Below are positions 1-58,993 of a stretch of DNA of 58,993 nt, piece by piece. The position numbers and the translations under genes were made by a program. The DNA lies in the IMG/VR virus record IMGVR_UViG_3300017644_000001, positions 1 through 58,993 of that record. The stretch is one strand, 5' to 3'. Source of the stretch: a virus (Duplodnaviria; Caudoviricetes). The notes below the pieces were generated by a model, which did no database searches, was not told where the DNA came from, and saw only the letters and a program-made list of their open reading frames with translations. How positions within the stretch are numbered: position 1 is the stretch's first letter; the number at the start of each line of letters is the position of its first letter.

Positions 1-123
1 CAACCGCTTGGCGTAAATCTCCACCACGCGCGCCAGCTTGCTGATGCCCACCACCCGGTTCGTTGGGACGTAGGCCACCCACGCCCGGCCGAGGATGGGC
101 GCCATGTGATGTTCGCAATGGCT
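1..123 (-). pseudogene. folE: Host GTP cyclohydrolase I, 3' part (interrupted by the prophage; continues beyond the left edge)
   Basis: Minus strand reads [41 protein letters not shown], the FolE signature. There is an in-frame TAG at 136-138 just upstream in phage DNA. Confidence 0.95.
114..123. repeat. att core, left junction (CGCAATGGCT; imperfect match extends to 129)
   Basis: Identical to 58904-58913. Extended match: cgcaatggctTtcCaa vs cgcaatggctCtcGaa. Confidence 0.9.
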
Positions 124-184
124 TTCCAAAGCACCCTAGCAACCATTGATTTTATTGATATTTCCGCGTCAACACGCAGGCAAA

Positions 185-203
185 GTTACGCAATTGTTAC
201 GCA
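185..203. repeat. Tandem direct repeat GTTACGCA x2, candidate integrase arm-type site
   Basis: gttacgca-att-gttacgca about 60 bp inside the left att, next to an AT-rich ATTGAT x2 stretch. The function is inferred from position. Confidence 0.4.
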
Positions 204-235
204 TGGAGTTGCCCGCCACCCGGTGCGTAGACAAC

Positions 236-312
236 AAAAAAAGCCCCCAGGACACCCGCATCGCTGCGGAGCCTGGGGGCTTTAGTTTGGGAGGAAACGC
301 CCAAGGAGGCCT
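236..312 (-). ncRNA. SuhB/MmgR (alpha-r8)-like small RNA with its own intrinsic terminator
   Basis: Minus strand reads CCUCCUUGGGCGUUUCCUCCCAAACU, then a GCCCCCAGG...CCUGGGGGC stem and U7. This matches my recollection of the family motif and layout; the 5' end is approximate. Confidence 0.7.
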
Positions 313-368
313 CCGCGGCGATGGTGATCGCCGCGAAGATCGTGCGGCCGCGACTGGCGGCCGAAACT

Positions 369-782
369 CTATGTGTCCGTCTTAGCGGCTACCGCGACCG
401 CCATCTTGTCGAGCTTGTCGTCGATCTTGGTCAGACGGTTGTCGATCCGATCCATCGCGGAATTGACGCTGTCCCGACGCGCGAACGTTTCGAGCGCCCA
501 TTGCCGTGTCGTCTGTAGCTCGGCCTGGGTCTGTTCGGCACGCTGACGCATCGCCGTGACCGTCTCGCCGAACTCGCGCCGCACGCTGTCCGCTCGATCC
601 ACCGCCGCCCGCTCGACGACGTCCAGCGCCTTAGCGACATCGGTCCTGTGGTCCGTGATTTTCTCAGTGATCCGCGCCTCCATCTCCGCAAACTTGTACG
701 TCCCGCCGATGGCGAGAAGCAGCGTTTGCAAGACGAAGCCGGCCACGCCGAGCCCGATCATGATCCAGTGATACCACTCCAT
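369..782 (-). CDS. Lysis-region membrane protein (N-terminal TM helix plus coiled coil)
   Basis: 137 aa; hydrophobic WIMIGLGVAGFVLQTLLLAIG followed by a helical region; last gene of the lysis cassette. Confidence 0.7.
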   Translation of the reverse strand: MEWYHWIMIGLGVAGFVLQTLLLAIGGTYKFAEMEARITEKITDHRTDVAKALDVVERAAVDRADSVRREFGETVTAMRQRAEQTQAELQTTRQWALETFARRDSVNSAMDRIDNRLTKIDDKLDKMAVAVAAKTDT

Positions 783-801
783 TGAGGCTGGTCTTTCCTG
801 G

Positions 802-1194
802 TCAGCGGCGAATGATACGCGCGACGTTCTCGAAGCCGCGCTTGCCGAAATAGAACATCACGACGGTGTTCGTGATGCTCGCGATCCAGCCTTTCGGTTC
901 AGGCGTCGAGCCGAGCCCCAGGCAGATGTCCCAGACCAACACCTTCAAGACGATGAAGGCGACGGCGTAGCCGATCAGTTTGTCGGGCTCGTACCACTTG
1001 CCGATTTCGGCGATGCGGATCGCCTTCTGCGCCTCGATCTCGCGTGCCTGCACGTCCAACTCGCGGCCGGCGAGATCGGCCGCGATCTTGTCGGCATCGT
1101 TGCCGGCGGCGAGCTTGGCCTTGTAGCCGTCGATGATCCCGGTGATGACGGGACCGCCGAGGAAGGATGCGAGCCAGGACAGGATGGCGGTCAT
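802..1194 (-). CDS. Putative holin (3TM-type)
   Basis: 130 aa from MTAILSWL; TM segments and the typical C-terminal VVMFYFGKRGFE; ATGA-coupled to the upstream gene. Confidence 0.7.
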   Translation of the reverse strand: MTAILSWLASFLGGPVITGIIDGYKAKLAAGNDADKIAADLAGRELDVQAREIEAQKAIRIAEIGKWYEPDKLIGYAVAFIVLKVLVWDICLGLGSTPEPKGWIASITNTVVMFYFGKRGFENVARIIRR

Positions 1195-1382
1195 GTCCGC
1201 CACCCGTGGTGTTTGGCCAGCCCGTACACTCCCTCCACCAGCGCCATGAGGACAAACCCCACGACGGCCGCGACGTCGGGATCGTTGGCGATCATGTCGG
1301 CCACGGACTGCGGCATGATTGCCCGGAGCGCCAGATACCCGGCGATGTACCGGACCAGAATGCGTGCGATCGGACCGATCAT
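1191..1382 (-). CDS. Small 2-TM holin-like protein
   Basis: 63 aa, two hydrophobic segments and a basic C-terminus; directly follows the endolysin. Confidence 0.65.
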   Translation of the reverse strand: MIGPIARILVRYIAGYLALRAIMPQSVADMIANDPDVAAVVGFVLMALVEGVYGLAKHHGWRT

Positions 1383-2149
1383 GAGCTTGCCTTTCCGAAG
1401 ATGCGCGCGAGCGCGGTGAACAACGCCGACCAGATGGACGACGCGGGGGCGGGTTGAGGTGTGGCCGGCGGCGGGACAGGCGCGGGCTTCGACGGCACGG
1501 TCGGCTCGCTCTCAGCCTTCGCGAGGATCGGCACGATGCGCGCAAGCTGCGCCTGCCGGTCCGCGAGGCCGTTCGTCCCGCCGTTCCACAGCTTGACGCA
1601 GGCGGTAAAGTCGCCTGCGTCGGCCTTTGCCGAGAGGTTCTTCCACTTCCAAAACGCCGCGCAGATAGCGGGCTGCAAGTCGGGATCGGAGGCACGCTCG
1701 GGCACGGAGAGGAGATCGACGCCGATGCGCGTGCCGACTTGCAAGTAACCGTCCCGGCCGGTGACCTGCGGGCCACCGCGGCCGATGAACTGCGAGCCGT
1801 CATTGGTGCCCGGCCGGTTGCCCATCCGGTTGCCGTAGATGTCGTCGAAGGCTTTGCGCTGCCAGCCGGGCGCGGTGCCGTACTTGCGCTGGACGTCGGC
1901 CGCCGACTTGAAACGGTTCGGCCATACCGCAGCCATGCGGGTTGCGGTGTAGTTGATGTTCTCGGTGAGGTTCTTAATCGTGAACCCCGCCGTTTCGTGG
2001 TGGACGTTCGCCAGCATGTAGGCGAGGCGCTGCCGGGTCTGGCAGACCTCGGCGAGGACGTCTTGATGCGTGACGAAAGCCGCTATGATAGCGTCCGGCG
2101 CCTTCGGAAAGACAGCGCGAAGCGTCACCGCGTTGAGGCGGACGGTCAT
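1379..2149 (-). CDS. Endolysin, glycoside hydrolase family 19
   Basis: Motifs LANVHHETAGF, LTENINY, YGNRMGN, FIGRGGPQVTGRDGY and WNGGTNGLADR; Pro-rich linker and amphipathic tail. Start chosen from AAGGA spacing. Confidence 0.9.
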   Translation of the reverse strand: MTVRLNAVTLRAVFPKAPDAIIAAFVTHQDVLAEVCQTRQRLAYMLANVHHETAGFTIKNLTENINYTATRMAAVWPNRFKSAADVQRKYGTAPGWQRKAFDDIYGNRMGNRPGTNDGSQFIGRGGPQVTGRDGYLQVGTRIGVDLLSVPERASDPDLQPAICAAFWKWKNLSAKADAGDFTACVKLWNGGTNGLADRQAQLARIVPILAKAESEPTVPSKPAPVPPPATPQPAPASSIWSALFTALARIFGKASS

Positions 2150-2183
2150 AACCATGTTCCTTGTAGGTGCGGCCCGACCGTCG

Positions 2184-2381
2184 CTACCGCGACAAGATCG
2201 CGACCATGATCGCGAGCGAGGACGCGGCAACCGCGACCATCGCCAGGATGGGAAGCCAGTCGAGACAGCGCGACGCCGCCGAAGGCTTCTCGATGTCGGG
2301 GATCGGCCGATAGACCATCGGCTGCGGCTTCAACTGCCCGACCACCGGACCAAGGTCCGGCTCCATCGGGCGGGTCTTCAT
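2184..2381 (-). CDS. Small protein with a C-terminal TM helix
   Basis: 65 aa, hydrophobic C-terminus; overlaps the stop codon of the upstream gene. Confidence 0.55.
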   Translation of the reverse strand: MKTRPMEPDLGPVVGQLKPQPMVYRPIPDIEKPSAASRCLDWLPILAMVAVAASSLAIMVAILSR

Positions 2382-2926
2382 AGCGCGGCGACGTAAGCCA
2401 CGACGCGCGAGCGCGGGTACACACCGACGCCGACGACGCGGTTATGGTTGCCTGAGATCACGATGGGGTCACCGTGGCGGGTAAACCCTTTCACAACACC
2501 GACGTGCCCGGCCTGCGGGCCGCCACGGCGCGATAAAACGACGATAGCCCCTACCCTAGGCCCAACCCTCGGCAAAGCCGCCCAGGCGCGCGCTAGATTG
2601 GGATTACGGACATGCGCCGCGGCACGCGGCGCGATCATCGCCATGAAGCGCCCGCACCACACCCGAGCCCACCCGGTCGGGTTGGTGCCGATGTAGCGCG
2701 CCGCTCGCGCGACGAGTGATCCACCGTCCAACGCAGCGCCATGCCCAACCGGGTGCCGGCGGGCCGTCTTGACCCGCTTGGCGTGCTTGACGTGAGCGCG
2801 GTGATGATGATGGGGCTTCGCGGCCGGCGCCTGAAACTCCCAAGGCCAGACGAAGCCCCGATCACGAGCCGCGGCCGGTGCGGTGAAAAGCGCAAGCGCA
2901 AGCGCCGCGCAAAGTGCTGCACGCAT
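2378..2926 (-). CDS. Secreted CHAP/NlpC-P60-like (TIGR02594-like) peptidoglycan hydrolase
   Basis: Signal peptide ending APAAA; catalytic-type motifs WCGRF, GHVGVV and ISGNH. Confidence 0.75.
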   Translation of the reverse strand: MRAALCAALALALFTAPAAARDRGFVWPWEFQAPAAKPHHHHRAHVKHAKRVKTARRHPVGHGAALDGGSLVARAARYIGTNPTGWARVWCGRFMAMIAPRAAAHVRNPNLARAWAALPRVGPRVGAIVVLSRRGGPQAGHVGVVKGFTRHGDPIVISGNHNRVVGVGVYPRSRVVAYVAAL

Positions 2927-2961
2927 AAAAGTCTCCTCGGTTTTTGTGTTGTGGCGCGCCG

Positions 2962-4059
2962 CTACTTTTGTGGCGCGAAGATATGCTCAGCGCCGAAGTC
3001 GGACGGCTCATACGACTTCGAGCCAGCGCCGGGCTTTCGTTTGTCTTTGCCCGCCTCGCCTTGCGGCAATTTCAATTCGAGCTTCGTGGTCCAGCCGGAC
3101 CGCGAGTAGTTGTGATCGACGCCCTCGATCCGATACGCGCCGTCGATGCCGGGGCGCGCGCCGACCAGAAGGAAGGTGCCGCCTGGTCGTGCGGCCGCAT
3201 TGCCGTCGATCTCGGCCGAGCCGCCGCCCTTCTCGCGCTCCGCGTCCTTCGCGCCGTTGGTCGCTGATCCCTTGCTCTCGCCTTCGTCGGCCCGCGAGTA
3301 GCGGTCGCCAAAGATGGCCTGTGCGCCCTGGTCGAGGATTTCGACCTCGGTTTCCTTCCACTTCGCGGCCTTGCGGTCATAGTAGCGAGCGCGGGACTTC
3401 TTGTGCCGCTTGCGGCCGAGCGTCGGGCTGATGTCCCAGGAGATGAGATTGTCGCCCCACGCGCCCGTCACAGTGCCCATAGCGAGGCCGGAAGCGGAGC
3501 CGCCATCCTTTACCGCCAGGATCGCCTCGGTGCCCCGGACCTTAAACACGCCGCCAAGCTCGTGCGCGACGCGCTCCCCGAAGTGCAGAAAGCTCTCGTC
3601 GTTGAGGCCCCACCACTCCCGCGTCTCGGAGGCAAACTTCGGATCGACCTTGATGCTGGTGATACCGGCGGCCTTGCCGGTTTCCTCCAACGCCTGCTTG
3701 ACCGTTTTATTGTCCATGTGCCGCTGTTGCGGCTGCTTGGCTTTGCCTTCGGTGTCCACTCCCTTGGCGCTGATCGTCAACTCACGACCACCGCCGCGCG
3801 TCCCGCGCGAGCGGACCTCGTCAACGGTGCCGACGAACACGCTGATCGCACCGAAGCCTTCCCACCCCAGAAGGATCGACATCGGCGCGCCGGTCTGCGG
3901 GAGCAGGATGTAGCCGTCGCGATCATCGACGGTGATCTCGGCGCTGTCGGAATGCGTCCCCTCCTTGTCGGAGATACGGATCGACGTCGAGAGCGGATTG
4001 AACCGGGACGAGATGTCCTGCCCAGCGACGATGATCTGGTAAAACGCTCGCTTCGCCAT
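2962..4059 (-). CDS. Baseplate hub / P2 late control D family protein
   Basis: Motifs ISDKEGTHSDSAEITVDD, NDESFLHF and YRIEGVDHNYSRSGWTT; follows the U and X genes. Confidence 0.88.
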   Translation of the reverse strand: MAKRAFYQIIVAGQDISSRFNPLSTSIRISDKEGTHSDSAEITVDDRDGYILLPQTGAPMSILLGWEGFGAISVFVGTVDEVRSRGTRGGGRELTISAKGVDTEGKAKQPQQRHMDNKTVKQALEETGKAAGITSIKVDPKFASETREWWGLNDESFLHFGERVAHELGGVFKVRGTEAILAVKDGGSASGLAMGTVTGAWGDNLISWDISPTLGRKRHKKSRARYYDRKAAKWKETEVEILDQGAQAIFGDRYSRADEGESKGSATNGAKDAEREKGGGSAEIDGNAAARPGGTFLLVGARPGIDGAYRIEGVDHNYSRSGWTTKLELKLPQGEAGKDKRKPGAGSKSYEPSDFGAEHIFAPQK

Positions 4060-4063
4060 CGGC

Positions 4064-4303
4064 TCAATCCCACAGCGACACGACGTGTTGCGTCTCGGCT
4101 ACCGGCGGCGGCTCGATGGGGATCGTCACCGCTGTGCCGACCGGCAACTCGAAGCCGCAATGTTCAAGGTGTTGGTTCACGTCGAGCGCCATCAGGCGCT
4201 CGAACAGACCGGGCATCGGTCGGCGGAACCGTTGCCAAAGGATCAGGTCAACGGACTGGCCTTCCGATTTGACCGTGACCGTCTCGTAGGTGATCGCGGC
4301 CAT
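4064..4303 (-). CDS. Tail protein X (P2 GpX-like)
   Basis: 79 aa with VDLILW, LPVGTAVTIP and terminal VSLWD. Confidence 0.85.
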   Translation of the reverse strand: MAAITYETVTVKSEGQSVDLILWQRFRRPMPGLFERLMALDVNQHLEHCGFELPVGTAVTIPIEPPPVAETQHVVSLWD

Positions 4304-4314
4304 CACCGCCTCCG

Positions 4315-4734
4315 TCAAAGCATCCCGGCGAGGATCGAGAAGATCGAGCCCGAGCCCGGTGCGTCGTCGCGCTTGAGCGACACATCGACCTCGATCACCT
4401 GACCGACGCCGTTGCGGTCCAGATAAGACGACCGCTCGCTGACCTTCTCGATGACGTACCAGCCGAGCGGTACGCCGTCGCCACGCATGAACGGCATGGG
4501 TTGGCCTGACGCTTGCTGATCGAGCAGAGCGTCGAGCGTCGATAGCCCGCCGAACTTCGACGGGAACAACTTGCATTTCAGTTCGCGGCTGTCCGGGCCG
4601 AGGCCGACGAACTCAAGCGGCGGCCGTCGTCCCATCACGGACTTCTCTGCAAACGAGGCCTCGCTGTCATGCGAGGCCTCGGTCATGTTGAACGGCCAGA
4701 CTTCCATCTGGACCGATCCGAGTTGTGCAAGCAC
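4315..4734 (-). CDS. Tail tube initiator (P2 GpU-like)
   Basis: Motifs MLAQLG, RRPPLEFVGLG and GDGVPLGWYVI; follows the tape measure gene. Confidence 0.88.
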   Translation of the reverse strand: MLAQLGSVQMEVWPFNMTEASHDSEASFAEKSVMGRRPPLEFVGLGPDSRELKCKLFPSKFGGLSTLDALLDQQASGQPMPFMRGDGVPLGWYVIEKVSERSSYLDRNGVGQVIEVDVSLKRDDAPGSGSIFSILAGML

Positions 4735-4743
4735 GGTTCAACC

Positions 4744-6912
4744 TCACGTAAAGCGCAAGCCGGTGTCCGCCTGCAAGCCGCGGACGGCCTGTTCGATCCT
4801 TCGCTCAAGATGGTCGCCGATCCGCTCGATAACCTCGCGCGGATCACTCACGCCGCTGATGCTGAACGTGTTGTTCATCGTCACCGTAACAGGCGATCCA
4901 GCGTTCGCGTGGATGCGCCCGCTCGTCGAAGGCGTGAAGATTTCGGGACGCTTCTCGCCGACGAGATAGCTGCGGCCCGCCGTCACCGGGCCGCCGCCGG
5001 CACGGCTCCCGCTGATCCGCGGTTTCCACCGCTGCCCCGGCGGTTTCGGCGCCATCGGGTCAGGGCCGGCGGTAGAGCCGCCGCCACTCCCCATGTTGCG
5101 GATCGCTTGCCCAAGGCTCACCGCGGCCTGCCACGCGCTCTTGAGCCAGCCGACGAACGTGCCAATCGCGGAGATCGCGGCGTTGATCCCCGCCGCCACC
5201 GTGCCGCCGATGGTGCGACCGAACGCGGCCCACTCCTCGTTCGACGCCTTGATCGGCCCGACCAGTCCCGAGAACCAAGTGAAGATGTTGTGCGCCATGT
5301 CGGCGATGGGCTGCAACAGACCCGGCAGCGGACCAAGGCCAGCCATGAAGCCTTCGGCGATCCCGCCGAACATCGCCTTGATGCCAGACCAGTTGTTGTA
5401 GATGGCGACGCCGGCCGCGGCGATGGCCGCGACCGCAGCCCCTACCGGCGTGATAACCGCAAGGCCGATGAACGCGGCGCGCAGCGCCGCCAGCGGGCTC
5501 AACATGGCGAGGATCGGCGCAACGGTCAGTCGAGCAAGGAAGCCGACGACAGCAAGCCCACCGCGCGCCATCATCAAGAGGCCGCTGTAAGCAAGCCCGC
5601 CAGCGAACGCCACGCCGAGCGCCGCGATACGCAGTCCGATCAAACCAGCCGTCACCGCCACAATGGACGCCGCGAGCTTCGGGTTCGCTTCGACCCAAGC
5701 CTCGATCCGCCGGACGATAGGGCCGAGCGCATCGGTGATTGCGGTCAATCCAGGGAGCAAGGCGTTGCCGAGACTGATGCGGAGGTTTTCGAGGCCAACG
5801 GTGAACCGCTTAAGCTTTTCCTCCGATGTCTCTAGACGCCGCTGGAAGTTGCGCTCGGTGTACCCCTGTGCATCAAGCGCAGCCTGCCTAATCTCCTGGT
5901 AACGCTTCATCCCCTCCCACATCGGGCGGATGAACTCCAAGACCTGCTTGTCGCCGAAGATTTGCGAGATCAGGTCGGCGTCACCTTTCGTCGCCTTTCG
6001 GAGGACGTTCAAGATATGCTCGATGGGTGACAGACCCTTCTCGCGCGCAAACTTGAGTTCCCGCGTGACGTCTATTCCGAACTTTTTGAAGTTCTTGATC
6101 GTCTCCTTGAGGGTGAGCTTCTGAAAGAAGTTCATCATATTGTTGGCGGCGGCCTCGCCGTCCTGCGCGCCGGTTCGTGCAACCTGCAACGCGGCAGCGA
6201 GGTCGGCGACCGCTGGCACGCCATGCTCGCCGAAGAACTGCGCCGTGGCCGTGATCTGCGAGAAGGACTTCGCCATGTCCTTCAACTCGAAGCCGCCTTG
6301 CTGACCGGCCATCGCCATCGCGTCGATGGCGCGCTCGACCTCGTTCGCTGGCGTCTTGAGGTTGAAGAAGATCGCGTGTGCCGACTTCGCCATTTCCTCG
6401 AAGTTGGCGCGGAACGCCGTCGTCGCCTTTCCGATGGCGGGCGCCATCGCTAGAGCGTTATCGACGTTCTCTTGATCGGTCTTGCCGCCCAGGCCCATGC
6501 CGACCAAGAAGTCGATGCCCTTGGCAACGCTGAGCGCACCCTGGTTGGTCTGGCGACCGATCTCGCGGATACGCTTACCGACCGCGGTAAGCCGCTCGCC
6601 CGACATGTCGGCTTTCTGCCCGAGGTCTTCGAGGACCGTCTCGAAGTCCATCGCCGTCTTAAACGTCGGCGACAAGGCGCGCTCAAGCGCCCACGCACCG
6701 GCTGCGGCCTCGAACATACGGCCGCGCATCGCCGCCAGCTTGGCGTTGTTTGCCTCAAGCGCAGCCCCGAGGCGCATCTGCGTCGCAGCGAAGCCCGTGG
6801 ACATGCCACGGGCTGCGGTTTGGATCGTCCGCAGCCCGGCCACGGCAACGCGCGCCGGCCCCGATACTCCGTCGATAAGACGGATCAGGAGTTGAGAAGT
6901 CAGTGTTGCCAC
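4744..6912 (-). CDS. Tail tape measure protein
   Basis: 722 aa, Ala-rich and helical; AGQQGGFELKDMA core, IYNNWSGIKAMF and C-terminal RAGGGPV..YLVGEKRPEIF. Confidence 0.92.
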   Translation of the reverse strand: MATLTSQLLIRLIDGVSGPARVAVAGLRTIQTAARGMSTGFAATQMRLGAALEANNAKLAAMRGRMFEAAAGAWALERALSPTFKTAMDFETVLEDLGQKADMSGERLTAVGKRIREIGRQTNQGALSVAKGIDFLVGMGLGGKTDQENVDNALAMAPAIGKATTAFRANFEEMAKSAHAIFFNLKTPANEVERAIDAMAMAGQQGGFELKDMAKSFSQITATAQFFGEHGVPAVADLAAALQVARTGAQDGEAAANNMMNFFQKLTLKETIKNFKKFGIDVTRELKFAREKGLSPIEHILNVLRKATKGDADLISQIFGDKQVLEFIRPMWEGMKRYQEIRQAALDAQGYTERNFQRRLETSEEKLKRFTVGLENLRISLGNALLPGLTAITDALGPIVRRIEAWVEANPKLAASIVAVTAGLIGLRIAALGVAFAGGLAYSGLLMMARGGLAVVGFLARLTVAPILAMLSPLAALRAAFIGLAVITPVGAAVAAIAAAGVAIYNNWSGIKAMFGGIAEGFMAGLGPLPGLLQPIADMAHNIFTWFSGLVGPIKASNEEWAAFGRTIGGTVAAGINAAISAIGTFVGWLKSAWQAAVSLGQAIRNMGSGGGSTAGPDPMAPKPPGQRWKPRISGSRAGGGPVTAGRSYLVGEKRPEIFTPSTSGRIHANAGSPVTVTMNNTFSISGVSDPREVIERIGDHLERRIEQAVRGLQADTGLRFT

Positions 6913-6921
6913 AGCACCACC

Positions 6922-7070
6922 TTAATGTGCGGCCTTGAAGATGCGCGCGGCCTCGTCGTGCCACGCACAAATCTCGCGCCACTCCATCTCCAAGAGCATC
7001 GGGATCGGCGTCGATAGGACGTGCGCCACGTCGGCGATCACTGACCGCCAGCCTGCCGCACCTTCGAGGG
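6922..7070 (-). CDS. GpE'-like extension of the tail assembly chaperone, reached by -1 frameshift
   Basis: After the T7 run, the -1 frame reads SLEGAAGWRSVIADVAHVLSTPIPMLLEMEWREICAWHDEAARIFKAAH*, matching the P2 E' pattern. Confidence 0.8.
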
Positions 7071-7367
7071 AAAAAAATCGTTTGCCGCCTCGGAGAGGTC
7101 GATCAAGTCCTCGGCGTCGATCTCGTCCAGCGCATCGACAGGCAGATCGTTGATGGACGCAAGCAGCGCGAGCATCAACGCCGTCTCGCCGCCGCCCTTC
7201 GCTGACACCTCCTCGATGAGGCGCATTTCCTTGCCGCGTGTCCGGCGTAGTTTCAGCGCCGAGATCGTGACGGGCTTTCCGTCCGCTGGCGTGTACGTGA
7301 TCGGAAATTTGAGAGGGAACGACTTCTCGGTGACTTGGGCTGCGCCCTGTTTCACTTCGTCGGTCAT
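7038..7367 (-). CDS. Tail assembly chaperone (GpE/gp41-like)
   Basis: 109 aa between the tube and tape measure genes, with LDEIDAEDL...DFF; AGGAG RBS. Confidence 0.85.
   Translation of the reverse strand: MTDEVKQGAAQVTEKSFPLKFPITYTPADGKPVTISALKLRRTRGKEMRLIEEVSAKGGGETALMLALLASINDLPVDALDEIDAEDLIDLSEAANDFFPSKVRQAGGQ
7071..7077 (-). promoter_or_regulatory. Programmed -1 ribosomal frameshift slippery site (T TTT TTT)
   Basis: A7 on the plus strand at the DFF codons, the conserved position for tail chaperone frameshifts. Confidence 0.8.
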
Positions 7368-7401
7368 TGGAGGCACTCCTTGCTGTTCGTTTATTGTCGT
7401 T

Positions 7402-7429
7402 CCGCCGGCCGGGCGTTACCGGCCGGCGG
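7402..7429. repeat. 11-bp inverted repeat downstream of the tail tube gene
   Basis: ccgccggccgg-gcgtta-ccggccggcgg with no U-tract; possibly a stabiliser or attenuator. Confidence 0.6.
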
Positions 7430-7440
7430 TGATGGCACGA

Positions 7441-7974
7441 TCAGATCGTGCGCGGGATGCGGAGGATCGCGTTGGTCGTGGCGTTCTCGTCGGTGCCGTT
7501 GACACGCCACGCATTGGTCCAGAAGTCCCAGAAGATTTTCTCCTGACCGTCGAAATAGACCTCGTAGTGCGTGATCTCGTTGATGGCGTAATCGGTCGCC
7601 GGCAGATCGCCGCGCTTGTATGCGTCGGCCTCGATCTTGCCGAGGCGACCTTCCATCACGGCGCGCAGTTCGGTGGATTTTCCGGTGCGGCGGTCCTTGA
7701 TCTCGCCATAGGCCGTGTAAAGGTTCTTCACCTTCGAGCCGAGGCCGAACTGGATCAGAAGCGCCGGGTCGAACCCGACCAGCTTGAACGTCGGCTCAAG
7801 CTTCTTGATGCCGACCTCGATCTCGATGCCGACGCGCGAACCGCCGGGCTGGTGATCCTGATAATCAGCCTCAAGCGTCGGCAGCTTGAGTTCCTGGATC
7901 GAAAGGTGCTTCGAGTTGGACGGGTCGTGCGAGCCGCAAAACAGGTTCGCGGCCTCAATGATAAAGAGCGACAT
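7441..7974 (-). CDS. Major tail tube protein (P2 FII-like)
   Basis: 177 aa directly after the sheath gene; ELKLPTL, HQPGG, MEGRLGKIE and THYEVYFDG. Confidence 0.9.
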   Translation of the reverse strand: MSLFIIEAANLFCGSHDPSNSKHLSIQELKLPTLEADYQDHQPGGSRVGIEIEVGIKKLEPTFKLVGFDPALLIQFGLGSKVKNLYTAYGEIKDRRTGKSTELRAVMEGRLGKIEADAYKRGDLPATDYAINEITHYEVYFDGQEKIFWDFWTNAWRVNGTDENATTNAILRIPRTI

Positions 7975-8007
7975 CGCGTCGATCTCCTATTGGATGGAAG
8001 GTGGGAA

Positions 8008-8031
8008 CGGCGCCGGCCGAAGCCGGCGCCG
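8008..8031 (-). repeat. 10-bp stem with UUCG tetraloop between sheath and tube genes
   Basis: cggcgccggc-ttcg-gccggcgccg on the minus strand. Confidence 0.6.
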
Positions 8032-8037
8032 CGTCGA

Positions 8038-9543
8038 TCAGGCCGCGACGTCGATCTGCGCGAGCAGATCGTCGAGCAGAATGTCGAGGGCAGCGCGATA
8101 CCGCGACGAGCGGATGCCCAGGTAGCGCAGCACGGGCGGTTCCTCGGCGGCGAAGTCCACGACGAACTTGCCCAAGCGAAGCTGCTCGGGACTGTTCTGG
8201 TCGCGCGTGAAGCCGACCTTGTAATCGAGGATGTCGCCGTCCGCCTTGATGTCGCGCAGCGCGAACCGCATCGTGTCCAAGATGTCCTGGACCGTGCCAT
8301 AGTCGATGTTGCGCGTCCCAAGGAAGCCGCGAAGCGTCCGCAGGAACATCAGGTGGATGAAGTCCCGGCCGCGCACGACGTGATAGAACTGCCACAGCGT
8401 GTCCTCGGCGCAGGTGTCCGTCCCGATGTAGACGAAGCCGCCCGAAGCGATGGCCGTCTCCACGCCCATCTCGCCGCGCACGATGATGCCGGCGTTCTGC
8501 GCGATAAGCGCCTGCCCCTCCGTCGCGCCATCGGTGAGCGAGAAGTCGATGGGACGGCTCGGCCCGACGATCCCCTGCACCGGCTGGTTCGCCCACGAGT
8601 GGAACGGTCGGCCGCCGAACTGATGGTCGCGGCGGACCGCGATGCCGATCACGCGCGGCGACGCCGGCTTCACGGTCGCATCGACGCCGACCTTCACGGC
8701 GGTTTCGACCGGGATCAGCCGCTCGCTTTGGATCGTCTCGCGCCAGTCGGTGTAGTCCTGTTGCGTCGTGGCGGGGCCATCGACCACAGCCACCGCGAGG
8801 AGCTTGTTCAACACCGCCGGCAAGGCGGCGCACACCGGGTTCGCGAGCGTCTCGACGACGGCCGTTGCGGTCGGAAGAACCTTGTTCTCGTCGTCGCCGC
8901 CACCGCTGAACGTCACGACCAGCGTGTCGGTGAGGTTCTTGCCGGCGGTCAGGATCGTCAGGCCGACGACCTTGTCCGCGTCGTCTCCGGTCCCCATCAC
9001 CGCCTCGGCGGTCGGCAACTCCTTGTCGGGATCGGTGCCGCCGCCGGTGAACCCGACAGTCGGTGCCTCGGTCATATCCGAGCCCTGGGTGCCGAGCGTC
9101 AGTGTGGCGAGGCCCTTGTCCTGTTGCGACGTGAGGCCCGGAACGGCGATCAGGCGCGGGATCACGCCGAGCAGCGGGCCGGACGAGGCCAACGCCCAGA
9201 TGCCAGTTTTTGCCGCCTGCGATCCGACTGCGTTCGCGATGGCCGCGTCGGTATCATCGCCGGGCTCTATCCGCACCACGACGACGCGCGCCGCAACCTG
9301 GAACTCGCCGAGTTGATCGTTGATGCCGGCGATGGCGTCGGGCAGCGACCCGTCCTCGCCGAGCGCGGTCAACGCCGCAGCGTCGTCGCTGTAGATCGCG
9401 ACCGGCGTGTTGAGCGGAAAGGTCTGCGCGTTGGCGCTCGGCGCCGTGCCGACCAGACCGACCACCGACATATCGCTGACGATGGCGGGGCGCGGCTCGT
9501 TATCGACGCGCGTGATGGAAATTCCGAACGTGGGATCGGACAT
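8038..9543 (-). CDS. Tail sheath protein (P2 FI-like)
   Basis: Motifs SVVGLVGTAP, FPLNTPV, PRLIAVPG, HSWANQPV, LWQFYHVVRGRD and NSPEQLRLGK. Confidence 0.93.
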   Translation of the reverse strand: MSDPTFGISITRVDNEPRPAIVSDMSVVGLVGTAPSANAQTFPLNTPVAIYSDDAAALTALGEDGSLPDAIAGINDQLGEFQVAARVVVVRIEPGDDTDAAIANAVGSQAAKTGIWALASSGPLLGVIPRLIAVPGLTSQQDKGLATLTLGTQGSDMTEAPTVGFTGGGTDPDKELPTAEAVMGTGDDADKVVGLTILTAGKNLTDTLVVTFSGGGDDENKVLPTATAVVETLANPVCAALPAVLNKLLAVAVVDGPATTQQDYTDWRETIQSERLIPVETAVKVGVDATVKPASPRVIGIAVRRDHQFGGRPFHSWANQPVQGIVGPSRPIDFSLTDGATEGQALIAQNAGIIVRGEMGVETAIASGGFVYIGTDTCAEDTLWQFYHVVRGRDFIHLMFLRTLRGFLGTRNIDYGTVQDILDTMRFALRDIKADGDILDYKVGFTRDQNSPEQLRLGKFVVDFAAEEPPVLRYLGIRSSRYRAALDILLDDLLAQIDVAA

Positions 9544-9556
9544 TGTCTCTTGCTCC

Positions 9557-9583
9557 AAAAGAAAAGGCCGCCCGAAGGCGGCC
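9557..9583 (-). terminator. Intrinsic terminator immediately upstream of the sheath gene
   Basis: ggccgcc-ttcg-ggcggcc followed by ttttctttt. Confidence 0.75.
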
Positions 9584-9612
9584 GGCTGGTGGGTCGGTGT
9601 TTACCGGCGGCC

Positions 9613-10200
9613 TTACGGCCACCGACTATTGTCGGCATAGTCGTCCGGGATCGGGTCCATCGCCTGGATCACGAAGCTTGCGGTCCAGATCGGTTGTCGG
9701 AACGCGCCGGCAGCAACCAGGATCGCCTGCCACTCCATCGCCGTAACCACCACCGGTCCGGTATCGGTCACGATGGCGATGGTCGAGGTTGTGTCGCCCG
9801 CAGCGACATAGGCGTTTGCGAGGTCCGTAACCTCACGCCATCCGATCATATCCTGATCGGTGGTGCCGATGCGGTGTACGCCGCGATCATCACCGAAGTC
9901 ATAATTGAAGCCAGCGGCGAGGCGGCGCGCACGCTCCGCGATGACATCCCGCTCGGAGATCGGCACCAGGACTGGTGTTGCAACGACATCGTTGCCGACG
10001 CGGGCAATAGTGATGTCGCTTACAGATCGCCCGGTAGGCACATCGACAGACAACCGATAGAGGCCGATTGCCGCAAGCTCGGGTGCTGACCATAGCTCCA
10101 TGATCTGCCACGGGTGCGTGACGTTGCCAACAACGATGCTTTGCCCCGGCATAAGCCGTACAAAAACGTCTTGCTGAGTTTCTTGCGCGTAGAAGATCAT
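9613..10200 (-). CDS. Tail fibre assembly-type protein (DUF4376-like C-terminus)
   Basis: WSAPELAAIGLY, VIAERARRLAAGF and terminal IPDDYADNSRWP; downstream of the fibre genes. Confidence 0.7.
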   Translation of the reverse strand: MIFYAQETQQDVFVRLMPGQSIVVGNVTHPWQIMELWSAPELAAIGLYRLSVDVPTGRSVSDITIARVGNDVVATPVLVPISERDVIAERARRLAAGFNYDFGDDRGVHRIGTTDQDMIGWREVTDLANAYVAAGDTTSTIAIVTDTGPVVVTAMEWQAILVAAGAFRQPIWTASFVIQAMDPIPDDYADNSRWP

Positions 10201-10201
10201 G

Positions 10202-10957
10202 TCATGCCACCGTTATAACTGCTTTACCGTTGCCCCCGCCGTTACCCCAGGCCTGCGACGTGTCTGGCGACCCACCGCCACCGCCAGCACCAACGAATAC
10301 TGAGATCACATCGCCTAGTGCGGGCGCCCCAGGCGCGCCGTAGGTGTACGTCCTGCCGCAATAACCGCCACCGCCACCACCGCCGCCGCCTCGGCCGTTA
10401 ATTCCACTGTAATCCCCCCCCTTGCCGCCAGAGCCAGGGCCGCCGTTTGCCGCCGGCCCACCAGGACCGCCAGTTGCGTTGGTTCCCGTGCCGCCAGCCG
10501 CGCCGGTTGCGCCGGAAAGATTGGTGTCACCGCCAGAGGCCCCGCCCCCCCCGCCGCCGATGGAGCCGGTAGAATTAGTATTCTGTCCGCCGGCCCCGCC
10601 ACCGGCCACCAACGCCAAAGCACTGATTTGAGTGTTCTGTCCAACCCCGCCAGCACCGACATTGGCAGCAATCCTCGATGCGCCAGCACCACCGCCACCA
10701 GCGCCGTACAAGCTGATGGTGAGTGTGTTGTATTCCGGCACCGTGAAATTGTATGTGCCGGGTGAAGCGTAGGTGGTCGTACTAGGAATAACGACGCGGG
10801 ACGAACCAACGATAACGGGCGTGATGCCGGGGATGCCGACATCGCGCGGGCGAATAATCGCGGGCGTGTAGAGGCGGCGCGAGCGAAGCGGTCGGTGCGC
10901 GTTAGATGTGGTCAGGTGTCGCTCGGGTATGGCGAGCTTGCGAGATGGGATGCTCAT
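10202..10957 (-). CDS. Glycine-rich tail fibre / receptor-binding protein
   Basis: YASPGTYNFTVP..LYGAGGGGAG, many GGxGG repeats and terminal GGNGKAVIT; ATGA-coupled to the upstream fibre gene. Confidence 0.75.
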   Translation of the reverse strand: MSIPSRKLAIPERHLTTSNAHRPLRSRRLYTPAIIRPRDVGIPGITPVIVGSSRVVIPSTTTYASPGTYNFTVPEYNTLTISLYGAGGGGAGASRIAANVGAGGVGQNTQISALALVAGGGAGGQNTNSTGSIGGGGGGASGGDTNLSGATGAAGGTGTNATGGPGGPAANGGPGSGGKGGDYSGINGRGGGGGGGGGYCGRTYTYGAPGAPALGDVISVFVGAGGGGGSPDTSQAWGNGGGNGKAVITVA

Positions 10958-12279
10958 TTTGCTGCGTAAGCCGCCTTGCCGCCCGAATAACAGATCGACC
11001 AATTCGTGCCATCGTCATACGCAAGCTGGCCCGAAATGTAGTTCGCTTGATAACTACCCGTGTTAAATGTCGGCGTCGTGCCGCCGATGGGTATCCATCC
11101 GCTAGAAAACGACATGGTTTTTCCACCAGCTTCGTCCTGCACAAACCAGATGCCGAACGACTGCCCAGGCTTCAATCCGGTCGGCGCTCCAAGCGTGGTG
11201 TTGCCGTTGAGCGCGAGCACGTAGTTCAGGTGCTGCGAAAAATCGAGATTGATCGTGCCGCTCACATTGTCAATCCGGTACGGCGCTGCTGCATCCCACA
11301 GCGCATCGGCGCGGATGATCTTCGCAACCCCGGCGCAGATATTCGCCGCGCTCGCGTACATCGACGACGCGATCTTCGCGAGAACCTGTCCAGGCGTGGA
11401 CCAATCCCACTCGATCTCATCGTCGGTGACGACGCGTCCGGCTGAGAGGCCATCGCTCGCCGTCTTGACGAGGTAGTTGGCGTCGTTCGGTGCTTTCGCT
11501 TCCACGCCGCTGCCTAGGGCGCCAAGCGCCTCGGCGACCGAGATCGTGCCGCTGCCTGTATCGTAGGCGATGTCGGTCGCGACATTCGCAGGACGGAGCG
11601 CCGCGACCTCCCACGTCGCGTTGCTTGTCGCAGGCAGCGTTGGCGGCGCGATGTTGGTCGAGCCATCGGCGGCGATGTTGATCCAGAGGCAACCCTGGTC
11701 GGTGACCATGTCGTCTTTGGCGTAGGCCGTAGCGGCGTTGTAGCCGCCCGGCCGATAGGTTGCGCCACGGTCGCCCTTATCGCCTTTCTGGCCTTTGCGA
11801 CCAGCGGTGTAGAACCGCCAGTCGGTGAAGGTGCCCTCACCCGCAGAATTGTCCACGTCGATGACGAGTGCGCCGGTCGTCTGCGAGTAGGACACCAGCG
11901 CGCCCGTCATCCACGCGCTGCCGTCCGCGATGCGGCGGGCCAGCACATAGCCGCCGACCGCGAACGTGTTCCGCGCCGACGCCTCGACGAAGAACGTCTT
12001 GGTGCCAGCCCCAATCTCAACCGACGTGACCGACGTTGCCGAGAACAGGTTCGGGATCGACGCGATCCGATCCTGGGTCTGGATGACTAGCGGCGTGATC
12101 GAGTTGTTGATCCGCTCAAGCGCAAGGCTCTCCATCCGGTTCGCGACCGCATCGAGGTTCTTGAGCTTGTCCTCGTTCAACCCGATGCGGATGTCGAGGT
12201 CTTCGAGAATGGTGTTCCAAAACTCGGCGTCCCCGAGATTGTCGCCGCGTTTGATGCGGTAAGCGTCGATGCGGCGCAT
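10954..12279 (-). CDS. Tail fibre protein
   Basis: 441 aa; coiled N-terminus, SATSVTSVEIGAGTKTF domain, short collagen-like GQKGDKGDRG and C-terminal IWFVQDEAGGKT domain. Confidence 0.8.
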   Translation of the reverse strand: MRRIDAYRIKRGDNLGDAEFWNTILEDLDIRIGLNEDKLKNLDAVANRMESLALERINNSITPLVIQTQDRIASIPNLFSATSVTSVEIGAGTKTFFVEASARNTFAVGGYVLARRIADGSAWMTGALVSYSQTTGALVIDVDNSAGEGTFTDWRFYTAGRKGQKGDKGDRGATYRPGGYNAATAYAKDDMVTDQGCLWINIAADGSTNIAPPTLPATSNATWEVAALRPANVATDIAYDTGSGTISVAEALGALGSGVEAKAPNDANYLVKTASDGLSAGRVVTDDEIEWDWSTPGQVLAKIASSMYASAANICAGVAKIIRADALWDAAAPYRIDNVSGTINLDFSQHLNYVLALNGNTTLGAPTGLKPGQSFGIWFVQDEAGGKTMSFSSGWIPIGGTTPTFNTGSYQANYISGQLAYDDGTNWSICYSGGKAAYAAK

Positions 12280-12284
12280 GTCGG

Positions 12285-12482
12285 CTAAACCTTCTCGATG
12301 CTGGAAATTGCGTCGCCGAGTTGCTCCACAACTCGGCCCTTCACGATGTAGCCGTGGCGCGGCTTGAACCGCACGCCGGCCGCGGTCACGACCTTCTTGA
12401 TCTTCACCCGATACTGCGCGTCGGGCACGACGGATTGCGCCGCGCCCGGCTCGGGCGCGGCTTGTGGTTTCTTCGCCATCAC
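12285..12482 (-). CDS. Small hypothetical virion-region protein
   Basis: 65 aa filling the gap between two tail genes; AGGAG RBS. Confidence 0.6.
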   Translation of the reverse strand: MMAKKPQAAPEPGAAQSVVPDAQYRVKIKKVVTAAGVRFKPRHGYIVKGRVVEQLGDAISSIEKV

Positions 12483-12498
12483 TTTCTCCTAGTTGGGA

Positions 12499-14757
12499 CT
12501 ACGGCGCGTAGTGGACGCGCTCGGCGACGTGGAACGTGTTGCCGGCGCTGTTCGTGGAACCCTTCGCCTCGATGCGGAAGCTCTCGGTGGCATCGTCGAG
12601 GTTGAAGGTGTAGGTCCGCATGATCCGCTTGTCGGCCGCGTTGAGAACGATCTCCTCGGTCACGTCGGGCGTCTCCCAAGCGCCTCCGACGCGCAGCCGG
12701 CAGTCGAAGTCGTGCGGCGTGTCGTCGAAGTCCTCAAGGGTGAACTTCACCACGATGGTGTCGGCCGCGGCCCCCAACGTCTGCTCGGTCGAGATATGCG
12801 TGAAGGCCGTCTTTGGTCGAGACAACCGCCACTCGGAGCCGGTCAGCATCAGACCCGGCATGATGTCCTTCGTGCCGACGAAGCGAGCCCGGAACCGACA
12901 CAGCGGCGGCGTCGAGTTGAACGCGGTCAGATCGTCCACGGTCAGCGGCACCCATGCACCCGATCCGCCGGGCTGGACCTCAAACACGAGCTTCGTCGAA
13001 GCCGGCACCACCGACCCTGCAAGAAGGTCGATATTGCGGATACCGCCGTCCAGGTTGAGCGCGTCAAGCTCGACCGTGACCTGCGGGGCGATGAAGCGCG
13101 CGCCCCACAATTCGAGCAGCAAGTCTTTGGTCAGATCGCCTTGGAAGTAGGCGCCGTCCGTCGAATAGAAGAACGTGCCGTCCAGGTAGTTCTCTCCCGA
13201 CGCCATGCCGATGCGATGGTTCGCATTGCTGGTCAGCACCACCGCGTAACGCTTCCCGGCCTTCAAGAAGGTCGGCACCACCTCGACGCGGGTCCAGTCG
13301 CCCTCGACAAGCGAGGCGTGATCCACGGTTTGATGCAGGATCACCTTGTCGAGATCGGGAACGCCGTTCGTGACCTCGCAGAGCGTGAGGAACACGTTCT
13401 CGTTCGCCGCCTTCGCGGTCACGAAGAAGCCAATCCTGGACAGCCAGAAGTCGTTACCGGCGAGGAAGGTCTGTGCGACCTGCGCGCCGGTGATGGTGTG
13501 CTCCTGGACGACATAGTCCCAATAAGGCTCGTCGTAGGTGTCCACCCAGACCTGACGCAGGCGCATGATCTCATGGCCGACGCCAAGGTTCTGCTCAAGA
13601 CCGACAAGCTGGAAGCTCTCGCCGTCCTTCGTGAAGGTTCCGGTCGTGCTGTCGAACGTCCCGTCTTTCCACCATTGCGCGTTCGTGCAGACGGTGAAGA
13701 TCGAGCCGTAACGAAGCCGCTCGCGCGACATCAGGCGCTGGACCAAATTGAAGGTCTGGAAGCCGTATTGCGCGATGCCGATGTCCGAGTGATAGGTCAG
13801 GATCGCCATACGGAGCGCATGATCGAACTTCGGCAACAGCAGGCCGGACGTGACCTTGGCGTTCGGGTCGTTGGCCGAGAAGATGTCGAGTTCGCCGACG
13901 TCCTCGTTGGCGGCCGGGAACCGGATGCCCTCCTGCACGAGCGCGTCGAAGCCGAGCGCGGCCGTGTTGTCCACGTCGCTCTCAGTCGTCGTCAGGAAGT
14001 GGTCGGCGCCGTAATCCGACGCATCATCCGGCACGGCGAGCAAGTCCTTCACCCGCGCCATGTCGATGTAGAGGTTCGACAAGTCCTTCGCGGGCGCGCG
14101 GGTATGCACCTCGTTCGCCAGCGCGGCAAGATCGGCCGCGAGCGAGGAGACGCGCGGCTCGATGGCCGCGCGGAACGCCTCTTGCACCTTAACCCGCTGG
14201 TCGAGAAGCTCGGTCGAGGCCACCGCGTTCTGCGTCTGCATCGTGACCGACAAGACCTGGATCGTATCGACCAGGATGTAGGCGATCACCGCGTGGGCAC
14301 CGGAGATGGCCGGCGGCTGCGGATCGGCGCTCTCGGCGCCCGGTGTGAACACGATGACGGCATCACGCGACCGCGACATCGCAACGCTGTCCGGCTCGGT
14401 CGTTCCCGTCTCGACGTTCCGAAGGAAGTCGCGCTCGGTGACGTCGGTATCGTTCTCCTGACCGTAGACCGACACCGCGACGATGCGCTGCGAGGCCGCC
14501 GCGAGATACGCGGTAAGGCTCTGCGTTAGCGACGAGGCGCGGTTAAAGACCGCGCCGCCCGCCTGATACAGGCGCCCCGACGCAACCGACACCTCGGCCT
14601 GCGCCGACTTGACCACCGCGAAGCCCGCGTAGCGGTTCGACTTGGTCACGACGTCATCGACGATGTGGTCGATGGACGTGCGGGCGTAAGCCTGGATGTT
14701 GTTGTGGTCCGAGGCTTGCTGCTCCTGAAAGTCACGGAAATAGACGAGCTTCTCCAC
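12499..14757 (-). CDS. Large baseplate / tail structural protein
   Basis: ~752 aa from GTG (VEKLVYF); beta-rich C-terminus (AQVAQTFL..RIGFFV); located between GpI and the fibre genes. Confidence 0.75.
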   Translation of the reverse strand: MEKLVYFRDFQEQQASDHNNIQAYARTSIDHIVDDVVTKSNRYAGFAVVKSAQAEVSVASGRLYQAGGAVFNRASSLTQSLTAYLAAASQRIVAVSVYGQENDTDVTERDFLRNVETGTTEPDSVAMSRSRDAVIVFTPGAESADPQPPAISGAHAVIAYILVDTIQVLSVTMQTQNAVASTELLDQRVKVQEAFRAAIEPRVSSLAADLAALANEVHTRAPAKDLSNLYIDMARVKDLLAVPDDASDYGADHFLTTTESDVDNTAALGFDALVQEGIRFPAANEDVGELDIFSANDPNAKVTSGLLLPKFDHALRMAILTYHSDIGIAQYGFQTFNLVQRLMSRERLRYGSIFTVCTNAQWWKDGTFDSTTGTFTKDGESFQLVGLEQNLGVGHEIMRLRQVWVDTYDEPYWDYVVQEHTITGAQVAQTFLAGNDFWLSRIGFFVTAKAANENVFLTLCEVTNGVPDLDKVILHQTVDHASLVEGDWTRVEVVPTFLKAGKRYAVVLTSNANHRIGMASGENYLDGTFFYSTDGAYFQGDLTKDLLLELWGARFIAPQVTVELDALNLDGGIRNIDLLAGSVVPASTKLVFEVQPGGSGAWVPLTVDDLTAFNSTPPLCRFRARFVGTKDIMPGLMLTGSEWRLSRPKTAFTHISTEQTLGAAADTIVVKFTLEDFDDTPHDFDCRLRVGGAWETPDVTEEIVLNAADKRIMRTYTFNLDDATESFRIEAKGSTNSAGNTFHVAERVHYAP

Positions 14758-14802
14758 GGTGTGGGTTCCTTCTCGAAGGTGCAAAAGATGGGAGCGCCGC
14801 GG

Positions 14803-16011
14803 CTACGCGGCCGGGCGCCCGACGATGAACGTGTCGATCCCGGCTCGGAACAACTGCCCCGCAATGATCTGCGGCCGGGCCGGGTATCGGATCAGGATGT
14901 TGTCGGACGCGCGCTTCGACGCGATCAGCGCGCGGCGAACGTTGAGCACTCGGCTGGCGTCGTGCGGAAGCCAGAACCGCCGCCGGCTCGCCACGATGCC
15001 CTCGCCTGCCGCCCAGACCGGGCGCTTACCCGGCATCGAGACTTGGAGGTGCGCGGTGTGCGCCGGGAAGCCGTAGCGCCCCACGCCCATGAACTGGATC
15101 GAGGGGCGGCGTGAAACATGGCTCTCGTCGCTGACCGCGAAGCGCCAGAAGATGCGGAGCGGTGCCGACGTTGGCCGGAAGAAACCGCCACGCACGAACA
15201 GGCCGCAGAACACGCCGCGATCAACCTCACCTGCCACCTTGACGCGCTCGGGCTCCGACGTGACCGCCTCGAATTGCGGTCCGACCGGACTACGCCACGG
15301 CATCCGCGCCGCTGGCGCGATAGTGACGATCCGCTGCGCCGCGCTGCTCGGCTGGAAGAACTGGCCACCGTTACTCGGGAGGCCGGAAAAGACACGCTCG
15401 CCGGCCGCGCCCTTGATGTGCAGCCGGAAATAACTGCCGAAGTCACTGACGCGCGTGTCGGTTTCGGTGTCGCCAACGACCCACCGAGCCCGCCGGTTGA
15501 GCCGCTTGAACGCCGTGGACGGGATCGGAAAGCCGATCTCGAAGAACGACGAGAAGCCGAAGCCGCCAGTGTAGAACCCGAACCCGCGCGTCCCGCTCTC
15601 GCGGACGCGCCACGTCCTGACCTGCGGCAGCTTGGACAGCCAGGCCTCCCGCTCGGAGCGGGTCAGCGACGGGCCGGAATAGACCGCTTGCGGCGGCGTC
15701 AGGACGGCAAGAAGCCGCGCATCGACATATCGCAGATAAGACCGTGCCGCTTCGAGCGTGCCCTTGGCGCGGTGCAGCCGGATCGCGTTGGCGATAATCG
15801 ACCGCTTCCGCAGGTCGGTCCAGGCGTCGTCCCAGAGGTCCACCGACAGCGCGTGCGCCAGCGACTTGAGGAATTGCGGCGGGCAATCCCACGGCGACCA
15901 GACCTGCCGGGTCGGTGCGTCGATGCCTTCGATCCGCGTCGAGAGCGACGCCAGCGCCTTGTTCAGAGGCGTCTCGGACATCGGCAGGATGTGGTCGCGA
16001 TACGGGATCAC
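14803..16011 (-). CDS. Tail protein I (P2 GpI-like) with a long C-terminal extension
   Basis: WSPWDCPPQFLKSLAHALSVDLWD..KRSII..LHRAKGT motif. Confidence 0.88.
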   Translation of the reverse strand: MIPYRDHILPMSETPLNKALASLSTRIEGIDAPTRQVWSPWDCPPQFLKSLAHALSVDLWDDAWTDLRKRSIIANAIRLHRAKGTLEAARSYLRYVDARLLAVLTPPQAVYSGPSLTRSEREAWLSKLPQVRTWRVRESGTRGFGFYTGGFGFSSFFEIGFPIPSTAFKRLNRRARWVVGDTETDTRVSDFGSYFRLHIKGAAGERVFSGLPSNGGQFFQPSSAAQRIVTIAPAARMPWRSPVGPQFEAVTSEPERVKVAGEVDRGVFCGLFVRGGFFRPTSAPLRIFWRFAVSDESHVSRRPSIQFMGVGRYGFPAHTAHLQVSMPGKRPVWAAGEGIVASRRRFWLPHDASRVLNVRRALIASKRASDNILIRYPARPQIIAGQLFRAGIDTFIVGRPAA

Positions 16012-16928
16012 GTCTCAACCTCGGTGATGATCTCGACGCCAGTGCAGCGCGCCGCTTGCGCCGGGCCGGGGATGATGTCCGCCATCGGCGCGAGGCGCTG
16101 CACACGCACCACATTGCCGACGTAGGCCGCGCCTTCGAGCGCGTTGGCATAGACCTTCACCCCGATGGCAAAACGCGCATCAGCGGCCGCGAGAACGGCG
16201 GCACGGGCCGCTTCCGCGACAACGGACGGTGCCGGCCCTCGCGGCAAGGTCAGCTTGAGTTGCACCGCGTAGGTCAGGACTTCCGCAGCCGCGACGACCA
16301 GGATGTCGGTGAGCGGCTTGACGTTCGTCGCGCTCAGCGCGCCGCGCACCGCGTCAAGCACGTCCTCGGGGACCGAGCCATCGCCCTCACTGAGGAGGTA
16401 GACCGCGGCGCGGCCGGGCACGCCATGCGTGCCTGGACCAAGCACGGCCACGTCACGCGCGTAAGGCCACGTCGTGACGGCGTGGTAGATGTAGCCGTCA
16501 GGCGAGCCCGCCGCCGGCACCGCAAACGACGTCAGGTAGCGCAGGAGCAGCGATTGATCGCTCTCCATCACCGCCGGGGCATCGGTGGTCGCGGGCGTCA
16601 GGACAAGCCGCTGGACGTTGGCTCGCGCCGCGATGGCGTCGAGGTCGGGGCCCCTTGCATAAGCCGGCAGGACGGCGCGCACGGCCGAATTGACCCGCGC
16701 CCGCATCAGCGTCTCGCGGTGCGCGTGTGCCTCCTGGTCGATCTTGATCGGATCGAACTCAAGGCCGCCGACGTCGTAGGGAAAGCCGGCCTGATCGGCG
16801 CGGGTCTGGAAGTCCGCCATCCGGTCGGCCAGGATCGCCTCCTGGTCCAGCACTTCGAGCGCATCAGGAACCGGCAACCCTTCCGGGTTGATCGTCGGCG
16901 CGATGAAGCGGTTCGCGTTCACCGTCAT
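16008..16928 (-). CDS. Baseplate J/gp47 protein
   Basis: Motifs YARGPDLDAI, MESDQSL, AGSPDGYIYHA and VKPLTD. Confidence 0.92.
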   Translation of the reverse strand: MTVNANRFIAPTINPEGLPVPDALEVLDQEAILADRMADFQTRADQAGFPYDVGGLEFDPIKIDQEAHAHRETLMRARVNSAVRAVLPAYARGPDLDAIAARANVQRLVLTPATTDAPAVMESDQSLLLRYLTSFAVPAAGSPDGYIYHAVTTWPYARDVAVLGPGTHGVPGRAAVYLLSEGDGSVPEDVLDAVRGALSATNVKPLTDILVVAAAEVLTYAVQLKLTLPRGPAPSVVAEAARAAVLAAADARFAIGVKVYANALEGAAYVGNVVRVQRLAPMADIIPGPAQAARCTGVEIITEVET

Positions 16929-17341
16929 AGCGGTTGCTCCACGGCCACGCGGCCATCGTCATTCGTGAACAGGGTTACGCGGCGCGGCCCCTCGACGGTG
17001 AAGTCGCCGAGGTGTGCGCGCGGCCGGTAAGCCCCTTGCAACTCGATCCGCAGGCGGCCGGTCCGAAGTTCGTCGGCGTTGGACAACACCGCGATCTTGG
17101 TCAGCGCGAAGCGCGGCTCGAACGCGAGCGCGGCGAACAGCGCGGTGAAGAACCGCAACAGCGTTTCCGGCACGAGGTTCTCGCCGAGCATGGCAGGGAT
17201 CAGCGAGCCGACCCACCGCCGCATCACACGCGCGCCGAACGGCGTCGCGAAGATCGCTTCGAGCGAAAGCACGACGTGCGACCAGCCCGCGACCGGGCGG
17301 CCGGTATGTCGGTCCACACCCGATCCGACTGGATTAGCCAT
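16925..17341 (-). CDS. Baseplate wedge W/gp25 protein
   Basis: Motifs GVDRHTGR, IFATPFGARVMRRWVGS and FEPRF. Confidence 0.9.
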   Translation of the reverse strand: MANPVGSGVDRHTGRPVAGWSHVVLSLEAIFATPFGARVMRRWVGSLIPAMLGENLVPETLLRFFTALFAALAFEPRFALTKIAVLSNADELRTGRLRIELQGAYRPRAHLGDFTVEGPRRVTLFTNDDGRVAVEQPL

Positions 17342-17919
17342 CACGTCACCTTCGCGTAGGTCTGTTTCGCGAGATCGGCCTCAGTGCCGACCTTCGGCGC
17401 GCCGTCATCCGGTGCATCGAGGCCGAAGTAGCTCGGACCGACCGAGTAAACGCGGCTTCCCTTGACGCCGATCTTCTTGCCCGACACTTCGGCGACGATC
17501 TCCTGGTCGGTGACGGTCAGTTTCGCGTCGCCGACTTTGATCTCGACCAGCTTGTCCTTGAGCGTCACCTTCACCGAACCGAACGTCAGGACGTGTTCGT
17601 CGCCGTTCTGCGACGGCGACGGGTTCTGATCGCTCCACGTCAACGGCAGCGCCACGGCCTGCCGAAAGTCGCCGGTCGGGTTGAGCATGGTCATCTGCTG
17701 ACCGACGCTCGGCGGCGTGTGGACCTTGAGGGCGCCCGCGATCTGCGCGTAGGGCACCCACGGCCCGATGAACGGCTTTCCGTCGTCGCCCTCACCCATG
17801 CGAACCCGGACAAGCTGTTTCGCCGGATCGACTTCTTCGACGGTGCCGTGCCGATACTGGTTCGCCACGCGGCGCTCCAACTCGGCGACGCGCTCGAAAA
17901 GCTCGACCAGCGCCCGCAT
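17341..17919 (-). CDS. Baseplate spike GpV
   Basis: RHGTVEEVD..VRV..WVPY..PPSVGQQ OB-fold pattern followed by beta repeats. Confidence 0.9.
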   Translation of the reverse strand: MRALVELFERVAELERRVANQYRHGTVEEVDPAKQLVRVRMGEGDDGKPFIGPWVPYAQIAGALKVHTPPSVGQQMTMLNPTGDFRQAVALPLTWSDQNPSPSQNGDEHVLTFGSVKVTLKDKLVEIKVGDAKLTVTDQEIVAEVSGKKIGVKGSRVYSVGPSYFGLDAPDDGAPKVGTEADLAKQTYAKVT

Positions 17920-17920
17920 G

Positions 17921-18739
17921 TCAGTCCTCTGGCGGCAACGCCGCGTCGATTGCTTCCTGGTTTCCGACCCAGTTGCCGTCCGTAAACTCGACATCGGCCC
18001 CGGTCAGCGGCGGCGTCGTCTCGTTCGGTGCCGGCGGATCGACCGCCGGACCAATTCCAAGCCCGAACGATCCGAAGTCGCGCAGTCCGAGGTCGGTAGC
18101 GATCCGCCGCCACTCGGGCAGGCTCGGCGTCTCGATCTCGGCCTGCATCAGCTTCGCGAAGCCTCCCAACTCTGGATCGGCGCGCATCAGCGTCAGCAGC
18201 TTGTCCCACGGGCCGCCCGACTGGACCGGGCCGAACGACGGCTCAGCAAGCGGCAGGACATGCAGCACGATCTGGCGCGCTGCGAAGCGGACGCCCTTCT
18301 CAGCACTCGCGCCACGGCGGCCGACGACCTTATCGACGCGCCCGATGAACAGCCGCAACAGGTCCGACCACTCGTTGCCGGCGAGCAAGGCACGCTGGAC
18401 CTGCCGGCCCATCAGGTTAAGCGCGAACTCAAGGCTCGCATCGGTGTGCGGGACGACGATTTCCTCGGCCGTCTCGCCCTCGCCAAGCTCGACAGTGACC
18501 CTCTGGGCCAACGACATCTCAATAACGAGCGAAAGCGACTGCTCGTAGCCGAGCAGGTCGCGCCCCATCGGCTCGCCCTCGGTGTCGTCGGTGCTGACCG
18601 TGATGATCGGCCGCGCCTCGGATTGGACCGTGACGTCGATGGGGTCGATGGCGCTGTCGCTGACGCGACCCTCGGCTAGCGTCGCACCCTTGAGCGCACG
18701 AACTGCGGCGATCCGAATTGCGGCGGCAACGAGGCTCAT
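17921..18739 (-). CDS. Putative tail terminator / neck protein
   Basis: 272 aa between the head-tail joining gene and GpV; assigned by synteny. Confidence 0.6.
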   Translation of the reverse strand: MSLVAAAIRIAAVRALKGATLAEGRVSDSAIDPIDVTVQSEARPIITVSTDDTEGEPMGRDLLGYEQSLSLVIEMSLAQRVTVELGEGETAEEIVVPHTDASLEFALNLMGRQVQRALLAGNEWSDLLRLFIGRVDKVVGRRGASAEKGVRFAARQIVLHVLPLAEPSFGPVQSGGPWDKLLTLMRADPELGGFAKLMQAEIETPSLPEWRRIATDLGLRDFGSFGLGIGPAVDPPAPNETTPPLTGADVEFTDGNWVGNQEAIDAALPPED

Positions 18740-19140
18740 GTCTCACCCGTCAGGATAAGTGTCACGCCGCCAGCGTCAGGCGTCACGCGGGAAACTGAAT
18801 AGACCGGCTGGCCAGCCTGATCGGTCATGACCACCGCGTCTTGCTTTTGGACTTCGTACCCGAGTGCGGCGTAAGACGCCGCGCTCATCCAGACCTCGGC
18901 CGTGCGGAGCGCGATCTTCGACGATGTGTCGATCCGCACGCCGGTGCGCTGGCCGATGAAGTTGTCGGAGGCGATGCCGAACGACACCACCGCAACAACA
19001 TCCTTGGCCGGGCGCGTCGGGTCGGTCGCGCGCTCGGTGTACTGGCTCGCAACGCGCGGCTCGATGCGAACGGCCTCCCCGAACACTTCCTCGGTCACAG
19101 CCTGAGAGGATGCGTCGATTTCGTCGAACAGGGAGGCCAT
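18736..19140 (-). CDS. Putative head-tail joining (stopper, FII-like) protein
   Basis: 134 aa, beta-rich, directly after the capsid gene; FGEAV..YSVSRVTPD. Confidence 0.65.
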   Translation of the reverse strand: MASLFDEIDASSQAVTEEVFGEAVRIEPRVASQYTERATDPTRPAKDVVAVVSFGIASDNFIGQRTGVRIDTSSKIALRTAEVWMSAASYAALGYEVQKQDAVVMTDQAGQPVYSVSRVTPDAGGVTLILTGET

Positions 19141-19171
19141 CGCATTTCACCTTGCGCTACGCCGCGGACCG

Positions 19172-20212
19172 TTACGCCTTGCGCTTTCCGCTCATCAGGA
19201 CACGCGGGCGCGTGCAGTAGTGGATGGCGTTCATCTGGAATTCCAGTTCAACGCCTTTCTTGTTCCGCATCTCCATCTGATGTGCGTAGAGACGCTGTCC
19301 GGGACGGCCGACCGTATCCATGTAGTCGGCCGGGCCGTACACAGTACGGAACAAGCCGGGCACCCCGAGCGGAATGAACTTGACCTTGTCGGAAGGGACG
19401 TTCACCGCGGCGTTGCCGCGGTAGTTCACCCACTTGATGTTGAACAGGTTGATCTCGCCCCAGACACCGGACTGGACGCTGCTGTTGTTCGTGGGGATCA
19501 GCGCGGACCGCAGGGCATAAGCCAAGTCGGTGCTCTTGTAGCTGTCGATGACTTCGGGGTGCGCCGTGAGGTCATCGAAGAAGTTGTCACCACACAGAGC
19601 CAGGACGCCGGTAAACGGGAGCCCACCGAGAGCCGTCCCCATCGCGCGGGTAAGTGCTGTGGACTTCCTACGGAGGGCACCTGGAGCCGGATTGGCGGCG
19701 GACAAGTCCCAATTAACCTCGTCCGCGGTATCTTCACCGAACTCGTCATAGTAGTTGAAGATCACCTTACCGTCCGCATCGAGCAGCTTCCCTTGGGTCA
19801 CGACGCCGAGGCGGTGGTACTCCTCGGTCAGTGCGAACGACTGGCTATGCTCGGCCGCACGGTCTGCGATCTTGGTCTGCAACATTTCCGTGGCGACCTC
19901 GTCACCGAAACGGCGAACGCCAACCACTTCGTCGGCGTAAATCGCGTCCTTCCGCTCGAAGTGCGGGATCGTCAGCTTGCGGAGGACACGACGGCCGCGG
20001 CCGGTAGTGTCGCCGGTGCCACCACGCGGCGAAGCCGGGACGATGGAGATGATCTGGTCCTTGTCCGTCTCAATCGCGATGTCGAGCGTATCGACAGACG
20101 TGGTCTGGAACAGACCGAGCGACGAGATGTAGCTCGGGACGTACTTGATCTCCCGCATCGCGTCGGCGAGACGGAGGACCGTGAAGGCGTCTTGATTGAA
20201 GATGTCGAGCAT
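19172..20212 (-). CDS. Major capsid protein (lambda gpE family)
   Basis: Motifs DAFTVLRL, SPRGG, IPHFERKDAI, TEEYHRLG, YGPADY and CTRPRVL. Confidence 0.93.
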   Translation of the reverse strand: MLDIFNQDAFTVLRLADAMREIKYVPSYISSLGLFQTTSVDTLDIAIETDKDQIISIVPASPRGGTGDTTGRGRRVLRKLTIPHFERKDAIYADEVVGVRRFGDEVATEMLQTKIADRAAEHSQSFALTEEYHRLGVVTQGKLLDADGKVIFNYYDEFGEDTADEVNWDLSAANPAPGALRRKSTALTRAMGTALGGLPFTGVLALCGDNFFDDLTAHPEVIDSYKSTDLAYALRSALIPTNNSSVQSGVWGEINLFNIKWVNYRGNAAVNVPSDKVKFIPLGVPGLFRTVYGPADYMDTVGRPGQRLYAHQMEMRNKKGVELEFQMNAIHYCTRPRVLMSGKRKA

Positions 20213-20227
20213 TTTGCCCTCTAAATG

Positions 20228-20252
20228 AAAACGCCGGGCTCAAGGCCCGGCG
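20228..20252 (-). terminator. Terminator-like hairpin between the decoration and capsid genes
   Basis: cgccgggc-cttga-gcccggcg followed by tttt. Confidence 0.6.
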
Positions 20253-20294
20253 CTTCGGAAAGAAGATGATGGTGTGGTGGCGCTGGCGAAGTCG

Positions 20295-20960
20295 TCAGCG
20301 GACGATGATGTTGCGCTCGGCGAGTGCCTGCACCGCGTCAGCCTTCTGGGCATCCGTGATGCCGTCCGGCCACGCGATGTTGTTGCCGTTGAGCGTGGCA
20401 AGTCGGCTAATCACCGACGCGGCCTTCGTCTCGCCAGAGCCGGTCGCGACCGGATAGATCGACATACCGACCGGCACTTCGGAGCCGTCGTTATTGTCAG
20501 GGTCGAACGCAACGTGCTGGTAGTCCTCGGCGTCGGCCTCGACCGTCACGGTGAAGCCGTTGCCGGCGGCGAAGTCGCTCGCGTCGGAGATCGTGAACTT
20601 GATCTCGCCGTCGAACGCGACGCCCTCGGTCGCGATGCCGACCTGACGGCCGCTCGGATCGGTGACTTCGAACTTCGCGCCGCCGCTCACCGGCTCGATG
20701 CAGGTGACGTTGTAGACGCCATCCTTCACGCGAGCCGACACCGCCGGATCGGCAAGCGTCAGTACGCCAGAGCCGGCGGCGTTTCCGGCGTTAGCGGCAG
20801 CGGTGGCAACGATGCCGGTCGCCACAGCTTTGCGCGCGACGAGGCCGTTGGCCTTGATGGTCTGGCTCGCGGCGACGGTGACGTTCTCGCGCGAGATGTC
20901 ACCGTTCCCCTCGGACATGATGGCCTCGCCAGGATGGCGGCCTTCGGTAAGTGCGGGCAT
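20295..20960 (-). CDS. Head decoration protein with an inserted beta domain
   Basis: LTEGRHPGEAIMSEG..SRENVT, DPDNNDGSE and WPDGIT..LAERNIIVR, with a ~90 aa internal insertion. Confidence 0.85.
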   Translation of the reverse strand: MPALTEGRHPGEAIMSEGNGDISRENVTVAASQTIKANGLVARKAVATGIVATAAANAGNAAGSGVLTLADPAVSARVKDGVYNVTCIEPVSGGAKFEVTDPSGRQVGIATEGVAFDGEIKFTISDASDFAAGNGFTVTVEADAEDYQHVAFDPDNNDGSEVPVGMSIYPVATGSGETKAASVISRLATLNGNNIAWPDGITDAQKADAVQALAERNIIVR

Positions 20961-21021
20961 GTGAACCCTCTTTAGGTGTGTCTGTTGAGTTGATGGAGCG
21001 CGACGTTTCCGCCGCTACGGA

Positions 21022-21435
21022 TCAGCCGAAACGCTTGTTTGCGTTGGCGACGGCCTTCGACCAGCCGGCCGAAGCGTCGGCGGCGGCCTGCTTCGGCTTG
21101 GCGGGTCCGCCGACCGAAGGCTCAGCGGCAGCGGCGGCCATGCGCTGCTCAAGACCAGATGCCGCCACGACCTTCGGGGACGCGGCGAGCATCGTCTTGG
21201 CCGCATCGACCGACAGACCGGCCCGGAATGCAGCGATGGCTTGATCCTTGCGGCCTTCGGCCTCCGGGAGCGCCAGCATCGCATCGAGCCGCGCGACCGC
21301 CTCGGTGAAGCCTTCGGCCTTACCCTCGGCTTTACCCTTAGTGAAGCTTTCGGCGCTGGCTTTCGCCACCGCTTGATCGAGTTCGGCCTGGGAAAACCCG
21401 CCGGCCTGGGCGGTATCGTCTTTCGCATTCGACAT
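21022..21435 (-). CDS. Nested in-frame scaffolding protein (lambda Nu3-like)
   Basis: Internal AGGAG-N8-ATG giving MSNAKDD...; Ala/Lys/Glu-rich helical 137 aa. Confidence 0.7.
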   Translation of the reverse strand: MSNAKDDTAQAGGFSQAELDQAVAKASAESFTKGKAEGKAEGFTEAVARLDAMLALPEAEGRKDQAIAAFRAGLSVDAAKTMLAASPKVVAASGLEQRMAAAAAEPSVGGPAKPKQAAADASAGWSKAVANANKRFG

Positions 21436-22332
21436 GCGACTTGCTCCTGCAAATGTCCGCCCGCGTGGACGGTTGGGGGTTGAAAGTTCGGAGAGGACTT
21501 GATCGAGCGAGCCGATCCGGTCCGCGAGCCCGGCCTTCACGGCTTCGGCGCCGATGAAAAGGCGGGCTTCTGTTTCGCGCGCTCGCTGCGCGGTGGTGCG
21601 GGCGCCGCGACCGGCCTCGACGGTTTCGAGGAAGCGGTCATAGAGCGTCATCACCTGTTGCTGCATTTCGGCTGCGACCTCGGCGGTCAGCGGGCCGAAC
21701 GGGTATCCATCGACCTTGTGCGCGCCGGCATAGATCAGCGTCGGGCGAATGCCCTTTTGGGCAAGCTCGCCGGACCGATCCAGGTGCAGCCGCACAACGC
21801 CGATGGAGCCGACGACGGATGTCGGCGACACCACGATCTCGTCGGCGCCGGAAATGATCCCGTAGCCGGCCGAGGCCGCCATATCATCGACCACCGCAAT
21901 GACCCGCTTCGAGCGCGCGGCCTCGCGGACCGTCGCCGCGAGCTTGAACATGCCGCCGGCTTCGCCGCCCGGCGTGTCTATGTCGATCACGATGGAGTGG
22001 ATTTCGTTGTCCGACGCGGCGTCTTTGAACTGCGCGTCGAGCCCCTCGTAGCTGGTCATGCCGGAACGGCTATCGAGCCAAGCGCCGCGGTTGACCAAAC
22101 TGCCAACGACGGGGATCAACGCGACGCCCTTCGAGGCGCGCACGAAAGACCAGTCCCGCGTCTCGCGACGCCGCGTCCCAAGGAAGCGCGAGGCTTCCGG
22201 CCCGTTCGGCTCGGGGATTTCAAGCCCAGGCGTCAGCTTCTCGCGGAGCGCCCAGGCGATGATCTCGGCCTTTTCGGGATGGATCAGGAGCGGCGCGCCG
22301 TAGAGGCGCGCTGCGATCAATGGATAGTTCAT
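21022..22332 (-). CDS. Prohead protease, S49 family (lambda gpC-like), with C-terminal scaffold region
   Basis: Motifs DIDTPGGE, AASAGY, VGSIGV and AGAHKVDG. Confidence 0.93.
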   Translation of the reverse strand: MNYPLIAARLYGAPLLIHPEKAEIIAWALREKLTPGLEIPEPNGPEASRFLGTRRRETRDWSFVRASKGVALIPVVGSLVNRGAWLDSRSGMTSYEGLDAQFKDAASDNEIHSIVIDIDTPGGEAGGMFKLAATVREAARSKRVIAVVDDMAASAGYGIISGADEIVVSPTSVVGSIGVVRLHLDRSGELAQKGIRPTLIYAGAHKVDGYPFGPLTAEVAAEMQQQVMTLYDRFLETVEAGRGARTTAQRARETEARLFIGAEAVKAGLADRIGSLDQVLSELSTPNRPRGRTFAGASRMSNAKDDTAQAGGFSQAELDQAVAKASAESFTKGKAEGKAEGFTEAVARLDAMLALPEAEGRKDQAIAAFRAGLSVDAAKTMLAASPKVVAASGLEQRMAAAAAEPSVGGPAKPKQAAADASAGWSKAVANANKRFG

Positions 22333-22335
22333 CGG

Positions 22336-22581
22336 TCACCCCGCCAAGATGACGCGGCGCTTCGACCCGCCCTGCGTCGCCGCGCACATCGCCTCAAGGC
22401 GTCGCACCTCCTCGCGTAGGAGGTTGATGTCAACGCGATGAAACTCGGTGGTGCGCTTCGTTCCGCCCGCCGTGGTGAACTCGATGGACACTACCCGCTG
22501 CCCACCGAGCATCTTGTAATAGGCCTCGCGCAGGCTCGGCAGCACAGCACAAGGGTTCGCGTAATCAAGCGTCGGCATCAC
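22336..22581 (-). CDS. Head-tail adaptor (gpW-like)
   Basis: 81 aa; LREAYYKMLGG..VSIEF..LREEVRRLE; next to the portal gene. Confidence 0.75.
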   Translation of the reverse strand: MMPTLDYANPCAVLPSLREAYYKMLGGQRVVSIEFTTAGGTKRTTEFHRVDINLLREEVRRLEAMCAATQGGSKRRVILAG

Positions 22582-22596
22582 ACCGTCCTTTCAGTG

Positions 22597-24240
22597 TCAG
22601 TTCGCCGCGGCGGGCTCTGGCTTTTTGGGCGGCGTGTCGCGCTGACCGCCGCTCTCGTCGGTCTTGTCCGGCTGCGGTTGACCAAGGATCGGGTCGTCGA
22701 TGCCGTTCTCTTTGCGAAGCTGTTTCGCGCGGGCACGCTCGACGACCACGTCCTCGTAGTCCTCACCGTTTTCCTCGGCGATCTGGAACTCGGACTTGGT
22801 GCCCATCTTGAGATGGGTTTCGTTCGCGCGCGCGGCGACGCCTTCGTCGGCTTGCGGCTTCGGTGAGCCCTTCCACTCCGCGTTACACGCCGCGGCGCGG
22901 TTCATGATGAAGTTCTCGATCCCGCCGGGGAACTCAATCGTGCCGTTGTCAATGGCTTCTTCGAGCCACGCTTCGTAAACGGCCTGACAGAACGGTGCGA
23001 CGATGTTCTGCCGGCGCATCATGACGATGCGCCAGATTTCATCAGTCGCGAACCGCACCGACGAGAACGTGACGCCGGCATAGTCGCCGGTCATGCTCTC
23101 GTAGGTGATCCCGAGCGCCCGCGCGATCTCGCGCAGCAAGAACAGCGCGAAGTCTTTGAAGTTCGGCGGCGCGCCCTCACTGGCGTGCAGGTCAAGCTTC
23201 TGGCCGGGGAACAGGTGGACCAGACGACCGGCAACGCCGAGGTCGATAGCGGCGCGGTCGTACCAACCAGACTGAGCCTCGAACCAGACGTCGTAAGGCG
23301 AGACGCCTTGCGACTTAAACCGGGCTTCCTCCTGCGGGGTGATAAGGCCGCGGATCGCTTCCTCGGTCACTTCGTCAGACGTGATCGACGCAGCAAACGC
23401 TTGGCTGATGATCGCTTTCATCAACGTGGCGTTGGCAAGCTGGTCGAATTGCCGAGCGACACGGAGCGCCGGGACCAACGGCGTGATGCCGCGGACCTGA
23501 CCCGCCATGCCGTCGAAGACGTGCAGCACGTTCGGCCGACCCATGCCGTCGCGCGCGCGCTTTACGATCTCCTGGCCGTAAGCGCCGAGCCCGGCCAGCT
23601 TGTCATCAACGCGGAACAGGTACGCGACCGGCATCCCATCGGCGTCCATCTGGACGCCTTGGATGATGCGGTCGAGGTCTGCGCTTCGCTGCGACAACCG
23701 CTGCGGCGGCACCACGCGGGTCTTGGTCGCGTAGGTCGCGCCGGGCCGGCGGCGCCACGGAAATTCCGCGACCGCCTCCCCGGCGGCAAAGTAAGAGCGC
23801 AGCGCAACCGCTTGCTGCTGGCCGAAGTTGCGGCGAGCCTCGACGTCGCACTCGTAAGGGTTACGCGCGTAGATCGCGAACTCCTCCTCGACCTTCTTCG
23901 TCCACTCGGAGTACGACGTGTTGCTGGCGAACAACCGGCGGGCAGGTTTTGCATCGAGGCGAAGCCCAGTGCCGACCGTGTTTGCGACAGCCTGCTCGAT
24001 GCCGCCGGCAATCCAGCCAACGTTCTGCATGCTGTCGATGGCGCGCGCCGTTGCGAGTGGCCACGCAGCCTGCACGTCCTCGCGCGCATCGCGTAGCTGC
24101 GGCATCCAGCCGGCGAAGGTCGGCGACTTGCCGTCGCGCATGAAGCCAGCGCGGATGCGCGAGCGATCAATGTCAGCGGTCACGCCGCCGACCGCCGGCA
24201 CGCTCGTCGCGCGCCGGGTCTTGGTCTTGGACTTCGACAT
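22597..24240 (-). CDS. Portal protein (lambda family)
   Basis: Motifs NTVGTGL, IIQGVQMDADG.PVAY, VLHVF..GQVRGI and LGITYESMTGDY..FSSVR. Confidence 0.93.
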   Translation of the reverse strand: MSKSKTKTRRATSVPAVGGVTADIDRSRIRAGFMRDGKSPTFAGWMPQLRDAREDVQAAWPLATARAIDSMQNVGWIAGGIEQAVANTVGTGLRLDAKPARRLFASNTSYSEWTKKVEEEFAIYARNPYECDVEARRNFGQQQAVALRSYFAAGEAVAEFPWRRRPGATYATKTRVVPPQRLSQRSADLDRIIQGVQMDADGMPVAYLFRVDDKLAGLGAYGQEIVKRARDGMGRPNVLHVFDGMAGQVRGITPLVPALRVARQFDQLANATLMKAIISQAFAASITSDEVTEEAIRGLITPQEEARFKSQGVSPYDVWFEAQSGWYDRAAIDLGVAGRLVHLFPGQKLDLHASEGAPPNFKDFALFLLREIARALGITYESMTGDYAGVTFSSVRFATDEIWRIVMMRRQNIVAPFCQAVYEAWLEEAIDNGTIEFPGGIENFIMNRAAACNAEWKGSPKPQADEGVAARANETHLKMGTKSEFQIAEENGEDYEDVVVERARAKQLRKENGIDDPILGQPQPDKTDESGGQRDTPPKKPEPAAAN

Positions 24241-24243
24241 GGC

Positions 24244-26355
24244 TCACCGATGAAGGCGTGACGCCTTGTTGGCGAACCGATCCCGCAGCGACGACACGCC
24301 GGTTTCCGCAGGCCGCGTCGGGCGCGGCGGCTGCGGCGGTGGCTCGTCGTTGTCAGGATCGGCCGCGGCGCGCGGTACAGGGATCGGAGCGTCGCTCCAA
24401 TCTCGCACCGCGCCTTCCGGGATGGCCTGGACGCGCAGCGTGTACGCGGCGGCTGCCGCCAGCGCCTCGCAGTCCAGAAAGTGGTTTGCTCGGTTGCGAC
24501 GGACCCACACCGGCTTGTGCGTAGCCGGCGAGATGACCCGCCCTTCCGAAACGATCTGCCGGCAATAGTCCTCGGTGATCCCGTTCGGGGCACCATCGGA
24601 CGCAAACGTCGGCAGATGAAAGCTCCCCGGCTTGCCGGGTTGAAGACGGACGCGGCTGTGCACCTCGGATTTGAAGTGATCCGAGTTCAGGTGCATCAGC
24701 ATCAAGGAGTGCGGTGCCTTCTTCGCGCCGTCCTCCTTCACCTCGATCTGCGCCGACCGCACCGGAGTGGTCTGAGTGTCGTGGCCTTTCGTGGCATAGG
24801 CCAGCCACGAATAGTCGCGGCAGAACCGATAGACGCGGTGCATGTCGCCGGCTTCCGGCTTATCGGGCCGGAAGCCGCTGTCCACGAACGCGCGCTCGAT
24901 CAGCAGCCCGTCTTGGAGCGGCGTCATGAGCATCCGCGCAAGCTGATCCCAGACGTCGTCCTCGTTGGTTGGGCCGTACAACTGCCCGAAGTCGAGGAGC
25001 CAGGACGAACCGCTCGCGCCCCATCCGCGGATCACCCAATAAAGCGACCGCTTCTGCACGTCGATGCCGGCCGTGACGCGCAGCACTTCGCGCGGAACCT
25101 CACCGATCCGGTACGGCAAGCACTTCGCCTTAACCTCCTCCCACTCGGGGATTTCGCCGCCAGCGCCGAGCGCAAAGCACTCGCCGAAGCCGGCGTTGAT
25201 CGCCGTCTGAACCTTGTCGTCCTCGCCGGTGGCGACCGCTTGCAGATACCGCTCGACGCGCTCGCCCCATGTCCGAAACGGCGACGCAAGACCCGACACC
25301 CAGAACGAGCAGGTCGAACTATCGGGCGGCGCGCCCTCGACGTAGCCGTTACGGTTGATTGTCTGCCCCGGCGCGATGTAGGTGCCGGCGTCGTTCATCA
25401 ACTCCTTGTCGCTGTCGTGATGCACGCCACCGCAGTGCGGGCAGATCAGCGTGGTGTTGCGTCGCGCCTGGGCCGGCGTGGCTCCTTTCGGATAGTCGAG
25501 GCACGAGAAGCGCGGCACGAAGTATTCGCGGCAGTGCTTACACGGCCAGACCCAATGATACCGCGTCCCTTCCTGGAACAGCTTCCAGATGCCGGACTTA
25601 ATGTCGTTCGGGTCGGCGACCTTCCAAAATTCGAGGCCTGACACAGGATCGACCTCCGTCTCGATCAACCCTTGAGAGGGTGTCGAGGTGACCACTGTCA
25701 CGAAGTCGGCGTAGGTGTCGCCGCGGGCTTTAACCAGGCCAAGCGGGTCGCCCTGCCCTTTGATGTTCGCAAGCATCTCGTCGTACTCATCGACGAATGC
25801 CAATGCGGCGGGATCGGACTTCAACGCGGCCGACGAGCCGCCATGCGCGAGGCGGACCGGTACGCCCGCGACCATCTTGCGCGTCTTCTTGACCTTCTTG
25901 CCGCGCCCGACCTTGAGTTTGAGCGTCTTGGCCTCGTCGAGGAGCGCGGTCAGGCGCGGCTCGAACTGATCGGTCACAAAGTCGCGTGTCGGGCCGACGT
26001 ACAGGATTGGAGCGGGCCGCTGATCGAGCCGGTGCCCGATGCAATCCAGTTCCAGATCGGTCTTACCCATCTGCGCGGCCATCGCAGCGACGACGTTGTC
26101 ATACTTGCCAGACGCCACCGCGTCGGCGATGGCGACGACGTAAGGCGTCAGCCAGGGATCGCGCGGGCCGGGCTTGCCGGCCGTTTCTGGGTAGTGACGA
26201 TTATCCTTCGCCCAATGGCTCGGGCTCGTCTTTGCCGCCGGCTGGATCAGCGGGCGGACCGCGTCGATAATCGAGCGAAAGCTCTGCGAGCTTAGCGTCC
26301 ACTTGCGAGCGCACGCGGTCCAGAATGGCCTCAAGTCTGCGTCGCTCATCGACAT
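24244..26355 (-). CDS. Terminase large subunit (lambda gpA family); start uncertain
   Basis: AAQMGKT (Walker A), AFVDEYD (Walker B), STP, CKHC/CPHC, AGIDVQ, VDSG and NHFLDC. Confidence 0.95.
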   Translation of the reverse strand: MSMSDADLRPFWTACARKWTLSSQSFRSIIDAVRPLIQPAAKTSPSHWAKDNRHYPETAGKPGPRDPWLTPYVVAIADAVASGKYDNVVAAMAAQMGKTDLELDCIGHRLDQRPAPILYVGPTRDFVTDQFEPRLTALLDEAKTLKLKVGRGKKVKKTRKMVAGVPVRLAHGGSSAALKSDPAALAFVDEYDEMLANIKGQGDPLGLVKARGDTYADFVTVVTSTPSQGLIETEVDPVSGLEFWKVADPNDIKSGIWKLFQEGTRYHWVWPCKHCREYFVPRFSCLDYPKGATPAQARRNTTLICPHCGGVHHDSDKELMNDAGTYIAPGQTINRNGYVEGAPPDSSTCSFWVSGLASPFRTWGERVERYLQAVATGEDDKVQTAINAGFGECFALGAGGEIPEWEEVKAKCLPYRIGEVPREVLRVTAGIDVQKRSLYWVIRGWGASGSSWLLDFGQLYGPTNEDDVWDQLARMLMTPLQDGLLIERAFVDSGFRPDKPEAGDMHRVYRFCRDYSWLAYATKGHDTQTTPVRSAQIEVKEDGAKKAPHSLMLMHLNSDHFKSEVHSRVRLQPGKPGSFHLPTFASDGAPNGITEDYCRQIVSEGRVISPATHKPVWVRRNRANHFLDCEALAAAAAYTLRVQAIPEGAVRDWSDAPIPVPRAAADPDNDEPPPQPPRPTRPAETGVSSLRDRFANKASRLHR

Positions 26356-26719
26356 CTCGCGTAAATTCGGCCGGCATGCCGTTGAGCAGCGACATGAACA
26401 AGCCGATCACGCCGTTCACAAAATGCTGCGCCTCGTCGAAGGGAACGAGTTCCGCTTCCTCCTTCGCCGTCCGTAGTTCGATCTCCCGCGCACGCGCGTC
26501 GCGCACGCGACTGTCCGCTGCCGTCTTACTGGCGCGCCGCTCATCGTCCTTGAGGAAGCGGATATAGCCTTGAACAGCACCGACCAGCGGCACCCGCCCC
26601 TTCTCGGAGCGCGGGATATAACTGGCCTTCTGTAACTGCCGGATGCGCTCCTCCGAGATCATCAGGAGGAGCGCGGCCTGCCCGATTGGCAACGTCCCGG
26701 TCTGCGGTTGGTCCGCCAT
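26201..26719 (-). CDS. Terminase small subunit (Nu1-like)
   Basis: N-terminal wHTH (AALLLMISEERIRQL..VQGYIRFL) plus coiled coil; directly upstream of TerL. Confidence 0.85.
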   Translation of the reverse strand: MADQPQTGTLPIGQAALLLMISEERIRQLQKASYIPRSEKGRVPLVGAVQGYIRFLKDDERRASKTAADSRVRDARAREIELRTAKEEAELVPFDEAQHFVNGVIGLFMSLLNGMPAEFTRDVDERRRLEAILDRVRSQVDAKLAELSLDYRRGPPADPAGGKDEPEPLGEG

Positions 26720-26842
26720 TCCCACCTCTGCTCACCGAGCATTTCGCCGCCCGCCCCCATGCGACGAGAGCATGGTCTTAGGAGTGGCTCTTTTCGGACG
26801 GTCGCTGCTCTCTCAACCGCGTCAACGCGGAAAGGACAGCGC

Positions 26843-27670
26843 ATGAAATACGGAAGCCTCAAAGAGTACGAGATCGACATCATCGCGAACGCCAAGCGGT
26901 TCGATGTTGCCGTCTTTCTCGGCACCGGCCGCTTCGCGCGCGAAACCGAACTCCCGAGCCTTGATACCGCCCGCGAGCGCGGCGCGGCGATGGCGAAGGA
27001 AGCGGCCAACGGCCGCCCCGCGATGATCTACGCGGTATCGGCCGAAGGCCGGTCCGTTCTCGTCCCCAAGACCTACCAGCCGGCTCGACCAGCCGAACAA
27101 CCCGAGGAGACTGCAATGCCTGCCACGAAATTCACCGGCACCGAGATCGCCAAGCTGACCGCCATCATCACCGGCGGCGGATACAAGCGGACCAACTCCA
27201 AGGACGCCGCGATTAAGCGGTTCCTCAACGCGGCGAAGGACAAGGGCATCGAGAAGCCCGACACGTTCCTCGCCATGCCGTCGTTCGACGACGCCGCGTC
27301 GGCGTTGCGCGGCAAGAAGGCGCCGCGGTCCGTGAATATCGAGGACATACACAAGTCCAATCACCCGACCGCGAAAGCCAACGCCGCGTCCTGGCGCAAG
27401 GAGAACGGCGGGCCGGTCGCGGTTCCCAAGGGCGGCAAGCGCGCCGCGATCCTGGAAGCCGCCAAGGCCGGCACCCTGCCCGAGCCGCCCGACTTCTCGG
27501 CCAAGACCCACGAGCGGTTCCGACCGAAGCTGGCGAAGGTCGTCGAACTCGCCAAGGCCGGCGACATCAAAGGCCTCAAGGCGATGGAGATCAACCCGGT
27601 GTCGAGCAGCCCGAAGGCGATGGCCCGTTATCGCGATCTCTGCGTGATCGCGTTGGAGTCGCGGAAATGA
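26843..27670 (+). CDS. Hypothetical basic protein, antisense to the late operon, with an internal second start at 27116
   Basis: AAGGA RBS, strong GC3 bias, and internal in-frame GAGGAG-N6-ATG. Confidence 0.8.
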   Translation: MKYGSLKEYEIDIIANAKRFDVAVFLGTGRFARETELPSLDTARERGAAMAKEAANGRPAMIYAVSAEGRSVLVPKTYQPARPAEQPEETAMPATKFTGTEIAKLTAIITGGGYKRTNSKDAAIKRFLNAAKDKGIEKPDTFLAMPSFDDAASALRGKKAPRSVNIEDIHKSNHPTAKANAASWRKENGGPVAVPKGGKRAAILEAAKAGTLPEPPDFSAKTHERFRPKLAKVVELAKAGDIKGLKAMEINPVSSSPKAMARYRDLCVIALESRK

Positions 27671-27864
27671 CAAAGCGCACGCCCGAGCAGGAAGCGAATG
27701 CGCGGGAGTATGCCCGTCAGATGATGATGCCCTGGCGAACGGTCCTGGCCTATTTCCGCGCGCATAGCCTCGTGACGTTGCGCGACATCCACCGCGCGTT
27801 TCCCCGCGCCGGCCATGTCGCCCAGGATATGCAGGCGGCAATCACTAAATGGGCTCTGAAATGA
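27667..27864 (+). CDS. Hypothetical protein
   Basis: 65 aa, ATGA-coupled on both sides. Confidence 0.6.
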   Translation: MTKRTPEQEANAREYARQMMMPWRTVLAYFRAHSLVTLRDIHRAFPRAGHVAQDMQAAITKWALK

Positions 27865-28064
27865 CCGAATGCGAAGAAGTCGCCGACTCGATCTGGCGTT
27901 CCCGTTCCGTCACCGACGGCAACGGCCTGAACGCGACGGTGCCGATCCGCTCATACGCCGACGCCGAGCGCGTCGCGCGCCACTATTGCGCCGATCAAGG
28001 CGAACAGATTGTCGCAAACGTCGCGGAAGCCCTCTGGCGGCGGGCACAAAGGTCGCGCGGCTAA
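27861..28064 (+). CDS. Hypothetical protein
   Basis: 67 aa, ATGA-coupled; converges on the PLP enzyme gene. Confidence 0.6.
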   Translation: MTECEEVADSIWRSRSVTDGNGLNATVPIRSYADAERVARHYCADQGEQIVANVAEALWRRAQRSRG

Positions 28065-28774
28065 GGCCGCGCCGGCCCCGTCACATTCCAAAAGACCACG
28101 AGGCCCGCCCCACGGCGGGCCTTTGCCGTCTCCCACGCCTTCGCGTCGTAGTGCGGGTCCGCCGGGAACGGCGGAACGCTGCGCGCTACCTCGGAATACT
28201 TGCGCGGATGCACGATGATCGTGGCACCCGCTACCTCGGCCGGCGCCAGCTTGCGGCCGACCTGCACGGCGAAGCGCCGCGCCTTCGGCCAAGCCTTAGC
28301 GAGCCCGCGGGACAGCACGCCCGATCCGGCAGCGCACCAGACCTCGTCCGGTACAAGCCCGGTCGCCAGTGCAGCCGACGCAATCGCGTCAATCGCTTCC
28401 GGCATATCGACGCCGAACGGCGCTAGCGTCGCGCCGGTCGCGGCGCAATACGCTTTCGCCCGAGCCTGGACCACAGCCAGATAGCCGGGCGTGACCTGAT
28501 AGACCTTCGCGCCGAGCCGCTTCGCCATGAAGGCCCGCGCATGCGGCGCCTTCCGTTTCGCGACGAACAGCGTCGCCCGCTTCCCAAGCTCTCGTGCCGC
28601 CCAGGCTAACGCCGTCTGCGCGCCGCCCTCGGCCGGCGTCGCATAGACGACCTCGTCGGCATGGTCGAACAGCGCGATCATGTAGCGGGCTTTGGTCCCG
28701 CCACCGATCAGGTCGTCGCGGACGACATGGATGCCGTCATGCTCGGTCACCTTCGGTGGCGGCAGCACGATCAC
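28061..28774 (-). CDS. Fold-type II PLP-dependent enzyme (ACC deaminase / D-cysteine desulfhydrase-like)
   Basis: VVRDDL..GGTKAR (Schiff-base Lys), CAAGSGVLSRGL (phosphate loop), DPHYDAKA and VVFWN. Confidence 0.85.
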   Translation of the reverse strand: MIVLPPPKVTEHDGIHVVRDDLIGGGTKARYMIALFDHADEVVYATPAEGGAQTALAWAARELGKRATLFVAKRKAPHARAFMAKRLGAKVYQVTPGYLAVVQARAKAYCAATGATLAPFGVDMPEAIDAIASAALATGLVPDEVWCAAGSGVLSRGLAKAWPKARRFAVQVGRKLAPAEVAGATIIVHPRKYSEVARSVPPFPADPHYDAKAWETAKARRGAGLVVFWNVTGPARP

Positions 28775-29724
28775 AGTTCTTCACCCCACTCCTCGTCGGC
28801 GGCCATCTCGCCGAACTCGACCTCGCCGACCGCCTCGGTCGCCTTGCGCGGATCGCCCTTGCAGAACACCAACACGTTCTGATGCGTCTTACCGAGCTTC
28901 CGCGTCGTCGCGAATTGCTTCCCTGCGCGGATCGGCAGCGATCCGGCGGCGGTCACAAGCACCGCCTCATTGTAAAGCCGCAGTCCGGCCGCCTCGAAGG
29001 CGGCAATCGTGTGCCACGGAAAGCCGTAATACATTCCCTTGGCATCGCGCACGTCGCCCACGACAAAGCAGGCGAAGCGGTCATTCTTCAGCTTCGCGCA
29101 GGAAGCCGCAATGATCTCGTCGTAGGCTTCGCGAAAGTCCGCATATGCCATCGTCGAAAGGTCGCGCGGATCGTCGCTGTAGACCTCAAGATCAGCGTAG
29201 GGCGGGCAGGAAAAGACGAAATCCGCCTCCACATCGAGCGTCGGAACGACCACGCGGCTGTCGCCTACATGCCAGACAGGCATGGGGTCGTCGCAAATGC
29301 GGTCCGCCTGCCAGCGGTTCGCCTCGATTTGCTCAGGGCGCAGGTCCACGCCGGCATATTCGCGGCCGAGCTTCGCGGCGACGATGCCGCGCACGCTCCC
29401 GCCAGCGAAGGGATCGAGGACAAGCCCGCCGGGCGGACAGAACCAGCGATAGGAAAGCTCGCAAAGCACCGGGTCGAAGATCGAGGTTCCCGACGCGGGA
29501 ACAGATATTCCTTCTCCAAACTCCCCGTACGTCAGGCCGGCCGGTGTAACGCCCTGCAATTTCGCGCGGTTCGCCGCCATCTTCTCGTTCAATGCTTTCC
29601 AGCCGCCGCCGCCGCCTCCGGCTGGCTCGGCATTGGCCCGGCGCTTGCGCTTGCCCTCGCCGACGACATGCTCGCCGCGCATCAAGTCCTGCCCGAAGGT
29701 GCGGGCGTAGCCGTTCTTTGCCAT
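28771..29724 (-). CDS. SAM-dependent amino-methyltransferase-fold DNA modification enzyme (CPPY variant)
   Basis: Motif I VLDPFAGGSVRG, GVDLR, GDS, motif IV FSCPPY and HQNVLVF. Confidence 0.85.
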   Translation of the reverse strand: MAKNGYARTFGQDLMRGEHVVGEGKRKRRANAEPAGGGGGGWKALNEKMAANRAKLQGVTPAGLTYGEFGEGISVPASGTSIFDPVLCELSYRWFCPPGGLVLDPFAGGSVRGIVAAKLGREYAGVDLRPEQIEANRWQADRICDDPMPVWHVGDSRVVVPTLDVEADFVFSCPPYADLEVYSDDPRDLSTMAYADFREAYDEIIAASCAKLKNDRFACFVVGDVRDAKGMYYGFPWHTIAAFEAAGLRLYNEAVLVTAAGSLPIRAGKQFATTRKLGKTHQNVLVFCKGDPRKATEAVGEVEFGEMAADEEWGEEL

Positions 29725-30446
29725 CACGCCACCGCCCTACCGCGTCCGTCGCCGCGCGCCTTCGTCTTGCTGTAGTCGGCGGACGGTAACGGGGAACCGC
29801 CCGGCACGGCATTCGCTTTCCTGTCCATAGGCATCGGCGAGCCGCCTATAGGAGCGCCACGTCCAAGCTCAGACTGAATCCCGAGCGCCAGCCATGCGCG
29901 CTTGCGATCCTGCCACCACCCCTCACGGGCGTTGAGGATCGAGAACGGCGGGATGCCAAACCGCTCGGCCAGCTTGGCGTTGCCGCCACCGCCGGTGCTG
30001 ATGCTGGCACCGGCTTCGAGCAGCTTCGCGATAGCGGCCTCGTCGAAGCCGGTCACGGTCAGGTCGGCGCCAAGTTCTTGCAGTTCGCCGATCTCGATCT
30101 TGAGCAGATCGTCGTCCCAGGTCGAAAGCTCAGCCAGCCGGTTGTCCGCGATCCGGTAAGACCGCTTCTGCTCCTCGGACCAGCCCGTCGCCACCGCCAC
30201 CGGGACCTCGGTCAACCCGAGCCGATGCGCGGCCAGGACGCGGCCGTGCCCGGCGATGATCTCGCCGGCGTCATCGACCAGGATCGGCATGGTCCAGCCG
30301 TACTCCTGGATCAGCGTCGCAAGCTGCGCGACCTGCTCGTCGGAATGCGTCCGGGCGTTCCGTGCATACGGGATCAAGTCGCCGATGGCTCGCGGCTGGA
30401 CCGAGTAGACCGGCCAGGACGCGGCCGTTTTTTCAGCTTGCGGCAT
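29724..30446 (-). CDS. ParB/Srx-domain protein carrying the N-terminal segment usually fused to this methylase family
   Basis: PYARNARTH, GWTMPILVD, IIAGHGR and RIADNRL, then RFGIPPFSILNAREGWWQDRKRAW. Confidence 0.88.
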   Translation of the reverse strand: MPQAEKTAASWPVYSVQPRAIGDLIPYARNARTHSDEQVAQLATLIQEYGWTMPILVDDAGEIIAGHGRVLAAHRLGLTEVPVAVATGWSEEQKRSYRIADNRLAELSTWDDDLLKIEIGELQELGADLTVTGFDEAAIAKLLEAGASISTGGGGNAKLAERFGIPPFSILNAREGWWQDRKRAWLALGIQSELGRGAPIGGSPMPMDRKANAVPGGSPLPSADYSKTKARGDGRGRAVA

Positions 30447-30514
30447 GGTTCCTCCGGGCCTGCCGGCCCAACCAAAACGGAAAAATCGGAAATCGAAAAA
30501 CGCGCAAAAGCCGC

Positions 30515-30572
30515 GGGCGGCGCGCCCGCGCCAGCACCGGGACCGCTGACAGTACCTACGGGGCCGGGGGGG
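30515..30572 (-). promoter_or_regulatory. Candidate cos / packaging initiation region
   Basis: Minus strand CCCCCCC..GGTACT..GCGGGCGCGCCGCCCGC upstream of the ParB-MTase-terminase block. This resembles the arrangement in gpA-terminase phages; inferred from position. Confidence 0.45.
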
Positions 30573-31080
30573 CTTGTGGGTCCGGTCGGCCGTAGAGGGC
30601 GACGCGTCGGGGCTGCGGCGGGCGGGTGTGCGGCGTCGTAGCGGTAGCGGTAGAGAAGGCCATGCGGCAGCGTTGGGCGCGCCAGCGGGCTTGTGTTGGG
30701 GTAGTGCCGTGGCGGGGGCGCCCCGCCCAAGGCGGGGCTCCCGCCCTTGGCTCTATAGGTGCTAGCCCTTACCGGGCCGATGGATGCGGCGTTGGCGGGT
30801 AGCGCCTCGGCCGATGGATTGTTGCTCCTGTTGGCTGCGGTCAGTTCGCCCCGCAGCCGGGCTTCGGCGTCGAAGCCTGCCAAGGTTGGACGCCTCGGAG
30901 CACTCCCTTGCAAAATGGTGCGCGGGTTTCCACCGCCGCTTCCCGTCGCGCCCGACGTCTGGTCCGTTTCTGGCCGGTCCTTACAGCGCCACCCGCTTGG
31001 TCTGCCTACGCCCGTCTCGCGGCTATTGGTCGGGGCGATTGCCGGTGGGTGCCAACCCGATTGCCGGCGCGGCTGGGTAT
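30573..31080 (-). ncRNA. Candidate structured non-coding RNA in the late transcript
   Basis: ~500 nt with no credible ORF and many hairpins, including a four-way junction at 30823-30902 and a long stem at about 30711-30745. Confidence 0.45.
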
Positions 31081-31656
31081 TTAGAAGCCGCGCATGACTG
31101 CGGCGATCTCCTTGCCGACCCGCGCGACGATGCGCGGCGTCGCGGAATAGAACTCGGCAGCGGTCTGGTCCTTGACCATCTCCTTCGGCACGCTTGGGCC
31201 GAAAGCCCGCTGGATCGGTAGGCTCTTTTTCGACAGGCGATGGAAGACCTGACCACCGGCGACCGGCTTCCCCGAGTTGTAGGTGCCGGCGAAGATGAAG
31301 GTGCCCGGAAAGGTCTGACGCTTGCCCCAAACCGTCGCCTTCACCCCGACCTTGAACTGCCGCGCCTTGAACATCTTGAGCGGCAACTCGCGACCCGAAC
31401 CGATGATCGCGACTTCGAGCGCACCGCCCGACGTTGAGGCTTGACGCAGCCGCATCGCCTTCTCGATAGCGGGTCGCGGGATCGACGTCTGCTTCCGCAG
31501 GACGCGCTTCACCGCGACGAACGTTCGGCGTCCCTCGTAGTTGAGCGCGCGCCCCATCGCCTTCTTCGCTTGGCCTGACGACAGCCGCGCAAGGTCGCGG
31601 CCGTATCGCGCCATCACATCGTCGAGCGGACGCAAGACAAGCTGGTCGGTCGCCAC
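31081..31656 (-). CDS. Minor tail protein Z-like (tail completion) protein, first late gene
   Basis: Basic 191 aa with MGRALN, GVKATVWG..FPGTF, VFHR..LPI..FGPSVP. Confidence 0.75.
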   Translation of the reverse strand: MATDQLVLRPLDDVMARYGRDLARLSSGQAKKAMGRALNYEGRRTFVAVKRVLRKQTSIPRPAIEKAMRLRQASTSGGALEVAIIGSGRELPLKMFKARQFKVGVKATVWGKRQTFPGTFIFAGTYNSGKPVAGGQVFHRLSKKSLPIQRAFGPSVPKEMVKDQTAAEFYSATPRIVARVGKEIAAVMRGF

Positions 31657-31933
31657 GGTGCGGGCTCCGGGTTGTCGGGGTGGTAGGTGGCTGATGCCTG
31701 GGAGACGGCCAAACCATTCAACCGCCGGGAGGGCGGGAACGCGGGGCCGTCATCAACACGCGGCACCAGCCACCTCGCGCGAAGGAATGGGGCCGATTTG
31801 TCTCACTTCACAAGGGATTTTTGCAATGTCGCGTTGGTTAAATACAGCGCCAGCATAAATTCTATAAGTCTCTCAATACGTTATCATATTCGCAAATTTG
31901 TGCATTAAAGAGTTGCTCTGTCCCAAAACATCA

Positions 31934-31947
31934 TTGTAAAAATACAA
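31934..31947. promoter_or_regulatory. Operator TTGTA-AAAA-TACAA upstream of the plus-strand accessory operon
   Basis: Perfect match to the palindrome found in the cI/cro region. Confidence 0.75.
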
Positions 31948-31972
31948 CGTTAGATCGCTTATGGATGTTCAC

Positions 31973-32251
31973 ATGATACGGATCGAGATCACGCGACGCC
32001 TGGATTGCAAGACCGGCAAAGGCCGCAACCGCGTCAACCCCACCACAGTCACCCACGAGCCAACGGTCGAAGAAGCCCTCGCGCACGTCCGCGCCATGCG
32101 GATCGCCAGCGAGGAGATCGCGCCCGGCTATATGCCGATGCTTGAGGTGCGGCTCTACGACAACGACGCCTTCCTGCGCTGGGTCGCCAAGGGCGGCCCC
32201 GAGCCTCGCCCCTTCCGCACCCTGACCACCGACGAGATCGCGGCGCTGTAG
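31973..32251 (+). CDS. Hypothetical protein
   Basis: 92 aa (alternative start at 31961), good GC3 bias; first gene after an AT-rich promoter region. Confidence 0.7.
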   Translation: MIRIEITRRLDCKTGKGRNRVNPTTVTHEPTVEEALAHVRAMRIASEEIAPGYMPMLEVRLYDNDAFLRWVAKGGPEPRPFRTLTTDEIAAL

Positions 32252-32289
32252 CGCCGCCCTTCCCTACCCCATCAGCCAAGGAGACGACG

Positions 32290-32748
32290 ATGCAGAACAT
32301 TCACGTCGAAGCATTCAACGATTACCGCGTCGCGCTTTGCTTCGAGGAAGGCGATTGCCGCTTCCACGTGTGGGCAAGCCCTGATCTGACCGACATCGAG
32401 GACGTCCTCTACAAAAACCCGCCGCGCGGCCTGCGCCCAGGCGACGATGGTTATTTCGAGACACGCCGCCTCGACGGCACGAACAAGGCGAACGCGCCGA
32501 AGGTCGCCGCCCTGGTCGCGGCGATCCGCGAAGGCGACATGGTCACCACGGCCAAGCGGAAGATGCTCGCGGACCGCGCCGAAGCCGATGCAAGGGCTAA
32601 GGCCGAGCGCGCCGAAGCGATCCGCGTCGGGCTTGCTGCCGCAATCGGCGGCGGCATGGGCATCTCCTACATCGCCGGCCAGATCGCCGCGCTGACCGAC
32701 GACCAACTCATCACCCTGCAAAACGCAATGAACCGCGGGCCGCAGTAG
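32290..32748 (+). CDS. Hypothetical protein
   Basis: 152 aa, AAGGAG RBS. Confidence 0.75.
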   Translation: MQNIHVEAFNDYRVALCFEEGDCRFHVWASPDLTDIEDVLYKNPPRGLRPGDDGYFETRRLDGTNKANAPKVAALVAAIREGDMVTTAKRKMLADRAEADARAKAERAEAIRVGLAAAIGGGMGISYIAGQIAALTDDQLITLQNAMNRGPQ

Positions 32749-32779
32749 CGGCCTGCCCGATAACCCCAAGGAGCCACAA

Positions 32780-32986
32780 ATGCCAACACTCGACAACAGC
32801 CTTGTTCCGCAGACATGCGAAACGCCCCTCGTCACTATCGCCGCTCTTCGAGCGGCCATTGCCAAAGGAGGCGACAAGACGGGCATCGCCGGGAACACGT
32901 TCGTCTCTGTTGATAGCCGCGTTCTGGCGTGGCTCTGCAACGACGCCGAGGCGCTGAACCACCTCATTACCCGCGTGCACTTCTAA
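32780..32986 (+). CDS. Hypothetical protein
   Basis: 68 aa, AAGGAG RBS. Confidence 0.65.
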   Translation: MPTLDNSLVPQTCETPLVTIAALRAAIAKGGDKTGIAGNTFVSVDSRVLAWLCNDAEALNHLITRVHF

Positions 32987-32994
32987 GGTGGCAA

Positions 32995-33417
32995 ATGCGA
33001 ATTGAAATCGACATTCCCGCCGAGCGGATCGCTGACCTGCTCACGACCGCAATCGAGAGCGGCGATCCCGTCACCACGGCCATGAAGGGCGGATGGTGCG
33101 ACGGCATCCACTGGCGCAGCGCCAAGGCTACGCCGCCGGCAATACTCGACGCTATCGGCCGTCCTGTCCGCTGGTACAGCGCCCCCACGCTGTTCCGCGG
33201 CAAGAAGTGGACACTGCAAATCGTCGAGGTTGACGACGAGGTGCAGGGAACGCGCAAACGCCATCACGTCGGCCCGCGCAACGTCCGGGAAGGCTTCAAG
33301 GTCATGGCGCGGCGGTATCCGAACGAGTTCGCCAAGGTACTCGCCAACGAGATCGACGCCGCCTGCGCCGACATCTGGCTCCAATGCATCCTGTTCGGAG
33401 AGGAGAAATACGCATGA
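32995..33417 (+). CDS. Hypothetical phage protein
   Basis: 140 aa, AAGGTG RBS; ends IDAACADIWLQCILFGEEKYA. Confidence 0.75.
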   Translation: MRIEIDIPAERIADLLTTAIESGDPVTTAMKGGWCDGIHWRSAKATPPAILDAIGRPVRWYSAPTLFRGKKWTLQIVEVDDEVQGTRKRHHVGPRNVREGFKVMARRYPNEFAKVLANEIDAACADIWLQCILFGEEKYA

Positions 33418-33599
33418 GGATACGGCTCTGTTCCTGCGGGTCTGGCGAGGAGCACCGCGCCAACTACGACGCCCGCGGCATCTTCCTAACCTTCACATGC
33501 AGCAAGTGCCACAAACGGAAGATGTCGGGCTTCCGCCCCGAGGTGCTTACCGACCCGAACTACTATGCCGACGAGCCAATCGAGGAGGACAGGTGGTGA
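33414..33599 (+). CDS. Small putative zinc-binding protein
   Basis: 61 aa with CSCGSG...CSKC; GAGGAG RBS; ATGA-coupled. Confidence 0.7.
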   Translation: MRIRLCSCGSGEEHRANYDARGIFLTFTCSKCHKRKMSGFRPEVLTDPNYYADEPIEEDRW

Positions 33600-34012
33600 C
33601 CGAAGCGGATGAGATCGCAACCGGCCTGATCGCGAGGTACGGCAGGCCCACCGTCGCGACGTTCGACGAAGCCCAGGCATGGGTGCTGTCGGTCTGGCCG
33701 ACCGTCAAGGTTTGGATCGGACACCAGCAAATGGACAATGTCATCGAGGCCGTGAGGCGAATGGCAGCGCCGGAAAGGCTATGGTGCGAAAGCTGCGGCG
33801 AAGCCGAGCAGGAAGTCCACAGCGCGCACGCCGGCCTGTGCGGCGATTGCTACGGCAAAACGATCTCCGAAGTGGTGCACAACTACATCGGGGACCACAT
33901 CTGCGGCCATCCGCTCTTTACGAACGGCCGGCTGGTCGCGATCTGCGCCCTGCCGTTTGGGGCCGAGCATGAGCATGGCGTCGTCACGTTCGATCAGAGC
34001 GGTGCATCATGA
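33596..34012 (+). CDS. Cys/His-rich hypothetical protein
   Basis: 138 aa with CESC..CGDC and CGH..C..HEH; GTGA-coupled. Confidence 0.65.
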   Translation: MTEADEIATGLIARYGRPTVATFDEAQAWVLSVWPTVKVWIGHQQMDNVIEAVRRMAAPERLWCESCGEAEQEVHSAHAGLCGDCYGKTISEVVHNYIGDHICGHPLFTNGRLVAICALPFGAEHEHGVVTFDQSGAS

Positions 34013-34119
34013 TCGAGATCGGCTCCTTGATCTTCATCATCACCGCGGTGCTAGGCTGCGCGCTCGCGGCGGTCCCCGAATTGATGGAAGCGGCCGCCGC
34101 GATCCGCGGCGGCCGGTAG
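34009..34119 (+). CDS. Small single-TM peptide
   Basis: 36 aa starting MIEIGSLIFIITAVLGCALAAV; ATGA-coupled. Confidence 0.5.
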   Translation: MIEIGSLIFIITAVLGCALAAVPELMEAAAAIRGGR

Positions 34120-34132
34120 CCGGGAGGGCTCA

Positions 34133-34573
34133 ATGGCTAAGACAGTCCAGATCGCGCTCCTCGCCGACGACGCCGAGCCGATCCTGCGGCGCGCCGCAGA
34201 GGACGCGGCGAAATACGGGGCGTGGCTCGACTACATCACGCGCAAGACGTGGGACGCCCCAGGCCGTGGTGCGGAGTCTCGGGAGAAAGTTCGGAGGGAG
34301 TGGTCCAACAGCTTCCGGCACGCGAAGCGCGTCGTGGAAGCCTTCGGGATCGAGTACGAGCCGACCAGCGAAAGCGAGACGATTGCGATCCACTACCCGC
34401 ACATGGTAGGCGGGCGCTTCGAGAACGTGGCCGGGTTCAGAATGCGGACAGGCGGGGAAACCGACTACAAACGTCCCGAAGCGATTTACCGCCGCTCAGT
34501 ACATGCCGAGGCGTGCCGGCAAGCCGCCAAGCGCGTCGTGCGCCGCTGGCGCGCCGGTGTTGGACACGGCTGA
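34133..34573 (+). CDS. Hypothetical protein
   Basis: 146 aa, GGAGG RBS. Confidence 0.7.
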   Translation: MAKTVQIALLADDAEPILRRAAEDAAKYGAWLDYITRKTWDAPGRGAESREKVRREWSNSFRHAKRVVEAFGIEYEPTSESETIAIHYPHMVGGRFENVAGFRMRTGGETDYKRPEAIYRRSVHAEACRQAAKRVVRRWRAGVGHG

Positions 34574-34607
34574 CCGCCGCCGTATGGTCCCTCCTCTTGG
34601 AGGGACT

Positions 34608-35162
34608 ATGAAGACCACACATCTACTGCTGATCGCGGCCGCGCTCGTTTCGAGCCCGGCCGCTGCCGCGGCCCAGATCATCGGCCACGCTACCGTCATC
34701 GACGGCGACACCATCTCAATCGACGGCAATCGCATCCGGCTTGAGGGCATCGACGCTCCCGAGACGCATCAGGTCTGTCTCGATGAACGCGGTGCCCGTT
34801 GGTCATGCGGCCTTTCCGCTCGTGACGCCCTGGCCGGCCGGATCGCCGGCAACACCGTGACATGCGTCTCGACCGAGCATGACCGCTATCGCCGCGCCCT
34901 GGCGCATTGCTCCACCGACGTCGACCTCAACCGCTTCATGGTGCGAGTGGGCTTCGCCTTGGCCTATGTCCACTATTCGCGCCAGTATCAAGGCGACGAG
35001 GCCGAGGCGCGGAACCGGCAAAAGGGAATGTGGCGGGGCGCTTTCATCGCACCTTGGGATTGGCGGCACCGGAACAAAAAGACCGAAATCTTGGGGGCGC
35101 TGTCGGTCCCGGTCTCGGCGCAAAAACAGCTTCTTAAGCCGGATCGGTCCAGCCGGCGCTAG
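34608..35162 (+). CDS. Secreted thermonuclease (SNase family)
   Basis: Signal peptide; VIDGDTI, IRLEGIDAPE, DRYRRALAHC and A..QKGMW..PWDWR. Confidence 0.92.
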   Translation: MKTTHLLLIAAALVSSPAAAAAQIIGHATVIDGDTISIDGNRIRLEGIDAPETHQVCLDERGARWSCGLSARDALAGRIAGNTVTCVSTEHDRYRRALAHCSTDVDLNRFMVRVGFALAYVHYSRQYQGDEAEARNRQKGMWRGAFIAPWDWRHRNKKTEILGALSVPVSAQKQLLKPDRSSRR

Positions 35163-35203
35163 CCGCCTCGGCGGCTTCGCGCATTGGATCAGCCTCTTGT
35201 ACG

Positions 35204-35629
35204 TCAGGCGCTTCGCATCGCCTCCGCTCTGCCGTACGCCTCGATCCGCTCCAGCACGGCGACGCGCTCGACGGGGTTCATGTCATGCATTCGCTTGGCG
35301 AGCGCCGGCGCCCACGGTTCCTCGGCCTCGGCCACGGCGCTGACCATGTGCTTCCAGGCCAGCGTATCGATGTCGTCGGGCCGGTCGCGCGACACGATCC
35401 GCTCGGTGCTGATCGCGTCCCAGCCGGCCCACAGGATGAGGTCCCAGGCCTCCTGCGGAGCATCGAGGCGCGGCATTGCCGCCTCGGCGACCCGACGCAG
35501 CCGGCTCGCGATCTCGGCCATGCGCGCCGTGATAGGCCGCTCGGTGATACGGCATCCCTCGCGCTCCAGCGCGAGCGGCGCCGGCCGGAAATCAACCGGG
35601 ATGCGGTCGCGGTTGTCGCGCCGGTTCAC
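35204..35629 (-). CDS. Hypothetical protein
   Basis: 141 aa from GTG with an AGAGG RBS; converges on the nuclease gene. Confidence 0.55.
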   Translation of the reverse strand: MNRRDNRDRIPVDFRPAPLALEREGCRITERPITARMAEIASRLRRVAEAAMPRLDAPQEAWDLILWAGWDAISTERIVSRDRPDDIDTLAWKHMVSAVAEAEEPWAPALAKRMHDMNPVERVAVLERIEAYGRAEAMRSA

Positions 35630-35867
35630 GGCTGCTGCCCTCTTACTGGATGGATGGTCGGGACGATGCTGTCGTCGCCGTCCAGCGCGACGGCGATGGG
35701 CAGCATCCACCGCAGCTGGCGCCGGCGCGGAGAGGGGATGAGGTTCATCGCACCATAGCCGCGACGAGGCGCGGGAAGCGCCAGTCGCCAGACACTAGAT
35801 GATATGCGGTCATGATCCCGTCCCCAGAGAATGGCCGGACGGGTCGAGCCCGCCCGGCCGCTGCAAA

Positions 35868-36011
35868 TCAGAGCGTGACCCGCTCGACGGTGACGATCGA
35901 GCGGCCGAGGTATTCCGCCTGGGCGACGTAGCCGCGCTCGGCGACCACCTCGCCGTCGTCGTCGCCCTCCTCGTCGTCCTCGCTGCGGAACCGGGGCGGA
36001 AAGCAGATCAA
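35868..36011 (-). CDS. Small acidic peptide (possible remnant)
   Basis: TTG start overlapping the upstream stop; SEDDEEGDDDGE..EYLGRSIVTVERVTL*. Confidence 0.35.
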   Translation of the reverse strand: MICFPPRFRSEDDEEGDDDGEVVAERGYVAQAEYLGRSIVTVERVTL

Positions 36012-36187
36012 TCCGCGAGGCTGAGATCGGCCAGCGGGCACGGCGTCACGACGCCGCTATCCCAGCCCACCTGGGCCATCGTGCCGTTGATCGAGCGGAT
36101 ATAGCCGCGGTCATGGTCGGCGGTGCCGACACCAGCCTCCACCTTCTGGTGGCGGTCCATCGCGGTCTGGGCTTGATGCTTGGTCAT
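36008..36187 (-). CDS. Small beta-rich hypothetical protein with its own promoter
   Basis: 59 aa starting MTKHQAQ; GGAG RBS. Confidence 0.6.
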   Translation of the reverse strand: MTKHQAQTAMDRHQKVEAGVGTADHDRGYIRSINGTMAQVGWDSGVVTPCPLADLSLAD

Positions 36188-36262
36188 CTGTCTCTCCATC
36201 TTGACCGCGCTCTCTGAGCCGGTCTCCTTTGGGGCCGGGCCAATCCCGGCCTGACAATGCCC

Positions 36263-36291
36263 ACTATACATGACTCCCCGGTCGCGTCGAG
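36263..36291 (-). promoter_or_regulatory. Sigma70-like promoter CTCGAC-N17-TATAGT
   Basis: Followed by a leader hairpin (gccggg-attgg-cccggc) and the RBS of the 59-aa gene. Confidence 0.45.
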
Positions 36292-36348
36292 GGGGGGCAA
36301 GTATATAATTCCCTAGGAAATCTCGTTTCTCCTGCGGTGTCTTTCCCC

Positions 36349-36771
36349 TCATGCGAATAGGTCCGCAGTCCCCCGCCGCTCGGCGCGGCGGCGCTGGTTG
36401 TCGTAGCGCAGGTGACAACGCTGGCACATAAACCGGAGGTTCTCGTCGCGGCAGTCCTCAGGCCGGTGGTTAAGATGCGCGACCGTGCAGACGATCCGAA
36501 TGATGCGGAGCCGGACCACGTCGCGGCCGTCACAACACCACGCCCCCGTGCCAGCGTCGGGCCACCTCACATACAGGCCATCATGGTTCAGCGGGATCGC
36601 CGGGAAGAACCGCCCGAGCGGGTCGCGGCCACCGACAGCGTGGTTCGCGACGCCGCACACCTCACATCGGTTGTCGGCGCGCGCCCGGATGCGTTCCCGG
36701 ATTGCTCCCCACTCCCTGGAGCGGATCGAGCCGCCGGGATAGCGCGCCATCTCGTCGGGGCGGATCGGCAT
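36349..36771 (-). CDS. HNH-like endonuclease
   Basis: CEVC..TVAHLNHRPEDC..ENL..MCQRCH. Confidence 0.8.
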   Translation of the reverse strand: MPIRPDEMARYPGGSIRSREWGAIRERIRARADNRCEVCGVANHAVGGRDPLGRFFPAIPLNHDGLYVRWPDAGTGAWCCDGRDVVRLRIIRIVCTVAHLNHRPEDCRDENLRFMCQRCHLRYDNQRRRAERRGTADLFA

Positions 36772-36953
36772 CAAGCATTCTCTTCCGGCTCGAACTCGCC
36801 GCACCAGTCGCTCGCATCGGTGAACGGCCAGCGGGCCACGCCGCTGCGGTCATCGGCCACCGGAGCGTGCACTCGGCACGGGCTCTTGTCCTCGTCGGCG
36901 GCCAGAGAAGTTGAGGTGTCCCACCAACGGCAGTTTTCACATTTTTTGTCCAC
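36771..36953 (-). CDS. Small Cys-rich phage protein
   Basis: CENCRWW..CRVHAP..WP..DWCGEF. Confidence 0.7.
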   Translation of the reverse strand: MDKKCENCRWWDTSTSLAADEDKSPCRVHAPVADDRSGVARWPFTDASDWCGEFEPEENA

Positions 36954-37089
36954 ATCGGCCCCCTTCGATCTCGTGCATCGCGTCGATATTCACCAGCGCC
37001 GACCGGAATGAATACGCGACAACCCAGGGGTTCGGCGTCATTGGCATCAGCTTCACCAACTCTTGCCGGGCTCGCGGAATGTTGCTCAC
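36937..37089 (-). pseudogene. Chimeric 50-aa remnant ORF
   Basis: Strong GGAGG RBS; MSNIPRARQEL joined to NPWVVAYSF..NID, which looks like the C-terminus of a longer phage protein. Confidence 0.4.
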
Positions 37090-37105
37090 GGTCCTGTCTC
37101 CTCCT

Positions 37106-37636
37106 TCAAAGCTTGATCGGAACGCCGTCGCGATTGAGCCCCTGCGCGATCAGCCCGAGCGCGCGGTCGCGCGCCCGGTATGCCGTGGCACGGCTCCACG
37201 CCTTGCGCCGGCACGCCTCGTCGAACGGGCGGCGATAGACCTTGCAGCGCAGATACAGGTGGATGACGCGGCGCGGCCCGTCCTGGACCGGCAGGTAGAT
37301 GACCGGCCAACGCATCGCGTCCTCGGCCATCGTTATCTTGCGCGCCGAGAACTGGCGGCGCTGCCGCGGCGCTTCGCGGGCCGACGTCTGCAACCACCAC
37401 GGCAGCGCATAGCCGTCGTCCGCGTAGTCCGGGACCGGGTCGATGGACATACTCTCGATCAGTTCGCGCGGCAGCGACGAACCGTAACCGCGCGGTCCAG
37501 CCGGGCCGGTCGTGTAGACCACGATCCGCGCTGCTTCGATCAGCCGGTTAAGGACCAGCTTCGGCACCCACAGGTCGGGCATCGCGTCACAATGCACGCT
37601 GCCGATGTCACGCGCGCTTTCGTATGCGTCACTCAT
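37106..37636 (-). CDS. Putative late transcription regulator (DUF6362-like, C-terminal HTH)
   Basis: RLIEAA..GP..YGS..AMRW..SRATAYRARDRALGLIAQGLN; located after the replication genes. Confidence 0.65.
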   Translation of the reverse strand: MSDAYESARDIGSVHCDAMPDLWVPKLVLNRLIEAARIVVYTTGPAGPRGYGSSLPRELIESMSIDPVPDYADDGYALPWWLQTSAREAPRQRRQFSARKITMAEDAMRWPVIYLPVQDGPRRVIHLYLRCKVYRRPFDEACRRKAWSRATAYRARDRALGLIAQGLNRDGVPIKL

Positions 37637-38964
37637 TCTGGGATTTCCGGCAGTTCGTCGTTGGCGGATGGCGGTAGCGCGGCAGGATCGTCGGGCGGCT
37701 CAACGTAGGTCGGTACGGTGTCCACGATGCCGCGCAGCCGGAAGTCCTGGATCGGCTTGCCGGTGAACCACAGCCACGGCTTCTTCGATCCGACCAGCTT
37801 CCAGTCCACGACCTTCTTCGATGCGCGCGACCACCGCTGGCGAAGCCGCGCCTCGATCTGCTCCTCGGTGCCGGTTTCGGTTGCGGAAAACTTCTCGGTG
37901 TAGATGCGGCGAACGTCATCGACGCGCGCGAGCAGCGCGATGTGCGATTTCAGCGGAAGATCGGATGGCGGCATCACGCCGTGCCGGTCTACGGCTTCGG
38001 CGAGCGCGTCGAGGAACTCGCGCTCGCCCTGCCCGACCCGCCAGCCCTTCTTTTTCTCCTTCGCCTTGTCGTCGGTCGCGCTCGGCGGAACCACGACGCA
38101 GGACGTGACCGGATCGCCCTCGCTGTCCTCGCCGAGCGTGGTCTGGCGCAGCCGGAAGCGATGCATCGCCCCGCCCGGTCCAGCCTTGAGCTTCCGCACC
38201 GTCCAGGTGTTCGGGCTGTCCGCCGTGGCGCCGGCAACCTCGATCTCGAAGTCGGCGGCCCCATGCAACGCTTCGTGGCCGCGCGGGCCGCGGCCCACCT
38301 CCTTGCCGCCGTGGTGGATACCCACGACGGTCACGCCGACGTGCTCTTGCAGGCGGCCACAGTTGATGACGAAAGCTCCCATGACATGGCTATCGTTCTC
38401 GTTTCCGCCGGCAAGCGAGCGCGCTACCGTATCAAGAACGACGCACCCCACACCGACGCCGCACTTCTCCTCCATCAGCGCGGACAGTCCCTTGATCTCG
38501 TTGGCGAGCTTCTTCGCGTCGGCGTCATTGGATCGAAGGTCGATGGACGTCGGGAGGAAAACGAACGGGATCACCGCGTCTAGCGGAATGTCGTGATCCT
38601 TGCGCCAAGCGTGGAGCCTGATTTCGAAGTCGTCGCGGCCTTCGGCCACGACGTAGACCACGCCGAACGGGCGCGCCTTGTAGCGGAACCACTCGGGCCG
38701 CTGTCCCTGCGGTAGCAGCGTTCCTGCCGCGCACGTCAGCATCAGGTCGGACACCAGAAACGACTTCCCGCAGCCGGGCGGGCCGTAGACGATGCCGAAT
38801 GTCTTCGCGAGGATCAGGTTCTTGACCAGCCAATCGCGCTGTGGGCGCTGCTTGCCGATCTCGTGAAACCACGTCGCGGCGAACTGCGACTTAAACGGCA
38901 TCGCCAGCGAGAGCGTGACCTTCTCGAACTCCTCGAACGACTGGATCGGCGGCAATTCGCTCAT
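37633..38964 (-). CDS. RepA-like SF4 helicase (AAA_25)
   Basis: GPPGCGKS, YVVAEG, VLDTVARS..GGNEN and IHHGGK..RGHEALHGAAD. Confidence 0.92.
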   Translation of the reverse strand: MSELPPIQSFEEFEKVTLSLAMPFKSQFAATWFHEIGKQRPQRDWLVKNLILAKTFGIVYGPPGCGKSFLVSDLMLTCAAGTLLPQGQRPEWFRYKARPFGVVYVVAEGRDDFEIRLHAWRKDHDIPLDAVIPFVFLPTSIDLRSNDADAKKLANEIKGLSALMEEKCGVGVGCVVLDTVARSLAGGNENDSHVMGAFVINCGRLQEHVGVTVVGIHHGGKEVGRGPRGHEALHGAADFEIEVAGATADSPNTWTVRKLKAGPGGAMHRFRLRQTTLGEDSEGDPVTSCVVVPPSATDDKAKEKKKGWRVGQGEREFLDALAEAVDRHGVMPPSDLPLKSHIALLARVDDVRRIYTEKFSATETGTEEQIEARLRQRWSRASKKVVDWKLVGSKKPWLWFTGKPIQDFRLRGIVDTVPTYVEPPDDPAALPPSANDELPEIPE

Positions 38965-40088
38965 TGATCGGCACCGCCTCGTTCGAGCCACACGTCGTTA
39001 AAGTCCTTTCCGTCCGGCGCCATGTGCACCGCTACGTCGCGGCCCTGGCCGCGGTAGCGGCGCGCCGCGACGAGCAAGCGCATCCTCGTCATGACCCGCT
39101 CGCTGTCACCGTCACCGAGCAGGATCACGTCCTCGATGTCGGGGCGAAGGATCGCGCCGGGCCGGTCCTGGTCGGGATCGCCGTTCGGGACGCGGCGACC
39201 TTTGATGGTGGGGTGCGCGATGGATGCGGTAGCCCCGCCCGCCATGTTGCCGAGGTTGATCGCCGCCGCGACGCTGATGTCGTCGCCGCCGAGCCCAAGC
39301 TGAAACCACGCCCGCGTCGTCTCGATCCCCTCGCCCATTGCGAGCCGATTGGTCGGCGCGCTCAACGCGATGGTGCCGCCCGACTGCTCGCCCAACACCT
39401 TCTTCGCGGCGTTGCGCGATGCGTCGCCGGGTGCCGTCAGCTTTCGAGGCTCGGTCCGATCAAGATAGGTGCGGTGGACACCGATCAGCACGCCATCCAC
39501 GTCGCGGATCGCAGCAATCATCGCCGGGAACTCACCGAGCGGCGTGGCTTCCTCGGCGCTCTCGTCGGCGAAGCCGCGATATTCCAGCGCCGGCATGAAG
39601 CGAAGGTCGAACGTCCAGGACGGGTACACTTCGAGGCCGCGCGCTTCGAGATAGCGCGCCGCGTGCGTGCCCTCGATTGGCTTGCCTGCACCGAACAGAC
39701 CCTCGCAAGATCGAAGGCGACGCTCACGCGCCGCCCTTTCCTGCTCTTCGACCTTCTGGCGCTGCGCCTTGAACTTCTCACGGTCCTCGGGGCTCTGCTC
39801 CCTAACACCACCGAGGTCTTTCACGACCTCGACGAAGGGCTTGCCGGTGAAGTGCATCAGCGCGTCGATCACGTCGCCGCGCTCGTTGCAGCCGAAGCAA
39901 TGGAACGTGCCTTTGACGTCATCGACCTTGCAGCTTGGCGTCTTTTCCAGATGGAACGGGCACAACGCCTTCGCCATCGAGCCGCGACCACGAACCTTGT
40001 AGCCGTACTGCTCGAACACCGAGGAGATGCTGTGCTTGGACTTCAACTCGTCCAGTTCGATCTCGTCGAAACGCCCCCGCGCCATCAT
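38961..40088 (-). CDS. DNA primase (CHC2 zinc finger plus Toprim)
   Basis: CPFHLEKTPSC..CFGC, GVHRTYL, GEGIET and LLGDGD. Confidence 0.92.
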   Translation of the reverse strand: MMARGRFDEIELDELKSKHSISSVFEQYGYKVRGRGSMAKALCPFHLEKTPSCKVDDVKGTFHCFGCNERGDVIDALMHFTGKPFVEVVKDLGGVREQSPEDREKFKAQRQKVEEQERAARERRLRSCEGLFGAGKPIEGTHAARYLEARGLEVYPSWTFDLRFMPALEYRGFADESAEEATPLGEFPAMIAAIRDVDGVLIGVHRTYLDRTEPRKLTAPGDASRNAAKKVLGEQSGGTIALSAPTNRLAMGEGIETTRAWFQLGLGGDDISVAAAINLGNMAGGATASIAHPTIKGRRVPNGDPDQDRPGAILRPDIEDVILLGDGDSERVMTRMRLLVAARRYRGQGRDVAVHMAPDGKDFNDVWLERGGADQ

Positions 40089-40528
40089 GCGTGCCCCTGC
40101 GGGACGATACCGACGCGGCGCCAGACGATTGCGTTCGATCCGTCGAGGGTCGCTGCAGGCTTCACGCCGGCGGCGTCCCAGGCGCGGAACATACGATCCC
40201 GCACCTCGAACCACTTACCGCGGTCCTCGACCCTGTTCACGTCGTCTACGGTCAGGCTGTTCCAGTCAGCGAGCCGCTCGGCAATACCGGCGGCGAACTC
40301 CGCATCCTCGCGTGTGAGAAAAACGGCGAGCCCGAAGCCGGACGGAATGTGCATGAGCGGGTAAACGACGACACTGCCGTCTCGGCACTCAGCCGAGTGC
40401 CACCAGATACCGAACGAGCCATTGACCACACCAGACACATCGCGCCACTCGGGCGGTTGCCGCATCCGATCCGGTGAAGTGAAGAACGCGACCCGGAACG
40501 TGCCCTTGCTCCATCCGTCCTGGCTCAT
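40085..40528 (-). CDS. Hypothetical protein
   Basis: 147 aa, ATGA-coupled on both sides. Confidence 0.7.
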   Translation of the reverse strand: MSQDGWSKGTFRVAFFTSPDRMRQPPEWRDVSGVVNGSFGIWWHSAECRDGSVVVYPLMHIPSGFGLAVFLTREDAEFAAGIAERLADWNSLTVDDVNRVEDRGKWFEVRDRMFRAWDAAGVKPAATLDGSNAIVWRRVGIVPQGHA

Positions 40529-41061
40529 GACCGCTCCTTGTCGAAGTTGAGAGGTGGTTCACGGCGAAGCCCAGGCTCGATCACCGCGGCCATGTAGGCC
40601 CAGATCGCGCAAGCATCGCCTTCGTCGTCGTTGCGAACGTCCCACCCGAGCGCCTTGCAGGCGCGGACCGTGGCGATCTTCGCTTCGGCCCGCTTGAGCC
40701 GGCGGGTGCCGATGAAATAACCGCGCACGTCGTTCGCCATCGCCTTACGGATCGTGGTCACGCCCATGCGATACGCGACGCCCTGGATCACCGCCGGCAG
40801 GCCGAACAAGACCTCAATGGTCGCCTTCGTCGCCTTCCCGCTCCGCAAGCGGAATAGCTCGGGCTCCTCGTAGACGATGATGCGCGGCTTGAACGCGAGC
40901 AGCCGCGTCCCGAGCCACTTCACCGCGCCGGCAAACTGCTCCTCCTGCGAGGCGCCATCGCCGGCAAACTTGTCGGAGCCGAACCGTGGCGTCTCGCCGG
41001 GGCGGCCCTCGGCCCAACCGAACCGGCGGGCCAAATCGAGCGCAAGGATGGTGTTGTCCAT
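40525..41061 (-). CDS. RuvC-like Holliday junction resolvase
   Basis: ILALDLA..GWA, IVYEEP and NDDEGDA. Confidence 0.85.
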   Translation of the reverse strand: MDNTILALDLARRFGWAEGRPGETPRFGSDKFAGDGASQEEQFAGAVKWLGTRLLAFKPRIIVYEEPELFRLRSGKATKATIEVLFGLPAVIQGVAYRMGVTTIRKAMANDVRGYFIGTRRLKRAEAKIATVRACKALGWDVRNDDEGDACAIWAYMAAVIEPGLRREPPLNFDKERS

Positions 41062-41465
41062 CACGTTCTCCCCTGCACAACGCGGCGGATCGCCGCAAAG
41101 TGGCGCGAATAAGCGGGATCGCTCGCCATCAATTTGCGGTGCTGGTCCAGCGCCCAGTAAACGGTCGAGTGGTCGCGGTCGCCGAATAGCTGACCGATCC
41201 GCGTCAGGCTCAGCTTGAACAAGCTGCGAGCCAGCGCGAACGACATCCGCCTCGCGTACCGCACGCGCTGCGTTCCGCCGCGCTTGACGATGTCTTGCGC
41301 GGTCAACCCGAAGTGCGTGGCCGCAGCCCACCGGATCAAGGCGACGCCATACAGTCCGACGGGAGTATTCGGCCACGCAATCGCGTTGAGCCTCGCCCGA
41401 CGTTCCCGCTCAGCCTCGATCCGGCGGCGACGCCGCAGCACACGGGTATGTCTGGTGACCGCCAT
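41061..41465 (-). CDS. DnaA C-terminal-like HTH DNA-binding protein
   Basis: HFGLT..DI..RYARRM..SLTRIGQLFGDRDHSTV. Confidence 0.85.
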   Translation of the reverse strand: MAVTRHTRVLRRRRRIEAERERRARLNAIAWPNTPVGLYGVALIRWAAATHFGLTAQDIVKRGGTQRVRYARRMSFALARSLFKLSLTRIGQLFGDRDHSTVYWALDQHRKLMASDPAYSRHFAAIRRVVQGRT

Positions 41466-42140
41466 CTAAGCGACCTGTTTCGCGATCTCGGCGACGCGCC
41501 GTTCGAGCGCGTCGATCTTGCCGGTCAGCGCCGTCACCTCTCGCTGCCATTCCTGAATGTCGCCGCGGAGCTTCTCGCCGCGCTTGACCGTCTCGCGTGC
41601 CTCGGCGATTGCCGCCTGTGCGTCGTTGACCAGGACGCGCATTTCCTCGTTGGAGCGGACCGGGCCAAAGTTCTGTTCGCGCAACTCGGCGACCCACGCC
41701 CACGGACACCCGAGTTCTTTCGCGACGCGCTGATCGGACCAGCCCGAGCCGTATCCGACTTTCTCGTCAACGTAGACCTCCTCGAGCTTCGCGAAGATGA
41801 TGCGGCGGTCGTTGAACGTCGGGACACGCGGTTGGTCTGCGGCGGCCGGCGCCGCCTCCTGTTTCGACATCGGAATAACCTCGGCGGTTTGCTTGGGCGC
41901 GCGCCGTTCCTGGCGCTTACGGAACTGACAACCTGGGCAAAGGTCGTGGTTCGCGCTGCGGCCGACCTGCCAGCCGCGGCGCTGAAAAATCTTGTTCAAG
42001 TCCTCGGATGCACGCGATCCCGAATAGGTGTTCGCCGAAATGTCGAGCGTCGCGGGACACTCCGAGCATGTGATGCGATGGACGCGACGCCGACCGGCTT
42101 CGGCCTGGACCGTGATCGGCGTGAAGAGGCGCCCACTCAC
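41466..42140 (-). CDS. Zinc-finger plus coiled-coil phage protein
   Basis: CSEC..CPGC, WSDQRVAKELG..WVAELRE..FG, and a coiled C-terminus. Confidence 0.7.
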   Translation of the reverse strand: MSGRLFTPITVQAEAGRRRVHRITCSECPATLDISANTYSGSRASEDLNKIFQRRGWQVGRSANHDLCPGCQFRKRQERRAPKQTAEVIPMSKQEAAPAAADQPRVPTFNDRRIIFAKLEEVYVDEKVGYGSGWSDQRVAKELGCPWAWVAELREQNFGPVRSNEEMRVLVNDAQAAIAEARETVKRGEKLRGDIQEWQREVTALTGKIDALERRVAEIAKQVA

Positions 42141-42412
42141 TTCGGCGCCTCGATAAGCTCGAACGGGCTCGCGGTGATCGTCGCGATACCGTCGCGGGCA
42201 AGGACCGCCTCGCCGCGAGCGACCACGATACGCTGACCTGGATGCGCGCCGCGCTCAACGGTGAGCTTGGTCACGACGATGCCGCCGTCAGCGACAATCT
42301 TGCGCCACAAGACCGCGATGGATGGGTCGCCTTCGACCTCGAATAGCCACCACGCATTGCCGCTCGCGGTCTTGATCGTGGTTGTGCAGTTGTAGACCCT
42401 TCGCGCGGTCAT
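42137..42412 (-). CDS. Hypothetical protein
   Basis: 91 aa, GGAG RBS. Confidence 0.65.
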   Translation of the reverse strand: MTARRVYNCTTTIKTASGNAWWLFEVEGDPSIAVLWRKIVADGGIVVTKLTVERGAHPGQRIVVARGEAVLARDGIATITASPFELIEAPK

Positions 42413-42481
42413 GCTTGCTCCGTTGGTTGACGAGAGAAAAACAAAAAAGATGGACGCGGCCCGGAGGCCGCGCCACGCCGA

Positions 42482-42886
42482 TTAACTTGTGAGTGCTTCG
42501 TCAACGGCCGCGTCGTCGGCTGACTTTTTCGCGGGCTGCACGTTGTGGGCGCGCTTCAAGATGTCGGAGAGCATCTCGGCGGTGTCGGAAAACATGTCGA
42601 GTTGATCGAGAAACCCGAGCTTCACCCAGTACTCGATGCTGGCCCGGATCACGCCGGATCGCTTCGCCTCCTCCATGTCGTGGAGACGGCGCGCAAATGT
42701 CAGCGCGGTCTTTTCCAGACCAAACCGCTCGACGGCGCTCTGCGTCGCCTTGCCGGCGTTGCCGGCGTACTCGCTGGCGAGGCCCTTCTGCCGGCTGATC
42801 TCCTCGACCTCACGCTTCAACTGGGCGGCGGTGATCCTTTTCAGACCATCGCCTTCGCCTTCCTTCATGCTGGCTCGTCGCGCCAT
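42482..42886 (-). CDS. Divergent GapR-like (DUF2312-like) DNA-binding protein
   Basis: QLKR.VE.I..FGLEKTAL...RRL..MEEAKR......EY..KLG pattern. Confidence 0.5.
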   Translation of the reverse strand: MARRASMKEGEGDGLKRITAAQLKREVEEISRQKGLASEYAGNAGKATQSAVERFGLEKTALTFARRLHDMEEAKRSGVIRASIEYWVKLGFLDQLDMFSDTAEMLSDILKRAHNVQPAKKSADDAAVDEALTS

Positions 42887-42910
42887 ATCCCTGCTCCTTG
42901 CTTTGCCGTT

Positions 42911-43240
42911 CTAAGCGGCGGGTTTCTGCGGAGCGCGCTTCCCGCGCGACCGCTTCTGCGGTTCGCGCTTCTTGCGTGGCCGCTCTGGAACCTTGCTGAG
43001 TGGGATTTTTTCGATGCCGTCCGGCCACCGAAGCGTCGCAGGCCAGTGGTGCGCGAACTTCGCGACCGCGCGGTCGTAGATGTAAACAGAGAAGCGAGAT
43101 TTCCCGGACACCAGCTTGTCGTAGAAGCGCACGTCGCCCGTAAACCTTTGGGAGACCGTGCTAAACGCCACTTCTGTGTGTTCGGCGTAAGCCTGGAAAA
43201 GCTTAATCAGATGGCCCCGAAGGACCGGCTCCAAGGGCAT
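42911..43240 (-). CDS. Cro-like regulator
   Basis: Divergent from cI; L..AY..STVS..GD..FYDKL..G..WP..WP is typical of alphaproteobacterial phage Cro-like proteins. Confidence 0.75.
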   Translation of the reverse strand: MPLEPVLRGHLIKLFQAYAEHTEVAFSTVSQRFTGDVRFYDKLVSGKSRFSVYIYDRAVAKFAHHWPATLRWPDGIEKIPLSKVPERPRKKREPQKRSRGKRAPQKPAA

Positions 43241-43304
43241 TGTAAATCTCCAACCCGAGCTAGGCTGGTTAACCTTGTAAAGGTACAAGGTCGAAAAAAG
43301 TCAA
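43240..43304 (-). promoter_or_regulatory. PR-like promoter (TTGACT at 43299-43304) with operators at 43275-43288 and 43240-43253
   Basis: ACCTTGTA-AAGG-TACAAGGT palindrome and TTGTA-AATC-TCCAA. Confidence 0.75.
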
Positions 43305-43373
43305 TACCGTTTTTATGGGGGCGGGCTATAATTCCCGCACCTTAAAAGATCACTGTAGATCATGGAGTTAATT

Positions 43374-44129
43374 ATGGCGCGTAGCGGCCAAAAGAGATCA
43401 CGCCCTCAACCAACCACCGAAGATCAGGAGCAATTCGCTGAACTGCGAAGACGGCTCGAACATCTCGTCGGGGCATCGGGACGATCAGCAGCGGAAATTT
43501 CCGCCGCCCTCGGCAGGAACGCCTCCTACATATCCCAGATTACGACCGGCAAACAGAAGTCGATTAACGTATTCGACCTCGTCCCATTGTCGATCCAGTT
43601 GGATTGCGACGTTCGCTACCTGCTCCTCGACATAAACACACCAAGGCCGCGCTCGTGGCCGGCGGCACCTACCGCCCCGGAACCCGCCTCGTCGCTCAAG
43701 TTCGGCGGTGTCTGCGAAACCGGCGTGTGGCGCCCGTCGTCCCTCCCCGCTGTCGAAAGGCAGAGCAACGCCATCCTGGCACCGCACTTCCCCTTCCCCG
43801 GCGAGCAATTACGGTTCGAAGCCCGCGGCGACGCCGCTGCATCAGCGCACATCCGTGATGGGATGGCCGTGATCGGTCTAGGGTTCCGGGACTTCGTCAA
43901 GCACGTCCGTCCGCTCACAACCGGGATGCTGGTAGTCCTGCGACGGGAACGGATTGCGAGCGGCGAGGTCGAGCTTTCGATCCGGCGGGCAACGGTCGGA
44001 AAGTCCATCATCCTTGCGTCACCAGACAACGAGGACGTTCTCAAGGAGATCGACATGAGCCGCGTCCCAAGAGAGGAAACGGCCGAAATTGTGGCTGTGG
44101 TATCGGCCGGGATCGAGTTCTTCATCTAA
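43374..44129 (+). CDS. CI-like repressor (XRE HTH plus degenerate S24 domain)
   Basis: HTH SAAEISAALGRNASYISQITTG; the C-terminal domain follows the S24 layout but has GDAA and SIRR. Confidence 0.85.
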   Translation: MARSGQKRSRPQPTTEDQEQFAELRRRLEHLVGASGRSAAEISAALGRNASYISQITTGKQKSINVFDLVPLSIQLDCDVRYLLLDINTPRPRSWPAAPTAPEPASSLKFGGVCETGVWRPSSLPAVERQSNAILAPHFPFPGEQLRFEARGDAAASAHIRDGMAVIGLGFRDFVKHVRPLTTGMLVVLRRERIASGEVELSIRRATVGKSIILASPDNEDVLKEIDMSRVPREETAEIVAVVSAGIEFFI

Positions 44130-44138
44130 AAAAAGGTA

Positions 44139-44158
44139 TTGACTTTGTAAAACTACAA
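44139..44158 (+). promoter_or_regulatory. PL-like promoter -35 (TTGACT) with operator TTGTA-AAAC-TACAA
   Basis: GGTATTGACTTT is the reverse complement of 43297-43308; operator at 44145-44158. Confidence 0.7.
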
Positions 44159-44202
44159 GCGCAAGTCGCGTAGCGACACCCCACTACCTATTAACAAGCA
44201 CA

Positions 44203-44237
44203 ACGGGGCCGCCCGACAGGGGCGGCCCCGTCCTTTT
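44203..44237 (+). terminator. Intrinsic terminator
   Basis: acggggccgccc-gacag-gggcggccccgt followed by cctttt. Confidence 0.75.
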
Positions 44238-44303
44238 AAGAGGTTGATATATCAGAGTTATTAAGTGGTTACTGTCTGGCTTCGCGGCAAAAATAATTTT
44301 CCA

Positions 44304-44370
44304 ATGTATTTTTACAATTCAGTTGCCAAGAGGGCTTGTATTTTTCCGTAAGCGGATTGTATCTTTCCCG
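44304..44370 (+). promoter_or_regulatory. Operator ATGTA-TTTT-TACAA and two weaker half-matches before the early operon
   Basis: Sites at 44304-44317, 44336-44349 and 44357-44370. Confidence 0.6.
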
Positions 44371-44401
44371 TGCCGACGCAAACGGCATTGGAGATCATGA
44401 C

Positions 44402-45454
44402 ATGAAGCGCGGACTATCCCTCGTTGAACTCGCCAAAAAGATCGAGGCCCAAAAGGAACTCAAGGCCGATTACGTCGCCCCGTCGCGCGGCCTGCGCCTG
44501 ACGATCCAGGACGATAACAAGCCGGCTCTCGAAGTGCCGGACACCGGCAGCTTCCCCATCCTGCGCACCGCCCACGACCAGATCGGGGCGAAGCTCAACA
44601 TTCCGGCCAAGTATTACAACCGCATGCTTGACGCGGCGCCGCGCCTCTTGGCCGACAACGTCAACCACTGGCTCGACCGCGACCCGAGCCGCCGCATGCT
44701 GCGGACCCTCGGCGGCGACCTTCGTGCTTACCTCTCGGATCGCTACAACCGGGTGGAGAACGAGGAGATCGCGGAAGTGGTTCTCCCGGTTCTGCTCGAA
44801 ACGCCCGGCCTCTCGGTCAACGCAGCCGAGATCACCGACCACCGCATGTACATCCTCGCCACGACGGACCGCGTCAAAGGCGAGTTGAAGCGCGGCGACG
44901 TCGTCCAGGCCGGCGTGCTGATCTCGAACTCGGAGATCGGGCATGGTGCAGTCTCGATCCGGCCGATGGTTTACCGACTGGTCTGCCTCAACGGCATGGT
45001 GCTGCCCGACGCAAAACTGACCGCGAACCACGTCGGTCGGCGGATCAGCGAGGGCGAAGACCTCAACGCGATCTTCTCCGATGAGGCGCGCCGGGCCGAC
45101 GACCGCGCCCTGCTCCTCAAGGTCCGGGACGTTGTTCGGCACGCTCTGGACGCCGCGACGTTCGAGAACGCGGTCGGTCGGATGCGTGACCTTGGCGAGC
45201 AGAAGATCGAGGGCGATCCGTCGAACACGGTCCAGCTTTTGGCGAAGAAGATCGGTGCCACCGACGACGAGCGCGGCGGCATCCTACGCGCCCTGATCGA
45301 CGGCGGCGATACCTCGGCCCTCGGCCTGATCCACGCCGTCACGTTCCAGGCGCACGCGGCCAAGAGCTTTGACCGCGCGGTCGAGTTCGAGACGACGGCC
45401 GGCCAGTTGCTCAACCTTCCCCGCCGCGAGTGGCGCGAACTGCTCGCCGCTTAA
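44402..45454 (+). CDS. DUF932-family phage protein
   Basis: AHDQI..KL.IP.KY, RAYLSDRY, ISNSEIGHG and YRLVCLNG..HVG. Confidence 0.8.
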   Translation: MKRGLSLVELAKKIEAQKELKADYVAPSRGLRLTIQDDNKPALEVPDTGSFPILRTAHDQIGAKLNIPAKYYNRMLDAAPRLLADNVNHWLDRDPSRRMLRTLGGDLRAYLSDRYNRVENEEIAEVVLPVLLETPGLSVNAAEITDHRMYILATTDRVKGELKRGDVVQAGVLISNSEIGHGAVSIRPMVYRLVCLNGMVLPDAKLTANHVGRRISEGEDLNAIFSDEARRADDRALLLKVRDVVRHALDAATFENAVGRMRDLGEQKIEGDPSNTVQLLAKKIGATDDERGGILRALIDGGDTSALGLIHAVTFQAHAAKSFDRAVEFETTAGQLLNLPRREWRELLAA

Positions 45455-45553
45455 CGTTACCGACAGCCGGCGCGCGGCGGCGCGCCGGCCTCCCTTTCCA
45501 TTCCATTCACATCGGCGACCGCAACGCGGTTCGCCCCATCGGTAGAGGCAACG

Positions 45554-45748
45554 ATGTCCAATAAGACAGCGGACCCGCAACTCAACATCCCCACGACCAA
45601 GGTTCTGCACCGGCGTCTTGTTCTCGTTCCGCACTACGGCCAGCGGCGAGGTTATTCCCCGAAGAACATCACGGTGCAGGAGCAGTGGATCACGCTGCCG
45701 CGCCTGTCCTTCCTCGAAGCTCCCGAGCCGGCGTGGGTGGCGCAATGA
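45554..45748 (+). CDS. Hypothetical protein
   Basis: 64 aa with GAGG RBS; ITLPRLSFLE motif. Confidence 0.6.
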   Translation: MSNKTADPQLNIPTTKVLHRRLVLVPHYGQRRGYSPKNITVQEQWITLPRLSFLEAPEPAWVAQ

Positions 45749-45972
45749 TCGAGAAGCGATCCGTCACCGTGAACGGACGCCGCACCGCCGTGGCCGTCGA
45801 GGCTCCCTTCTGGGCTGGCGTCCGGGTCTTGGCGGCGAGCCGGCGCATCAGGATCAGCGAGTTAATCGGCGAGATCGACGTGCAGCGCGGCGACAACAAT
45901 CTGTCCAGCGCGATCCGCCTCGCTGTCCTGGCGCACTACCGCGCCGCATCGACGCGAGGCGCCGATGCTTGA
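45745..45972 (+). CDS. Ribbon-helix-helix (RHH_4-like) protein
   Basis: KRSVTVNGRRT...EAPFW..NLSSAIRLAVL. Confidence 0.85.
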   Translation: MIEKRSVTVNGRRTAVAVEAPFWAGVRVLAASRRIRISELIGEIDVQRGDNNLSSAIRLAVLAHYRAASTRGADA

Positions 45973-46114
45973 CCTGCTTGCCAGCGACTTCACCGCCGGC
46001 TTCGCCTTGGGCGCGCTGATCTTCTTCGTCGGCGGCTACGCCTGGGGATGGGAAGGCGCACGGTCGCACTACGCCGGGAAGTGGCTTCGCGACTTCGACG
46101 ACACGACGAACTGA
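45965..46114 (+). CDS. Small membrane peptide
   Basis: 49 aa containing FTAGFALGALIFFVGGYAWGW. Confidence 0.5.
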   Translation: MLDLLASDFTAGFALGALIFFVGGYAWGWEGARSHYAGKWLRDFDDTTN

Positions 46115-46170
46115 ATACCGGGCGGCCACGCCGCCCGATCAACCAGCCTGCCAACCAACGAGGACTGCAC

Positions 46171-47514
46171 ATGGCCGTGAAGATCGAAGGCCCGCTCAAG
46201 ATCATCAGCTTGCAAGCGGAGAACATCAAAAAGCTGGTCGCGGTGGAGATCGCACCGGACGGGGCGCTGGTCGAGATCACCGGGCGCAACGGTGCCGGCA
46301 AGACCAGCATCCTTGACGCGATCTGGTGGGCCATCGAAGGCGCGAAGCACGTCCAGGCCGCGCCGATCCGCAAGGGCGCGAACAAGGCGCGCATCAAGCT
46401 CGACCTCGGCGAGGTCAAGGTCACGCGGACGTTCAACCGCGGCAAGGACGACGAGAACGCCGTCACCACCTCCATCATCGTCGAGAACGAGGCGGGCGCG
46501 CGCTACCCGTCGCCGCAGAAGGTCTTGGACGACCTTTTCGGTGTCCTGACGTTCGATCCGATGGCGTTCCTGCGCGAAGACCCGAAGAAGCAACTCGCGA
46601 TGCTGCGCGGGCTCGTGCCCGACGTGGATTTCGCGGCTATCGACAAGGCGAACGCCGAGGACTTCGCGAAGCGGACCGACGCCAACCGAAACGCCAAGGC
46701 GCTGCGCGCCCAGGCCGCTGGCATCGTGGTCCCCGCCGGCTTGCCGGATGAGCCAGTCGATGAAGCCGCGCTCGTCGCCGAGCTTGAGCAAGCCGGCGAG
46801 CAGAACGCCTTGATCGAGAAGCGCAAGGCGAACCGAGCCACAGCGGAACAGACGCGCGACCACCTGACGGCGAACGCGGCGGCGCTCGTGAAGCGCGCCA
46901 ACGAACTGCGTGAACAGGCGGCCGAGCTTGAGCGTGAAGCTGATGAACGCCTCAAGGAGGCCCAAGACCTTACCGTCAAGCTCGAAAACGCCGACCCACT
47001 TCCCGATCCGGTCGATACCGCCAGCGTCCGCGAGCGGATCGCCAACGCAGCCGCGATCAATCGCGGGATCGAAGCTCGCGAGCGGCGCCGGCAGATCGAG
47101 GGTCGCGCAGCCGATTTCGAGGACGAAGCCGAGCGGCTCACCGCAGCGATCACCGAGAGGAAGGCTCGCGTCGAGGCCGCGATCAAGGCGGCGAAGATGC
47201 CAGTCGCCGGGCTCGGCTTCGGCGACGACGGCGTGCTGCTCAACGGCCTACCGCTCGAACAGGCCAGCGACGCCGAGCAACTCCGCACCGCGGTCGCTAT
47301 CGCAATGGCGATGAACCCGACGCTGCGCGTGATCCGCGTGCGCGACGGATCGCTGCTCGACGATGGCAGCATGAAGCTGCTCGCCGAGATGGCCGAGACG
47401 CGCGGGTATCAGGTCTGGGTCGAGATGGTGAACACCACCGGAAGGGTCGGGTTCGTCATCGAAGATGGGCGCGTCGCTTCGACGCCGGCGTCCCGGCGCG
47501 AGAAGGCCGCGTGA
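46171..47514 (+). CDS. SMC/SbcC-like ABC-type ATPase with coiled coil
   Basis: ENIKKL, GRNGAGKTS, a long coiled coil, QASDAEQ and IRVRDGSLLD. Confidence 0.85.
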   Translation: MAVKIEGPLKIISLQAENIKKLVAVEIAPDGALVEITGRNGAGKTSILDAIWWAIEGAKHVQAAPIRKGANKARIKLDLGEVKVTRTFNRGKDDENAVTTSIIVENEAGARYPSPQKVLDDLFGVLTFDPMAFLREDPKKQLAMLRGLVPDVDFAAIDKANAEDFAKRTDANRNAKALRAQAAGIVVPAGLPDEPVDEAALVAELEQAGEQNALIEKRKANRATAEQTRDHLTANAAALVKRANELREQAAELEREADERLKEAQDLTVKLENADPLPDPVDTASVRERIANAAAINRGIEARERRRQIEGRAADFEDEAERLTAAITERKARVEAAIKAAKMPVAGLGFGDDGVLLNGLPLEQASDAEQLRTAVAIAMAMNPTLRVIRVRDGSLLDDGSMKLLAEMAETRGYQVWVEMVNTTGRVGFVIEDGRVASTPASRREKAA

Positions 47515-47999
47515 TGCGGAGGCCGAGCCGCCTCCGGTCGGTCGCCTGTATGGTTTGTGGCGCGTCGTTCGAGACGCGCCACAGCCAGGGCAAGTATTGC
47601 TCCGACCAGTGTCGGAAGCTCGGCGCTCGGAAGTCGTGGCGCGATTACAACGCCCGCAACGCCGGGCACCGCAAGGACTACCGGAAAAAGTATTACGAGC
47701 GGAACGCCGAGAAGGTGTCGGCGCGGGTCAAGAGCTACCGCAAGACCGACGCCGGTCGCCGCGCCACGCACGTCAACGGGCAACGACAGCGCCAGAAATT
47801 TCCCGAGAGGTACGCCGCGCGGCAAGCCGTGACCGTCGCGCTGCGATCAGGACGCCTTGTGCGCCTCCCCTGCCAGAGGTGCGGGGCGGTGCCAGCACAA
47901 GCTCACCACCGAGACTACTCGAAGCCGCTCGACGTCGAGTGGTTGTGCGCTCCGCACCACCGCGAAGCCGACGCCGAATTGAAAAGAGGAGGTCAATAA
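47511..47999 (+). CDS. Zn-ribbon / HNH-like protein
   Basis: CMVC..YCSDQC, and CQRC..AHHRDYSKPLDVEWLC..HH. Confidence 0.75.
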   Translation: MMRRPSRLRSVACMVCGASFETRHSQGKYCSDQCRKLGARKSWRDYNARNAGHRKDYRKKYYERNAEKVSARVKSYRKTDAGRRATHVNGQRQRQKFPERYAARQAVTVALRSGRLVRLPCQRCGAVPAQAHHRDYSKPLDVEWLCAPHHREADAELKRGGQ

Positions 48000-48115
48000 T
48001 GGCCGTCACCGGCTGCATGATCTTGAACCCCGGCGATCTTGTCTTGCTCGCCGTCGTCCTTGGCGTGGCTGCGGGCTGCGCTGCCTGCGTCGTCACATCA
48101 TTGGTGCGCCGATAG
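47999..48115 (+). CDS. Small membrane peptide
   Basis: 38 aa, hydrophobic; GGAGG RBS. Confidence 0.45.
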   Translation: MAVTGCMILNPGDLVLLAVVLGVAAGCAACVVTSLVRR

Positions 48116-48160
48116 GCCGCCACGAAACCAACCGTCGCACACAACCGCAGGAGAAACCGC

Positions 48161-49279
48161 GTGTCAAAGACCCGCATCATCGAAGTCCCCGCCGAGCCCG
48201 AGCCGAAGGCGCAAGTGCCGAAAGAGGAGCCGGTACAACACGAGCCGTTCGAGGACGGCATCTACTTCGGGCTTGTTCCCGACGAGACTTACCACCCCGA
48301 TCCTGCGCTCGGATCGGGCGACATCAAGCGGCTTTACTGGAACCCCGCCGAGTATTGGTGGCGTTCGCCGATGAACAAGCTCCTTCCGAAGAAGGACGAC
48401 GACAGCCCGTTCAAGACATTCGGCCGCGCGGTGCACGTCCACGTTCTCGAAGGCGCGGAGAAGTTCTTCCGCCTCTACGAGTGCGAGGACACCGACGAGG
48501 CCACGCTCAAGACCAGCGACGACATCAAAAAATGGCTGCTTGAACGCGGCCAGAAGCCGCCGCGCACCAAAGCGGAGATGATCGACCTCGCGTTGCTGCT
48601 CGACGCGAACGTCAGGATTGCCGACGTCATCAAGGTGCGGGCGCTCGAAGCCGGACGCACGATCCTCAAGGAGGACGATTACAACCGCATCCTGACGTCA
48701 TCGCAGATGATCGCGGAAAACCCGGACCTCGAACACGCCTTTACCGGCGGCAGAGCCGAGGTCGCGGTGTTCTGGACTGAGACGGTCGATGGCGAGCCGG
48801 TCCGCTGCAAGGCGCTGTTCGACTATCTGAAAATTCGCGGCATCGGCGATCTCAAGTCCACATCGAACCCGAAGGAGATGGCGTTCGACGCACTCTGCTC
48901 TATCCGCTTCGCCGAGCAGCGCATGGACATTCAGGCCGTCCATTACATGCGCGCCCGCGAGTTCTTGGCGCAGTTCGTTCTTGATGGGCGCGTCCACGGC
49001 GACCACGACGGTGGATGGCTCCGCAAGGTGGCGGCACAGGAGGAGTACGGCTTCGCACACGTATTCTTCCAGACCACCGGCGCCCCGAGCGTGCTTGCCC
49101 GCTCCTTGTCGCGCGGCAACCCGATCCTGGACATCGCCGCGGACCACCGCGACATCGCGCTCAATAATTTCGTCCTCAATCGCAGCCGGTACGGCGACAC
49201 GATGTGGCTGCGCCGCGAGCCGATCCGCGAGTGGAGCATCGACGAACTTCCTGCGTGGTGGGGCCGCAATGGCCGTTGA
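48161..49279 (+). CDS. PD-(D/E)xK exonuclease (RecE/ExoVIII C-terminal-like)
   Basis: YH..ALGSG, FGRAVH..VLE, AEV..FW, CKALFDYL..DLKS and QAVHY. Confidence 0.88.
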   Translation: MSKTRIIEVPAEPEPKAQVPKEEPVQHEPFEDGIYFGLVPDETYHPDPALGSGDIKRLYWNPAEYWWRSPMNKLLPKKDDDSPFKTFGRAVHVHVLEGAEKFFRLYECEDTDEATLKTSDDIKKWLLERGQKPPRTKAEMIDLALLLDANVRIADVIKVRALEAGRTILKEDDYNRILTSSQMIAENPDLEHAFTGGRAEVAVFWTETVDGEPVRCKALFDYLKIRGIGDLKSTSNPKEMAFDALCSIRFAEQRMDIQAVHYMRAREFLAQFVLDGRVHGDHDGGWLRKVAAQEEYGFAHVFFQTTGAPSVLARSLSRGNPILDIAADHRDIALNNFVLNRSRYGDTMWLRREPIREWSIDELPAWWGRNGR

Positions 49280-49508
49280 TCCCATCGCCCTCGAAGTTGG
49301 AGCCCGCGCGCTTTACGCGGCGTTCTCCCGCTACTCGCGCCGCCGGTCCGACAACTCCATCGAGACGCCCGAGGACCGCTGGAACCGCAATCAGGTCACG
49401 TCTGCGATCCAGGACGCTTTCCGAGACGAGATGCGCGCGGCGCTCGCCGCGCTCGAACAAGCAGGTTTCACCGTCCAGCAACGGGGCGCGAGCCCAAGGA
49501 GGTTTTGA
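49269..49508 (+). CDS. Hypothetical protein
   Basis: 79 aa between the exonuclease and the next gene. Confidence 0.55.
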   Translation: MAVDPIALEVGARALYAAFSRYSRRRSDNSIETPEDRWNRNQVTSAIQDAFRDEMRAALAALEQAGFTVQQRGASPRRF

Positions 49509-50707
49509 TGAACGATATGGTCGAGATCAACGATGGGCAGGTCGAGCGCGTCGAAGGGGCCGCGCTGGTCCTTCCCGACACGGCGATCACCGGCACGCTG
49601 GTCCGCGCCGAGATCGACAGCCAGATCGCGACGGCGCGGCAGTTCCCTCGCTCGATCAAGCGCGCCATCGACAACATCTTGACGCTCGCCACGCTGGACG
49701 AGGAAACCGCAACGGAGTGCATCTACGCACTCAAGCGCGGCGGGAAGCCGCTGCGCGGGCCGTCGATCCGTATGGCCGAGATCATCGTTACGCAATGGGG
49801 CAATAACCGATCCGGCGCCCAGGTCGTCAACATCGACCGCGTAAACAAGCTGATCGTGGCCGAGGGCTTCTTCCACGACCTCGAAAGCAATTCGGCAACC
49901 AAAGCGACCGTGTCGCGCCGGATCAGCGGTCGGGATGGTCGCATCTTCTCCGACGATATGATTGCGGTCACCGGGAACGCGGCCTGCTCAATCGCCAAGC
50001 GCAACGCCATCCTGGCCGGTGTCCCGAAAGGCATCTGGCGCAAGGCTATCACCGCCGCCGAGGACATCATCCGCGGTGACGCAAAGACCTTGGTCGAGCG
50101 ACGCGACGGCGCGATCAAGTCGCTTGCGCACTTCGGTCTGAGCCAAGACCAAATTTTCACGATCCTCGCTGTGGACGGGCTCGACGACATCGACCTCGAC
50201 GATCTTGTCACACTGCGGGCGATCTACACGCAACTCAAGAACGGCGAGCAGACCGTCGAGGAGTTGCTCCGCGGCACCAAGGGCGCGCCCGCGGCGCACG
50301 AGGTCGTCAAGAACCCACTGAGCGACGAGGCGCCGGACCCGAACAAGAACAGCACCGCGCCGCGAGAGCAAGAGATCGTCCTGACCGCTGCCGAGACGGA
50401 GGAATACGCAAAGACAGGAACGTTGCGCGGCGCCACGGCACGCATTGCAGCGGCCGACCGCGTCATCGACGCGAACGGGAAGGTTCTCAAGTCTAAGGAC
50501 AGCCAGACAACGGCGGACGGCTCGCATGAAGCGCCTCCGACCGAAGCCGACCGAGCCATCGCCGTCGCTAAATCCGGCGGCCGCAAGGCGCGTGAGGCCG
50601 GCGCGACGCGCAAGTCGATGCCGGCCGAGTACCGCAAGCCCGAGCGGAAGGCCGAAGCCGATGCGTGGCTCGCGGCTTACGACGCAGCCGCACCCGCCAA
50701 CCAGTAG
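49508..50707 (+). CDS. Putative single-strand annealing recombinase of an uncharacterised family
   Basis: EIDSQIATARQFPRS..CIYALKRGGK..GPSIRMAE..WGN; placed between exonuclease and ssb. Confidence 0.55.
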   Translation: MNDMVEINDGQVERVEGAALVLPDTAITGTLVRAEIDSQIATARQFPRSIKRAIDNILTLATLDEETATECIYALKRGGKPLRGPSIRMAEIIVTQWGNNRSGAQVVNIDRVNKLIVAEGFFHDLESNSATKATVSRRISGRDGRIFSDDMIAVTGNAACSIAKRNAILAGVPKGIWRKAITAAEDIIRGDAKTLVERRDGAIKSLAHFGLSQDQIFTILAVDGLDDIDLDDLVTLRAIYTQLKNGEQTVEELLRGTKGAPAAHEVVKNPLSDEAPDPNKNSTAPREQEIVLTAAETEEYAKTGTLRGATARIAAADRVIDANGKVLKSKDSQTTADGSHEAPPTEADRAIAVAKSGGRKAREAGATRKSMPAEYRKPERKAEADAWLAAYDAAAPANQ

Positions 50708-50746
50708 CAGCCGCGTCCAAGCATCAACCGTCCAAAGGAGACGAAA

Positions 50747-51655
50747 ATGAACGTTCAAGCGATACGGCCCCGCAGCCCCGTTACCGGGGCCGAACTGATC
50801 GACCGCGAGTTGATCGAGCTATTTGATCGCGCGGTCGTGACATGCCCGGTCGAGGCAATGCCGTGGCGCATCACGCCGGCACTGGCAGCGCATATCCTGA
50901 GCAGGAATTTCGGGAACCGCGAACTCCACGGCAAGAGGGCTGCGTACACCAACGACATGCGTGACGGGCGATGGTCCCTCACAGGACAGACCATCATTAT
51001 TTCGTCTGATCGCTACCTCCTGGACGGCCAAAACCGGCTCCGCGCGTGCGTTGATAGCGGGGCTGAATTTTGCAGCTACATCGTCTTCGGCATTAACGCC
51101 GACACGTTCCCAGACATTGATAGCGGAAAGACCCGCAGTGGCTCCGACGTGCTCACTATGGCAGGGGTCCCGAACGCGACCGCCGCCGCCGCTGCAACCC
51201 GATGGGTGCTGTTGCTCCAACAAGGGCGCGTGAAATCGCGGGCACCGTTCGCCCCGAAGGAAATTCGGGAAGCTATCGCACGCCTCGACCAACCACTACT
51301 GCAAGAGGGTATCCGCGCTGGCCAGCGCATTTGGAAAGTGTACGGTCAAGATCGGCACCCGATCTCAATGCTCGCCGGCCTCTACTATGTTCTCTCACAG
51401 ATCAACCGCCCGCTTGCGGTTGAGTTCTTCGGTGCAATGGAGACAGGGCGTTTCGCTGGACGTGTCGGCGCCATCGACAAGGCCCTTCGCCGCATCCGCG
51501 AGGAAAAACATAGAGCGAGTGGTCGCCTCAATGAGGTCGTCCGCCTCGCCTTCCTGATCCTCGCCTGGAACCTCGCGGCTCGCAATCGGGTCGGGACGTT
51601 GTCGGAATTTCAGTGGGACGTGTCCCAGGACTTTCCAGCCATCTTTGAGGGCTGA
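50747..51655 (+). CDS. ParB/Srx-like (DGQHR-type) domain protein
   Basis: ITP..A..L..N..NR, Y..DM..G.W, LLDGQNRL and ID.G..RS; codon usage is less GC-biased than the flanks. Confidence 0.7.
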   Translation: MNVQAIRPRSPVTGAELIDRELIELFDRAVVTCPVEAMPWRITPALAAHILSRNFGNRELHGKRAAYTNDMRDGRWSLTGQTIIISSDRYLLDGQNRLRACVDSGAEFCSYIVFGINADTFPDIDSGKTRSGSDVLTMAGVPNATAAAAATRWVLLLQQGRVKSRAPFAPKEIREAIARLDQPLLQEGIRAGQRIWKVYGQDRHPISMLAGLYYVLSQINRPLAVEFFGAMETGRFAGRVGAIDKALRRIREEKHRASGRLNEVVRLAFLILAWNLAARNRVGTLSEFQWDVSQDFPAIFEG

Positions 51656-51660
51656 GAACG

Positions 51661-52410
51661 ATGTCGAACATCATCTCCGTCCCGCCGCGATCTATCAGCA
51701 TTCCACACGAGCGACGAAACCCCGCCCCTGCTGTGGTGGAGGCCCTCAAGTCCAGTATGTCCGAGATCGGGCTCCTTAACCCGATCACGATCCAGAGCAA
51801 CCGGGCAGCGATGCGCCGCTACCTCGTCGCCGGCCGCAACCGGCTCGAAGCAGCGATACAACTGAAATGGGACACCATCGACTGCATAGAGCTTCCAGAC
51901 ATCGACGAAGTCGAGGACGCCGAGACGGTCGGTAAGCTCGCCGAGATCGCGGAGAACCTGCACCGACGCGAGATCGACGCGGTCGAGCGCGGCGAGTTGA
52001 TCGCTGCGTGGGATCGGCTGCGGTCGGATCGGCGGGAGGTTTCTGCCCAACTTGGGCAGAAACCTCAGGGGGGGCGACCGTCCGGCGGCGTCAGCAAGGC
52101 CGCCCGCGACCTCGGCATGACCCGGCAGGCCGTTGATCGCGCGCTCAAGGTCGCGGCGCTCTCGCCCGAGGCCAAGGCGAAGGCCCGCTCGGCCGGCCTC
52201 GCGAACAACCAGACGGCCTTGCTCAAGGCGGCGAAGCACAAGGAGCCCGCGGCCCAGGTCGCGGCCCTCGACCAGCACGCGGCGAAACATGAGCCGCGCC
52301 CCACCGAGAAGCCGGACCCGCTCCATCACATTAAGTCCGCGTGGCGCGTCCTCACGAAGCGCGAGCGGGACGCTTTCATCAAGTGGCTTCGTGAAGCCGG
52401 CGATCTTTAA
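51661..52410 (+). CDS. ParB N-terminal domain plus HTH protein
   Basis: IGLLNPITI, LVAGRNRLEA, EIAENLHR and SKAARDLGM. Confidence 0.85.
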   Translation: MSNIISVPPRSISIPHERRNPAPAVVEALKSSMSEIGLLNPITIQSNRAAMRRYLVAGRNRLEAAIQLKWDTIDCIELPDIDEVEDAETVGKLAEIAENLHRREIDAVERGELIAAWDRLRSDRREVSAQLGQKPQGGRPSGGVSKAARDLGMTRQAVDRALKVAALSPEAKAKARSAGLANNQTALLKAAKHKEPAAQVAALDQHAAKHEPRPTEKPDPLHHIKSAWRVLTKRERDAFIKWLREAGDL

Positions 52411-52425
52411 CGAACGGAGAACTTA

Positions 52426-52902
52426 ATGGCCGGTGATCTCAATCGCGCAACCCTGATCGGTCGCCTCGGCGCTGATCCAGAGGTTTCGCACACAAGCGGC
52501 GGCACCACCGTCGTGAAAATGCGTATCGCCACGTCGGAGACGTGGCGGGACAAGTCCAGCGGCGAGCGCAAAGAGCGCACGCAATGGCACAGCGTCGTCA
52601 TCTGGAACGAGGGCATCGGCAAGGTCGCGCAACAGTACCTTTCCAAAGGCTCGAAGGTGATGGTCGAGGGGCAGATCGAAACCCGCAAATGGCAGGACCG
52701 AGACGGCCAGGATCGCTACTCGACCGAGATCGTGCTGCGGTCCTTTGGCGCGCAACTGATCCTCCTCGGCAGCAAGGGTGACGGCAACAGCGGTGGCGGA
52801 TCGCCCGATCAACAATCCTCGTTGTCGTCAGGTTCGGCGCCCCGACGTCAGAACCGTGAGAGCTTTGACGACGAGATACCCTTCGCACCGGAGTGGCGCT
52901 GA
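52426..52902 (+). CDS. ssb: Single-stranded DNA-binding protein
   Basis: LIGRLGADPE, ATSETW, TQWHSVV, KGSKVMVEGQIETRKW and DDEIPF. Confidence 0.96.
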   Translation: MAGDLNRATLIGRLGADPEVSHTSGGTTVVKMRIATSETWRDKSSGERKERTQWHSVVIWNEGIGKVAQQYLSKGSKVMVEGQIETRKWQDRDGQDRYSTEIVLRSFGAQLILLGSKGDGNSGGGSPDQQSSLSSGSAPRRQNRESFDDEIPFAPEWR

Positions 52903-52996
52903 TGCGCGGCGAGGTCTGCAAGGCGCGCACCGGCTCGGATAGCCCGTGGGTCAAGGGCCGGCTCGCCAAGGACAAAAAAGAAACGGAGAACATTTG

Positions 52997-53728
52997 ATGC
53001 CAGACAAGATCATCATCCGCTGCATCGACTTCGAGACGACCGGCGAAAACACCGAGGAGGAGAAGCACGCGGTCTGCGAGGTCGGTTGGTGCGACGTGAC
53101 CTATCACACGCGCGAGCACATCGACGTTGGCGAGCCGATGGCTATCGTGACCAACCCGCTGCGCCCGATCCCGCCGGTTGCGCGCGCCGTCCACCACATC
53201 ACCGACGCCGAGCTTGTCGATGCACCGCCCGCGACGGCGGTATTCGTCAAGCACCTGACCGTTGGTCCGCCGAACTACTTTTGCGCTCACAACGCCGACT
53301 TTGAGCGGTCGTTCTTCGGCGGCGGCGACGTGCCGTGGGTCTGCACCTACAAGGTCGCGCTGCGGTTCTGGCCGGACGAGCAGAGCCACGGCTTGCAGGT
53401 CTTGCGCTATGCGCTCGATCTTCCCGCCGCGCCAGAGAAAGCAGGGCCGGCGCATCGCGCTGGACCTGACGCCTATCTTGGCGCGCTCCTGATGGAGCGC
53501 ATCCTACGGGAAGGCAAGGCGTCACTGGACGACATGGTGCGGTGGTCGAAGGGACCGGCGCTCCTGCCGCGCATCAAGTTCGGCAAGCACAAAGGCAAGC
53601 GATGGGAGGACGCCCCGACCGACTATCTGGAGTGGATCGTCAATAAGTCGGACCTGGATCGCGACATCAAGGCGAACGCGAAGCACCACCTCAAGAAGCG
53701 CGCCGCCGAGCATCAAGGGGCGGCCTGA
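52997..53728 (+). CDS. DEDDh 3'-5' exonuclease (ExoX-like) with a DUF3820-like tail
   Basis: IDFETTG, AHNADFE, HRAGPDA and FGKHKG..P.DYL.W. Confidence 0.9.
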   Translation: MPDKIIIRCIDFETTGENTEEEKHAVCEVGWCDVTYHTREHIDVGEPMAIVTNPLRPIPPVARAVHHITDAELVDAPPATAVFVKHLTVGPPNYFCAHNADFERSFFGGGDVPWVCTYKVALRFWPDEQSHGLQVLRYALDLPAAPEKAGPAHRAGPDAYLGALLMERILREGKASLDDMVRWSKGPALLPRIKFGKHKGKRWEDAPTDYLEWIVNKSDLDRDIKANAKHHLKKRAAEHQGAA

Positions 53729-54864
53729 TGCAGTGGTCACCGCAACAGGACGACGCGCTTCGGCGCGTCGCGGCCTGGATCAATGATCGCAGCGCGCCGC
53801 AGGTCTTTCGTCTGTTCGGCTTCGCCGGCACCGGCAAGACGACGCTGGCGAAGCACATCGCGGCCGGCGTCAAAGGGCCGGTTGTGTTCGGGGCATTTAC
53901 CGGGAAGGCCGCGCTCGTCTTGCGCGGCAAGGGCTGCGCCGACGCCAAGACGATCCACTCGCTGATCTATCGGCTCGACGAGGAGAACTACGGCGACCCG
54001 ACGTTCATCCTCAATCGCGATAGCGAGGTGGCGGGCGCCGATCTGGTCATCATCGACGAGTGTTCGATGGTCGGTGAGGAGCTTGGGCGCGACCTGCTGT
54101 CGTTCGGGACAAAGGTGCTTGTCCTTGGCGACCCGGCGCAGCTTCCGCCGGTCAACGGCGAGGGCTTCTTCACGAACCAGCGCCCCGACTTCATGCTGAC
54201 CGAAATTCATCGGCAAGCCCGCGACAACCCGATCATCGCCATGTCGCAGGTCGTTCGCGAAGGCGGACGTCTGGACGTCGGTGACTACGGGAGCAGTCGC
54301 GTCATCCGGCGAAGCGATGTCCAGACCGACGAGGTCTTGGCCGCCGATACGATCCTGGTCGGCAAGAACGCCACACGACGCGCCTATAACCGGCGGGTCC
54401 GCAAGCTGCTCGGCCGCGAGTTCGCTCTTGTCCCCGAGCCGGGCGACAAGCTGGTCTGTCTCAAGAACAAGCGGACCAAGGGTCTGCTCAACGGCGGCAT
54501 CTGGGCGGCCCGAGACGTCAAGACGTCAAGCGGCGGCAAGCGCAACCTGCGCGACGCGCTCGTGTTCCGCATGGAGATCGTACCTCAAGACCCAGGCGAG
54601 GATCAGCGTGTCGTGAAGGCGCTCGTCGCCCGCGCCTTCTTTGAAGGCGCCGAGCGCGACATGCCCTGGAAGGAGCGGAAGCGATACGACGAGTTCGACT
54701 TTGGCTACGCGCTAACGGTTCACAAGGCCCAGGGCTCGCAATGGCCGAACGTGACCGTGTTCGACGAGAGCGCGATCTTCCAGGAGGATCGAGCGCGGCA
54801 CCTCTACACCGCGATCACTCGCGCCAGCGAGCGCGTGACCGTCGTTGATCTTGGCGGTGCGTGA
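53728..54864 (+). CDS. SF1B RecD/Dda-like helicase
   Basis: GFAGTGKT, IIDECSM, GDPAQLPPV, EIHRQ, YALTVHKAQGS and YTAITRA. Confidence 0.92.
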   Translation: MQWSPQQDDALRRVAAWINDRSAPQVFRLFGFAGTGKTTLAKHIAAGVKGPVVFGAFTGKAALVLRGKGCADAKTIHSLIYRLDEENYGDPTFILNRDSEVAGADLVIIDECSMVGEELGRDLLSFGTKVLVLGDPAQLPPVNGEGFFTNQRPDFMLTEIHRQARDNPIIAMSQVVREGGRLDVGDYGSSRVIRRSDVQTDEVLAADTILVGKNATRRAYNRRVRKLLGREFALVPEPGDKLVCLKNKRTKGLLNGGIWAARDVKTSSGGKRNLRDALVFRMEIVPQDPGEDQRVVKALVARAFFEGAERDMPWKERKRYDEFDFGYALTVHKAQGSQWPNVTVFDESAIFQEDRARHLYTAITRASERVTVVDLGGA

Positions 54865-55289
54865 TGGGGCTGATGTTCCCCAAGCGCCGCACCAAGGCGC
54901 CGGCCGCGGATCGCGGCAAGGACGTCGGGCACCTGCGCTTGATCCGCGCGTGCCCTTGCCTTGCCTGCCTCGCCGAGCCAGCCGAGGCAGCGCACGTCCG
55001 TTACTCCGACGCGGCGCGCGGCAAGGTCAATCCGGGGATCGGCCGAAAGCCAGAGGACCGCTGGACCGTTCCGCTTTGCCCGCGCTGCCACCGGACCGGG
55101 ACCGCCGCGCAGCACAGCACCAACGAGCGGGCGTGGTGGGAAGCGCACCGGATCGACCCGCTCGCAGCGGCCATCGCGCTGCATCGCATCTCAACGACGT
55201 GCCGCAGCCGCAAGTTGGCCGAGCACATGACCATCGAACTGATGCGCGCCGAGGTCCGGCGGCGCCATAGGAGGATTACGAACCAATGA
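54864..55289 (+). CDS. DUF968 / HNHc-like nuclease
   Basis: HL..IR..PCLAC..AAHVR..KPED..TVPLC..CH..QH. Confidence 0.8.
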   Translation: MGLMFPKRRTKAPAADRGKDVGHLRLIRACPCLACLAEPAEAAHVRYSDAARGKVNPGIGRKPEDRWTVPLCPRCHRTGTAAQHSTNERAWWEAHRIDPLAAAIALHRISTTCRSRKLAEHMTIELMRAEVRRRHRRITNQ

Positions 55290-55522
55290 GACTGTGGATC
55301 GTCTCTTACCGCTACATCGACCAAGCCGGCGAGCGGCACGACAACGTCGGGCTCTGGCCGCTGCATCCCGCATCCGTGATGCTGGCGTCGTTCCGTAATG
55401 AGTGCGTTCGGATCGACCGCATCTACTCGGTGACGGAAGTCCCCGACGAACACATCGACCCGGACGCCATCATCGACGGCCTCGTCGCGCCCTCCCCTGC
55501 CCCAGGAGTTGCTCACCGATGA
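55286..55522 (+). CDS. Hypothetical protein
   Basis: 78 aa, AGGAGG RBS, ATGA-coupled. Confidence 0.65.
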   Translation: MRLWIVSYRYIDQAGERHDNVGLWPLHPASVMLASFRNECVRIDRIYSVTEVPDEHIDPDAIIDGLVAPSPAPGVAHR

Positions 55523-56106
55523 ACGAAGCGATCAAAGCATACCCGTTGACGTGGCCTGACGGCTTCCCGCGCTCGCCACGCCGCAACACCAGCCAGTTCA
55601 AGACCACCTTGGCCGGCGCGCTGCGGAATGTGCAGGACAGCCTTCGGCGCTTCGCCACCGACAGCGGACGCAAGCTCGACGGCGTCACGATCTCGTCGAA
55701 CGTCACGCTCGGCTCGGAGCGGCCGGACGATCCTGCGGTCGCGGTCTGGTTTACCTGGGACGGCTTGCAAGTCTGCATCGCCGTTGATCGGTATCAGGCC
55801 GTGCAAGACAACCTCCAAGCGATCCACCACATCCTCGAAGCGCGTCGGACGGAACTTCGGCACGGAACTCTCGCGCTGGTCCGCGCCACGTTCCGCGGGT
55901 TCCAGGCGTTGCCGCCACCGCCGGGCAAAAAGTCGTGGCGGCAGGTTCTCGGCTTCGCCGCCGACAGCGCGCCGGGGAAAGACCAAATCGCGAGCGCATA
56001 TCGCAGCCTCGCCTCGCGGTTGCACCCAGACGCCAGCGGCGGCTCCCACGAAGCGATGTCGGAATTAAACGCCGCGCGCGACGCGGCGTTGAAAGAGGTT
56101 GGCTGA
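55519..56106 (+). CDS. J-domain (DnaJ-like) phage protein
   Basis: YPLTWP, ISSN, DPAVAVWF and a C-terminal J-domain AYR..LHPD..MSELN.AR. Confidence 0.9.
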   Translation: MNEAIKAYPLTWPDGFPRSPRRNTSQFKTTLAGALRNVQDSLRRFATDSGRKLDGVTISSNVTLGSERPDDPAVAVWFTWDGLQVCIAVDRYQAVQDNLQAIHHILEARRTELRHGTLALVRATFRGFQALPPPPGKKSWRQVLGFAADSAPGKDQIASAYRSLASRLHPDASGGSHEAMSELNAARDAALKEVG

Positions 56107-56240
56107 TGGAGAACCGTTGCGCCGCAGCACAAAAACGTGTGGCCGGAATGGGTGTCCTGACACCATCGCAGAGGTGCCACGACTACAATTCAGGCGTTCA
56201 TGAAAACCGTGAACGGCAACCAAAAGGGGGCATTTTTGCT

Positions 56241-56696
56241 ATGTTGAGTAGTGCCATCGAGCCGCCACAAGCGGCCGAGGATTGTCAGGATTTTGAAGCT
56301 CTACGCGGGCCACAAGACTGCTACAGGTTGTGGTCATCACATTGGTGGTCGAGCGACCGGGATCGCCACGTCTTGCTGATCGGCCTCTATCCCGAGGTGC
56401 CGCTCAAGGCGCCGACGAGCAGCGAGCGGCGGCTGGCCGAGCGGCTCGGTTGCACCGGGATCATCAAGGTGAATGTCTGCGATCTGCGGGCGGCCGACCT
56501 CGACGCAATCCGTGATGCCGGCATCGTGGCGTGCAGCGGGTTGAACCGATCATCCATCGTCGAGCTTGCCGGGGACGCTGCCGCGGTCGTCGTCTGTTGG
56601 GACGCAGTCCCCGAACCATTGAGCGGCTTCGTGGAACGGGTGCTCAGCGATCTGCGTGCCGTTGGCATCAAACCGATTTACCCGCTGCATGGGTAA
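56241..56696 (+). CDS. Degenerate DUF1643-like protein
   Basis: YR..W..LLIGLYP..G..KVNV.DLRAADL..N..VVVCW follows the DUF1643 layout but lacks NPSTA and DPT. Confidence 0.55.
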   Translation: MLSSAIEPPQAAEDCQDFEALRGPQDCYRLWSSHWWSSDRDRHVLLIGLYPEVPLKAPTSSERRLAERLGCTGIIKVNVCDLRAADLDAIRDAGIVACSGLNRSSIVELAGDAAAVVVCWDAVPEPLSGFVERVLSDLRAVGIKPIYPLHG

Positions 56697-56737
56697 CGCC
56701 ACGCAACTCGCCGGCATCGTTAGCTTTGGAGCATTCT

Positions 56738-57094
56738 ATGACTACCCGCGTTCCGTGTTGCGTTCCCGGTTGCGGCCGAACCTTCTCGGCTGACGTTGCC
56801 GGCGATTGCGACGAGTTGATGTGTCGCCGCCACTGGCGGATGGCCGACACCCTTCTCCGGGATCGGCACAAGAGGATTAGAAAACGTATCCGCAAGCTGA
56901 TCCGGCTTGCCAGCCACAAGGCGATCCGCGCCAAAGGAGACGACAGGATCGACCGAGTGTGGCAACGCCTGCGGCGCGCCGAACAAGCCGCGTGGCAATC
57001 CATCAAAGAGGACGTGACGATCAAGGCCGCGCTCGACGCCGAGGCGGCGCCAAAGCGCCGCCCGCGGCATGACATGGAGCCGAGCCTTGGCTGA
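56738..57094 (+). CDS. Cys-rich basic hypothetical protein
   Basis: CCVPGC..MCRRHW; GGAG RBS. Confidence 0.7.
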   Translation: MTTRVPCCVPGCGRTFSADVAGDCDELMCRRHWRMADTLLRDRHKRIRKRIRKLIRLASHKAIRAKGDDRIDRVWQRLRRAEQAAWQSIKEDVTIKAALDAEAAPKRRPRHDMEPSLG

Positions 57095-57305
57095 CGATTT
57101 CGATAGTTCGCGGGAAGCGATGCGGCGTGCCCAGGCACGCATGACCACGCTCGGCCAGAAGATTTGCGACGAGTGGATGGAGCGGCTCGAACGCCGCGCC
57201 GCTGTTGCGTTGAAGTTCTATAGAGCCGACGAGTTGTCGTGGGCTTATCACCCAGGCGAGCCAGAACCGCGGCTTGTCGTTACGCCGAGGCCGCGCCGTG
57301 ACTGA
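57069..57305 (+). CDS. Hypothetical protein (start uncertain)
   Basis: ~78 aa bridging the two flanking ORFs. Confidence 0.5.
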   Translation: MTWSRALADDFDSSREAMRRAQARMTTLGQKICDEWMERLERRAAVALKFYRADELSWAYHPGEPEPRLVVTPRPRRD

Positions 57306-57525
57306 TAGGACCGCGGACGTGAAGGAGATCGAGCGCGCCGTCGTGCTGATGGCTTACGTCGTCGTGACGCACGGCCCGGCATATAGCCCGGTCCTCGAAT
57401 ATCTTGAGCAGGAGTTGGCCGCGGCTCGGGATCGCAACCCTGTGGCGCGCGCACAACGGCTTCTCGAAAACTACACCTTGGACGGCGGCCGAAACGCGAT
57501 GCGCTTGAGCCACCGCACCTTCTGA
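57298..57525 (+). CDS. Small protein converging on the integrase; candidate recombination directionality factor
   Basis: 75 aa from GTG with GAGG RBS; last early gene; overlaps the int 3' end by 55 nt. Function inferred from position. Confidence 0.5.
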   Translation: MTDRTADVKEIERAVVLMAYVVVTHGPAYSPVLEYLEQELAAARDRNPVARAQRLLENYTLDGGRNAMRLSHRTF

Positions 57526-58784
57526 TCCAGCGTCGGGCCGGCACCGTATTTCGGCCGCTGGAACTTGTGCCCCATCAGCGCCGCGATCAGCTTGTCCGGA
57601 GCCTCTACCGCGGACAAGCGATCCTCGAACGTATGGCGCAGCGAGTACATCGAGTGCTGCGGCGTCGGTAAGAGCTTCCTCGTTTCGAGAACCTTGTTCA
57701 CCAGATTGGACAAGGATGTGGACTTGTCCCGGTATCGCGGGAAGCCATCCGGTTGCATCTGCATCGCGTCGAGCGCCACCCCGACGAGCGGGATGTCGCG
57801 CTGCGACTGTAGCGTCTTCATGCGCCGGCCGTCTGGTCGGACCTGCACATGCGGAATGTCGCCATCGAGGATAATCGTCTCGGCCGTCAGGTTGACCGCC
57901 TCGGACGGCCGCATCCCAGTTTCGACCATCAGGAAGATCACGCGGCGCGCTTCCGGGTTAAGCGTGTCGAGTGCGCCGGGCGCCAGGAGACTACGCTGCA
58001 CAAAGTCCGGAGGGAACGGCGGGCGCGAGTGATCTACCTTCCCCGCGATCCGCAGCCGCGAAAATACCGGCTCAAGGTTGAGCCGGCGCGCCTCGTTTAC
58101 GACGCGCCACATCGAACTCATCACGGCAATCTTCTTGTTCGCTGACGAGATCGCAATACCTTCCTTGGTGACACGGTTCTGCCAGAACTCGCGAAGATCG
58201 AGCGCGTTGTCGCGGGTGATCTGGTCAAGGTTCTTGTCGCCCATAGCCTTGATCGCGCACTGGACCGCGGAGGTGATGAAGTTGTGGCGCTGACGTTTTT
58301 GGTCTGGCGACATATCGGACATTGCCGCCCGCATCTGCGTCTCATACTCGGCAACCAGATCAGATAGCCGCAGTCGCGGCCGCTCGACGCCGCCGAGCAG
58401 CGCCTCGACGGTCTGGCGATCTTCCAGCGCCCCCTTTTCCTCTAGCGCCCGGAGCCGAGCCAGCACCTCGGCGAGCCCTCGGCTCGGGAGATCTTGCGCC
58501 AGGACATAGTCGAACCCGAGCGAGCGCGCCCTAGCGCGCGCCGCGTCGTAGCGGCTCCGCGCCTCGGCGCTGCCGCCATTGGACAGGCCGTTCCAATAGG
58601 CTTCGAGGTTGCGGTTAAGCTCGTCCACGACGAGTATGGCGCGGGCGCTGCGCGGATCGTCGGCGACCCGGATATTGGTGCTGATACGGACCAGCTTGCG
58701 TCGGTCGAGGTGTTCAAATCGCTTCGGGACGCGCCGGATCAAATACCAGACGCCGTCCCGCTTTATCGGGCGGACAGGCTTCAT
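57471..58784 (-). CDS. Tyrosine recombinase/integrase with a DUF6538-like N-terminus
   Basis: WYLIRRVP, TGMRPSE (R), MKT (K), YSLRHTF, LMGH and KYG (Y); adjacent to att. Confidence 0.95.
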   Translation of the reverse strand: MKPVRPIKRDGVWYLIRRVPKRFEHLDRRKLVRISTNIRVADDPRSARAILVVDELNRNLEAYWNGLSNGGSAEARSRYDAARARARSLGFDYVLAQDLPSRGLAEVLARLRALEEKGALEDRQTVEALLGGVERPRLRLSDLVAEYETQMRAAMSDMSPDQKRQRHNFITSAVQCAIKAMGDKNLDQITRDNALDLREFWQNRVTKEGIAISSANKKIAVMSSMWRVVNEARRLNLEPVFSRLRIAGKVDHSRPPFPPDFVQRSLLAPGALDTLNPEARRVIFLMVETGMRPSEAVNLTAETIILDGDIPHVQVRPDGRRMKTLQSQRDIPLVGVALDAMQMQPDGFPRYRDKSTSLSNLVNKVLETRKLLPTPQHSMYSLRHTFEDRLSAVEAPDKLIAALMGHKFQRPKYGAGPTLDQKVRWLKRIAFRPPSKV

Positions 58785-58839
58785 GAATTGAGTGATCGTT
58801 ATCCAGTTGTATCGCGGAAGCGATACTAGCCTACCGCTC

Positions 58840-58853
58840 GTGTGAAAATACAA
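58840..58853. promoter_or_regulatory. Operator-like site GTGTG-AAAA-TACAA upstream of the integrase
   Basis: 8/10 match to TTGTA-N4-TACAA; hairpin GTATCGC-GGAA-GCGATAC nearby at 58809-58826. Confidence 0.5.
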
Positions 58854-58880
58854 CGGTTTTTTTGTCGCTAGTTCAAAAGC

Positions 58881-58993
58881 TTAACCGATAAGATTGCGAA
58901 GGCCGCAATGGCTCTCGAACCGGACCCCGCGCAGCACGACCATTTCGTCGTAACCCTCGATCTCGTCGAAGGATTTCTGCAATACCTGCTCGG
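58881..58993 (-). pseudogene. folE: Host GTP cyclohydrolase I, 5' part, truncated by the prophage
   Basis: [29 protein letters not shown] followed by phage-derived GLRNLIG* (TAA at 58881-58883). Confidence 0.95.
58904..58913. repeat. att core, right junction (CGCAATGGCT)
   Basis: Direct repeat of 114-123. Confidence 0.9.

Follow-up and report, generated by a model that had tools for sequence, protein, structure and literature searches.

Does a prophage that splits a folE gene at the zinc-binding motif of the encoded enzyme operate a switch for folate and queuosine synthesis, or has it settled in a gene that its host can spare? The question is raised by a stretch of 58,993 nucleotides (hereafter the window) in which a tailed prophage of 58.8 kb, spanning positions 124-58903, is bounded on both sides by a 10-bp direct repeat and flanked by two pieces of folE, both read on the minus strand. 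The original prediction, made from this DNA, held that the phage supplies no replacement half, and that either a redundant enzyme covers the function or reversible excision acts as a switch. The split of folE by the prophage is confirmed here; most probably the phage integrated in the usual site-specific way into a paralogue that the host can do without, so that the disruption is tolerated and does not serve as a folate switch.

Attachment site and folE fragments

The repeat, CGCAATGGCT, occurs exactly twice in the window, and two matches were found in none of 100 shuffled sequences. Read on the gene strand, the crossover coincides exactly with the zinc-motif codons for Ser, His and Cys. The elements at the two junctions are as follows.

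1-123, minus strand: 3' folE fragment, visible as far as AKRL, cut at the window edge with 42 residues visible
114-123: core repeat at attR; the gene strand reads AGCCATTGCG, which encodes Ser-His-Cys and runs one base into the following codon
124-239, minus strand: phage arm of attR, with an in-frame TAG at 136-138 and a TTG at 127-129, one codon before ESHC
185-192 and 196-203: two copies of GTTACGCA, 11 nt apart, within the attR phage arm
240-283, minus strand: hairpin with 12-nt arms (100% complementary) and a seven-U run, about 115 nt before attR
58785-58903, minus strand: phage arm of attL, extending the truncated FolE N-fragment by seven residues (GLRNLIG) up to a TAA stop at 58881-58883
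58904-58913: core repeat at attL, a 10-bp match
58904-58993, minus strand: in-window part of the 5' folE fragment, its remaining frame lying in a contig of the host metagenome-assembled genome (MAG)

Both broken ends read as the original prediction had described them: at the right end the frame runs from RGVRFESHC into the phage-encoded tail and its stop, and at the left end the in-frame TAG is followed by the residues GAL and then by the folE 3' half. The profile PF01227 for GTP cyclohydrolase I, FolE type IA (cut-off 27), matches the window at 1-129 only, and scores 66.4 bits for the 3' fragment and 65.1 bits for the 5' fragment in the MAG, compared to 234-237 bits for intact accessory orthologues. 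A tblastn search with three FolE paralogues recovered no folE copy or half inside the phage, only the two end fragments (other matches had E values of at least 0.9), in agreement with the claim that no replacement is carried. Both fragments belong with an accessory type of FolE; the 3' fragment is 92.9% identical to an accessory orthologue vs. 68.3% to the canonical FolE of the host, and the 5' fragment 85.6% (orthologue from other genera) vs. 46.5%.

On an intact accessory orthologue (locus L129), positions 8770-9084 are matched by the 5' flank and positions 9075-9197 by the 3' flank, so that the two flanks overlap by the 10-bp core only, and the halves abut with the same 10-bp overlap on a second intact accessory orthologue (L130); the insertion is thus clean, with no bases lost or gained. 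Because the halves abut in this exact manner, precise excision would restore the folE frame, as the original prediction proposed and as the in silico joining bears out. The CEHH motif would be re-formed across the junction; CEHH and a later His-x-Cys, the zinc-binding and catalytic residues, are invariant in the four FolE proteins aligned, and the segment of the split gene with the later Cys falls beyond the window edge. The attL junction recurs at 100% identity in an independent 5791-bp MAG contig (L002, matching window 56780-58993), in which the 5' open frame is continued and is followed outward by 3.2 kb of host flank with a gene for an RND efflux pump; the junction was found again in a bridging contig (record 14) from a second sample. 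The attR junction is known from the window alone.

The hairpin at 240-283 folds with -36.1 kcal/mol (z -4.9; equally good folds in none of 200 shuffles) and is likely the terminator of the phage late operon. Given this predicted terminator, and since no promoter-like site was found within window 1-900, the 3' half of folE would have no evident source of transcription. The paired GTTACGCA copies in the attR arm may be arm-type integrase sites. A further repeat, matching 22 of 28 positions between the host 3' half (36-63) and the phage arm (201-228), beat 200 of 200 mononucleotide shuffles; it is treated as unproven, since the phage arm, when aligned locally to an orthologous folE, did not rise above shuffle noise and tblastn returned an E value of 7.4 there.

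Phage genes and integrase

By its gene content the prophage is real and looks complete (CheckV completeness 99). The set found covers virion, lysis and replication functions: terminase, portal, protease, capsid, sheath, tape measure, baseplate, endolysin, primase/helicase and tyrosine integrase. A megablast search of a 10-kb late region against a phage collection gave no match.

369-26355, minus strand: late module, with the eleven entries that follow
1379-2230, minus strand: endolysin
2962-4734, minus strand: tail proteins
4744-6912, minus strand: tape measure
7441-7974, minus strand: head closure
8038-9558, minus strand: sheath
10954-12279, minus strand: tail fibre-like
14803-16928, minus strand: baseplate
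19172-20212, minus strand: capsid E
21022-22332, minus strand: S49 protease
22597-24240, minus strand: lambda-type portal
24244-26355, minus strand: terminase gpA
28061-30446, minus strand: DNA methyltransferase-like and ParB-like nuclease genes
37633-40214, minus strand: primase and helicase replication genes
44336-56106, plus strand: early or accessory block, including a DUF932 protein and the four entries that follow
46048-47514, plus strand: SMC/AAA ATPase
52946-53728, plus strand: RNase T-like exonuclease
53728-54864, plus strand: SF1 helicase
54861-55289, plus strand: HNH-like
57471-58784, minus strand: tyrosine integrase of 437 residues, on the folE strand, its start 120 nt downstream of the attL core

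The integrase matches the tyrosine recombinase catalytic domain PF00589 at 1.5e-8, above the cut-off, and its homologues are annotated as integrases in their source databases. The protein P0003 is 100% identical; the relatives are at most 57% identical (42-57% for L003-L081), except for one 72% cluster on short metagenome contigs. A search of metagenome contigs gave one 32-residue match that was spurious, and none was found in viral contigs, a set from which the phage's own records may be left out. Loci L003-L081 carry tRNA-targeting tyrosine integrases of Hyphomicrobiales that belong to the same integrase family and share the layout seen here, in which the target is followed after 115-290 nt, on the same strand, by the integrase gene. 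They differ in the target itself: the relatives scanned mostly (30/41) sit beside an apparently whole tRNA gene, whereas the present integrase sits in a coding gene that is left broken. An integrase from a mostly tRNA-targeting family is thus found in a coding gene.

Mapping the sites of close integrase homologues, a check suggested with the original prediction, pointed mostly to tRNA genes. A tRNA gene lies directly upstream of the integrase in 30 of the 41 relative loci scanned, 24 of them tRNA-Ser; the 11 others have no clear truncated gene upstream, and folE adjoins the integrase in none of the 79 other relative loci. This pattern, together with the shortness of the 10-bp core and the heptamer GGTTCGA, the T-loop motif of the tRNA-Ser genes, which in folE immediately precedes the core on its 5' side, would fit a phage that usually targets a tRNA gene and landed once in a look-alike within folE. 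Such a secondary-site integration is nevertheless unlikely. The divergence of this integrase from its relatives, the 72% cluster apart, allows it a specificity of its own; ARAGORN found no tRNA gene in the window, and when the attL arm was aligned with eight tRNA-Ser loci, the 3' end of a tRNA was not seen on its phage side. The core is conserved in 10 of 10 positions in two other accessory folE genes and in 9 of 10 in a third, and the second sample has an identical attL junction. The corresponding site in the canonical folE of the host matches the core at 8 of 10 positions. A second T-loop-to-CCA copy was looked for near the tRNA-Ser relatives, and none was found nearby in five genomes. The folE site yielded only a single integrase lineage and a single lysogen; folE is presumed to be the regular site of this integrase and not a one-off.

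FolE paralogues of the host

The host is represented by a MAG of the soil bacterium Pseudorhodoplanes. The search for other folE genes in the host, also suggested with the original prediction, was productive: three PF01227 matches are present in the MAG, namely a full-length canonical gene, a full-length divergent gene and the split 5' half, and no FolE2 (PF02649) was found. The canonical folE occurs in 30/30 genomes of the genus, with hisI beside it in 29 of 30 loci. The split gene is most similar (86 and 81% identity) to uninterrupted genes that other members of the family carry in their genomes, and in 10 of 12 related loci the accessory folE is followed by a Rieske/FAD oxidoreductase gene. 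On these comparisons the split gene is assigned as an accessory paralogue, and the canonical copy as the housekeeping folE.

The accessory paralogue appears to be dispensable. Orthologues of the upstream pump gene were located in six loci of the genus, and folE follows in none of the four examined, which places the target in a variable spot; the accessory orthologue in genome G357 is frameshifted near the same zinc motif, which fits a dispensable gene. As a caveat, the flanking pump gene is present in the MAG in two versions (100 and 83% identity), and the MAG may mix strains; the paralogues could therefore sit in another cell, in which case the argument rests on the 30/30 pattern in the genus. 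Window positions 1-20000 are absent from the host MAG except for the paralogue match, and no orthologue of the Rieske/FAD gene was found there. Loss of the accessory folE may carry a cost to the host.

In the preferred reading, integration into a dispensable paralogue, a complete contractile-tailed temperate phage of about 58.8 kb has integrated by means of its own tyrosine integrase, with the crossover at the 10-bp core where an accessory folE of a soil Pseudorhodoplanes encodes Ser-His-Cys. The enzyme is truncated after the first zinc-ligand Cys, and the 3' half, probably together with a co-transcribed downstream gene, would be cut off from its promoter, a presumed polar effect of the insertion. 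The cell would tolerate the split because the housekeeping folE and the third FolE-like gene are untouched. Of the two outcomes originally offered, the redundant enzyme is thus supported by the canonical and third FolE-family genes, and the switch is weakened; the further proposal, that loss of FolE controls folate and queuosine or starves deazaguanine-dependent phages and dpd-type restriction systems, is not expected to hold with a predicted canonical FolE still in place.

Excision and comparable systems

Prophages in host coding genes differ in what they leave of the target. Phage 21 and e14 integrate in icd, where attP carries a substitute 3' end and the target gene is restored; the folE prophage resembles them in site-specific integration inside a metabolic gene, and differs in that it adds seven codons and a stop only. 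M. smegmatis, host of the mycobacteriophage Bxb1, has other groEL copies. Lysogens of Bxb1, which like the folE prophage is integrated within a host coding gene (groEL1), are reported to have a biofilm defect (PMC1470463). Insertion of Bxb1 is by a serine integrase and falls at the 3' end of groEL1, in contrast to the tyrosine integrase acting mid-gene at a catalytic motif in folE. The closest parallels to a switch are Listeria phi10403S in comK and Staphylococcus aureus phiSa3 in hlb, phage regulatory switches described as active lysogeny (PMC7397523, PMC6597384). As in folE, these phages lie inside a coding gene, which they inactivate and do not replace, and which precise excision makes whole again; in their case virion-free regulated excision is reported to have been demonstrated experimentally and lysogens lack the target function, whereas the folE target has intact paralogues. 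A full-text literature search found no description of folE as a prophage attB; folE joins the protein-coding genes used as prophage attachment sites.

Active lysogeny at this locus would mean that the accessory folE, together with its downstream partner, is turned on and off by reversible, lysis-free excision, with the host folE promoter reading into the integrase gene and coupling regulation to recombination. The mid-gene split lacks a replacement and would be mended by precise excision in silico, and the integrase lies on the folE strand 120 nt past the core, with no hairpin followed by a T-run visible by eye between them. In run X1, moreover, a host-flank contig (depth 10.6; prophage-side contig 7.3, contig depth being no measure of cell share) ends 20 letters past the core in letters unlike the prophage, and at k=31 an attB-specific path should extend by just this length. 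These public contigs are a weak hint at coexisting empty sites; the X1 observation is limited to assembled contigs, and ordinary induction, curing or non-lysogen strains would equally yield empty sites. No repressor or excisionase was recognised among ten small ORFs, most of them near the integrase gene, a weak negative. A switch needs a function that is absent when the gene is interrupted, and the MAG has two other full-length FolE-family genes; these back up the function, so that a switch on the accessory copy would have no evident folate or queuosine consequence. Active lysogeny is improbable. A more elaborate version deserves equally little credence: the uncharacterised two-gene module of accessory FolE and Rieske/FAD oxidoreductase would be reversibly switched through an attB on the zinc-motif codons, conditions that induce the module would prime excision as the folE promoter reads across attL into the integrase gene, and the integrase lineage would have exchanged tRNA-Ser for a folE sequence in which the T-loop heptamer is kept.

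That phage and folE fragments were wrongly joined in assembly is very improbable, the attR junction being seen in the window alone but attL at 100% identity in the independent MAG contig and in the bridging contig of another sample, and both halves matching one orthologous gene and meeting at the same 10 bp.

Further split folE genes were not found at provirus ends; all 13 FolE loci on viral contigs (13/13) span the motif, in a scan whose patterns favour intact genes. Among the 77 truncated FolE sequences examined, out of 120 listed matches, most stop at contig ends or carry frameshift-like tails. One of them (P0199) is a frameshifted gene and not an insertion, two folE matches at contig ends (G314 and G045) are uninformative on insertion, and P0153 diverges directly after SHCE, on a contig of 686 bp. 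For such scans, a metabolic gene split by a prophage is no evidence of a switch until the host paralogues have been counted. As a by-product, the comparison brought out that in Xanthobacteraceae an accessory FolE and a Rieske/FAD oxidoreductase form a conserved and so far uncharacterised pair.

Junctions of the interrupted folE gene

The 10-bp core repeat occurs exactly twice in the window, at 114-123 and 58904-58913; in 100 shuffles, it never matched twice. The folE gene lies on the minus strand; at the right end its 5' half reads ...RGVRFESHC and continues into GLRNLIG, seven residues encoded by the phage, before a stop, and at the left end an in-frame TAG and GAL precede the 3' half, which runs to the window edge. 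Both reading frames agree with the original observation of how the gene was split. The sole match of the Pfam FolE model in the window is at 1-129, and tblastn with three FolE paralogues found only the two end fragments, the remaining matches having E values of at least 0.9; the phage therefore brings neither a folE copy nor a replacement half, as had been noted. On the intact orthologue in L129, an accessory folE locus of another genome, alignment places the 5' flank at 8770-9084 and the 3' flank at 9075-9197. Since the flanks overlap by the 10-bp core alone, the insertion is a clean one, and excision there would rebuild the interrupted motif; the predicted regeneration of this FolE motif thus holds in silico.

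On the phage side of attR, GTTACGCA is found twice, 11 nt apart. About 115 nt before the core, the late operon is closed off by a strong hairpin and U-run (-36.1 kcal/mol, z -4.9), and no promoter-like site was found in window 1-900; the folE 3' half is therefore left without an evident transcription source, although one codon before ESHC there is a TTG preceded by a weak AGGG. Window 201-228 in the phage arm resembles 36-63 in the host folE 3' half, with 22 of 28 positions identical; the two lie 165 nt apart in direct orientation. This 28-nt match beat 200 of 200 simple shuffles, and the local alignment to an orthologue was not significant.

Accessory folE, its partner gene, and FolE redundancy

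The split 5' half shares 85.6% identity with an intact gene from a different genome of the family, versus 46.5% with the canonical FolE of the host; the 3' half, of which 42 residues are visible, gives 92.9 and 68.3%, respectively. By sequence comparison, the split gene is not the canonical copy. Matches to the 5' half were present in 299 of 301 sampled genomes of the family, about 97 of which had two or more (hand count). Downstream of each of the nearest intact orthologues (86 and 81% identity), no more than about 20 bp away, lies a gene of 507-512 aa that fuses Rieske [2Fe-2S], FAD/NAD pyridine-nucleotide-disulfide oxidoreductase, and reductase C-terminal domains; among 12 accessory-folE loci of Xanthobacteraceae, 10 have this Rieske/FAD gene after folE. 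We know of no described function for the pairing.

Loci with the accessory FolE and Rieske/FAD pair
L129:8733-10967, accessory FolE and Rieske/FAD gene
L130:4427-6625, accessory FolE and Rieske/FAD gene
L118-L128, further loci among which the pair occurs

In one further genome (L161; G357:C11, about 281534-281821), the accessory folE orthologue has a frameshift near the zinc motif, around residues 93-106, and the downstream Rieske/FAD gene is intact (81% identity); the frameshift could mark a pseudogene or a sequencing error. A truncated FolE-like ORF on a 686-bp metagenome contig (P0153) reads ...FESHCE followed by six unrelated residues, and could represent another junction at the same folE site.

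The window is the entire IMG/VR virus record (58,993 bp) and therefore has no accompanying host genome. L002, a Pseudorhodoplanes MAG contig of 5791 bp, matches window 56780-58993 at 100% identity and adds 3577 bp of host sequence, with the complete folE 5' half as an open frame and an RND efflux pump gene (1041 aa) before it. Pump orthologues across the genus share 81-87% identity, which fits the host assignment; folE was absent after the pump in all four orthologue loci examined. The FolE model matches the host MAG three times, once in the split 5' half and twice in full-length genes, one canonical and the other divergent; a search for other folE types found no FolE2 (PF02649). Canonical folE occurs in 30/30 genomes of the genus, 8 of which have a second or third FolE match, and adjoins hisI in 29/30 loci, the remaining locus lying at a contig end. 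The redundant host enzyme, one of two originally proposed alternatives, is thus supported by two further full-length FolE-family genes in the MAG and by the genus pattern. Two RND pump versions in the MAG (G001:C49 and G001:C360; 100 and 83% identity) suggest that its bin combines two related strains; if so, canonical folE in the lysogen itself rests on its presence in all 30 genomes. The divergent FolE (253 aa; L083:1486-2247, minus strand) has CSHH in place of CEHH and occurs in 7/30 genomes of the genus.

We consider it likely that the phage entered a dispensable accessory folE paralogue by ordinary site-specific integration, probably with a polar effect on the partner gene. Prophages that split genes are already known, in comK and hlb (PMC7397523, PMC6597384) and in groEL1 (PMC1470463); a full-text literature search did not find folE named as a prophage attB, several apparent hits being the surname Foley and two more mentioning folE in other contexts.

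Integrase relatives and choice of target

The integrase lies next to the right-hand junction:

start 120 nt from the attL core (58904-58913), minus strand as folE, tyrosine integrase of 437 aa

Its closest homologue, apart from the window's own, has 72% identity and is found on short metagenome contigs; all others reach at most 57%. A scan of species-representative genomes with an integrase alignment yielded 80 loci, one of them the host contig L002. A tRNA gene stands directly upstream on the same strand in 30 of 41 relative loci scanned (tRNA-Ser in 24 of the 30), and a folE fragment is absent from all other 79 integrase loci; folE is therefore an unusual target in a mostly tRNA-using family. 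The window has no tRNA gene. In folE, the bases immediately 5' of the core (window 58914-58921, gene strand) include GGTTCGA, a heptamer also found in the T-loop of the tRNA-Ser genes at relative loci L003-L062; as a lead only, the shared heptamer may reflect how the integrase came to change its target. These tRNA affinities would suit a tRNA-type integrase that acted at a secondary site. The core is conserved at 10/10 positions in two other accessory folE genes, 9/10 in a third, and 8/10 in host canonical folE; we regard a secondary-site event as unlikely and favor ordinary integration into the accessory paralogue.

Excision and prophage content

The other proposed alternative, excision acting as a genetic switch, would now concern the accessory folE module. 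The junction region is present in public runs of two soil samples. In the probable source run, a host-flank contig (depth 10.6) stops 20 letters past the core with end letters unlike the prophage side, and the prophage-side contig has depth 7.3, contig depth being no measure of a share of cells. Twenty letters is the expected attB-specific path at word size 31, a size that fits the 30-letter overlaps of adjacent contigs; this is a weak hint that empty sites, whatever their origin, coexist with the integrated prophage. No excisionase or repressor was recognized among ten small ORFs, mostly near the integrase, and with full-length FolE genes elsewhere in the MAG, an active-lysogeny switch appears quite improbable.

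An artefact is scarcely credible; a contig from the second soil sample (record 14) bridges attL without a difference, and the prophage is real. GC content is even along the window (about 0.61-0.67). A comparison of 10 kb of the late region with the phage collection found no close relative. Ordinary integration also accords with its gene content by Pfam and PHROGs, which comprises virion and lysis genes (gpA-type large terminase, lambda-type portal, S49 protease, capsid E, tail sheath, tape measure, baseplate and tail proteins, endolysin) together with DNA methyltransferase, ParB-like nuclease, primase, helicase, exonuclease, and SF1 helicase genes. No deazaguanine-pathway gene was found among roughly 60 phage ORFs scanned. 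At window 28061-30446, a DNA methyltransferase-like gene adjoins the ParB-like nuclease gene, and another prophage gene matches a PHROG labeled threonine dehydratase.

Follow-up and report, generated by a model that had tools for sequence, protein, structure and literature searches.

Three coupled genes of a phage genome, encoding a ParB/Srx-like protein, a transferase of the amino-methylase fold and a minimal PLP enzyme, form one functional unit, as evidenced by adjacency, fusions and insertions in related loci, and this unit hints at, but does not prove, a modification of DNA bases that goes beyond methylation. The reading that we tentatively prefer, while giving it somewhat less than an even chance, is that the transferase places a 3-amino-3-carboxypropyl group rather than a methyl group on the exocyclic amine of A or C, and that the PLP enzyme then processes this group. 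The window analyzed, a stretch of 58,993 nucleotides, is an entire virus record with an estimated completeness of 99%. The carrier of the three-gene unit is a temperate phage.

The original prediction described the three minus-strand genes as translationally coupled, and both junctions are present in the sequence. At the first, TGATG, the A of the ParB stop codon TGA is the first base of the transferase ATG at 29724, with an in-frame GTG 3 nt upstream of this start, and at the second, GTGA, the PLP gene starts with a GTG at 28774 that is overlapped by the transferase stop codon TGA. The unusual motifs I (FAGGS) and IV (CPPY) of the transferase were likewise found as described (Table 1). The proposed placement directly beside TerS did not hold, as three plus-strand ORFs intervene, so that the operon is convergent with these and does not adjoin TerS. 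Nor did a search for the postulated cos site in the 634-nt spacer upstream of ParB (30447-31080) yield anything convincing, only short and weak repeats. Taken as a whole, the observations behind the prediction were confirmed and its interpretation is supported in part.

Table 1. Positions of the three-gene unit, its sequence motifs and the neighboring terminase region in the window.
Feature	Position	Strand	Length	Basis or remark
ParB/Srx-like N-terminal-domain protein	29724-30446	minus	240 aa	ORF
Transferase, amino-methylase fold, CPPY	28771-29724	minus	317 aa	ORF
PLP protein, minimal fold-type-II	28061-28774	minus	237 aa	ORF
Motif I FAGGS, transferase aa 106-110	29395-29409	minus		read in sequence
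Motif IV CPPY, transferase aa 173-176	29197-29208	minus		read in sequence
Lys28 of PLP protein, presumed Schiff-base lysine	28691-28693	minus		sequence and alignment to DcyD Lys51
G150-S151-G152 of PLP protein, presumed PLP-phosphate loop	28319-28327	minus		sequence and alignment
Y209-D210 of PLP protein	28145-28150	minus		MAFFT alignment; invariant
TerS	26201-26725			three ORFs between it and the PLP gene
Three ORFs separating TerS and the PLP gene	26708-27670, 27667-27864, 27849-28064	plus		

The expected co-occurrence of the PLP gene and the transferase was borne out in other phages. In 117 of 128 related loci the PLP gene is directly preceded by the transferase gene (50/58 genome loci and 67/70 viral loci with at least 1.2 kb of upstream sequence; same strand, gap below 400 nt), a recurrence of gene order that is more than chance, with the loci being kin and the adjacency and partner counts not independent events. 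In several cases the two proteins are a single chain. In Erythrobacter phage ZS04 and in the metagenomic sequence P0012 the transferase is interrupted by the PLP domain between its motifs II and III, the same layout is found by tblastn in Erythrobacter phage R6L, and in Pseudanabaena phage Pam4 this site is occupied by a PLP domain that has diverged further. In P0005 and P0007 the domain is fused C-terminally, and in P0011 it stands N-terminal to ParB and an SPPY methylase. Among the best 150 representatives of the PLP family, 31 are longer than 380 aa, and N6_N4_Mtase was identified in 16 of 33 long family members scanned. In Mycobacterium phage Vincenzo a ParB-transferase of the same family is gene 1 and an ACC-deaminase-like gene is gene 2, ahead of TerS and TerL. 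The PLP family comprises 435 clusters (50% identity, E <= 1e-30) and is mostly viral, carried by prophages of Alphaproteobacteria, cyanophages and mycobacteriophages. We conclude that the PLP protein serves the transferase as a dedicated partner.

Some candidates for further coupling were discarded. Open frames upstream of the PLP gene are not fusions, but stop-free alternative frames of a GC-rich genome, and in five such cases the transferase and PLP frames differ, as calculated from the match coordinates. Weak PLP matches inside transferase genes were artefacts of a Pam4 query slice that contained methylase residues, and for partner counting PLP matches were filtered by position and E < 1e-10. 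An insertion of the PLP domain at the classical site of the recognition domain, between motifs III and IV, was also rejected; in the model, the actual insertion point is a surface loop before strand 3.

For the separate proteins of the window, a complex of the transferase core with the PLP protein was predicted with a score of 0.46, against 0.02 for the best control. Agreement between the runs extends to at least 88% of contacts, with a partner pLDDT of at least 87. The mark for such scores is reached by 58 of 80 solved complexes and by 2 of 110 mismatched pairs, and scores at the mark but not above 0.60 come from only 7 of those 80 complexes and from both mismatches, counts that hold only roughly here as our runs used their own alignments and riding ligands. 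The prediction thus lends weak support to a docking of the PLP protein on the transferase core.

The transferase matches Pfam N6_N4_Mtase (PF01555; 40.5 bits, 3.8e-10, cut-off 26.7) only in residues 96-136, the motif I region, and phrog_12517 in PHROGs at 3.8e-100. PDB entry 2zie is matched in two pieces of swapped order, and by this comparison motifs X and I (aa 84-134) lie ahead of motif IV (aa 151-239), from which onward the second half of the protein matches 2zie. The motif order is therefore unpermuted (X, I-III, then IV-VIII), as opposed to the permuted order (IV-VIII before X, I-III) that is typical of solved N6_N4_Mtase members. The motif IV of N6/N4 amino-DNA-methylases, (D/N/S)PP(Y/F), is altered to carry a cysteine in place of D/N/S, and no target-recognition domain was recognizable in the protein. 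In the AF2 model the core has a pLDDT above 90 and its structural neighbors are class I methylases, including TrmN and aTrm11. By sequence and fold, all neighbors are methyltransferases, which counts against aminocarboxypropyl transfer; the invariant cysteine of motif IV was counted in its favor.

The atypical motifs I and IV were considered as a possible sign of the link to a PLP enzyme, and this idea failed. CPPY is invariant in 9/9 diverse and 25/25 close family members, and together with FAGGS it occurs in phiFL3A gp36, B054 gp77 and HCTV-2 gp11, none of which has a partner. As a mark of PLP-linked enzymes the two motifs were rejected, being invariant family-wide, and they say nothing specific on this link. 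No consensus difference was found at any core position between PLP-linked and partner-less transferases, and from its residues the SAM pocket is predicted to be intact and the same in both. Partner-less members are common (30 of 33 FAGG loci as well as phiFL3A and B054), which again counts against aminocarboxypropyl transfer, and the simplest stand-alone activity predicted for them is methylation.

The PLP protein is related to D-cysteine desulfhydrase (DCyD) and ACC deaminase but reduced in size. It matches Pfam PALP (PF00291) at 43.6 bits versus a cut-off of 35, and phrog_7093 in PHROGs at 1.9e-54. A search of PDB sequences with the family profile returned no PLP enzyme, only chance matches to ribosomal protein L21 (E about 0.06), so that a fold search was needed instead. 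With the AF2 model (pLDDT 92.9), Foldseek yielded 409 PDB matches at E <= 0.001, with DCyD and ACC deaminase homologues on top, the foremost being 4d99/4d8t (DCyD, E 4e-11, TMq 0.70) and 1j0a. By hhalign of the PLP family with E. coli DcyD only the Lys region was aligned, over 33 columns and with a probability of 10%; the wider residue equivalences come from one MAFFT alignment with intermediates and are sequence-based, not derived from structural superposition. In this alignment K28, G150-S151 and Y209 correspond to DcyD K51, G194-S195 and Y287 and are invariant, in line with the original prediction that the lysine and the phosphate loop are retained. Lys28 is conserved in 26/26 and 33/33 family members, and across hundreds of clusters it is the PLP-site residues that are invariant, namely the Lys, the Gly-Ser loop and the Tyr-Asp pair.

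The PLP protein thus has the Schiff-base Lys, the Gly-Ser loop and the catalytic Tyr in common with StDCyD (4D8T), PH0054 (1J0A) and ACC deaminase (1TZK), and with the latter also an acidic residue adjoining the Tyr, as D210 and V231 align to the Glu and Leu of ACC deaminase. According to the available text of the DCyD study, this Glu bonds the pyridine nitrogen and together with the Leu makes for a stronger electron sink, the Gly-Ser loop of DCyD is the PLP-phosphate loop, Tyr287 is catalytic, and the S78-N79 loop binds the substrate carboxylate and PLP O3' (PMC3344862). In contrast to DCyD and ACC deaminase the protein is shorter, with 237 versus about 328 aa and some 90 residues of the canonical fold missing, and the Ser-Asn loop is replaced by G50-G51, a loss that counts against aminocarboxypropyl processing; the domains of Vincenzo and Pam4 have Ser-Pro at this position. 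It also lies far below the equivalog cut-offs. No NCBIfam ACC deaminase or DCyD equivalog model matched, its best NCBIfam match was a Ser/Thr dehydratase subfamily at 28.7 bits versus a cut-off of 331, and Vincenzo gp2 reached 43.9 against an equivalog cut-off of 550. The retained site looks catalytic, and PLP binding and catalysis are predicted.

The ParB protein scores just below the cut-off for Pfam ParB_N (PF02195; 25.7 versus 26.3 bits), and matches phrog_15396 at 3.8e-62 and phrog_620 at 2.6e-50 in PHROGs. Its residues 6-186 also match the N-terminal part of phrog_498, a fused ParB-methylase. The C-terminal part contains the linker IPPFS..W..RK..W, which is conserved in fused relatives and there connects ParB with the transferase.

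A sister clade of the transferase bears on the type of chemistry. In a survey of 80 loci seeded with the ZRG1-type transferase, an AdoMetDC homolog was found 1-542 nt downstream of 44 of the 45 FxGD-type genes with downstream sequence, but of 0/33 FAGG-type genes. The ZRG1 partner passes the NCBI AdoMetDC equivalog cut-off (86.1 versus 75.65). The FxGD clade differs from FAGG enzymes at seven conserved positions, and of these changes G109D, R112F and Y123F would fit a cofactor without carboxylate. The motif-I Asp of spermidine synthases excludes SAM, and in the sister clade, similar to the pairing of AdoMetDC with spermidine synthase, a methylase-fold protein with an Asp in motif I stands beside an AdoMetDC homolog. 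For the P. falciparum spermidine synthase, the available text describes Asp127 and Asp196 as bonding the aminopropyl nitrogen of dcAdoMet (PMC4342090). Different from spermidine synthase, the acceptor would be a DNA base at the CPPY site and not a diamine, and motif I of the window's transferase contains Gly instead of Asp, with Arg112 and Tyr123 also retained; with G109 present and no AdoMetDC gene, the features of a dcSAM-aminopropyltransferase are confined to the sister clade. Some phage homologs of SpeD are decarboxylases of arginine or ornithine and not AdoMetDCs (PMC10407285), which weighs against the aminocarboxypropyl reading. Nevertheless, an AdoMetDC-coupled sister clade with matching changes in motif I leads us to place the chemistry, tentatively, at the aminocarboxypropyl end of SAM, with plain methylation plus an accessory subunit as the less likely of the two, and it lends independent comparative support to the earlier proposal of a partner that would act on the amino-acid end of SAM. 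In a FastTree phylogeny of 191 transferase cores the class label changed 13 times (midpoint rooting), with deep nodes poorly supported, and partner gains were not counted from it. Note that the PLP and AdoMetDC partners are both Schiff-base enzymes acting on amino-acid alpha-carbons.

In the mechanism we propose, the three genes would make up one DNA-modification module of the phage ParB-terminase region. ParB would bring the enzyme to phage DNA, and the CPPY transferase would flip a base and, using SAM with its carboxylate intact, transfer the 3-amino-3-carboxypropyl group. The small PLP enzyme, docked on the transferase, would act on the alpha-amino-acid end of this SAM-derived group while tethered to DNA, by decarboxylation to aminopropyl or by deamination or elimination, and the hypermodified base may shield packaged DNA from host nucleases. 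The transferred group, the target base, what the PLP enzyme catalyzes and the protection of packaged DNA are all inferred, whereas the module, its physical and genetic coupling and the retention of the core PLP-site residues are observed. The decarboxylation initially suggested is weakened, as we know of no fold-type-II PLP decarboxylase. Still more tentatively, all CPPY enzymes might be DNA aminoalkyl transferases that arrive at related products in three ways. SAM would be the donor of the 3-amino-3-carboxypropyl group that stand-alone enzymes attach to A or C, dcSAM supplied by the linked decarboxylase would serve the Asp-motif clade as the source of aminopropyl, and in the window type the added aminocarboxypropyl group would be remodelled on DNA by the docked or fused PLP enzyme.

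PLP enzymes act on amino acids tethered to DNA in the thymidine hypermodification of phages ViI and M6, and the proposed order, with a PLP enzyme acting on phage DNA to which a group has already been attached, resembles these pathways. It differs from them in the SAM-dependent partner of methylase fold. As the original prediction had it, no pyrimidine hydroxymethylase, 5-hmdU DNA kinase or amino-acid:DNA transferase was detected among the Pfam families listed (25 of 28 in one part of the scan) for 66 ORFs of this near-complete genome, with six short candidate ORFs outside the scan. Iyer et al. 2013 reportedly described methylases of ParB-terminase (ParB-Tls) loci in phages and prophages. As far as the available text goes, Clade 6 of Iyer et al. 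2016 comprises unpermuted methylases of this ParB-Tls type (PMC4738411) and Paracoccus prophages carry ParB-fused ones (PMC6536676). The present unit shares with them a ParB-like domain and an unpermuted group-1 amino-methylase fold just upstream of terminase genes, and both papers predict modification of phage DNA around packaging; here, however, ParB is split off and a fold-type-II PLP enzyme is an obligatory third part. The available portions of PMC4738411 and PMC6536676 make no mention of a PLP or AdoMetDC partner or of a CPPY motif. We found no description of the ParB-transferase-PLP module in print, where Iyer et al. 2013 and the supplements of the papers may bear on this, no literature on CPPY methyltransferases or ParB/AdoMetDC phage methyltransferases, and, by titles and abstract openings, no aminocarboxypropyl hypermodification on DNA.

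The strongest competitor, in our view rather unlikely, is an ordinary N6-adenine or N4-cytosine DNA methylase with the PLP enzyme as a cofactor-handling subunit for fast methylation before packaging, for example by destroying the inhibitor SAH via its homocysteine end or by acting on SAM or SAH in the pocket. Every amino-methylase motif is present, the neighbors of the transferase are methylases and partner-less relatives have the same pocket, the alpha-amino acid of SAH or SAM could be bound by a PLP enzyme, and 2-oxo acids and ammonia are products of the ACC deaminase relatives (PMC3344862, available text). However, this leaves unexplained the invariant cysteine of motif IV and the AdoMetDC-tied sister clade with pocket changes that would fit dcSAM, and for a housekeeping function, building a domain into the methylase fold would be a costly step. 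To our knowledge, moreover, there is no SAH-cleaving PLP enzyme of this fold.

Two further explanations are improbable. In the first, a PLP-made aminoacrylate (from serine, O-acetylserine or cysteine) would be attacked by the flipped base to give an alanyl-type base, whether or not methylation also takes place. Beta-elimination and beta-replacement via aminoacrylate are typical reactions of fold-type-II enzymes, as in the DCyD mechanism (PMC3344862, available text), fusion with a base-flipping domain would deliver the nucleophile, and in P0010 and P0011 the PLP domain is joined to SPPY-type methylases from other subfamilies; this route nonetheless makes no use of the AdoMetDC parallel, the transferase retains its SAM pocket, and the Ser that helps bind the substrate in DCyD is lost. 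In the second, which we give an equally small chance, the PLP fold would be a non-catalytic structural, dimerising or DNA-targeting subunit of the methylase. The transferase without a recognizable recognition domain, the insertion into a surface loop in some phages and the loss of the Ser-Asn loop and of part of the fold would agree with such a role, but invariance is centered on exactly the PLP-site residues, and the partner in Pam4 and Vincenzo is a more canonical ACC-deaminase-like domain. That the PLP gene is an unrelated auxiliary metabolic gene with a free-amino-acid substrate, merely beside a methylase, is very improbable in spite of the PHROGs label 'threonine dehydratase' and of three loci with a PLP gene but no nearby transferase (L016, L030, L047), given the repeated fusions and insertions, the prevalent adjacency, and the fact that L047, with a truncated PLP gene, and L030, without any transferase upstream, are taken as prophage remnants.

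Hypermodifications of phage DNA are a source of new nucleic-acid chemistry, anti-restriction strategies and tools, and every amino-acid-derived one known to us starts from 5-hydroxymethyl pyrimidines or 7-deazaguanine. The widespread module described here ties a base-flipping SAM enzyme to a PLP enzyme, and the pair has been fused repeatedly. If an aminocarboxypropyl or aminopropyl base is the product, it would constitute a new class of DNA modification and explain a very common phage gene pair that is unannotated or mis-annotated, and if the aminoalkyl reading is true for the CPPY family, DNA would have its first base modification by a SAM-derived aminoalkyl group, and a fold-type-II PLP enzyme would for the first time be known to act on an amino acid tethered to nucleic acid. 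Should the product be only a methyl base, the module would still represent a new kind of methylase accessory subunit. As several carriers are cultured phages, including Mycobacterium phage Vincenzo, Erythrobacter phages R6L and ZS04 and Microcystis phage Mae-JY30, with a phage of Mycobacterium smegmatis among them, the question is directly testable.

With an estimated completeness of 99%, the 58,993-bp record covers all or nearly all of the virus, a temperate tailed phage with Pfam matches for a lambda-type portal, capsid protein E, decoration protein D, tail sheath and baseplate, as well as for an integrase, an SSB, a primase and helicases. The three genes of the module are arranged head to tail, and the overlaps TGATG and GTGA that had been claimed for their junctions are present in the sequence. 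Downstream of the module follow three convergent plus-strand ORFs and, beyond them, the terminase genes. A search for a cos site upstream of ParB found none that was identifiable. Homologs of the ORF assigned to phrog_24512, a family of unassigned function, were found in 112 of 144 PLP-seeded loci and in none of 80 transferase-seeded loci. They lie on the strand opposite to the PLP gene in all loci except one, with conservation residing in the C-terminal third, and the ORF could represent a fourth gene of the module or simply a lineage marker. Elsewhere in the window, a second ParB_N-like protein, distant from the terminase region, gave a weak match of 22.1 bits, below the cut-off, and the early region encodes a protein resembling staphylococcal nuclease (SNase; 1.9e-14).

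Features of the window and of compared loci (L numbers)
Feature	Position	Strand	Remark
ParB-like protein	29724-30446	-	first of three head-to-tail genes
Methylase-fold transferase	28771-29724	-	middle gene
PLP-fold protein	28061-28774	-	third gene, 237 aa
Three convergent ORFs	26708-28064	+	downstream of module
phrog_24512 ORF	26708-27670	+	convergent with PLP gene
TerS	26201-26725		past convergent plus-strand ORFs
TerL	24244-26355		GpA-type
SNase-like protein	34503-35162	+	early region
ParB_N-like protein	51661-52410	+	below cut-off
Sister clade, motif I FxGD(T/S)VFG	L155:1841-3686; L149:3356-4997; L156-L235		outside window
DUF4406-like gene	L191:1376-1765		directly 3' of transferase
HCTV-2 gp12	L154:3326-3967		second AdoMet-methylase gene
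R6L gp7	L002:2389-3432		PAPS-reductase-like

The PLP protein is strongly linked to the transferase. Where PLP-seeded loci extended far enough upstream, the gene immediately preceding the PLP gene in the same orientation was the transferase in 50 of 58 genome loci and in 67 of 70 viral ones. The exceptions are five truncated PLP matches, two loci with the transferase on the opposite strand, one with a wider gap, and three (L016, L030 and L047) with a full-length PLP match and no transferase nearby; the L047 gene is itself truncated, and we read L030 and L047 as remnants. In Mycobacterium phage Vincenzo the pair constitutes genes 1 and 2, before the terminase genes. By tblastn the PLP protein is found in only three GenBank phage records, and in two of these, the Erythrobacter phages R6L and ZS04, it forms a domain within one 812-aa ParB-methylase ORF, its insertion point being the loop that precedes strand 3, between motifs II and III. 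In Pseudanabaena phage Pam4 this site is occupied by a PLP domain that has diverged further. Further fusions occur in metagenomic proteins, at the C-terminus in P0005 and P0007, as an N-terminal fusion to ParB and an SPPY methylase in P0011 and with another SPPY methylase in P0010, while in P0008 an unassigned N-terminal domain of ~350 aa is fused to the PLP domain. The family has 435 representatives at E <= 1e-30, and 31 of the best 150 of these exceed 380 aa in length; N6_N4_Mtase is present in 16 of 33 long members scanned. The Pfam domain YunG (PF24585) was seen in seven of these 33 proteins, P0010 included (alignment A5), and DUF3102 in two. Prediction of a complex between the transferase core and the PLP protein yielded a score of 0.46 versus 0.02 for the best control, with at least 88% of contacts shared between runs and a partner pLDDT of at least 87. 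The mark applied was attained by 58 of 80 solved complexes and by 2 of 110 mismatched pairs, with only seven of the 80 and both mismatches falling between the mark and 0.60, benchmark counts that hold only roughly for a prediction made with its own alignments and ligands. The predicted complex lends weak support to the pairing.

The AF2 model of the PLP protein is confident (pLDDT 92.9), and its best match in the PDB is Salmonella D-cysteine desulfhydrase (E 4e-11, TMq 0.70), with the ACC deaminase homologue 1j0a (TMq 0.74) and ACC deaminase 1tzk among the other top matches. Sequence profiles of the family reached none of the solved PLP enzymes, and the protein was aligned to E. coli DcyD via Vincenzo gp2, the Pam4 domain and metagenomic members as intermediates. 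In this alignment the invariant residues K28, G150-S151 and Y209 correspond to K51, G194-S195 and Y287 of DcyD, the Schiff-base lysine, phosphate loop and catalytic tyrosine according to an excerpt of PMC3344862. D210 and V231 align where ACC deaminases carry Glu and Leu, residues that in the same excerpt strengthen the pyridine ring as an electron sink, and the Ser78-Asn79 loop of DcyD is replaced by Gly-Gly. In comparison to D-cysteine desulfhydrase and ACC deaminase the protein lacks ~90 residues of the canonical fold, and it comes near none of the NCBIfam equivalog cut-offs. We take the protein to be a genuine PLP enzyme with predicted PLP binding and a remodelled substrate site.

In the window transferase, Pfam N6_N4_Mtase covers the motif I region alone. 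The match to the beta-class enzyme 2zie consists of two pieces in swapped order, which places motifs X and I-III ahead of IV-VIII. An excerpt of Iyer et al. 2016 (PMC4738411) ascribes this unpermuted group-1 arrangement to methylases of phage ParB-terminase loci, and a ParB-fused enzyme is the commonest methylase kind in Paracoccus prophages in the portion of Decewicz et al. 2019 (PMC6536676) that bears on this point. ParB and transferase form a single protein in most relatives (phrog_498), and the split in the window falls inside the conserved linker. The core of the AF2 model is confident, its structural neighbours being generic class I methylases that include the RNA amino-methylases TrmN and aTrm11. 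The majority of family members have no PLP partner: in a set of 47 GenBank phage records that encode the transferase, the four top-ranked (Mae-JY30, R6L, ZS04 and Pam4) all possess a PLP gene or domain, and in the examined subset of lower-ranked records it was found in Vincenzo only. In many loci terminase genes follow immediately after the transferase. The CPPY motif is unchanged across nine diverse members and is also present in partner-less Enterococcus phiFL3A gp36, Listeria B054 gp77 and halovirus HCTV-2 gp11, while FAGGSVRG is common to PLP-linked and partner-less transferases. In HCTV-2 a second AdoMet-methylase gene, gp12, follows the ParB-transferase gene, with the methylase gp18 nearby, and in the partner-less locus L191 the transferase is followed by a DUF4406 or nucleoside 2-deoxyribosyltransferase-like gene.

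A different partner is found in Croceibacter phage P2559S and Pseudomonas phage ZRG1, where an AdoMet-decarboxylase homolog overlaps the end of the ParB-transferase gene; the ZRG1 homolog scores above the NCBI AdoMetDC equivalog cut-off. Seeding with the ZRG1 branch gave 80 IMG/VR loci (the best 80 of 575 confirmed, from 584 pattern matches), with motif I of the FxGD type in 46, FAGG in 33 and unparsed in one. The decarboxylase gene lies 1-542 nt after the transferase in 44 of 45 FxGD loci with downstream sequence and in none of the 33 FAGG loci, three of which carry the PLP gene, counts that are not independent events because related loci share kinship. Across 190 transferase cores, PLP-linked and partner-less enzymes differ at no conserved position, and the decarboxylase-linked clade differs at seven, F83L, C88A, G109D, R112F, Y123F, A135L and W151Y. 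G109D, R112F and Y123F sit in or beside motif I, and the acid gained together with the Arg and Tyr lost at the amino-acid end of the cofactor would fit a carboxylate-free cofactor, dcSAM. The sister clade is a candidate dcSAM-using DNA enzyme. Of the two aspartates at issue in P. falciparum spermidine synthase, one is presumably the motif I Asp. Both bond the aminopropyl nitrogen of dcAdoMet, as described in an excerpt of PMC4342090. Phage SpeD homologs can instead be arginine or ornithine decarboxylases, as stated in part of PMC10407285.

One transferase family has recruited two different partners, one a pyruvoyl decarboxylase and the other a PLP enzyme, each of which forms a Schiff base with an alpha-amino group. 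For an enzyme that acts on DNA with SAM, the sole amino acid available is the methionine portion of SAM or SAH, or that portion once it has been transferred to DNA. Because of the two Schiff-base partners on one family and the invariant Cys of motif IV, our best single explanation, a tentative one, is that the transferase would move the aminoalkyl group of SAM to DNA, where the PLP enzyme would then process it. This predicted scheme is largely that of the original prediction. The comparison of partners and clades provides evidence for it that differs from and betters the initial argument from CPPY and FAGGS, motifs that also occur in partner-less members. The main rival, in which the transferase is an ordinary methylase and the PLP protein a subunit that deals with SAH or SAM, is somewhat less probable; in its favor, partner-less enzymes with an identical pocket are abundant and every homology signal points to a methylase. 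A beta-replacement onto a flipped base is unlikely, as is a PLP protein acting as a non-catalytic subunit, and an unrelated metabolic gene is the least credible reading of all.

Methylases of the ParB-terminase locus, and the locus itself, have been described before, and in the literature covered, which did not extend to Iyer et al. 2013 and supplements, we found no description of the PLP partner, the fusions, the AdoMetDC-linked clade or CPPY. There is a substantial chance of new chemistry in the module, and cultured phages allow direct testing; those with the PLP partner include the mycobacteriophages Vincenzo and AlanGrant, whose host is M. smegmatis. GenBank names the pair inconsistently. 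Microcystis phage Mae-JY30 has 'DNA modification methylase' as the product name of the PLP gene and 'ParB/sulfiredoxin' as that of the transferase, and the 812-aa tri-domain protein of R6L and ZS04 is labelled as a plain methylase. Approximately 1 kb upstream of this fusion R6L has a PAPS-reductase-like gene, gp7, and ZS04 likewise; in DNA-modification loci, genes of this kind are frequently found together with ParB-like proteins.
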